Below, in pieces: positions 1 through 32,000 of a stretch of 32,000 nt of DNA (the first letter of the stretch is position 1; the number at the start of each line of letters is the position of its first letter). Source of the stretch: Acaryochloris marina MBIC11017 (GTDB taxonomy: Bacteria; Cyanobacteriota; Cyanobacteriia; Thermosynechococcales; Thermosynechococcaceae); assembly GCF_000018105.1 (NCBI RefSeq), contig NC_009925.1, positions 5,790,001 through 5,822,000 on the forward strand, read 5' to 3'. Under the pieces are notes generated by a model that saw only the letters and a program-made list of their open reading frames with translations, ran no database searches and was not told the origin of the DNA. Both the position numbers and the translations under genes were made by a program.

Positions 1-2
1 AT

Positions 3-131
3 ATAGGGGCAGAAATATACTTGGATACCAATGGTGATGGCATCACCACTCAAGCGGATGAAATCGTCGCGATTATCAAGGGTTCAAATTCATTTAACCT
101 AGACGGTTCGTTTGTTAAATACCTTGATTGA
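3..131 (+). CDS. C-terminal fragment of a protein that starts upstream of the window, ending in a Ca-binding-like DxNGDG segment
   Basis: Frame 3 is open from the window edge to TGA at 129-131. It translates to IGAEIYLDTNGDGITTQADEIVAIIKGSNSFNLDGSFVKYLD. The DTNGDG...IAII.G tail resembles the C-termini of cyanobacterial secreted Ca-binding repeat proteins. Only 42 codons are visible. Confidence 0.35.
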   Translation: MGAEIYLDTNGDGITTQADEIVAIIKGSNSFNLDGSFVKYLD

Positions 132-135
132 GCTG

Positions 136-1266
136 TTAATCGTGAATGGGCGGTGCCAAGGGTGCTCTAGGGTCGCCCCCTCCGCCCACTGATTCAGGGG
201 TATTGTTAGATACGACTGAAAGTCTAGTAAACAACTTCATCACATCCTCAAAAAAAGGACCTTCTGAGCGATTAAACCCATAGCCGTAGGTCTGTCGAAA
301 CTCTTTCAGGACACTATGCTCCAAGGGGATGGCATGGGCATTCCAGGCCGTATCATCCACCACGTAAGCGCCATAATCTTGCAACGCATGGAAGAGCTTT
401 TTGGCGGGTTGTGTTTTGAGTCCCAGACTGGACGCAGTGATATCAGGGGGAATGGCCAATAGTGAGCCTTGAACCAGCTCGGGATTCTTACCACCATATT
501 GCTGAGCTGCATACTTATCCGCGCGATCTGCTGGCCAACGATATCCAGGGATGCCCTTGGAATAGTAAAGATATTTTTTACCCCACAAGTTAATCTTTAA
601 AGCATGCCGAATAGGGGCGTCTCCCACTAATTCCCCTTCCCGGATGGAGCCACCGATAGAAGACAATCCTGATCCAAAATGAGCACCTCCAATACCGGCA
701 TCGTAGATATCGACATTGGGAAAATATCGCCAGCCGTAGATGGGACCGCCTGGCTTACAGCGTGCTAAAGGTTCTAGCTGAACCAATGTCCTGCCGTCTG
801 GCATTAGAAATGCAGAGGCATTATTGGGGGTCTTTCCTTTCCCTGCATCTGGAACGATCAGATCATCTGGAACAGGCAGGGAAATCTTCATGGACTTTTT
901 TTTGCCTTTACAGCGCTTTCTCCAAGAACCAGGTGCATAGACCGGTTGGCGAGGATCATCGCCCTTTAATTCAAAGAAATACTCTTCATCGGATCGCAAT
1001 CGGGGAGCTGGCTTAATGTGGGCGGGCTGATATTGAGCATTGGAGCCAATGGGCATATTCCAGATGGAGTCGGCGGAAAACGGCCAGAGAAATTTATCTC
1101 GAGAGGTGGGGGCGCTGTGGCTATAGTCCACTGGATAAGACGAGATGCGTCGCTCGAGCGCAGATGAAGAGCCGCTACTAACCTGTTGACAGGCTAAGAG
1201 TCCGAACATGCCAAGCAGAACGCACAATAAAATGAAATACTGTTTATAGCGATTTCTATTCAACAT
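136..1266 (-). CDS. Secreted lipoprotein of unknown function, at the distal end of the polysaccharide cluster
   Basis: 376-aa ORF with an ATG start. The N-terminus MLNRNRYKQYFILLCVLLGMFGLLAC has a lipobox (L-L-A-C). I recognise no catalytic family. The C-terminus is Gly/Pro-rich. Confidence 0.7.
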   Translation of the reverse strand: MLNRNRYKQYFILLCVLLGMFGLLACQQVSSGSSSALERRISSYPVDYSHSAPTSRDKFLWPFSADSIWNMPIGSNAQYQPAHIKPAPRLRSDEEYFFELKGDDPRQPVYAPGSWRKRCKGKKKSMKISLPVPDDLIVPDAGKGKTPNNASAFLMPDGRTLVQLEPLARCKPGGPIYGWRYFPNVDIYDAGIGGAHFGSGLSSIGGSIREGELVGDAPIRHALKINLWGKKYLYYSKGIPGYRWPADRADKYAAQQYGGKNPELVQGSLLAIPPDITASSLGLKTQPAKKLFHALQDYGAYVVDDTAWNAHAIPLEHSVLKEFRQTYGYGFNRSEGPFFEDVMKLFTRLSVVSNNTPESVGGGGDPRAPLAPPIHD

Positions 1267-1324
1267 GGGCTATCTGTAGCTTCACGTTTTCGTTCACCCG
1301 GACTGGCACCTTTCTCAGAAACCA

Positions 1325-2206
1325 CTAGCCAAATTTGAGTTGTGCCTTCACCCGCTCTAGCGCCGTTAAATGCTTGATAAAGGTCAACACAAGCCACAGC
1401 TGCAGTTTCTGGTGGACCGTATCTACCCGTGCCCGAGCAAAGGTCTTGAAAGGGGGGAAGACATCTCTGACAATATCCTTGATGAATTTCTTTAAGGTGT
1501 AGGTACTAGACTGGCTCAAGTCATAGGGGCCTCGGGTTGTTCTGAGGATTTTCTGGTAAAGCTGTGCAAAGGAATGCCGAGCTGGGTGATGGACAAAAGC
1601 CTCTGCTGAATAGACTTGTGGATACCCTGCCTTGAACACTCGTTGTCCCCATTCATAGTCCCCACCAGATTTCAGGGTTTGATCAAACAAACCGACTTTG
1701 TGGAAGACCGATTTAAAGGTAAAGACATTGGCCGTAGCGCCAAACTTGGCATGTTTTAAATACAAATCTTGCTGTAAATACAGCACGCTATCACAGAGTT
1801 CAATGGGGTTTGGCTGTTGTGGATTTTGATAGCTGAATTCGATTCTGCCAGCCACTAGACCACAGTTGGGAGTATCGTGTAAGCTCTGAACCCCTTTTTC
1901 AATCCAGTCAGGGGCAGGTATACAGTCTGCATCCGTGAACGCTAGGATGTTTCCTTTTGCGATCGCAATCCCAGTATTTCGGGCAGCATAGGACCCCCGC
2001 TGAGGCTCAATCACGACATTGGCGTGGGGGAAATGGGTAACAACAGCCTGCACATCATCTTCAGATGCATTATCGACGACTATGACTTCATAGGAATCTT
2101 GGTGAAAGGTCTGTTGCTCGAGGGCCAATAAGCATTGTGCCAAACGCTCCGTATCATTGAAGACTGGAACGATAACCGAAATAAAATCTGGGGAAGGGAG
2201 AGTCAT
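1325..2206 (-). CDS. GT2-family (GT-A fold) glycosyltransferase
   Basis: N-terminal ISVIVPVFNDTERL...EVIVVDNASED and FTDADC (DxD-like) motifs. It is a paralogue of the adjacent ORF 2245-3153. Confidence 0.85.
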   Translation of the reverse strand: MTLPSPDFISVIVPVFNDTERLAQCLLALEQQTFHQDSYEVIVVDNASEDDVQAVVTHFPHANVVIEPQRGSYAARNTGIAIAKGNILAFTDADCIPAPDWIEKGVQSLHDTPNCGLVAGRIEFSYQNPQQPNPIELCDSVLYLQQDLYLKHAKFGATANVFTFKSVFHKVGLFDQTLKSGGDYEWGQRVFKAGYPQVYSAEAFVHHPARHSFAQLYQKILRTTRGPYDLSQSSTYTLKKFIKDIVRDVFPPFKTFARARVDTVHQKLQLWLVLTFIKHLTALERVKAQLKFG

Positions 2207-2244
2207 GGCTATGTGTGTGCTTTTTTAGAAATACGACCCGATAG

Positions 2245-3153
2245 CTAGTGTTGTCCTTGCAAGGAGACTTTAGTCTGGGTGCCCAATCTTTTAAGTAGGG
2301 CATTCAGACGACCCAAGCTTTTGGCAATATTACAAATCCAAGCGATAAATATGATGGAAGTTACGTGTTGTCGAGCTTCGTCACTCTCAGAATCGAGAAT
2401 AAACTGTCTATAACGCCAGGGATTGGGTGGAAGAATTTGCCGAAGAGTATGGCGGATGACCGCCCATAAGGCAACATTTTGATCCAGCTGCAGGTCCAAC
2501 TGGCCTGCCCCCACCCGGTAGCCTTTCTTCACGAGAGAACGGAAGTTGCGGGTAGGATGATGAATTTCTGCCTCAGGAGAGTAGATAAGTTTGAACCCTG
2601 AGTCGGTGGCTTTCTTGGTCCATTTAAAATCTCCCCCAGATTTTATACTGGAATCAAAATAGCCTATGGCATCAAAGACCCTTCGATCGGTAAATAGGTT
2701 TGCTGTAACCGTCAACTGTCGGTTTTCAATATTCTTCTTAACTTGTAAGGACGTAATGGAGTCAAATAACTCTGCTGCTGTTCTTTGAGGTGAAAAGGAA
2801 AACGTCACTCTACCCCCTGCCAGATCGGCTTGGCCTAAATGTAGCGAATTGACCCCGCTCTCCAACCATTGTTCACAAGGGGTGCAATCGGAATCGGTGA
2901 AAGCCAGTATCTCGCCCTTGGCAATCGCTATTCCTTTATTCCTGGCTGCATAGGAGCTTTGCTTAGCTTCATAAGCATAGATAAAATGCTCAAACTCAGC
3001 TACAACAGCATCAATGGACTCATCTGAATTATTATCCACAACAATCACTTCAAATAAATCTTGAGGATAAGTCTGGCAGCTTAAAGCGGTTAAGCATTCT
3101 CTCAAACGCTGAGTATCATTAAAAACCGGGATAATAACAGAAACAAAATCCAT
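2245..3153 (-). CDS. GT2-family glycosyltransferase (tandem paralogue)
   Basis: VSVIIPVFNDTQRL...EVIVVDNNSDE and FTDSDC motifs. It is colinear with 1325-2206 along its whole length. Confidence 0.85.
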   Translation of the reverse strand: MDFVSVIIPVFNDTQRLRECLTALSCQTYPQDLFEVIVVDNNSDESIDAVVAEFEHFIYAYEAKQSSYAARNKGIAIAKGEILAFTDSDCTPCEQWLESGVNSLHLGQADLAGGRVTFSFSPQRTAAELFDSITSLQVKKNIENRQLTVTANLFTDRRVFDAIGYFDSSIKSGGDFKWTKKATDSGFKLIYSPEAEIHHPTRNFRSLVKKGYRVGAGQLDLQLDQNVALWAVIRHTLRQILPPNPWRYRQFILDSESDEARQHVTSIIFIAWICNIAKSLGRLNALLKRLGTQTKVSLQGQH

Positions 3154-3185
3154 AATTAAAAAATTCTATCGATTGCTCATTAACG

Positions 3186-4415
3186 TCATAGAAGGGATTG
3201 ATAAATATCAACTAACTGATCATTCAGGTGATGGATGTTGTAGTCTTTCTCGACAATTCTTCGGCCTGTCAAACCCATCTCGGACCACATGTTTGGGTTG
3301 ATCGCCAAACACTCTAATTTATTTGCCAGTTCATCAACGTCTCGTTCTGGCACCAAGAAACCAGACCTATTATGCTGAACCAATTCAGGAATACCGCTAT
3401 GTTGGGTACTGACAATGGGCATTCCCATAGCCATCGCTTCCATTAAAGCGACCGGAATCCCTTCCTGATCACCATTGTTACTGGTGACACTCGGAGCGAT
3501 GAGAATATCTGACTTCTCAAGAATTTCGATCACATCACTTTGCTCTTTCCAACCCAGAAAATGGATGTGACGCTCCATATTCAAGTTTTTTACAAGTTGT
3601 TGAAGATGATCAGACAGTGGTCCCTCACCAACAATGTTGTACTGGACAAGAATATTCTTATGGATAAGCTGGGCAACTGCCCGAATCGAATACTCAACCC
3701 CTTTTTTCTCGACTAGGCGATTGACAGTGGCCAGAACAATAGGCCGATCTGAACTCAAATGCCTGCTGACATACTTAAATTTGCTGCAATCAATCCCCAT
3801 ATGGTGGACATGGGTCTTGTCTTGTTGACATCCTAAGTTGACTATCTTTTTGAGAAATAGATCACTAATGGGTAAAAAAAGATCACCTTTTGTCCAAAGC
3901 TGATCGTACATATCATTGCCATAAACCTGGAGATGTTTTGTAATGTCCACGCCATGGAAGGTGGTTACCAATTTCCCTTTTAAAGCCTTGACTTCTTTAA
4001 GAAGCAAACCGCGAATCGCATTTAAACCAAAATGGCAATGGACAATGTCATAGGAGGAGGGCCGTGAGATAGCGGGTTCAGCCCGACAGAGCAACTTGAA
4101 GGAGGTTGCTTGTTGGCCATATCTAGCTGCATTGAGAGTATTGAGAACAGCGAAGGGATTCCTAAAGAAACAATGGGCAAGTAGTTTTATTTTTTCGGCC
4201 TGTCGGGCTAAGAACTCAGAAGGCAGTGGATATTCATAACAGATATTTTTATATAAGTCATAATTTCGAATATCACCATGCACAGAAGACTGATACGCAG
4301 GGACATCCGCATAGATATCCACTTCATGCCCCCTATCTACTAAACCAATAATCTGATTTAAGATAAACGTCTTGGAAGCGACGGGAAATTGTCCAACAAT
4401 AAAAGCTATTCTCAT
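3186..4415 (-). CDS. GT4-family (GT-B fold, group 1) glycosyltransferase, WcaL-like
   Basis: C-terminal EX7E-type motif QEGIPVALMEAMAMGMPIVSTQHSGIPELV. The N-terminus MRIAFIVGQFP is typical of group-1 glycosyltransferases. Confidence 0.85.
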   Translation of the reverse strand: MRIAFIVGQFPVASKTFILNQIIGLVDRGHEVDIYADVPAYQSSVHGDIRNYDLYKNICYEYPLPSEFLARQAEKIKLLAHCFFRNPFAVLNTLNAARYGQQATSFKLLCRAEPAISRPSSYDIVHCHFGLNAIRGLLLKEVKALKGKLVTTFHGVDITKHLQVYGNDMYDQLWTKGDLFLPISDLFLKKIVNLGCQQDKTHVHHMGIDCSKFKYVSRHLSSDRPIVLATVNRLVEKKGVEYSIRAVAQLIHKNILVQYNIVGEGPLSDHLQQLVKNLNMERHIHFLGWKEQSDVIEILEKSDILIAPSVTSNNGDQEGIPVALMEAMAMGMPIVSTQHSGIPELVQHNRSGFLVPERDVDELANKLECLAINPNMWSEMGLTGRRIVEKDYNIHHLNDQLVDIYQSLL

Positions 4416-4494
4416 AAGCTAAAGTGCAAAAAATAATCTCATGCAATAAGGCTGTATATAGCGAGGATAAATATAGGACTCTCGAACAACGGTG

Positions 4495-5379
4495 TTATGA
4501 CGCAACCCTAGAAATAACTCTGAATAATTTAGGACTCGTTAACTCATAATCAAGCTGGTCTAATAGAGCACCCGCTACATGCTCAATTTCTGCCACTTGT
4601 ATACGAGTTAACTTTTTCTTCCAGGCAAAGGCTCGGGAACCATTAATGGGTTCAGCCACCCTGGCATGTAAATGCCAATCTCGATTGATATGATCCTTAG
4701 TCTTAGTGTGATGTTGCAGCATGTCTGGTGAATATTCAATCCCCAACCAAGTACAAAGCTTTCGCAAAGACAACTCGGGTTGAGTCACTAAATCTTCGTA
4801 CTTTAGTTCGTAATATCGTTCATTTCCCAATTGACTGCCGATAATAGTGCCATAGCTCACTCGTTGTTGCCATCTTGAGGCAGCACTTTTGATATTCTTT
4901 TCCCAACCAGCTTTCATCAGGCTTAAGGCGACATCTCTGCCATCTCTCAAGACATGCACAAATTTTGCTGTGGGATAAGCTTGGGCCAACCAATCCAGCT
5001 GGGTGACATGGCGGGGGGTTTTATCAGCCCAAAACGGCTTTCCTTGCTTATGAGCAGAGGCTTGAAATAAGGATGCTGCGGCACCATAAAAATCTGCTGG
5101 GGCTACCTGCTTCAGGGCTGCTTCGGCTTCCGATAAAGTCAGTTGAAAGATATCGAAGGAAAAGGTATCTTTCGTGGCGTGATTGAGCTGTAGGTCTCGA
5201 ATAAAAAACCACCGTTGATGGGGTTGACTAAAATCACCATAACTATCACGATGTTTACTCAATTCTTTGAGAAACCAGGACTCTCCAGGAATATGAAGTT
5301 CAGCACTCTGGTTTAAGATAATGCGCAGCAAAGTCGTCCCAGAGCGCTCACATCCGACGATAAATATCGGTTCAAACAC
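4495..5379 (-). CDS. PAPS-dependent sulfotransferase, Sulfotransfer_3/TPST-like class
   Basis: 5'-PSB P-loop IVGCERSGTTLL sits right at the N-terminus and the 3'-PB motif is VLRDGRDVALS. The start is GTG (cac at 5377-5379). Confidence 0.8.
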   Translation of the reverse strand: MFEPIFIVGCERSGTTLLRIILNQSAELHIPGESWFLKELSKHRDSYGDFSQPHQRWFFIRDLQLNHATKDTFSFDIFQLTLSEAEAALKQVAPADFYGAAASLFQASAHKQGKPFWADKTPRHVTQLDWLAQAYPTAKFVHVLRDGRDVALSLMKAGWEKNIKSAASRWQQRVSYGTIIGSQLGNERYYELKYEDLVTQPELSLRKLCTWLGIEYSPDMLQHHTKTKDHINRDWHLHARVAEPINGSRAFAWKKKLTRIQVAEIEHVAGALLDQLDYELTSPKLFRVISRVAS

Positions 5380-5428
5380 AATACGGACCTCTCAAGGGGT
5401 TGATAAGAAAAAAAGACATAAGTGGAGT

Positions 5429-6325
5429 TCAAACTGCTAACCAATGGGATAAATCTCGATTTAATAGTTCCTGGAGTTTATAAATACTCTCCCTGTAATC
5501 AGCCAGGAGGCTAGCCTTTATCTCTGGTAACATTTTGGGCCGATCATAGGTATTCATTGCCATCAGCATCTGTTTGGCTTGGGCACGACTTGTTTGGGGT
5601 AATGTTCGCCGAATGAATCGTTTGATCGTGCTGGGACGGTTGAGAAAATCTCCCAACCTTTTGGATCTCATTAGCTTGGTAACGTTATATCTTTGAACAA
5701 CGTTAGGCTCAAATTCACTATCAATCTCTAGAAACTGGAAAATATCCCGAAGAACATTACTCGGATCTGAGCATAAGTCTTCATAGAGATAGACTCGTAT
5801 TTGTTCTCTGCTAAACAGTTGGAAATATCGGGTAAGGTGCTCGTAATAATATCCTTCTTGTAAGTAGTACCAATCAGGAAGCCAATTTGATTGCTTACGC
5901 TGTTCTTCTGCAAAAATGGCTTTCTCAAAAGAATCTAGAGGCTCCAAGTCTTTTCTATACAAGTGCCAGTAGTGTGAGTAAGCCCTCTCGGCAGGTTCCC
6001 GAAGGATAGCAATCAGCTTCACATCAGGAATATAGTGCTTAATCCGTTCAGGGGCAGTTGGAGAACTTAAGTACCAAGTTGAAGCTTCTCCAATGGCCTG
6101 CTCATCAGCCACTTGGGAAAAGAGCCGCTGATACTCATCGAGGTTGGTGACAATGTTATACCTGGACACGCCATGGCCATTAAAGCCAGTGCAGCCCTCG
6201 AAAGCAAAGAATCTGGGTTCTTTGTGGGAGCTCATATATACTTGGGGATGTTCTTCCAAGTACTTATAGAGAGAGGTCGTTCCCGATTTAGGAGCACCAA
6301 TTACAAGGAAATTAGGCAATACCAT
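5429..6325 (-). CDS. PAPS-dependent sulfotransferase, Sulfotransfer_1 (heparan-sulfate-type) class
   Basis: 5'-PSB VIGAPKSGTTSLYKYL and 3'-PB ILREPAERAYSHY. It is a paralogue of 7671-8585. Confidence 0.85.
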   Translation of the reverse strand: MVLPNFLVIGAPKSGTTSLYKYLEEHPQVYMSSHKEPRFFAFEGCTGFNGHGVSRYNIVTNLDEYQRLFSQVADEQAIGEASTWYLSSPTAPERIKHYIPDVKLIAILREPAERAYSHYWHLYRKDLEPLDSFEKAIFAEEQRKQSNWLPDWYYLQEGYYYEHLTRYFQLFSREQIRVYLYEDLCSDPSNVLRDIFQFLEIDSEFEPNVVQRYNVTKLMRSKRLGDFLNRPSTIKRFIRRTLPQTSRAQAKQMLMAMNTYDRPKMLPEIKASLLADYRESIYKLQELLNRDLSHWLAV

Positions 6326-6384
6326 AGAAATGATGAGTGACGGAGGAACAACAACAGGTTATAAGGGGCAATCCATCCGGTTTC

Positions 6385-7608
6385 CTAGACGTTGACGGTG
6401 AGTTCTGCCCGTTCACATAGATATTTGAAAGACTCAATAAACCGCTCTTGGTTATGGGAAGACTTCACCCATCTTTTTCCATCTATTGCTAAACGGTTAC
6501 GCAGATCTTTATCGTCGAGAAGCCGCTGTAAACTTTCTACAAATTTGGGTAGAGCCTCTCGTCCAGAGCCATCCCATCGCCCCACATACACACCGTATCG
6601 AGAAACGACATTCTCAGAATCTACACAGCTCAGGATCGGGGTCTCACACATCAGGGCTTCTAAAAAGCTAATGGCAAGCCCTTCATGAATAGAGGTATTG
6701 GCTAAAACCCATGCAGAGGAAAGAATTCGAATTTTCTCTTCTCCATCAATATGACCCATCATTTTGACATTACTGGGTAGGGAATCGGGTTCCCAAGCCC
6801 CTAGCCCTTGAAAGTGATTTTTGCCCATAAAGATAAAGTCAACTTCAGGGAAATAGGTTGCCAGCTCAGCAAATAACCAAGGACGTTTATAGGGATCGAG
6901 TCGGGCTAGAAAAACAACGCTAGGCTTTTCACTTTTGACGATTGTTTTTGGCTCGTCAATAATATGCTCGATAATATTGGGCAACAGGGTAATTTCTGAC
7001 GGTTCCACGCCATAGGTGCCCACGACTTTTTCTTCGTAATAGGCCGCGGGTTGGGCAAATAGTATGGGTCGTTTCGAGAAAGGGGAATTTGACTTCTTGA
7101 CGATCTCTGCTAAGGAGGTGCAGTTCACGGGTTTCAAGCCTTGAGGGACATTGTCTCCTTGACCAGGAATCCGGGTGCTCTCGATCCGCTTCATATCATA
7201 GGGCGTTCTCGGATCGTGTACCCAAATAATGACGGGAACACGTGGTAGGGCATCAATAATGGGTCGATAGTTAGACCGGTAATCCATCGTTAAGATAATG
7301 TCAAACTTCTCATTGTTAAGCAGTTGACGACGTTGATGCTTATCCTTAGGCAGTATCAATAGGCGGGTGCCATGGGCCATGACTTCTGTTTCACTCACGT
7401 CCGATAAGCTGCCAGTGATAAAAACTGGCTCAACCCCTAGCTCCGAATTTTGGTTAAATAAATCGGCGACTTGACGAATAGCAACACCAAAGCCACCCAT
7501 TCTTCCTAAAGACAGATCATAGAATTCGTTGGCAATAAGCCCTAGCTTGATCTTGTTTTTGGGAATGGCAGAAGTGTCAACTGTTCTGTCTTTCGTAATA
7601 CTAATCAT
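6385..7608 (-). CDS. GT4-like glycosyltransferase
   Basis: The C-terminal half carries VVFLARLDPYKRP...SIHEGLAISFLEALMCETPILS, a GT-B EX7E-like motif. The N-terminal half is less typical. Confidence 0.75.
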   Translation of the reverse strand: MISITKDRTVDTSAIPKNKIKLGLIANEFYDLSLGRMGGFGVAIRQVADLFNQNSELGVEPVFITGSLSDVSETEVMAHGTRLLILPKDKHQRRQLLNNEKFDIILTMDYRSNYRPIIDALPRVPVIIWVHDPRTPYDMKRIESTRIPGQGDNVPQGLKPVNCTSLAEIVKKSNSPFSKRPILFAQPAAYYEEKVVGTYGVEPSEITLLPNIIEHIIDEPKTIVKSEKPSVVFLARLDPYKRPWLFAELATYFPEVDFIFMGKNHFQGLGAWEPDSLPSNVKMMGHIDGEEKIRILSSAWVLANTSIHEGLAISFLEALMCETPILSCVDSENVVSRYGVYVGRWDGSGREALPKFVESLQRLLDDKDLRNRLAIDGKRWVKSSHNQERFIESFKYLCERAELTVNV

Positions 7609-7670
7609 GCTAAATTCACCACACTAAAACAGTACTTTTGATAAATCTTGAGGCAAGTATTTTGAGAACT

Positions 7671-8585
7671 TTATGCCTGCAGCCATGGTGAAAGATCTCT
7701 ATTGACTAAACCTTGGAGGTTAAGAATGTCTTCTTTATAAACATTAATAAACTCCTTCCTTGTTTTTTTTGATATTTTTGGCTTTTCTTTTAGGTTAAGC
7801 AAAAAAATACCGGATTCAATTTTCTGAAGTAAATCATTCGCTATTTTTGGGCCGATTGAGCGGTTTACTTTAGAGCCATTCGACCAAATTTTTTGCAAAA
7901 AGTAGGTATGTAATCTTTTGCTCCTAGGGATGCCAGACGGATTATGTCGAATGGAAAAGTCAGGACTAAAACAATGATCAACACCTAAGAAACGATAAAT
8001 ATCTTTTACTATTTTCTGAGGATCCTTAATCAGATCTTCAAAGAAATAGATTTTTATATTTTTTTTATCAAAAAGCTCGAAATAAGGTTTCAATAAAGAG
8101 AAGTAAAATCCTTTTCGTTTGTAATGCCAATGAGGAGCCCATCGATTTTTAATCCGCTCTTCTTCTAATAACATGGCTTCTGAAAAATTATCAGTGGTTT
8201 CAATACCTCTACTGAGGGAGTCCAGAAAATTGGAATAAGCTCGTTCGATTGGGTCTCTCAATATTGCGATTATTTTAGCGTTAGGAATATGATGATGTAT
8301 TCTCCGAGGTGCCTTAGGCGTTGTCAAGTAGATTGGAGAAGCCTCACCAATCGCAATTTCATTTGATACCTGATTAAATAACTTCTGATAATCATCAATT
8401 TTATTGATGAATTTAAACCTTGTATCATCCGGACCTTGAAAGTTAATCTCTTCATCTTCCACAGCAAAGAAACGAGGTTCTTTTTTAGGGCTCATAAAAA
8501 TTTGTGGGTGTTCTCCTAAATATTTATAGAGTGATGTGGTTCCAGCCTTCCCAGCTCCAATAATTACGAAGTTTGGCATTGTCAT
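7671..8585 (-). CDS. PAPS-dependent sulfotransferase, Sulfotransfer_1 class
   Basis: IIGAGKAGTTSLYKYL (5'-PSB) and ILRDPIERAYSNF (3'-PB). The gene is much more AT-rich than its paralogue 5429-6325. Confidence 0.85.
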   Translation of the reverse strand: MTMPNFVIIGAGKAGTTSLYKYLGEHPQIFMSPKKEPRFFAVEDEEINFQGPDDTRFKFINKIDDYQKLFNQVSNEIAIGEASPIYLTTPKAPRRIHHHIPNAKIIAILRDPIERAYSNFLDSLSRGIETTDNFSEAMLLEEERIKNRWAPHWHYKRKGFYFSLLKPYFELFDKKNIKIYFFEDLIKDPQKIVKDIYRFLGVDHCFSPDFSIRHNPSGIPRSKRLHTYFLQKIWSNGSKVNRSIGPKIANDLLQKIESGIFLLNLKEKPKISKKTRKEFINVYKEDILNLQGLVNRDLSPWLQA

Positions 8586-8732
8586 TTTGAAGAATCCCTG
8601 CAGATATCATGTGTGTGCGAGCAAAAAAGTCAATAAGCAATTGAAATGATAAAAATCTAATAGTTTGTCAACAGTATAAAGATGGAAAATGAGAAAGATG
8701 TACCTAGTGTATGTTGATTAAAGTAGGCATAA

Positions 8733-8803
8733 ATCAATCATTAAAAAATCCAACTTCATATATCAATCATTTGAAAAACGAGGATCTTTTAACATCAATC
8801 ATT
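8733..8803. repeat. Three direct copies of ATCAATCATT, with starts 29 and 32 nt apart, in a 242-nt intergenic gap
   Basis: Exact 10-mers lie at 8733-8742, 8762-8771 and 8794-8803. The first two copies extend to CATAnATCAATCATTnnAAAA. The repeats sit 148-218 nt upstream of the sulfotransferase start at 8585 on the minus strand. Confidence 0.6.
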
Positions 8804-8827
8804 AATGCTGAATTGGGAATTGGTCGA

Positions 8828-10669
8828 TTATCCTGTCGCAAATTGCATCTGATGGTATTTCCATAATTCTCCTTTCTGGTTGAGTAACTCTTGATAATTT
8901 CCCTGCTCTACTACTCGTCCTTTCTCAAGGACAACAACTTGATCGGCATTGACTATGGTAGAAAGCCTGTGGGCAATAACAATAACCGTTCTACCTTGGG
9001 ATAAATTCTCTAAGGATTCTTGTATGAGTCGTTCGGTAACTGAATCTAGGGCACTTGTTGCTTCATCTAAAATGAGGATCTCTGGATTTCGGAGTAACGC
9101 TCTTGCGATCGCAATACGCTGACGTTGCCCTCCAGAAAGGCGAACACCTTTATCTCCCAATGAGGTTTTTAAGCCATCCGGAAGATCCTGAATAAACTGA
9201 AGGGCATTCGCCTGTCGAGCTGCCTCCCAAACCGCTGATTCATCGATTCCTTCTAATCCGTAGGCAATGTTGTAGAAGACAGAGGCATTAAAAATAAACG
9301 TATCTTGGCTGACGATGGCTAACTTCTGTCGAAAAGTATGGATATCAAATTGCCGTAAATCAATCCCATCTACAAGAATTTTGCCGTCGGTCGGATCATA
9401 AAGTCGAGGAATCAAGTCTGCCAGGGTGGTTTTACCTGCCCCAGAAGATCCCACTAGTGCCGTGGTCTGTCCTTTAGCAATGGCAAGGGTAATGTCATGA
9501 AGAACAGGCTCATTCGCTTCATACCCAAAATTAACCGCAACAAAATCAATGGAGCATTTAAGCTCTGAGAAGGGGAGTTCACCATTTTGGAGATACGGTT
9601 TGTCAGATTCTTTCAAGAGGTCTTTGACATTCTTAAATGCACCTTGAAAACTATTGAGTTTGGTCCAAGCCCCGTTGATGTGAGTGACCACAGGCATCGT
9701 TCGGGACAAGGTCAGCAGAAAAGTGAGTAAGGTAGTGGCGCGCATCTGCCCACTTTCCACCAAAGTGCTAAACGCGATAGCAACCATCAAAATTAAAAGA
9801 GTGCCCGACATCCCCTGGGTCAAAGGCCCCACCATGGTGGATAGCTTTGCCACTTTAGAGGTAGCCTTCACCACCTGGCTTGTTGCTTTGTAAAAGCGTT
9901 GACGCTCGTACTCATGGGTCGAAGAGGCATGTACTGTACGGATGCCGTTAATCAGTTCCAATGCAGCGGACGAAAAGCGTCCATTTGCGGTCGGCACATC
10001 AAAACTGGCTTCTCTGACCTTGGCTGTAATTTTTGATACACAGATGGACAATAACCCGAAGACCAAAAATGCTGCGATGGAAAGCTGCCAAGAGAGGAAA
10101 AACATCAAGCCCACATAGACAAGCAATGTCATTCCTTGGGTAAAAAAGACCGAAATAACATTGAAGGCCTGCTGCAGTTGGTTCGTTTCTCCCCGAATAC
10201 TATTGATCAATTCCCCTGGTTGAGTCTTCGAATAAAAGCTTAAGCTCAACCCCTGTAGCTGTTCAAAAATGCTGCGACGTAAGCGCTCAGTTAAATTGAT
10301 GGCCGCTAATCTTGAAAAGAGTTGACCCAAATAGTGCGATAGAGACTGTAGCCAGATTGCAAATAAAATAAAGGTTGAGAGCCTAATAATCCGTTCAGCC
10401 GGGGGAGCGGTAATGCCAAAGACCCAATGATCAATAAAATATAGCCCCGTTTGGATTGGGGATTCCTGAGGATTTGTCAGCCCTTGAAGGAAAACACCAA
10501 TCAAGGCAACTGTAGAGCCTGACAAGCAAGCGGCGAATAACGAGAATGAGATGGCAGCTACAGTAACGCCAGGGAAAAATTTAAATTCTCTCAGGATCAA
10601 TCGATTATCCTGCCAAAGTGCCGTTGCTTTTAAGAGATTCCGAATAGCAATACGTAAATCTGAAAACAT
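8828..10669 (-). CDS. Fused TMD-NBD ABC exporter, MsbA/HepA-like (candidate polysaccharide or lipid-linked-glycan exporter)
   Basis: 613 aa with six N-terminal hydrophobic segments. Motifs are Walker A GSSGAGKTT, signature LSGGQRQR and Walker B ILILDEATSALD. The architecture matches the heterocyst-polysaccharide exporter HepA and MsbA/PglK. Confidence 0.9.
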   Translation of the reverse strand: MFSDLRIAIRNLLKATALWQDNRLILREFKFFPGVTVAAISFSLFAACLSGSTVALIGVFLQGLTNPQESPIQTGLYFIDHWVFGITAPPAERIIRLSTFILFAIWLQSLSHYLGQLFSRLAAINLTERLRRSIFEQLQGLSLSFYSKTQPGELINSIRGETNQLQQAFNVISVFFTQGMTLLVYVGLMFFLSWQLSIAAFLVFGLLSICVSKITAKVREASFDVPTANGRFSSAALELINGIRTVHASSTHEYERQRFYKATSQVVKATSKVAKLSTMVGPLTQGMSGTLLILMVAIAFSTLVESGQMRATTLLTFLLTLSRTMPVVTHINGAWTKLNSFQGAFKNVKDLLKESDKPYLQNGELPFSELKCSIDFVAVNFGYEANEPVLHDITLAIAKGQTTALVGSSGAGKTTLADLIPRLYDPTDGKILVDGIDLRQFDIHTFRQKLAIVSQDTFIFNASVFYNIAYGLEGIDESAVWEAARQANALQFIQDLPDGLKTSLGDKGVRLSGGQRQRIAIARALLRNPEILILDEATSALDSVTERLIQESLENLSQGRTVIVIAHRLSTIVNADQVVVLEKGRVVEQGNYQELLNQKGELWKYHQMQFATG

Positions 10670-10678
10670 ATCAAACGA

Positions 10679-11662
10679 TTAACTAGAATGACCAACGGGG
10701 CTAAGCGCATGATTTCGCGAGAAAATTTTCCGAACAGTATTGAACAGACTCAAACACCAAACGTAACTTTTCATACCCACCAATTGCATCAGGGTATTTG
10801 CAATAGAGAATGAAATAAACTCTCTAGAAAATCGCAAGTTTGGATAGTGGTTTATTGCCTGCTGACAGAAGAAGTCCGCTTTTTTAAAGTCTGGTTCTTT
10901 AGCCTGAATACATTTCCAAGCAATACACAAATTTACGCGTCCATAACTCCGGTTTCTAATCGGTAAATAATCATAGGGAACAGATTGAAAAGCCCGCTCA
11001 ATAATCGTTCTAAAATCCTCAACCATTTCTGGATAACGTTTCGATTTGCTCGAAGGGTGAATTCTGTATTGAACCAACGGATCTTTAATCACAGAAATCC
11101 GACAGACTGCTGCAACTCGGATCCATAGATCCCAATCTTCAGCAACTATCAATGCTGAATCAAAAATACCAACAACATCTAAACAAGACCGCCTTACCAT
11201 TACTGAAGAACAGGCAATCATATTGGATTCGACAATTTCCTCCCATATTGCACCTTCACTCTGAGGTTTCATGACTCTACCCGTGAGCCGACTTTCTTCA
11301 TCCATCAAGGCCAGCCAGGTATGAACCAACCCCACCTCATCTTCAAGCGCTAACACTCTAACTTGCTGCTCTAACTTAGTAGGAGCCCAAAAATCATCAC
11401 CATCTAAAAAAGCGATGTATTCTCCCCGTGCCAGCCTGATGCCGGTATTTCGGGCTGAGGACACACCTTGATTGGATTGGGCGTGGAACACGACCCTCGA
11501 ATCTACAACAGAAGTAATCCAATCAGAAATGCCATCAGAACTACCGTCATCAACAATGATGACTTCAATATCAGAGAAAGTCTGTTTCAAAACACTTTCT
11601 AACGTTTCAGGAAAGAAACGCATCGAATTAAAAGTTGTGATAATAACTGAAACTTTAACCAT
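10679..11662 (-). CDS. GT2-family glycosyltransferase
   Basis: VSVIITTFNSMRFFPETLESVLKQTFSDIEVIIVDDGSSDG and the DxD motif FLDGDDFW. Its stop is 9 nt upstream of the ABC exporter start. Confidence 0.85.
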   Translation of the reverse strand: MVKVSVIITTFNSMRFFPETLESVLKQTFSDIEVIIVDDGSSDGISDWITSVVDSRVVFHAQSNQGVSSARNTGIRLARGEYIAFLDGDDFWAPTKLEQQVRVLALEDEVGLVHTWLALMDEESRLTGRVMKPQSEGAIWEEIVESNMIACSSVMVRRSCLDVVGIFDSALIVAEDWDLWIRVAAVCRISVIKDPLVQYRIHPSSKSKRYPEMVEDFRTIIERAFQSVPYDYLPIRNRSYGRVNLCIAWKCIQAKEPDFKKADFFCQQAINHYPNLRFSREFISFSIANTLMQLVGMKSYVWCLSLFNTVRKIFSRNHALSPVGHSS

Positions 11663-11837
11663 TAGATAACTTCAGTACTAATGTTTTTTATGGATTCAAT
11701 AAAGTGGAAGTAAACAATTTCTTGAAATTGATCATCCACTAGACCTCTTGCAATATTCGTTTCATGGTGTGTTACGCACTCAATTTATGCCGCGATCTGA
11801 CTTGAATTTTTAGTTCGCTACCATGCCGTTAGCTGAA

Positions 11838-12386
11838 TTATGCGAGAGGTCTACTAACGTAGGACAAGCCGGAGTGAAAATGATTTAAGCGAATAACTTT
11901 GGCAGGGTTACCAGCGACTACAGCATGGGCAGGAACATTGGATACCACTACAGCTCCAGCTCCAATAACAGCATTATCTCCAATTTCGATGGGGCCAAGA
12001 ATAACAACATTACAACCAATTTCAACATGGTCTCCAATGGTGGGAGATGAAGAAACTGACCCATCCGATAGAATCTTATTTCCAATCGTAGTGGAGTGAC
12101 GAATGATACAATCCCTACCGATAGTTGCATGGCGATTGATAACTAGTGAAAATCCATGCTGAAGTTGAAGATTCTTGCCTATTGTAGTGTCAGTAGGCAA
12201 TTCTATTGCAAATAGTATCTCCGTAAAAATCTGATATAGATAAGTTAGTAATCTAAGTGGATAGGGAAGGTTTGATAGTAATTGAGAAGTCCTAAAAAAA
12301 GAAAGCACAAGTCGCGACTTTAAACTGGTCAGCTTATTAACCTCCCAGTCTTGAAAAATATATTCGAGCAGCTGGTTTTTTATCAT
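11838..12386 (-). CDS. Left-handed beta-helix (hexapeptide-repeat) O-acetyltransferase, WcaB/CysE-like
   Basis: Hexapeptide repeats IGDHVEIGCNVVILGPIEIGDNAVIGAGAVVVSNVP. I place the start at the ATG at 12386 (MIKNQLLEY...). The track ORF extends to a TTG at 12413, which would overlap the upstream stop by 4 nt. Confidence 0.8.
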   Translation of the reverse strand: MIKNQLLEYIFQDWEVNKLTSLKSRLVLSFFRTSQLLSNLPYPLRLLTYLYQIFTEILFAIELPTDTTIGKNLQLQHGFSLVINRHATIGRDCIIRHSTTIGNKILSDGSVSSSPTIGDHVEIGCNVVILGPIEIGDNAVIGAGAVVVSNVPAHAVVAGNPAKVIRLNHFHSGLSYVSRPLA

Positions 12387-12409
12387 CAATCTCACCTGAA
12401 TAACCCGGA

Positions 12410-13321
12410 TCAAACTCGTTGATTAGCAACTCTAAGTGCAGGCCTAGCCTGACCAGCAGTCATTTGTTTATCGAATGCTTGATCAAGCCTACTGAGTAAG
12501 CCATCACAGAGTTCTTGGATATCCGCTGAAAGATCTAAAGATCTCCCTTTGTCTACAGAATATGAATTAATCTCCCACGTATTTCTAGCTCTAAATCTTT
12601 TTCCCAAAAAAGAATAGATATCGTTTATAAATTGATTCGGATAGCACACCATATGCTCATATTTACACATCATTACTCTTGAGTTCTGATTAAGCTCTAA
12701 CTCAAAAAAGAATGAATTTCTGACATACCAAAACAAAGCAACTGCATCAGCGGGTTGGATATCATCCCTATAAAATTCAACTAAGGTTGATCGGACAGAA
12801 GATGGGATGGATTCCGAATACCAAAAATCCGTATTTCCCTCAATAATGGCTTTGATATTTCGTATTCCTACATTTAGACTGAATTTATTTAGAAATGAAT
12901 TTATAACGTCTTTATACCCCCTATACATCCATAAAGCTTTAGATTGAGGAAAATGATCGAGTAAATGCAAAATATTTTGCGTTTCTACCAATGGCTTCAA
13001 AACGATCGTAGGAGACTTATCTTTTAATAAATCTGATTCCAAATCCTGAAATGAGTTGAGCCGAAGCTTATAATATCCTGTCTGAGTTGAATCATTCGAT
13101 GACAAGCAGCTAGATTCTCTATATACACTGATATTGAAATCCCTAGCAAAAATTCGGTTAATCAAGCTTGTGCCTGAACGTTGACAACCAACTATCATCA
13201 GAATTTGTTGTTGAGGACAAGTTAGATAAAATAATTTTTGATATAGAAACTTTAAGGCATAAATAAGATATAAGTCAAAGGTGACATGCTCAATATTTAA
13301 TCGTTTTTTTATTCCATTCAT
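12410..13321 (-). CDS. Putative PAPS-dependent sulfotransferase, divergent Sulfotransfer_3-like
   Basis: P-loop MIVGCQRSGTSLINR and a 3'-PB-like motif MYRGYKDVINS. It is very AT-rich and diverges from the other three sulfotransferases. Confidence 0.65.
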   Translation of the reverse strand: MNGIKKRLNIEHVTFDLYLIYALKFLYQKLFYLTCPQQQILMIVGCQRSGTSLINRIFARDFNISVYRESSCLSSNDSTQTGYYKLRLNSFQDLESDLLKDKSPTIVLKPLVETQNILHLLDHFPQSKALWMYRGYKDVINSFLNKFSLNVGIRNIKAIIEGNTDFWYSESIPSSVRSTLVEFYRDDIQPADAVALFWYVRNSFFFELELNQNSRVMMCKYEHMVCYPNQFINDIYSFLGKRFRARNTWEINSYSVDKGRSLDLSADIQELCDGLLSRLDQAFDKQMTAGQARPALRVANQRV

Positions 13322-13362
13322 AAGTATTTCCCCGAGATAATCTAGGAACTGTAATTAGATAT

Positions 13363-14726
13363 CTAGTTAGTAAGACTCACTATTTCTGGAGAATTCCAAT
13401 CCCAGCTTGATATTGCAAATAAAATAGAAAAATAGAAGAAGAATACCGTATGACTCCATATGTTTTCTGTGAGCATTCCCACTAAAACTGCAATAATTAA
13501 AGCAGTAATAATCAGGCTTAAATCCTTGTGAGAGTCTAAAGTGGAAGTTCGTACTAATTTAATCGATTGAGTGAGATATATCCCCCACAATACTAAATAA
13601 GAGAAGAGCCCTAATATTCCGCCCTCAATCAATGCCCTTAAATAGTCATTATGAGGTAAATATTTACTATCAATGGATTGCTTGCTTAGCCCCAAACCAT
13701 AACCAAGGAAGGAATGTTTTTCCCATGCCTTTAAAACAGTATGCCAATGAGATAAGCGCCAATTAAAACTATTATGATCAGACTCAGACAAAAGTATCCC
13801 TCGATTAATACTAATCTCTGGGTTTAATAAAGGCGTATTAATCGTTGACTCAAGTCTCGACCGACCATAGTCCGTACTAGCAAATAAACTAATTACCAGG
13901 GAAAACTTAATATTCCAAAAATCAAGGTCTTCAAATTTAATTTAGGAAGAATGACTACCAGTAAAGATACTAACAACATCACTAGAACAAACAATGCTTT
14001 AGTACTAATCAACAAAAAGGATAGTCCACCTAACAGCGTTATCCAAAGCCCCTTGAATTTAGATGAATTCTTATATTGCCACCACACTATTCCCATAAAT
14101 AATAGGAGAAATGAAGCAAATGCATTTGAATGAGCAAAAGTCGAGTTAATTCGTTCTATTCCATTTTGGAGCTGAAATAAGGCCATCAAAATTGGGATAG
14201 GTAAAGCCAGCAATAGGACAGAGAGAATCTTTTGAGGTGAGACCTTCCCTTTTAACTGCAGAACTAAAAAATATGCGGTTGGCCATATCAGTATTCTTAG
14301 CCACTCTCTAACACTTTCAGCTAAATAAGAAGCATCAGAGCCTAATGCATCGAGAGGCATTAACAACAGCCATAATCCTTGGGAGATTGTCCAGCCGAAT
14401 AATAGCCACCAAAATGAGTCTGTTTGAATTGATTTATTACTAATAAAACAAAACACCATATAGATTACGGCTAACATCTCAATTCCGACTCCATAAGCAG
14501 CAGGAATCTTAGCTTGAGAAAAGAAATCAAGTGAGCTTCTAAGCACAAGTAAAAAAAGGATGCTGACTTCAAACTCCTTTAGAAAAAAAGACAATAAAAT
14601 AGCTATTATTACTAATAGTATGCTTGCTTTAAGGGTGACTTCTCCCAACATGGCAGTACCCAAAGCAATTGACAAAGAGAGCAATCCAAAACTAATACTT
14701 TTCTTATTGAGTTCAAATATAGTCAT
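13363..14726 (-). pseudogene. Wzy/O-antigen-ligase-like (Wzy_C) polytopic membrane protein, split into two ORFs by a frameshift
   Basis: ORF 13893-14726 is multi-TM. ORF 13363-13791 carries the Wzy_C-type loop (YLPHNDYLRALIEGGILGLFSY). The downstream frame stays open up to 13941 and overlaps the end of the upstream ORF. One indel near the G3A4 run at 13899-13905 would fuse them into a protein of about 450 aa. Confidence 0.6.
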
Positions 14727-14759
14727 ATATGCTTAAGAAAAAGATTTATCCATCCGAGT

Positions 14760-16883
14760 TCATGCAGCCAAGGCATAATCTTCTTTTAAGTAGCGATAAT
14801 ATTTATCCGTTGAGGCCGTTACTCCATTTATTGCCAGACCGACAACATTGACATTATTAGAATTTAAGATGTCTATGGACCTATTTAGAACTTGCTTAGG
14901 AGTAACGTCAAGCCTTGCAACCACAACCGTTTGACGCCCTTCTTGGCTTAATACTAAAGCGTCAGAACAAGCCATTACGGGTGGAGTATCAATCACAATC
15001 ACATCGTAATGTTGTTGCACCTCAGTAAATAGTTCCTTTGCTCTTTGGGTTTCAAAAGAGAAGACATTATCATATGAAAACTTCCCTGAAGTCATCACCG
15101 ATAAGTTTTTTACTGAAGTTCTGTGGATAGCAGCGGGTAAACCTTCTTTTACTGAACCTCTGAGGTAATCTTGCAATCCTGGATCCTGAGGCAACTGAAA
15201 AATCTTATGGATAGAAGGACGCCGCATATCAGCATCAATCAGTAAAGTTCTTTTTGACAACATTGCCGATAAAACAGCCAAATTCGTGGCGACAAATGAT
15301 TTACCCTCACCAGAAATTGCACTGGTTATGACTAAAACTTTGCTTTCAGTTGAATTTTTATATTCAATATTTTTAGATAATGCTCTTACTGATTCTAATA
15401 ATGGCAAGTTATTATAAAGTTCAGCAAATGGTAATGAAGGGAACAAACGGCTATTCTTTTGTTTGGGAATTACGCCTAACACAGGAACGTTTGTGTTTTC
15501 TGCTATGCTCTCTAAGTCTCTGAGTCGTCCATCCATCCCTTCAGCGCTTAAAGTGACCCCTGCCGACAGTGCAACTGCAGCCATCATTCCTAGCACAAGA
15601 AAACTAGGAATATTCGGATATGAGGGTAAAGTTGGTTTATTCGCTTCCTCAATGATTCTGAGATTACTAACCAGTTGAGCTTCTGCAATACGGGCCTCAT
15701 CAAGCTTCTGACGGAGAAGATTGACTGATTCTGTTGCCCCTTCCTTTTTTCTTTGTAAGGAGGCTAAAGTTTTTTCCAAGACAGGGTATTGCTTACGCCT
15801 AGCATCTAACTTAGATATGTAGGCTCTTGTGTTCGCCAATTTGTCCCTTAGTTCATTCCGTTCAACCACACTAAGGACTAATTTTTCTGATAGTTCTTGG
15901 GTCACTTTTTCATTTGCAACCTGAACTGTGCCATCCGAGTTTAAGCGGCTCCTTGGAGATATCGTTGCAAGCTTCTGTTGATACAGAGCTTGGGCAGCAT
16001 CCTTCTCAGTGATTAGTTTTTGAATATCTGGATGATCATCCGTTAAACTCTCTCGCCTGATTTTTAGCTGCGACTCAAGATTAGACAGTTGATCTCTCAA
16101 GCTAATTAGCTCAGGATTCTGCCCAGCCTTCGCTGATAAGTATGATTCTTTACCAGAACTTTGGTCTATGACTTTACTGAGTGCCAAGCCTCGTGCTTGT
16201 ACTTGTCTCAAATTAGCCGATATCTCCTCAGCCACTTTCTCGGCTTCAGCAATACTTTGAGTTAGTCGCTTATTGTCTGTTTCCTCTAGTGAAACAATGT
16301 TGTATTGCTGCTTAAACTGACTGATGGAAGATTCAACTTTAACGAGTTCCTGTTGCCTGCGAGGGATTTGATTCTCTAGAAATTGTCGTGTTGCCCTTGC
16401 TTCAGAGCGAATAGTCTCAGCATTCTCTTGAATGACGCTTGAGGCGATCAAATTCAATAGCGATGAAGTTACTCCTGGGTCAGTATGGCGAAATGTAATT
16501 TCAATGATCTGAGTACCGGGAATAACCTCTGTGGCAACTTCTGGCTTAACCTCGCCTAGGGTAACTTTCTCAATGGCACTATCCTGATTGCTTTGGTTAA
16601 ACAGCACAATAGCTTTTGTGAGAACACTTTTTGAACGAACAAGCTCTTCTTGGGTTGCTAGCCCCTTGTTGTTATCCCCTGGCGTTTGAGCAATATCACG
16701 ACCCAGGGGGGAAATACTTGTGGCTGGCCTTTGATCCAAAATTAACCGGACTTTTGCGGAATATAGACGAGGAGTAATTAGCAAATACACGACTATTCCA
16801 GTAAAAACAGACAGAAAAGTTCCTACGGTAGTCCAACGATTCCTATAAATTATTTTGATTACTTTTGAAACAGATTCGTTCAT
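14760..16883 (-). CDS. wzc: Polysaccharide co-polymerase (PCP-2a) with a C-terminal bacterial tyrosine kinase domain, Wzc/GumC-like
   Basis: N-terminal TM segment, then a long coiled-coil periplasmic region and a second TM segment. Kinase motifs are Walker A SAISGEGKS, Walker A' LLIDADMRRP and Walker B VIVIDTPP. The Tyr-rich tail is DKYYRYLKEDYALAA. Confidence 0.9.
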   Translation of the reverse strand: MNESVSKVIKIIYRNRWTTVGTFLSVFTGIVVYLLITPRLYSAKVRLILDQRPATSISPLGRDIAQTPGDNNKGLATQEELVRSKSVLTKAIVLFNQSNQDSAIEKVTLGEVKPEVATEVIPGTQIIEITFRHTDPGVTSSLLNLIASSVIQENAETIRSEARATRQFLENQIPRRQQELVKVESSISQFKQQYNIVSLEETDNKRLTQSIAEAEKVAEEISANLRQVQARGLALSKVIDQSSGKESYLSAKAGQNPELISLRDQLSNLESQLKIRRESLTDDHPDIQKLITEKDAAQALYQQKLATISPRSRLNSDGTVQVANEKVTQELSEKLVLSVVERNELRDKLANTRAYISKLDARRKQYPVLEKTLASLQRKKEGATESVNLLRQKLDEARIAEAQLVSNLRIIEEANKPTLPSYPNIPSFLVLGMMAAVALSAGVTLSAEGMDGRLRDLESIAENTNVPVLGVIPKQKNSRLFPSLPFAELYNNLPLLESVRALSKNIEYKNSTESKVLVITSAISGEGKSFVATNLAVLSAMLSKRTLLIDADMRRPSIHKIFQLPQDPGLQDYLRGSVKEGLPAAIHRTSVKNLSVMTSGKFSYDNVFSFETQRAKELFTEVQQHYDVIVIDTPPVMACSDALVLSQEGRQTVVVARLDVTPKQVLNRSIDILNSNNVNVVGLAINGVTASTDKYYRYLKEDYALAA

Positions 16884-17053
16884 AACAGGATAAAAAAGCT
16901 AATGACTTACTTTGCTTATTTAGAATGCTTAGCTAAACTAAGTAGCTTTTCTACTTAATTAGTCCAAGCCAATACCCATACCATTCAATTCCACCCATCA
17001 AAAAAAGATGAAGTCAAAAAAGTGTGGTAAATTCGAAGACACTAGCCTCCCAA

Positions 17054-18235
17054 TTACTTCACATCTAACGGTTCACTTTTCTCAGGATTAAGAGGAAAAT
17101 CCGAACTCAAAAGCGCTGAATAAAGGTCCAAATTATCGGCAGTTATTTTTTGCCAAGTATAGTTCTCAGAAACGTGCTTTTTAGCCCTCATAGCCATTTG
17201 GGATAGCTTTTCTAAATCCCTCAAAGCAACATCAATGCTATCAATACAAGATTGTAGATTTCCTGCTTGGAACATAATGCCTCGATCAGTACCTAGCAAT
17301 TGACGATGTGCCAAGATGTCACTAGCCAAAATGGGAATACCTTCACGCATAGCCTCCAACATGGCCAATGGCAAACCCTCTAAATCTGAAGGTAGGGTAA
17401 ATAACCCTGCACCTCTAACCAGCTCTGCCAATCGTGCACCTTTCAGCTCACCTGCAAACACTACATCATCTCTATCCTCAGCTCTATTCAAGAGTTCTCT
17501 TTGATAGACTGTTGTATCGCTAACGCCACCCACGAGTACTAATTTCCAGCCACAGGCTTCTATCCTCTTAAAAGCTTCAATTAATAGCTCAGGTCTTTTT
17601 TCAGGTACAAGCCTGCCCAGAAAAATAAAATATTTACCAGGTTCTAAACCGAGAGATTTTCCGAATTTAAAGTCTGGATCTGAATTTTTATATGTGGCAG
17701 GTGCATTGGGAATATACACCGTCTTTCGCTGATAGGTATGCCAAAAATAGGCTTCAAGCTCTCTTGAAACAACGGTTATTTCATCAGCGAATAGCGCAGC
17801 TGCTCGTTCACCTAACCGGATGATAGTGCTAGAGAAGGTTCCCCATTTTGCTCTTTGCCAGTCTAAACCTTGGCAAGTGACTACAATCTTAGGAGGCTTC
17901 TGGAAAGGATTTAACTTAGGTAACCAACAGAATAAAGAAGGTCCTAATGCATGAAAGTGGACAATATTATATTTTCCTAAAGAGGCTGATATAGCTGCAA
18001 TCAAAGAAGATAGAAAAGCATCAATCCCACGTAGCCAAATACTGGGAAGATTGACAACCTCTACCCCCTCATAGGAGGTTCTTTTAAACCACGATAAATT
18101 AGTATAAGAGGAACGGGCAAACAAGACCACAGAATTTCCTTGGGCAACCATTCGAGGATAAACCTCTGAACAGTGATGCTCGATTCCACCTTGTTTTGCT
18201 GGTAGACCCTTTGGTCCAATAACGGCAACTTTCAT
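17054..18235 (-). CDS. GT4-family glycosyltransferase
   Basis: MKVAVIGPKGLPAKQGGIEHH N-terminus and EX7E motif DLEGLPLAMLEAMREGIPILASD. Confidence 0.85.
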   Translation of the reverse strand: MKVAVIGPKGLPAKQGGIEHHCSEVYPRMVAQGNSVVLFARSSYTNLSWFKRTSYEGVEVVNLPSIWLRGIDAFLSSLIAAISASLGKYNIVHFHALGPSLFCWLPKLNPFQKPPKIVVTCQGLDWQRAKWGTFSSTIIRLGERAAALFADEITVVSRELEAYFWHTYQRKTVYIPNAPATYKNSDPDFKFGKSLGLEPGKYFIFLGRLVPEKRPELLIEAFKRIEACGWKLVLVGGVSDTTVYQRELLNRAEDRDDVVFAGELKGARLAELVRGAGLFTLPSDLEGLPLAMLEAMREGIPILASDILAHRQLLGTDRGIMFQAGNLQSCIDSIDVALRDLEKLSQMAMRAKKHVSENYTWQKITADNLDLYSALLSSDFPLNPEKSEPLDVK

Positions 18236-18253
18236 TTGGCAACCTTATTCATG

Positions 18254-18301
18254 ACATCAAGTACTTGGGGTTAGCGGTCTCAGATTGGCGTCGGGAACCG
18301 C
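18254..18301 (-). repeat. Hairpin repeat copy A (conserved box plus a GCGGT/ACCGC stem around a conserved loop)
   Basis: Sequence is acatcaagtacttggggttaGCGGTctcagattggcgtcgggaACCGC. It shares a 19-nt core and a 5' box with copy B. On the minus strand it ends 18 nt before the GT start codon at 18235. Confidence 0.6.
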
Positions 18302-18489
18302 AGATTAAAATAGTTAGTTTGATAACGTTAAACAACGTGTAAGTTTAAGCAACATTGCAAACTTAGGAAAATCATTTTTCATGGGATTTATCTCGAATTC
18401 AACATAGCTTTTAACTCAGATACCCTAACGGGTTAGATCTGTTTGATTAATATCTCTAAAAATTGCTGCTAGCATGGGATTAGGCTCCT

Positions 18490-18545
18490 ACATCAGTACT
18501 TGGGAGTTAAGAGAGCAGTCTCAGATTGGCGTCGGGGGCTGCTCT
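18490..18545 (-). repeat. Hairpin repeat copy B (same conserved box and loop, different complementary stem AGAGCAG/CTGCTCT)
   Basis: Sequence is acatcagtacttgggagttaagAGAGCAGtctcagattggcgtcgggggCTGCTCT. The core gtctcagattggcgtcggg is identical to copy A, 241 nt away. Confidence 0.6.
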
Positions 18546-18601
18546 TGCAGCTTCGAAGTAATGATGTCCCATAGACTCATCTGGGACAAATTCGTCGTCA
18601 A

Positions 18602-19831
18602 TTACGCTGTCGAGAAAGTTTTCTCTGACAATTGCTGTCTGTCTTTCCATCGTTCTCGCATATCGTTATAAACTTCTGAAACAACCAACCTCGCCCAATA
18701 GGGACTGGATAATTGAGCGCAGGCTTGACTGGGATAACTTTGAGGGTTTTCCAATACAGTCCTGAGAGAATCAGCGGTGGATTTAGGGGTTCTCGTAGGA
18801 ATGATGACTCCTGTTTTTTTCGTAAGCAATTTAGAGGTTTCACCCGAATCAGTCGAAACGATTGGAATCCCGCAAGTTAGGGCCTCCAATACAACCATCG
18901 GGAGCCCTTCATAAACGCTTGTTAAGGCTAAAAGGTCACTCACTCTGAGAATATCTGCAATCTCTCGCGAATTCATGGAGCCCAGCAAAGTTACCTGTCT
19001 ATTTAATCCTAAATTCTTGATTTCCAATTGAATATCTTCTTTTAGTTCGCCTACTCCAATCATAAGTAGATGGATATTGGCGTCATCGAGTTCTGCTATT
19101 GATCTAACCAATAACAAAGGATCTTTTTGAGGGTGCAATCGCCCCACGTAGGCAATGAAGTGTGTCTTCAAAGACAGCTCCATTTCTGTGATCAGTTGAA
19201 GACGCTTTTGGTCCTTTAGTTGAGTAGATAGTGGGAAAAAGATTTCATCATCCACGGTATTTCGGATCAGCTGATAACAGCCCTTAGTGGAGAAGTAAGT
19301 TTTCTGTAAATACTTCAGGGATTCGGAATTGCAGGACAACACATAGGAGAATTGCTTAATCAGCATATTTTCAAGCAGGAAATATGCAGAAGGTAAATAT
19401 CTCCATAAAAAGGTTTTATTATCACCTTGACTATTGACTTGCTTTTTTATATCTGCATGAATAAATAACGTTTTTTCGCCATGCCAACTAAATGATGCTA
19501 AAGAAGGCTCAATTCTATGAAAATGGAGAAAGTCAGAATTTAAATCCTTTCCAAACAATGCTAGAAGGAATTTTAAGGTAGTGGGTATTAGTCCTCTGAT
19601 GTTGTCATCTTCAATATAAAGTATAGGGAGATACTGTATCTGCTTGTTAAAAACTAAAATAGTTTGCCAGCTACCAATACTGCACTCCTTTCTAGATGTG
19701 ATCCCTACCAGTCGAATATCAAAATCCTGAGGTGCATATTTAATAAAGTTCAGAATGGTTGTCTGAATGCCACCAATACTGACATCCAGTGGATCAATTT
19801 GATAAAAAATAGTCAAAGATGGATTTAACAT
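18602..19831 (-). CDS. GT4-family glycosyltransferase (first gene of the cluster)
   Basis: EX7E motif SVYEGLPMVVLEALTCGIPIVSTDSGE. ATG start at 19831. Confidence 0.8.
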   Translation of the reverse strand: MLNPSLTIFYQIDPLDVSIGGIQTTILNFIKYAPQDFDIRLVGITSRKECSIGSWQTILVFNKQIQYLPILYIEDDNIRGLIPTTLKFLLALFGKDLNSDFLHFHRIEPSLASFSWHGEKTLFIHADIKKQVNSQGDNKTFLWRYLPSAYFLLENMLIKQFSYVLSCNSESLKYLQKTYFSTKGCYQLIRNTVDDEIFFPLSTQLKDQKRLQLITEMELSLKTHFIAYVGRLHPQKDPLLLVRSIAELDDANIHLLMIGVGELKEDIQLEIKNLGLNRQVTLLGSMNSREIADILRVSDLLALTSVYEGLPMVVLEALTCGIPIVSTDSGETSKLLTKKTGVIIPTRTPKSTADSLRTVLENPQSYPSQACAQLSSPYWARLVVSEVYNDMRERWKDRQQLSEKTFSTA

Positions 19832-20054
19832 TCAGCAGATTGCTAACGACTTTGCACAGCCTTAGATAGAAACAAGAACGTCTGAGATAAGCAATTATTC
19901 TATCTATGGAATTCCGAGCAATCCTCAACCAACATGGTTTTTAGTAGATTACTAAGAAGCATCTGAATTTACATCAGCAAACTAATCCAATAGTTCAATA
20001 AAAACTGTGTAATGACATACCAATAAATCTAGTTTCCTAGAGAAAATCCGTTTT

Positions 20055-20070
20055 TGTAAAACACACTACA
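20055..20070. promoter_or_regulatory. Perfect NtcA-consensus palindrome TGTA-N8-TACA
   Basis: tGTAaaacacacTACa at 20055-20070. I found no TAN3T hexamer 20-23 nt downstream on either strand, so its role is unclear. Confidence 0.25.
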
Positions 20071-20118
20071 CACTTACACTTTATAGCTTTCTTAGTAATA
20101 TTTTGTCCTGACGTTGTC

Positions 20119-20160
20119 ATATTACACATAGTCTTTCATCTTTCGAGTAACCTAGGTTAC
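20119..20160 (-). promoter_or_regulatory. Candidate NtcA-activated (class II) promoter facing the polysaccharide cluster
   Basis: A 14-bp perfect palindrome GTAACCTAGGTTAC (GTA-N8-TAC) lies at 20147-20160. On the minus strand it is followed by exactly 22 nt and then TAATAT (TAN3T) at 20124-20119. Confidence 0.3.
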
Positions 20161-20220
20161 ATTATAAAAATAAAAAATAACGTTCCTAAATTAGGATGTG
20201 TATTCAGAACCGATATTTAG

Positions 20221-20251
20221 TGACAGCAAAATAATCTTTTTTTTGCTGTCA
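20221..20251. repeat. Perfect 11-bp inverted repeat TGACAGCAAAA-N9-TTTTGCTGTCA
   Basis: Arms at 20221-20231 and 20241-20251 are exact reverse complements. The repeat sits in the divergent intergenic region, and no classical U-tail follows it on either strand. Confidence 0.5.
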
Positions 20252-20476
20252 TCATAGGATTAAAATAAGATCAAGTCATGATATTTGCTCTTCTAATAGG
20301 TCATTTACCTTATAAATCCTTAATCTAGCTATGCTTTACTACCTTGGATTTTGATATCCTCCTAGTATTGGTAAATCACGATGTTGAAATTTGAGTCGCA
20401 TTTGACGTCCATTTCCTGACGCCAATGCCCCTCCAAAAAGCTAGAGTGAGAGGCAGCGCCAAATTATTCTGACACC

Positions 20477-21361
20477 ATGAGAACGGGAATTATTGCAGCA
20501 GTGGTCTTTGTTGGACTATTAACTTGGCTAGGTAATAGCTCTAAACCATCTCCACAAAGCCTTTCACCCACAACAGTTTCTCCTCCCCTGCCTGAGTCTT
20601 CTACGAATATACCGACTGTTCCTGTGGACGAATCAGCGGGCCTATCGATTATTGCGCCCAATTCTGATGAAATTATTGAACGAATTCGATGGACAGGGAG
20701 TTGTGCTAACTGCAATTTACGGGGCATTAATTTGGAAGGGGCCGAGCTCGTCTTATTTCTACAGCCTCAAAAAGAGGAGCTATTCCAAGCGGAACAAGCT
20801 TCTGCGATCGGCGTAAACTTGGAAAAAGTTAATTTCAGTAATGCTCAACTTAGTAAAGCCAACCTTTCTAGAGCTTTTTTGCATAGTGCTGTCTTAGAAG
20901 AAGCTGTATTGAAAGAGGCCATATTGACTCAAGCTATCCTGAGACAAGCCAATCTTCGGTCGGCAAATCTTGAATCAGCGCTGCTAGAAAATGCCCGTTT
21001 CCAAGATGCGGATTTAAGGCGGGTGAATTTACAGCAGGCCTTTGTCAAATCAGCAAACTTTGCCCGGGCAAATTTGGTAGGGGCAGATCTAACAAAAGCA
21101 GATTTAAGAGAAACTGATTTTACCAGAGCTAATCTAACTCAAGCGGCGTTAACACAAGCTAAACTGCGGGATGCGAACTTCAGTCAAGCCAAACTCATCA
21201 ATGCAAACTTATCTGACACTCGCATTGATGGTGCGAACTTCAGCGGTGCAGACCTAAGAGGGGCGCAATTACCCAAGGCAGGACTCAATAATGTAAATTT
21301 CTGCCAAGCAACCATGCCTAATGGGAAAAAAAATACGAATTGCCCTAAACCTTCATCCTAG
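20477..21361 (+). CDS. Pentapeptide-repeat protein with an N-terminal membrane anchor or signal
   Basis: N-terminal TM segment IIAAVVFVGLLTWL, then about 35 A(D/N)LxX pentapeptides (ANLSRAFLHSAVLEEAVLKEAILTQAILRQANLRSANLESALL...). Confidence 0.85.
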   Translation: MRTGIIAAVVFVGLLTWLGNSSKPSPQSLSPTTVSPPLPESSTNIPTVPVDESAGLSIIAPNSDEIIERIRWTGSCANCNLRGINLEGAELVLFLQPQKEELFQAEQASAIGVNLEKVNFSNAQLSKANLSRAFLHSAVLEEAVLKEAILTQAILRQANLRSANLESALLENARFQDADLRRVNLQQAFVKSANFARANLVGADLTKADLRETDFTRANLTQAALTQAKLRDANFSQAKLINANLSDTRIDGANFSGADLRGAQLPKAGLNNVNFCQATMPNGKKNTNCPKPSS

Positions 21362-21439
21362 AGGTCAAATCGGAGACTGATGTGGTGGGTTACCAAGAAC
21401 GCTAGAGTAAAGTTGGGCGTTTAGGCAATAGATGAATTG

Positions 21440-22717
21440 ATGAGATCTCCTAAAATCGGCTTCGGAGCGGGTTTGGCCCTCTCACTCTTCTTACCCATCG
21501 CAGGTTGTAGCGGAGATGCGGTTCAACAAGCTTTTTCTGCAGATCCACAGGCCAGTCAGTGGAGTAATTTGTCAACGTTGCCCAAGGGGTTTCCTGCGGA
21601 CTTAAGCTATCCCAATGCCAACTTACAAGGGGTGCAACAAAGCCAGACCAACTTGCCTTCCAGCCCAAATAGCCAACGCCCGCCCCAACAAACGCGATGG
21701 GCGACACCAGATAATAGCCAGAAGGTGCAGCAATACTATAGTCAGTTATTACAAAAAAAGGGCTGGCAGCTTTCAGGGCGAAGATTAAGTCAGCAGCAGC
21801 TTATTTTGCTGGCTAAGCGAGATCAGCTTCAGGTTAGAGTGACTATCCCTGCTACCGGGACCTTGGTTCCAGTACAAACGGGAAATAATAGTGGACGTCG
21901 AATCCCTATGACGGTCTTCTTCATCGATTTTTCCCAGGAGAAGGCGTTATCGAAGGTTGAATCACCGACCCAGACTTTGCCTAAACCCGGGGATTTAGAC
22001 TTTATTGGGCCAGTCGCAAATCAGACCCCTGAGTCATCGAATACCGACGCTAGCCTAAATTCAGCGGAGATACCAGCAGCACTGAAAGCCTATGTCAGCG
22101 ATATCCAAAGGCTAGAAGTGATTGATCTAGGCAATCCCAATCAATCTATCCAGCGGGGGACTTTTGCCCGCTGGTTAGTCAAAACCAATAATCGGCTATA
22201 CCAAGATCGCCCTACCCAACAAATTCGCTTGGCCGCTACCAGTCAACCCCCGGTATTTAAGGATGTTCCTAGTTCAAATCCAAATTTTCCTTATATTCAG
22301 GGTTTAGCGGAAGCAGGTTTTATTCCGAGTCCTCTCTCTGGGGATGCTGACCAAGCTACGTTTCAGCCCAATCAACCCCTCACCCGCGAGGTGCTTTTGA
22401 GCTGGAAAGTTCCGATTGATTTCCGCAAAATCTTACCTTCGGCTACAACTGCAAAAGTGCAGGAGGTGTGGGGATTTAAAGATACTAAGCAGATTTCTAC
22501 CCCCACTCTCTCAGCCATTTTTGCCGATCATAATAACGGTGAGCTTGCCAATATTCGTCGACTGTTGGGGTCAGCCCTACTGCTGCAACCGAAAAAATCT
22601 GTGACGCGAGCTGAAGCTGCCGCTACACTATGGTTTATCGGAGTTGCTGGCGAAGGCTATTCTGCCAAAGACGTTTTGCGAGCTGAACAACAAGCTGAAG
22701 CGGCTAGCTCTTCCTAA
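21440..22717 (+). CDS. Lipoprotein with C-terminal SLH-like domains
   Basis: Lipobox LPIAGCSG. SLH-like segments are VFKDVPSSNPNFPYIQGLAEAGFIPS...LTREVLLSW and GFKDTKQIS...VTRAEAAATLW. I prefer the ATG at 21440 to the TTG at 21437. Confidence 0.7.
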   Translation: MRSPKIGFGAGLALSLFLPIAGCSGDAVQQAFSADPQASQWSNLSTLPKGFPADLSYPNANLQGVQQSQTNLPSSPNSQRPPQQTRWATPDNSQKVQQYYSQLLQKKGWQLSGRRLSQQQLILLAKRDQLQVRVTIPATGTLVPVQTGNNSGRRIPMTVFFIDFSQEKALSKVESPTQTLPKPGDLDFIGPVANQTPESSNTDASLNSAEIPAALKAYVSDIQRLEVIDLGNPNQSIQRGTFARWLVKTNNRLYQDRPTQQIRLAATSQPPVFKDVPSSNPNFPYIQGLAEAGFIPSPLSGDADQATFQPNQPLTREVLLSWKVPIDFRKILPSATTAKVQEVWGFKDTKQISTPTLSAIFADHNNGELANIRRLLGSALLLQPKKSVTRAEAAATLWFIGVAGEGYSAKDVLRAEQQAEAASSS

Positions 22718-22754
22718 AGGGGGGCATTGAAGCCCTTGGAAACAGTAGACCGAC

Positions 22755-22949
22755 TTAGCTTATCCAGGCTGTTGTTTGAGCTTCAATTTGATGGCTGGGA
22801 TGAATCACTGATGCAGGCATTGTATTAGCGTTATTGAGCCATTGGATCGAATAGCCAAAGAAGGGCAACGCCAAAGTAATTGCTGCCGCATGGGAAATCA
22901 AAATGAATTGTTTTTGTACGGTATTCATAGCGATTACTGACCTCATCAC
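22755..22949 (-). CDS. Small hypothetical membrane protein (64 aa), weakly supported
   Basis: The ORF has a single hydrophobic segment (FILISHAAAITLALPFFGY). It has a GTG/ATG start, no clear SD and no recognisable family. Confidence 0.25.
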   Translation of the reverse strand: MMRSVIAMNTVQKQFILISHAAAITLALPFFGYSIQWLNNANTMPASVIHPSHQIEAQTTAWIS

Positions 22950-23035
22950 CCATCACACTTCCGAGTATGCCCGGTTTATTCAATTGTCGCGGTGATGATG
23001 ACGGAAGTTCCCAGTGATCTTGATCACAGAAAGCA

Positions 23036-24136
23036 TTACACAGAGGTGGATTGAGAGATCGCGACTTCCAATCCCTTGAGCAAGGCTTGATTCTCAGCCG
23101 GTGTCCCCACGGCTGTGCGGAAATAATGATCTCCTAATCCAGGCTTAGAGCCAAAATCTGCAACCCAGATATTTTGTTCTTGGAGCGCTTTAACTAAAAC
23201 TTTTGACTGCAGGTTTAATGGCTGGGTATCCACTAAGAGGAAATTGGTTTCGCTGGGATGGACCTTCAATCCTAGATCCGTTAATGCCTGCTGTAATCGA
23301 GGTTTCTCTGCCAGAATTTTCTGGATATTAGCCTCAACATACGCCTGATCTTTGAGGGCAGCAATACCAGCTGAGATCGCAACTTTATTCACCGGAAACA
23401 ACTGGGCGGCCCGGTAGAGGTAATCCACCACTTGGGTATTGGCAATCCCATAGCCAATGCGCAAACCAGCTAGTCCAAAACTCTTGGAAAGGCTACGCAG
23501 CACAATTAGATGGGGATAGGTATCCACGAGATCCGCGATTGTGGTTTGGCATAGCTCAAAGTAACATTCATCCACCACGACCATGCAGTTGACTCGATTC
23601 AGCACCTCCACCAAGGTTTCACGGGCCACTAAATTCGCGGTGGGATTATTGGGATTGGCAATGTACAACACTTTGGTGTCGGGGGCGACTTTGGCTACCA
23701 AGGCATCTACATCCAGGCCAAAATCAGGGGTCCGTTGGACAAAGACCGGTACACCTCCCATCACCTGGGTTGCATGCCAATAGACAAAAAAGCTGGGCAC
23801 GGGCAAAAGCACTTGCTGCCCAGGTTGAACAAAGACCTTGATAATCAGCTCAATCAGATCATCAGATCCATTGCTGATAATGAGCTGCTCAGGAGAGGCC
23901 CCGGTGTAGGTAGCGAGTCTCTCTCGTAAAACCCCTCCTAGGACAGCGGGATACCGATTACAAGTGGTGGCAACTTGGGTAATGGCCTCCACCACTTTGG
24001 GGGAAGGGGGATAGGGTAACTCGCCTTTGTCCAGACGAATCGCTTGGTCATCTTTATGGGGACCTACCGTTTTGGAGGCGAGGCTGCGAATAGAGGGGCT
24101 TACCCACTGTTCGAGGGTATCTAGATTTAGGGTCAT
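23036..24136 (-). CDS. hisC: Histidinol-phosphate aminotransferase family protein (class II PLP aminotransferase)
   Basis: NPNNPTA motif and the PLP-lysine motif SLSKSFGLAGLRIGY, typical of HisC. Its ATG overlaps the upstream TGA (ATGA). Confidence 0.75.
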   Translation of the reverse strand: MTLNLDTLEQWVSPSIRSLASKTVGPHKDDQAIRLDKGELPYPPSPKVVEAITQVATTCNRYPAVLGGVLRERLATYTGASPEQLIISNGSDDLIELIIKVFVQPGQQVLLPVPSFFVYWHATQVMGGVPVFVQRTPDFGLDVDALVAKVAPDTKVLYIANPNNPTANLVARETLVEVLNRVNCMVVVDECYFELCQTTIADLVDTYPHLIVLRSLSKSFGLAGLRIGYGIANTQVVDYLYRAAQLFPVNKVAISAGIAALKDQAYVEANIQKILAEKPRLQQALTDLGLKVHPSETNFLLVDTQPLNLQSKVLVKALQEQNIWVADFGSKPGLGDHYFRTAVGTPAENQALLKGLEVAISQSTSV

Positions 24137-25323
24137 GTCGGCTCAATTCCTAACACTTGAGGCAAAGCTTGGATACTCTCAATCACTCGGTCACAGCCAA
24201 GATTCGAGAACATTTGCACCTGTTCGGCCTTGGCCCGACTTGCCGTAAATCCCGTGAGGACGCCAACGGAAATACAGCCAGATCGCTGTGCTGCCACCAC
24301 ATCGCTAGCAGCATCGCCAATATAGACCGCATAGGTGCGCTCTTGTTTCTGAAAGGCTTCGGTACAAAAGCGTTGAGGGTCTTCGTCTACATGGAGCGCT
24401 TTGAGGACGACAAAAGGATGGGGTTTGCCTAACTTGATGGGGCATGAGGTGGCTTTCAACTGTTCTTCGGCAGCCAAGACTTCATCGTAGGTAACGATAC
24501 GCTTTGGATCGAAGAAGGATAGTAATCCTAGGGCTGTCAAGGGTTCGATCACTTCGTTGCGGGGGCGACCGGTTGCGATCGCAAGGGTAAATCGATCGGC
24601 GTCCATGAGGATTTGCAGAATGGTCCTAATCTGGTACACATCCAGAACGGTTTCATCATCGGGCAACGTAAAACCTTTGCGACCTTCATACCAAGCTTGG
24701 AAGTTTTGATAACACAGGTTCCACAGGTCGCTGTGGGTTTCAGGCAAGGAAATACCCAAATGTTTTTGGTAAAACGGTCGAACATACTCAGTCACAGATG
24801 AACCTTTTAGGTCAGTGGTCTCCTGCCAGAATTGAGCAATGGTAGATTCACTCACATTTGGATCGAACTCCAAATCCTGCAAGCTTCGTCTTAAAAGCTG
24901 CCACTGTTCGGAATTAGCAAGATCAATTTTATGGTTGAGACTGGACCATTCTTCAAGGTCTTGGTGCTGGAGTTGCTGCAGGATGCCAGCTAAATGAAGG
25001 CAAAACACAAAGTAGGTCAAATCCCAATTGGAATTGATGGCCCGTCGTTTGAGTTCATAGATAAAGTCATTGTTAATGGTCTGTTGACCGTTGGTGAGAA
25101 CTTGATGGGGTTGGGTAGGGCCAAAATAATCGGTTAAGCCTAAGTATTCGGGCTGGGTGATCAATTCCCAGACAGTCAATCGAGCAGTATTCCAATATTT
25201 CTGTTCGCTGGTAATCACCCCATCTAAATCAAAGACGAGAAATTTAATGCGATCGGCTTGGTCAAGAATGGTTTGAGTTTGCAGAGATGGGTTGGTTTGA
25301 TTCACGCTGGTATACCCACTCAA
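24133..25323 (-). CDS. Large HAD-superfamily hydrolase (phosphatase-like) with an extended cap insertion
   Basis: Motif I is FLVFDLDGVIT and the C-terminal part is YIGDAASDVVAA (motif IV-like). A cap insertion of roughly 200 aa lies between motifs I and II. The start is uncertain (TTG at 25323 or GTG at 25305). Confidence 0.75.
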   Translation of the reverse strand: MSGYTSVNQTNPSLQTQTILDQADRIKFLVFDLDGVITSEQKYWNTARLTVWELITQPEYLGLTDYFGPTQPHQVLTNGQQTINNDFIYELKRRAINSNWDLTYFVFCLHLAGILQQLQHQDLEEWSSLNHKIDLANSEQWQLLRRSLQDLEFDPNVSESTIAQFWQETTDLKGSSVTEYVRPFYQKHLGISLPETHSDLWNLCYQNFQAWYEGRKGFTLPDDETVLDVYQIRTILQILMDADRFTLAIATGRPRNEVIEPLTALGLLSFFDPKRIVTYDEVLAAEEQLKATSCPIKLGKPHPFVVLKALHVDEDPQRFCTEAFQKQERTYAVYIGDAASDVVAAQRSGCISVGVLTGFTASRAKAEQVQMFSNLGCDRVIESIQALPQVLGIEPT

Positions 25324-25445
25324 CTAGGGGTATTGAAGTCTCAAAGTCTGACGATAGCATCCAGGCTGAACCAAACCCAAGTATCGACACTGCAACCTCC
25401 CTTGAGAACAAAGATGTGATGCATTGAAAGTGGGCATCGATTCCA

Positions 25446-25583
25446 CTATTGCCCAAGTACAACTAGAAGTGCGAGTAATACCAGTAGAGACATTAACGTA
25501 AATAAGCCCAACGGACTAAATTGCCAAAACTCAACGGTATTAGCAGAAAGAAGAACCAAAGAATTCAGAGAGCTATACACCAT
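25446..25583 (-). CDS. Candidate unlisted 45-aa membrane micro-protein
   Basis: On the minus strand, GGAG is followed by 7 nt and then ATG. The product is MVYSSLNSLVLLSANTVEFWQFSPLGLFTLMSLLVLLALLVVLGQ, ending at TAG. The C-terminal TM helix is clear. It falls below the 60-aa cut-off of the track. Confidence 0.3.
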   Translation of the reverse strand: MVYSSLNSLVLLSANTVEFWQFSPLGLFTLMSLLVLLALLVVLGQ

Positions 25584-25743
25584 AAGAAATCTCCTAGACA
25601 GCGCTTAAGTTCAAAGATGCTTGAGTTTTACCTCATTTGAAATTAATAAATATCTAATTGGCTTCTGAGTCGTCTATACCCTCATAGAGCTTGGACGAAG
25701 GGAAGATACTGCTTTGTGCATCACCCTGGGTCGGCAAAATGAT

Positions 25744-28218
25744 TTATGTCTCCTTCTCAGTATCAGCCTTCGGTATGACTACGGTGTTTTCCAAAACCTC
25801 TCCCCGCTTGGTTTTGAGTAATTGAGTCCCAGGACCATCCTGCCCCCACATGGGCAAAGTCTCAATATTTAACCGAGCGGCTCGCTCCTGATTACTGAGG
25901 ACAATCACATCTTGATTGGGATTGGCTGGCAACAACGCGATCAATCCATCCGATTTGATCATAAACTGCATTGCTTGAGTGCCTAGATCCCCCACTTTCC
26001 CTAACCGCAACAAATCAATGGGTAATCGTTTGCAATAGCCCTTACTAGATATCAGCAGCAAATCTGCATCGTCTCGAACTGCTGCTAATCCGACAATCGA
26101 TTCTTGCTTTCTTAACCGAAACACTTGATTGCCCTGGGCAGTGCGGCCCATTTCAGGAATCTCGGTTATGGGAATATTTAACAGGCGTCCTGAAGAGGTT
26201 GCGATCGCAACATTGGTTTCCTGCTCAGCTTTAACCACCCAGCCCAACTGATCCCCCGATTTAATCTTGGCAGCCCCCAATCCCCGACTCGTCATCTCGG
26301 CAAACTCGCTCATGGGCAGGCGCTTAATTTTGCCCTGTTGAGACAAAAGGATAAGCTGACTCGTATCGGAAATTTCAGTGCTGAGAAAGCGGGCAATAAT
26401 TTCGTCATCGCGTCCCGAATCGGGCAGCAGGGTGACTAAGGGTTTCCCCTTGCCTTTGCTTGAGGTAAATGGGATGGACTGTAACCCGACGCCATAGGCC
26501 TTGCCACTGCCCGTAAACAACAGTAGGTCTGTTGTCAGTTCTGTCGTATGCCGAAAAATGGTCAAATCTGTTGAAACGTCTGCTAGCTCCCCAGACAAAT
26601 CAGGTGCATTATTTTTACGCTTAGATACGCGCATGCAGCGAGCATACCCCCGCTGGTTCAGCTCCACAATCACAGATTCATCACTAACCGGTGCGGCGAA
26701 TATCTCGGTTTTAGCTGCGGCTCCATGGATAACAGTCCGCCGCGGATCGCTATATTGCTTTTTCAGGGCTCGTAGATCTTTCTTTAAGGCTTTTAAGAGT
26801 TCATGGCGATTCCCCAATAATCGTTCTAAATCGCCAATTTCCTGGGCCAAATCATCAAATTCTTGCCGGAGATTTTGTTGCTCTAACCCCGTCAATCGCC
26901 GCATCGGCATCGCTAAGATGGCATCGGCCTGACTGCCACTCAATTGGAATTGAGATTTGAGCTGAACTTTTGCCGTCGTCCCATCGGGGGCATGGCGAAG
27001 AATCTCGATTAGGTCATCTAAATGGTCGAGGGCTTTAATGAGTCCTTCGACTAAATGTTGGCGGCTTTGAGCTTGCTCTAACTGATTTTGATATCGGCGG
27101 GTTAAGGTCTGTTCTCGGAAATCAAGGAATTTCTGCAATACCTCCTTCAATGACAGCTGCAAGGGCACGCCATTGACCAGGGCCAACATAATCACCCCAA
27201 AATTTGATTGCAGAGGAGTAAGCCGATAAAGTTGCTCTAGCACAGCCGGGGGTTGCGCTTCCCGCTTCAACTCAATCACAATTCGCATCCCTTCGCGATC
27301 GCTTTCATCGCGCAGGTCTGCAATGCCTTCAATCCGACCCTGGTTAATTAAGCTAGCGATTTTTTCAATACAGCCTGCCTTATTTACCTGATAGGGCAGT
27401 TCCGTCACAATAATCACGGGACGGCGATGTCGGCCTCGGCCCGGCTGGATTTCCTCAATGGAGGTCACAGCTCGCACCGTGATGCTTCCCCGACCATTGG
27501 TGTAGGCGTCGATAATTCCCTGCTTGCCGACAATCTCCCCCCCTGTGGGAAAGTCCGGCCCAGGTACCAAGGCCATTAATTTTTCTAAGGTCATGTCTGG
27601 AGAATCAATCAGCGCCACCAGAGCATCAACAATCTCTCCCAAATTATGGGGAGGGATATTGGTCGCCATGCCCACTGCAATCCCCGAACAGCCGTTGAGG
27701 AGAAGGGTGGGGAGTTGGGCCGGTAAGACGGTGGGTTCTTGCTGGGAGTTATCAAAGTTGGCGGCAAATTCAACGGTGGATTCGCCAATTTCTTCTAAAA
27801 GGGACTGATTGCCAATGGGAGACAAGCGTGTTTCCGTGTATCGCATGGCAGCCGGTGGATCGTTATCCACAGAGCCAAAGTTGCCATGCCCCGCCAATAG
27901 AGGATACCGACTCGAAAAATCCTGAACCAGCCTGACTAAGGCATCATAAACCGCCTGATCGCCGTGGGGATGATATTTACCCAGCACATCCCCCACGACT
28001 CTGGCACATTTACGGTAGGGACGGTCTGGCGTTAGTCCTAGTTCGTGCATGGCGTAGAGAATGCGCCGATGCACGGGCTTTAATCCATCCCGGACATCGG
28101 GTAATGCGCGCCCGACGATCACGCTCATGGCATATTCCAAGTAGGACTGCTCCATCTCGGTATGCAAAGCCGTGGCGATGACTTTACCGGATGAGAGAAG
28201 ATTGAGTTGCTTGGACAT
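25744..28218 (-). CDS. Type IIA topoisomerase subunit A (GyrA/ParC family), ParC-like because no GyrA box is present
   Basis: N-terminal [29 protein letters not shown] and active-site AAMRYTE. It has a coiled-coil region and a beta-pinwheel C-terminal domain. No QRRGGKG-type motif occurs at the first blade ([21 protein letters not shown]). Confidence 0.9.
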
Positions 28219-28429
28219 GAGTGAGGTTCCTTCAGATCTGGCGAAATCAACGGGGTACAGGAAGGGGACAATCCAATTCTGCCCAACCCTCGCGAAAAGG
28301 CATCAGGCTACAATGCACTTGTACTATGGAAACCCCATTTTTCTCAACTCTGTCCATAAAACGCAATTTCTTAATCTGTTTGGGTTATCCCATCCTCTGA
28401 ACACATTAGCCCTTTCTAATCTCACCATC

Positions 28430-28693
28430 ATGCATCTGCTGTTGTCCCTGCTCTTTAGTCTAGGTATCGCTATTGCAGCAATTTTGTCTGTCCAAAATGC
28501 TACAGCGGTTTCGGTCAATTTTTTAGCTTGGCGCTCTGTTCCCATTCCCGTGGGGATTGTGTTGGGGTTCGCAACGGGGTTGGGCCTATTGGGCGGTGCG
28601 ATCGCAATCCCAATCTGGACCAAACGACTATCTCGCCGTCGGCGATATACCGAGTTTGAAGAGTCTGAATTTACTGAAGATAATTCCTATTGA
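28430..28693 (+). CDS. LapA/DUF1049-like small inner-membrane protein
   Basis: MHLLLSLLFSLGIAIAAILSVQNATAVSVNFLAWRSVPIPVGIVLGFATGLGLLGG...RRRR has the typical DUF1049 pattern. The track ORF from 28172 overlaps the topoisomerase start and is not credible as an N-terminus. Confidence 0.65.
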   Translation: MHLLLSLLFSLGIAIAAILSVQNATAVSVNFLAWRSVPIPVGIVLGFATGLGLLGGAIAIPIWTKRLSRRRRYTEFEESEFTEDNSY

Positions 28694-28754
28694 CGTTCCA
28701 TAACGCCAAGAGATGTTATCGAAACCCGACAGGCCCAAGCCTGAGTTTGCAGCC

Positions 28755-29177
28755 CTAATTCGAAGAGGTATGGGTTAATCGAAGGTAAATAGATCGTAAA
28801 TGCCCGGTACTATCAACGGGCGTCCGAGGCTGGGGCAGTTCATTATTAGGCCAGTTCGATAAGTCATGGCAAGGACATTCAGGGGAGGCGATACCTGCCA
28901 CTGGCAAACTCACCGGCATCTGACAGCGAGAACAATCCGTAATTTCCCATTGATCTGTCAATAGCTCTTCTATCGTGGGGACGACACCCTCCAAACAGCA
29001 TTCTCCAGATTCCGAACTTTGGATATATTGCCACAAAAATTCGAACTCAGGACTATAGTGCTCGCCCTGGATAACGCGCGGAACAGAGTAGGGTTTTTGT
29101 TGCAGACCTACCTGGATTGATTTACCCAACTGTAACCAAGAGGCTAGATAATCTTTAACTTGCTGTTGGGAAGCCAT
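28755..29177 (-). CDS. Hypothetical Cys-rich protein (140 aa)
   Basis: ATG start at 29177. Cys pattern is ECC...C-x2-C...C-x-C (GECCLEG, DCSRCQ, ECPCHD). I recognise no family. Confidence 0.55.
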   Translation of the reverse strand: MASQQQVKDYLASWLQLGKSIQVGLQQKPYSVPRVIQGEHYSPEFEFLWQYIQSSESGECCLEGVVPTIEELLTDQWEITDCSRCQMPVSLPVAGIASPECPCHDLSNWPNNELPQPRTPVDSTGHLRSIYLRLTHTSSN

Positions 29178-29287
29178 AATGCTTAAACCCCTTTTGGATC
29201 ACACACGGTTAGGGTGACTCTAACTCAAATTTTAGGATAATGACATCAGTCTCCAGATGGCGCTAAAAACACTTCAACACCTTATAG

Positions 29288-29887
29288 TCAGTCTCTTTTG
29301 GGACCGTCAAGGGGGACCATCGGAGTAACATAAATCCCTAAAGCTTTAAGATTTAGGGCATAACCCGCCGACACTAAATAAACTTGATCCGAGATCGCCC
29401 CAATCTGACGCAGCAATTCCCCCATGCGATCGCGAAATCGTCTCCCTAAGGGATACCCTGGCACCACCCCCCAGCCCGTCTCCTCACCCACAACAATAAT
29501 TTGGCACTCCGCTTGTGTCATGGCTTTCAACAACGTCTCTAAAGTAACTGCCCACAATTCAGCCTCCTGGTCCAAAATATTGGCCAGCCAAGTTCCTAAG
29601 GAGTCAATCAGCAAACAAATCGATTTAGGCTGGGCTTGAATTGTCTTGGCTAAATCCATCGGGGCATGTATGGTTTGCCAATTTGTAGGACGGCGCTGCT
29701 GATGGGCTTGGATCCGCGTTTGCCATTCCTCATCTTCAGGATAGTCTGCTGCCGTGGCCACATATATCACCGACCTATTAGACTGACCTGCCAAGTTTTC
29801 AGCCCATTCGCTCTTACCGGAGCGGGCTGGTCCTGTCACTAAAACTAAATGCCGATTATCCATAGCCTTTCCAGCATTTGTTTGCAT
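29288..29887 (-). CDS. cobU: Bifunctional adenosylcobinamide kinase / adenosylcobinamide-phosphate guanylyltransferase
   Basis: VLVTGPARSGKSEWAE P-loop near the N-terminus, and the length and layout are typical of CobU/CobP. The alternative ATG at 29863 (MDNRHLVLVTG) may be the true start. Confidence 0.8.
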   Translation of the reverse strand: MQTNAGKAMDNRHLVLVTGPARSGKSEWAENLAGQSNRSVIYVATAADYPEDEEWQTRIQAHQQRRPTNWQTIHAPMDLAKTIQAQPKSICLLIDSLGTWLANILDQEAELWAVTLETLLKAMTQAECQIIVVGEETGWGVVPGYPLGRRFRDRMGELLRQIGAISDQVYLVSAGYALNLKALGIYVTPMVPLDGPKRD

Positions 29888-30022
29888 AACACATCAACAC
29901 ATTCTCAAAAATCTACGCAAAATCTTTAGAGTCGGCCTTTCTGCTCCGAAACTTCGTACTTTGAGATAAGCTGCATTACGGGCACTATCCCTGATAATAA
30001 CTAGAGAGTTCAACCCCTTCCC

Positions 30023-30946
30023 GTGCAAAAAAAGTCTAACCGCTGGTTCATTTGGGTTTTTGTTGTTGTTGCCGTTGTCGCCTTAGTTGGATTTTCCTTC
30101 GGCTCGATCTTCGATAGCCTCCTTAGCTCCCGCCCTTCTCCTTCTCCCACTGTTCCAACCCCAGGTACAACTCCAACTCCACCGGTCGTATCAGATATTG
30201 AGAAGAAAAACTTGAAAGACCTTGAAAACGGTTACTTGCAAATCTTAGAGAAAGAACCAGACAATCCAGATGCTTTGCGCGGTTTGGCCGAAGCCCGGAG
30301 TCAAATGATTAAAATCGGTCTAAAAACCGAAAAAGATCTGCTGGACCCTTTAGAAAAACTGGTTGAGCTGAATCCAGAACAGACTCAATACCAAGTACTT
30401 CTCGCCCAAACCCTGCAAAAAACGGGTAAACGGGAAAGCGCGGCTCAAACCTATCGGAGTATTCTAGCCACTGAACCTGGCAATATGGATGCCCTCCAAG
30501 GATTTGTCAATCTATTGGTCGAACAGCAAAGACCCTCCGCTGCCACCGAACTCCTACAGACAACCCTTAAAAATGCTCCTCAAGCCAATCAGGTAAAGCC
30601 CAACAGTATTAATGAAAGTGCAGTCCAACTCCTACTCGGGCAAGTCTATGCCACCCAAAGGCAATTCGATCAAGCCGTTGGCGTCTACGACAAACTTATT
30701 GCTAAAGATCCTAACGATTTTCGCCCAGTTTTTGCCAAAGCAATCCTTTTAAGGGAACAAGGGAAAACCAAAGAAGCTGATATCCTCTTTAACTCAGCCG
30801 AAAAATTAGCCCCTGGCCAATATAAAGATCAAATAAAAGCTGCGGCCCAAAAGCCGAATGAAACACCTGAAGCTTCTCCCAGTTCCCAGTCTCCTAGCGC
30901 CAGTCCCCAACCCTCTCCCAGTTCAACACCAGGGACCCCTGAATAG
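30023..30946 (+). CDS. TPR-repeat protein with an N-terminal TM anchor and a Pro/Ser-rich tail
   Basis: GTG start. TM segment is WFIWVFVVVAVVALVGF. TPR-like helices include ALRGLAEA, AAQTYRSILATEPGNMDALQGF and AVGVYDKLIAKDPNDFRP. The tail is PSSQSPSASPQPSPSSTPGTPE. Confidence 0.8.
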   Translation: MQKKSNRWFIWVFVVVAVVALVGFSFGSIFDSLLSSRPSPSPTVPTPGTTPTPPVVSDIEKKNLKDLENGYLQILEKEPDNPDALRGLAEARSQMIKIGLKTEKDLLDPLEKLVELNPEQTQYQVLLAQTLQKTGKRESAAQTYRSILATEPGNMDALQGFVNLLVEQQRPSAATELLQTTLKNAPQANQVKPNSINESAVQLLLGQVYATQRQFDQAVGVYDKLIAKDPNDFRPVFAKAILLREQGKTKEADILFNSAEKLAPGQYKDQIKAAAQKPNETPEASPSSQSPSASPQPSPSSTPGTPE

Positions 30947-30950
30947 ACCT

Positions 30951-30986
30951 AAAAATTTCCCTAGCAACAGAGCGTTACTAGGGAAA
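30951..30986 (-). terminator. Rho-independent terminator for the cupin-iscA transcript
   Basis: The minus strand reads TTTCCCTAG-taacgctctgttg-CTAGGGAAA followed by TTTTT, 20 nt downstream of the iscA stop. The stem is 9 bp and could extend by an inner aac/gtt pairing. Confidence 0.5.
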
Positions 30987-31005
30987 ATGCAATATTCAGT
31001 TGTAT

Positions 31006-31332
31006 TTACCCCGCAATAGCAAAGGAATGTCCGCAGCTACAGGTCTCAATCGCATTTGGGTTGTAGAAGCGGAATCCTCCCCCCATCAGATCTTCGGTAT
31101 AGTCCAGGGTTAAACCAGAGAGGTATTTCATGCTTGCTTTTTCGACAACCACCTGAATGTCCTCACAATCAAAAACTTGATCGTCGGGTTGGGGCGATTC
31201 AGCAAATTGCATTTGATAGGCTAACCCTTTGCAGCCGCTGGCATCAACCACAATACGGAGCTGGCCACCTGGTAAATGCTTCCTTTGAAGGCGTTTTAAT
31301 TCACCTATGGCAGTAGGGCTGAGTTGAATCAT
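31006..31332 (-). CDS. iscA: Iron-sulfur cluster insertion/assembly protein, HesB/IscA family
   Basis: 108 aa with a conserved Cys in SGCKGL and a C-terminal CSCGHSF motif. Confidence 0.9.
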   Translation of the reverse strand: MIQLSPTAIGELKRLQRKHLPGGQLRIVVDASGCKGLAYQMQFAESPQPDDQVFDCEDIQVVVEKASMKYLSGLTLDYTEDLMGGGFRFYNPNAIETCSCGHSFAIAG

Positions 31333-31361
31333 ATTGAGTTGAGTATTCCAATCGCAAATGA

Positions 31362-31760
31362 CTATCGTGCGTAATCGTCATCAAAGCGCACAATATCATC
31401 TTCGCCTAAATACTCACCGTTTTGAACCTCAATCAAAACCAAAGGCACCATACCAGGATTCTCCAGCCGATGTTGGGTAAACCGAGGCACATAGGTAGAC
31501 TCATTCGCACTCAGCATCAAGTCTTCCTCGCCTCGCACAACTTTAGCGATACCGGCAATCACAATCCAATGCTCACTCCGATGATGATGCATTTGCAAGC
31601 TCAAACGGTGTCCAGGCTTCACCTCAATCCGCTTGATCTTATAGCCTTGGCCTTCTTCCAAAATCGTAAAGGATCCCCAAGGACGCAGTTCAGTTGCAGC
31701 GACACCTTGGTGGGTAGGCACAGGTGCTGCTAAAAGGTTAGATGGTTGAGTTTGGACCAC
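31362..31760 (-). CDS. Small cupin protein resembling the C-terminal domain of type II phosphomannose isomerase
   Basis: RPWGSFTILEEGQGYKIKRIEVKPGHRLSLQMHHHRSEHWIVIAG matches the ManC C-terminal cupin pattern. GTG start. Confidence 0.75.
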   Translation of the reverse strand: MVQTQPSNLLAAPVPTHQGVAATELRPWGSFTILEEGQGYKIKRIEVKPGHRLSLQMHHHRSEHWIVIAGIAKVVRGEEDLMLSANESTYVPRFTQHRLENPGMVPLVLIEVQNGEYLGEDDIVRFDDDYAR

Positions 31761-32000
31761 GGTTCCGACTTACCTCAATAGGGTTTTTCATTGGCATGAG
31801 TAGACAATTGCTTAATCAGGATAGGACGGGCCAAAATCCCCAATCGTCTAGGAATAATTTGATCGAATGCACTTGAGCGTTCAATGCATAACATTATGAT
31901 TTAAGCAACCAGAGGATTTTTTTTAGGTGATCTTTGTCACTAGCAAAGGTCAATTTATAAAAGCAAATATTTATTTACAGTGAATGCAAAAAAGATTAAG

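Follow-up and report, generated by a model that had tools for sequence, protein, structure and literature searches.

Acaryochloris marina MBIC11017 carries a same-strand run in which sulfotransferase genes stand among glycosyltransferase genes, which raises the question whether this locus directs the synthesis of a sulfated polysaccharide. The window, i.e. the whole stretch of DNA analysed, comprises 32,000 nucleotides. The locus forms a low-GC island of polysaccharide-biosynthesis genes on the chromosome, reaching from AM1_5712 to about AM1_5726. It probably builds a sulfated, O-acetylated heteropolysaccharide on a Wzy/Wzc-dependent route, although wzy is frameshifted as sequenced. An earlier note had proposed a cluster for a multiply sulfated, acetylated exopolysaccharide (EPS). 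Evidence from domains, motifs, folds and synteny supports the core of that proposal, with qualifications that include the broken wzy and missing parts.

Gene content and setting

Three GT2 and four GT4 glycosyltransferases, four sulfotransferases, an acetyltransferase, wzy, a Wzc and an ABC exporter are encoded on the minus strand between 1325 and 19831 (Table 1). Pfam profile searches upheld the genes and positions listed in the earlier note. Its sixteen consecutive genes do share one strand, but they number 15, one of them broken, since wzy had been seen as two ORFs. The run had been ended at 1325, whereas it extends on the same strand to an omitted ORF at 136-1266. Spacing is mostly tight. 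The GC content of the cluster is 34-45%, against 47-51% in the flanks. No priming phosphoglycosyl transferase, Wzx flippase or OPX exporter was found in the window or in 10 kb past its left end, and the cluster is not self-sufficient. Other Acaryochloris genomes keep the cluster architecture. In one Acaryochloris lineage, a sulfotransferase and a pyruvyl-transferase module replace the decoration half, which is what a variable, anionic surface polymer would lead one to expect. Beside the cluster, a divergent gene codes for an SLH-domain protein.

Table 1. Genes of the same-strand run, with positions in the window and supporting evidence.
Feature	Position	Strand	Evidence
Lipoprotein-like ORF, AM1_5712	136..1266	-	376 aa; last gene of the run
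GT2a	1325..2206	-	PF00535 1.2e-27; DAD at residue 92
GT2b	2245..3153	-	PF00535 6.4e-23; DSD at residue 87
GT4a, WcaL-like	3186..4415	-	PF00534 1.1e-36; EGIPVALME at residue 318
ST1, AM1_5716, XssE/TPST/CurM-like	4495..5379	-	PF13469 1.1e-41
ST2, AM1_5717, XssA-like and heparan-sulfate NST/3-OST-like	5429..6325	-	PF13469 7e-17; PF00685 1e-15
GT4b	6385..7608	-	PF00534 7.4e-13; EGLAISFLE at residue 309
ST3, AM1_5719	7671..8585	-	PF13469 5.5e-17; PF00685 1e-15
HepA-family ABC exporter, AM1_5720	8828..10669	-	fused TMD-NBD half-transporter; PF00664 and PF00005
GT2c	10679..11662	-	PF00535 2.7e-31; DGD at residue 87
Hexapeptide-repeat acetyltransferase, WcaB/EpsC/CysE-like	11838..12413	-	PF00132 7.8e-13
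ST4, AM1_5723, separate lineage	12410..13321	-	PF13469 2e-10; PF00685 3e-7
wzy, O-antigen polymerase/ligase family, frameshifted	13363..14726	-	ORFs 13893-14726 (277 aa) and 13363-13791 (142 aa)
Wzc-type co-polymerase, C-terminal BY-kinase domain	14760..16883	-	GNVR and AAA_31/ParA; weak Wzz match
GT4c, DUF1972 N-terminal domain	17054..18235	-	PF00534 1.3e-24; PF09314 3e-7
GT4d, first gene of the run	18602..19831	-	PF00534 2.1e-31

Seven glycosyltransferases, three GT2 with DxD and four GT4 with EX7E motifs, had been named in the earlier note; Pfam searches and motif inspection bear this out, and the E-x7-E motif is present in both GT4c and GT4d. GT2a and GT2b are paralogues (42% identity). 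GT4a reaches 287 bits on the WcaL model (TIGR04005), under the cutoff of 537, and GT4c weakly resembles the Cps2T rhamnosyltransferase (NF046071, 79 bits, under cutoff). GT4d lies in a strain-variable segment: contig L003 shows 59 differences to the window, and 50 of these lie within 18479-20220.

The predicted hexapeptide O-acetyltransferase, Wzc tyrosine-kinase co-polymerase and HepA/MsbA-type ABC exporter were likewise recovered with Pfam and NCBIfam models. The acetyltransferase scores 110 bits on EpsC and 109 bits on WcaB, each under cutoff, and is annotated elsewhere as 182 aa with a start codon further downstream. Wzc exceeds the cutoff of the polysaccharide tyrosine autokinase model (TIGR01007, 133 versus 108 bits) and ends in a tyrosine-rich tail, DKYYRYLKEDY. 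AM1_5720 matches the HepA_fam_ABC equivalog (NF045513) over its full length with 984 bits (cutoff 725), while its scores on MsbA (442 bits) and PglK (252 bits) stay under the cutoffs. It is a candidate flippase or exporter.

AM1_5712 is probably in the same transcription unit as the cluster. Its N-terminus is a hydrophobic stretch ending in LLAC. Neither Pfam nor NCBIfam yielded a match, and its AF2 model (pLDDT 80.8) has no fold match in the PDB. The protein is conserved across cyanobacteria (1441 homologues, 55-70% identity). A metagenome contig (L090) carries a homologue in the same position, after a GT2/sulfotransferase run, and in Nostocales homologues occur near polysaccharide genes.

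Sulfotransferases

The PAPS-binding motifs of the four sulfotransferases had been described as intact, and motif inspection confirmed the 5'-PSB and the 3'-PB in each. The 5'-PSB reads G-x-x-[KR]-[SA]-G-T-[TS] in all four. In the 3'-PB, seven residues separate arginine and serine (R-x7-S), not six as given in the earlier note. A proposed division into two classes did not hold, as Pfam scores all four best on Sulfotransfer_3. Three lineages emerge instead when the proteins are matched to solved structures and compared pairwise: XssE-like ST1, XssA-like ST2 and ST3, and ST4.

ST1 shares 28% identity with XssE over 277 aa and matches TPST1/2 (about 1e-10) and the CurM sulfotransferase (1e-8) in the PDB. 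Its motifs are GCERSGTT at residue 9 and RDGRDVALS at residue 145. ST2 is 26% identical to XssA, with PDB matches to 3rnl (1.7e-59), NDST1 (3e-17) and 3-OST (1e-14), and carries GAPKSGTT at residue 10 and REPAERAYS at residue 109. The alignments of ST1 and ST2 to structurally characterised sulfotransferases span the PAPS-binding motifs. ST3 is a paralogue of ST2 (42% identity, E 1e-93), is 29% identical to XssA and has GAGKAGTT at residue 10 and RDPIERAYS at residue 110. ST4 is the weakest of the four calls. A search of the PDB with the single protein sequence gave no match, while the family profile retrieved TPST1 at 8e-7. Among 33 homologues, G45-T51, R134 and S142 are invariant, and the best PDB fold matches of the AF2 model (pLDDT 87.7) are PAPS sulfotransferases only. 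ST4 has no counterpart in the xss cluster.

Polymerase frameshift, proposed pathway and alternatives

The Wzy-like polymerase of the earlier note kept its family assignment, with a Wzy_C match of 1e-10 on the C-terminal fragment, but is not a single intact gene. Upstream of the Wzy_C domain, a homopolymer at about 13903-13906 has lost one base (A4 on the plus strand, A5 elsewhere). When one base is inserted, the gene again encodes a Wzy of 454 aa, which has about 8-9 hydrophobic segments and matches the protein of strain MBIC10699 exactly. Six related contigs have the extra base and a wzy of this length, which is intact in all other strains and read sets examined. The 277-aa fragment (WP_049783786.1) is confined to the 6,503,724-bp MBIC11017 contig. 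Either the reference contains a homopolymer error or the sequenced culture was unable to polymerise the product, so that the pathway may be broken in that culture.

In the proposed pathway, a phosphoglycosyl transferase encoded elsewhere would prime undecaprenyl phosphate. The seven glycosyltransferases, judged by family, would assemble a repeat unit of up to about eight sugars in the cytoplasm. Four PAPS-dependent sulfotransferases and the WcaB-like acetyltransferase may then decorate the lipid-linked unit, their substrates being putative; this step is placed in the cytoplasm because PAPS and acetyl-CoA are available there. Since Wzx is missing, the HepA-family ABC half-transporter probably carries the unit over the inner membrane, as PglK does with lipid-linked oligosaccharides. 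Wzy would polymerise the units, and the Wzc co-polymerase/BY-kinase would set the chain length and couple to an outer-membrane exporter encoded elsewhere. Sulfate was present in the EPS of another Acaryochloris isolate (PMC11034128), which speaks for the main reading, but the value of 1.7% (w/w) is lower than four sulfates per unit would suggest and counts against it. Synechocystis with xssE deleted was hardly altered in bloom formation or EPS accumulation, which suggests that the number of sulfotransferases poorly predicts the number of sulfates.

Three alternatives bear on activity, product and acceptor. It is possible, if doubtful, that the cluster is decaying or inactive in the MBIC11017 culture, the frameshift being a real laboratory-acquired loss of function and no polymer being formed from the locus. 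Both the window and the RefSeq protein set show the frameshift, which takes away the Wzy_C domain. When strain CCMEE 5410 was evolved in the laboratory, mutations in an EPS-type tyrosine kinase were selected repeatedly; a preprint version tied them to reduced biofilm. Yet the independent assemblies of SRR29694077 and SRR29694091 carry the additional base along with an intact wzy, and both show the window's alleles at 17190 and 21382, where MBIC10699 differs. A single base in a 5-nt homopolymer is also a typical sequencing error, and all other cluster genes are intact.

That the product stays bound to the cell, as a sulfated O-antigen, a capsule or the glycan of a glycoprotein, and is not a released EPS appears unlikely. 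The ABC protein would then export the repeat or the whole chain, and the Wzy_C protein would act as a WaaL/PglL-type ligase to lipid A-core or protein. PF04932 indeed covers O-antigen ligases and O-oligosaccharyltransferases besides polymerases, so Wzy is a putative polymerase, and the NCBI name of the protein is 'O-antigen ligase family protein'. A fused ABC exporter takes the place of Wzx, the adjoining divergent gene encodes the SLH-domain protein, and ABC-type clusters generally yield cell-bound polymers (Maeda et al. 2021, PMC8205485). However, the ABC protein has the MsbA/HepA architecture and not that of Wzm/Wzt or KpsMT of ABC-dependent pathways. Wzc is full-length here, with BY-kinase domain and tyrosine tail; such a Wzc is typical of Wzy-dependent capsule and EPS systems, whereas O-antigen systems use a kinase-less Wzz. 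Very improbable is a mere co-location, in which some or all sulfotransferases act on protein tyrosines, glycolipids or small metabolites. Among solved structures, ST1 and ST4 come closest to tyrosylprotein sulfotransferases and the CurM/OLS polyketide sulfotransferases, and ST1 weakly matches the Nod-factor sulfotransferase NoeE. But the sulfotransferase genes are interleaved with glycosyltransferase genes in one tight same-strand run, no PKS, NRPS or lipid-synthesis genes lie near the cluster, and ST1 is most like XssE, ST2 and ST3 most like XssA and heparan-sulfate sulfotransferases. In Chloroflexota, homologous triads of sulfotransferase genes likewise stand among GT4 and GT2 genes.

Relation to known systems

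The xss (synechan) cluster of Synechocystis sp. PCC 6803 (sll5042-sll5060, plasmid pSYSM) has been validated experimentally (Maeda et al. 2021, PMC8205485). Named as precedent in the earlier note, it proved an analogue and not an orthologue of the chromosomal A. marina locus: the proteins share only 20-34% identity, and the genes are ordered differently. In each, sulfotransferase genes alternate with GT2/GT4 genes, a Wzy-family polymerase and a PCP/Wzc are present, and the OPX exporter is encoded outside the cluster. The A. marina locus contains four sulfotransferases in three lineages versus two in xss, a HepA-family ABC exporter where xss has the Wzx flippase XssH, and an extra WcaB-like acetyltransferase. 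It lacks the priming sugar transferase (XssP) and the regulators XssQ/R/S.

Like HepA in the heterocyst envelope polysaccharide (HEP) system of Anabaena/Nostoc, AM1_5720 sits among polysaccharide-synthesis genes. None of its neighbours, however, is an HEP or Hps orthologue; on the cluster proteins, the models for HpsE, HpsN, HpsO and HpsP stayed far under cutoff. Acaryochloris is unicellular and forms no heterocysts, and HEP is not known to be sulfated. With colanic acid (wca) and group 1 capsule clusters of E. coli, the locus shares a Wzc BY-kinase, a Wzy-family protein, a WcaL-like GT4, a WcaB-like acetyltransferase and a weakly WcaA-like GT2, but every Wca model remained under cutoff. Wzx, Wza, Wzb and WcaJ are missing from the A. 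marina locus, the sulfotransferases and the ABC exporter from wca.

Cyanobacterial sulfotransferases are for the most part encoded in EPS clusters, frequently partial ones, and 13 were counted in A. marina MBIC11017 (Maeda et al. 2021, PMC8205485). Sulfotransferase-bearing polysaccharide clusters are already known in cyanobacteria; the A. marina locus itself is uncharacterised, and none of the papers searched names its genes or describes it. The earlier view of sulfated polysaccharides as largely a cyanobacterial trait among bacteria is weakened, because in many Chloroflexota, and in other phyla too, ST4 homologues adjoin further sulfotransferase genes, and because sulfated capsules with gene clusters have been reported in Vibrio and Cobetia. 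In Chloroflexota (Promineifilum, Ardenticatenia and Caldilineaceae MAGs), XssA-like, ST4-like and ST1/XssE-like lineages co-occur with GT4 and GT2 genes, sometimes also with a Wzc-like gene. Tblastn with the ABC and Wzy proteins of the window detected neither in these stretches. The Chloroflexota triads are contiguous, unlike the A. marina genes, and share 23-43% identity with the window proteins.

Predicted pathway and sulfotransferases

The cluster probably encodes a Wzy/Wzc-dependent pathway to a sulfated, O-acetylated heteropolysaccharide, in which a lipid-linked repeat unit would be decorated in the cytoplasm and flipped by an ABC transporter. The gene functions reported in the earlier note and their positions were all confirmed by Pfam and NCBIfam. 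The cluster contains three GT2 glycosyltransferases with DxD motifs, four GT4 glycosyltransferases with E-x7-E motifs, and a hexapeptide acetyltransferase closest to WcaB, EpsC and CysE. The count of sixteen genes is reduced to 15, with wzy split in two by a missing base. The cluster had been closed at 1325; the same-strand run extends further, to a 376-aa ORF. Proteins of the window span ABW30659 (AM1_5712) to ABW30682 (gyrA), including the sulfotransferase ABW30670 (AM1_5723).

Features of the cluster, its surroundings and related loci (window positions unless a contig is named)
Feature	Position	Strand	Remark
1086-aa RTX-like gene	1-131; L007:12076-15336	+	HemolysinCabind repeats; convergent to the cluster
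376-aa ORF (AM1_5712)	136-1266	-	lipoprotein-like N-terminus
ST1, sulfotransferase (AM1_5716)	4495-5379	-	
ST2, sulfotransferase (AM1_5717)	5429-6325	-	
ST3, sulfotransferase (AM1_5719)	7671-8585	-	
Intergenic gap	8586-8827		242 nt
ABC exporter	8828-10669	-	
ST4, sulfotransferase (AM1_5723)	12410-13321	-	
wzy, second ORF	13363-13791	-	142 aa
wzy, first ORF	13893-14726	-	277 aa
wzc	14760-16883	-	
Intergenic gap	18236-18601		366 nt
GT4d, first gene of the cluster	18602-19831	-	
Tract variable against contig L003	18479-20220		first GT4 gene (GT4d) and upstream region
HetL-like pentapeptide-repeat protein	within 20477-22717	+	divergent from the cluster
426-aa protein	within 20477-22717	+	SLH domain and precomputed AF_1845 domain match; divergent from the cluster
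Triad-bearing Chloroflexota MAGs	L029, L042, L046, L052, L060, L069, L070, L072		~9.05-11.9 kb

All four sulfotransferases score above the gathering cutoffs of both PF13469 and PF00685. For PF13469 (cutoff 27 bits), the scores are 144 (ST1), 62.8 (ST2), 63.2 (ST3) and 41.6 bits (ST4). Intact PAPS-binding motifs had been claimed for each of them and are indeed present. They comprise a P-loop-like 5'-phosphosulfate-binding loop (consensus G-x-x-K/R-S/A-G-T-T/S) and a 3'-phosphate-binding motif, R-x7-S. The loops GCERSGTT (ST1), GAPKSGTT (ST2), GAGKAGTT (ST3) and GCQRSGTS (ST4) align with the TPST and NDST1 loops. The 3'-phosphate-binding motifs are RDGRDVALS (ST1), REPAERAYS (ST2), RDPIERAYS (ST3) and RGYKDVINS (ST4), and those of ST1 and ST2 align with TPST MVRDGRASVHSM and NDST1 NPADRAYS. 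Across 33 homologues of the ST4 family, the loop G45-T51 as well as R134 and S142 are invariant. ST4 alone as query yielded no PDB sequence match; a profile of its family did match TPST1, at 8e-7. An AF2/AlphaFold model of ST4 has a pLDDT of 87.7, and 50 of the 50 PDB matches listed by Foldseek are PAPS sulfotransferases (probability 1.00, TM 0.33-0.55). Judged by their motifs, and in the case of ST4 also by predicted fold, the four proteins are credible PAPS-dependent enzymes.

The proposed division into two sulfotransferase classes was not retained. Pfam gives Sulfotransfer_3 as best match for all four, and a split into three lineages emerged when the proteins were compared with each other and with solved structures. 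ST2 and ST3 are paralogues with 42% identity, and the solved relatives of ST2 are 3rnl and heparan-sulfate N- and 3-O-sulfotransferases. ST1 is TPST/CurM-like. ST4 shares only the P-loop with ST1.

Polymerisation, export and alternative explanations

The Wzc protein scores 133 bits against TIGR01007 (cutoff 108) and carries a GNVR domain and a tyrosine-rich C-terminal tail, DKYYRYLKEDY. The BY-kinase domain and the C-terminal tyrosine cluster are features of a PCP-2a co-polymerase. A tyrosine kinase gene on replicon '1' of strain CCMEE 5410, peg.5255, was mutated repeatedly during laboratory evolution, with the target-site duplications TGGTAAT and CAATATGG, 8 nt apart, at its 3' end (PMC8763236). 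The 3' end of the window wzc has neither duplication, and an identity of the two genes was rejected. As peg.5255 is probably a distinct paralogue, the evolution study provides no experimental link to the cluster.

The sole ABC protein is a fused PF00664 and PF00005 exporter. It matches the HepA-family equivalog NF045513 with 984.2 bits (cutoff 725) over residues 1-610 of the 610-position model. The general architecture is of the MsbA/PglK type, though the MsbA and PglK models remain below their cutoffs. ABC2_membrane and Wzt_C, indicative of a Wzm/Wzt- or KpsM/KpsT-type system, had no match in the window. A scan of all non-nested window ORFs of at least 100 aa for a Wzx or priming transferase gave no match to PF01943, PF13440, PF02397 or PF00953. 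The window encodes no Wzx, OPX (Wza) or priming phosphoglycosyl transferase, and precomputed annotation lists none over the 10 kb past its left end. These components may be encoded elsewhere. In Synechocystis, the OPX gene xssT sits apart from the xss cluster (PMC8205485). The HepA-family half-transporter is the only candidate translocase in the locus. Sulfate and acetyl groups would be added to the lipid-linked repeat in the cytoplasm, and the half-transporter would flip the units already decorated. The cluster would be a test case for whether a HepA-type exporter can replace Wzx, and for ABC-assisted Wzy pathways. In Acaryochloris itself, it is a candidate factor in the formation of biofilms and aggregates.

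The polymerase gene bears on two alternatives. A five-base homopolymer of the minus-strand wzy gene is one base short near 13903-13906, leaving two ORFs, and a locus genuinely inactive in the sequenced culture would be compatible with the main model in other strains. Such inactivity is somewhat doubtful. The extra base and a 454-aa protein are found in six related contigs, wzy is intact in all other strains examined, and in public databases the 277-aa fragment occurs only in the 6,503,724-bp MBIC11017 chromosome. One base added to the window gene yields a protein identical to that of strain MBIC10699, from which the window is parted by only two SNPs (17190 and 21382). Independent read-set assemblies (SRR29694077, SRR29694091) carry the window alleles at both positions, yet their homopolymer run is intact. 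A reference error or culture-specific mutation is therefore more likely than a strain-wide pseudogene. Users of the MBIC11017 reference will encounter a frameshifted wzy that is seemingly intact in other read sets. The repaired protein has a Wzy_C domain and about 8-9 hydrophobic segments; its sequence does not distinguish a polymerase from a ligase. A cell-bound glycan, attached by the Wzy_C protein as a ligase, is unlikely.

Two further readings concern the acceptor and the product. Sulfation of non-saccharide acceptors is highly improbable for these enzymes, all four of which are encoded among glycosyltransferase genes. A more ambitious proposal is a densely sulfated (at least three sulfates per repeat), acetylated, glycosaminoglycan-like EPS, made with two heparan-NST/3-OST-like enzymes among the four sulfotransferases. 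The HepA-type half-transporter, not Wzx, would flip its repeats for Wzy polymerisation, which would amount to a hybrid export route. The polymer could lie behind the far-red-light-promoted biofilm reported for A. marina, and the 376-aa lipoprotein would act in glycan processing as a new component of these systems. Taken as a whole, this combination is quite unlikely. The 2018 study by Hernandez-Prieto et al. reportedly deals with biofilm and far-red light in this species.

Comparison with xss and occurrence in other bacteria

To our knowledge, the synechan (xss) cluster of Synechocystis sp. PCC 6803 is the sole bacterial sulfated-EPS pathway dissected genetically. Its proteins were taken from plasmid pSYSM, and each was compared with the cluster proteins by blastp. 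Like xss, the cluster combines XssA-type and XssE-type sulfotransferases with glycosyltransferases. ST1 is 28% identical to XssE over 277 aa (E 3e-29), ST2 and ST3 are 26-29% identical to XssA (E 2e-20 and 3e-23), and ST4 matches neither. Wzc shares 21% identity with XssK. In contrast to xss, the cluster has no match to XssH (flippase), XssP (priming transferase) or XssQ (regulator). Counterparts of XssS, XssR and XssQ are also lacking, as the window encodes neither a histidine kinase nor a response regulator nor a STAND/NACHT protein. A GAF hybrid kinase is located about 10 kb past the left end of the window. Best identities amount to 20-34%, and gene order and content differ. Given the low identity, the unmatched XssH, XssP and XssQ and the different order, sequence comparison makes the cluster an analogue of xss rather than an orthologue. 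It represents a second, differently built example, with four sulfotransferases of three lineages, an additional acetyltransferase, and an ABC exporter in the place of Wzx; it would thus be a useful enzyme source for engineering sulfated polysaccharides. The cluster was also rejected as an orthologue of colanic acid or hormogonium polysaccharide clusters, all of whose equivalog models are far below their cutoffs.

Cyanobacterial sulfotransferase genes lie mostly within putative EPS clusters of the Wzx/Wzy or ABC type, which are 'more or less partial' (PMC8205485). Supplementary file 3 of Maeda et al. lists 13 sulfotransferases for A. marina MBIC11017 with the comment 'far-red light induction', and Hernandez-Prieto et al. 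(2018) are cited for this induction (PMC8205485). Literature searches revealed no paper naming the locus or the genes AM1_5716 to AM1_5724, and nothing relevant on Acaryochloris sulfotransferases. Chemical support is indirect: sulfate is present in the EPS of a different Acaryochloris isolate, at only 1.7% w/w (PMC11034128). The observation in the earlier note was largely right and its interpretation reasonable; its novelty was overstated. The cluster, itself uncharacterised, belongs to a kind of locus that was described in 2021 and is distinguished by four sulfotransferases in three lineages, a HepA-type exporter for Wzx, a frameshifted polymerase in the reference, and relatives in Chloroflexota.

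Relatives were surveyed with the ST4 family as probe of 185,579 species genomes, the returns of which did not include the A. marina representative itself. The full architecture recurs in Acaryochloris only. In one Acaryochloris MAG (L011), the four sulfotransferase types are all present but differently ordered. In a MAG of a sister lineage, Acaryochloris sp. IP29b_bin.176 (L010), the half between GT4d and the ABC gene is retained with 70-85% identity; downstream (L010:14860-19863), the remainder has given way to a single Sulfotransfer_3 gene, an FrhB-like gene, a GT4 and a polysaccharide pyruvyl transferase. Anionic decorations thus seem to have been exchanged as a cassette, from sulfation to sulfation plus pyruvylation, as would suit a variable surface or extracellular polymer.

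Many Chloroflexota, for example Promineifilum, Ardenticatenia and Caldilineaceae, possess three contiguous sulfotransferase genes (XssA-like, ST4-like and ST1/XssE-like) surrounded by GT4 and GT2 genes. At least two sulfotransferase-like genes were found in 21 of 38 full-length loci and at least three in 11; four occurred in Acaryochloris only. Glycan loci with several sulfotransferases are thus not confined to cyanobacteria. The frequent location of the ST4 family in such loci of Chloroflexota and other phyla suggests that sulfated glycans are far commoner across bacteria than the cyanobacteria-centred literature implies.

Flanking genes and cluster boundaries

The window is 99.986% identical to the MBIC10699 chromosome (AP026075) across 22 kb. 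Its right flank comprises housekeeping genes (hisC-like, HAD, gyrA, cobU and an Fe-S assembly gene) with a GC content of 47-51%, compared with 34-45% over 3-21 kb. The low GC content of the cluster is typical of a variable polysaccharide island.

The 376-aa ORF has no Pfam or NCBIfam match. Its model is confident (pLDDT 80.8), and a PDB fold search with it gave no match (best E-value 2). About 1441 homologues with 55-70% identity occur across cyanobacteria, some fused to GDSL-lipase or PF06439 domains. Homologues in L089, L090 and L092-L094 recur next to or near polysaccharide genes. The one in metagenome contig L090 (65% identity) ends a GT2/sulfotransferase/GT4 run. In four Nostocales or related contexts, the homologue and an ABC1/UbiB kinase gene are divergently oriented, and glycosyltransferase or flippase genes lie no more than about 7 kb away. 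The 376-aa protein is probably tied functionally to glycan metabolism.

The RTX-like gene directly abuts the cluster on its left. In L090, the homologue of the 376-aa ORF also faces a convergent RTX protein, and this counterpart contains the carbohydrate-binding modules CBM6 and CBM35; the 1086-aa protein may thus bind or process the polymer.

Genes in the run are mostly tightly spaced, and the two intergenic gaps are unusually long. They may contain internal promoters; promoter and terminator signals in them were no better than chance, and neither they nor the entire window had any Rfam match. A promoter and terminator scan of 1-20000 gave the same counts as shuffled sequence and is therefore uninformative on operon structure. 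Among 59 differences from the closely related strain contig L003, 50 fall within the variable tract, which suggests local recombination at the promoter-proximal end of the cluster.
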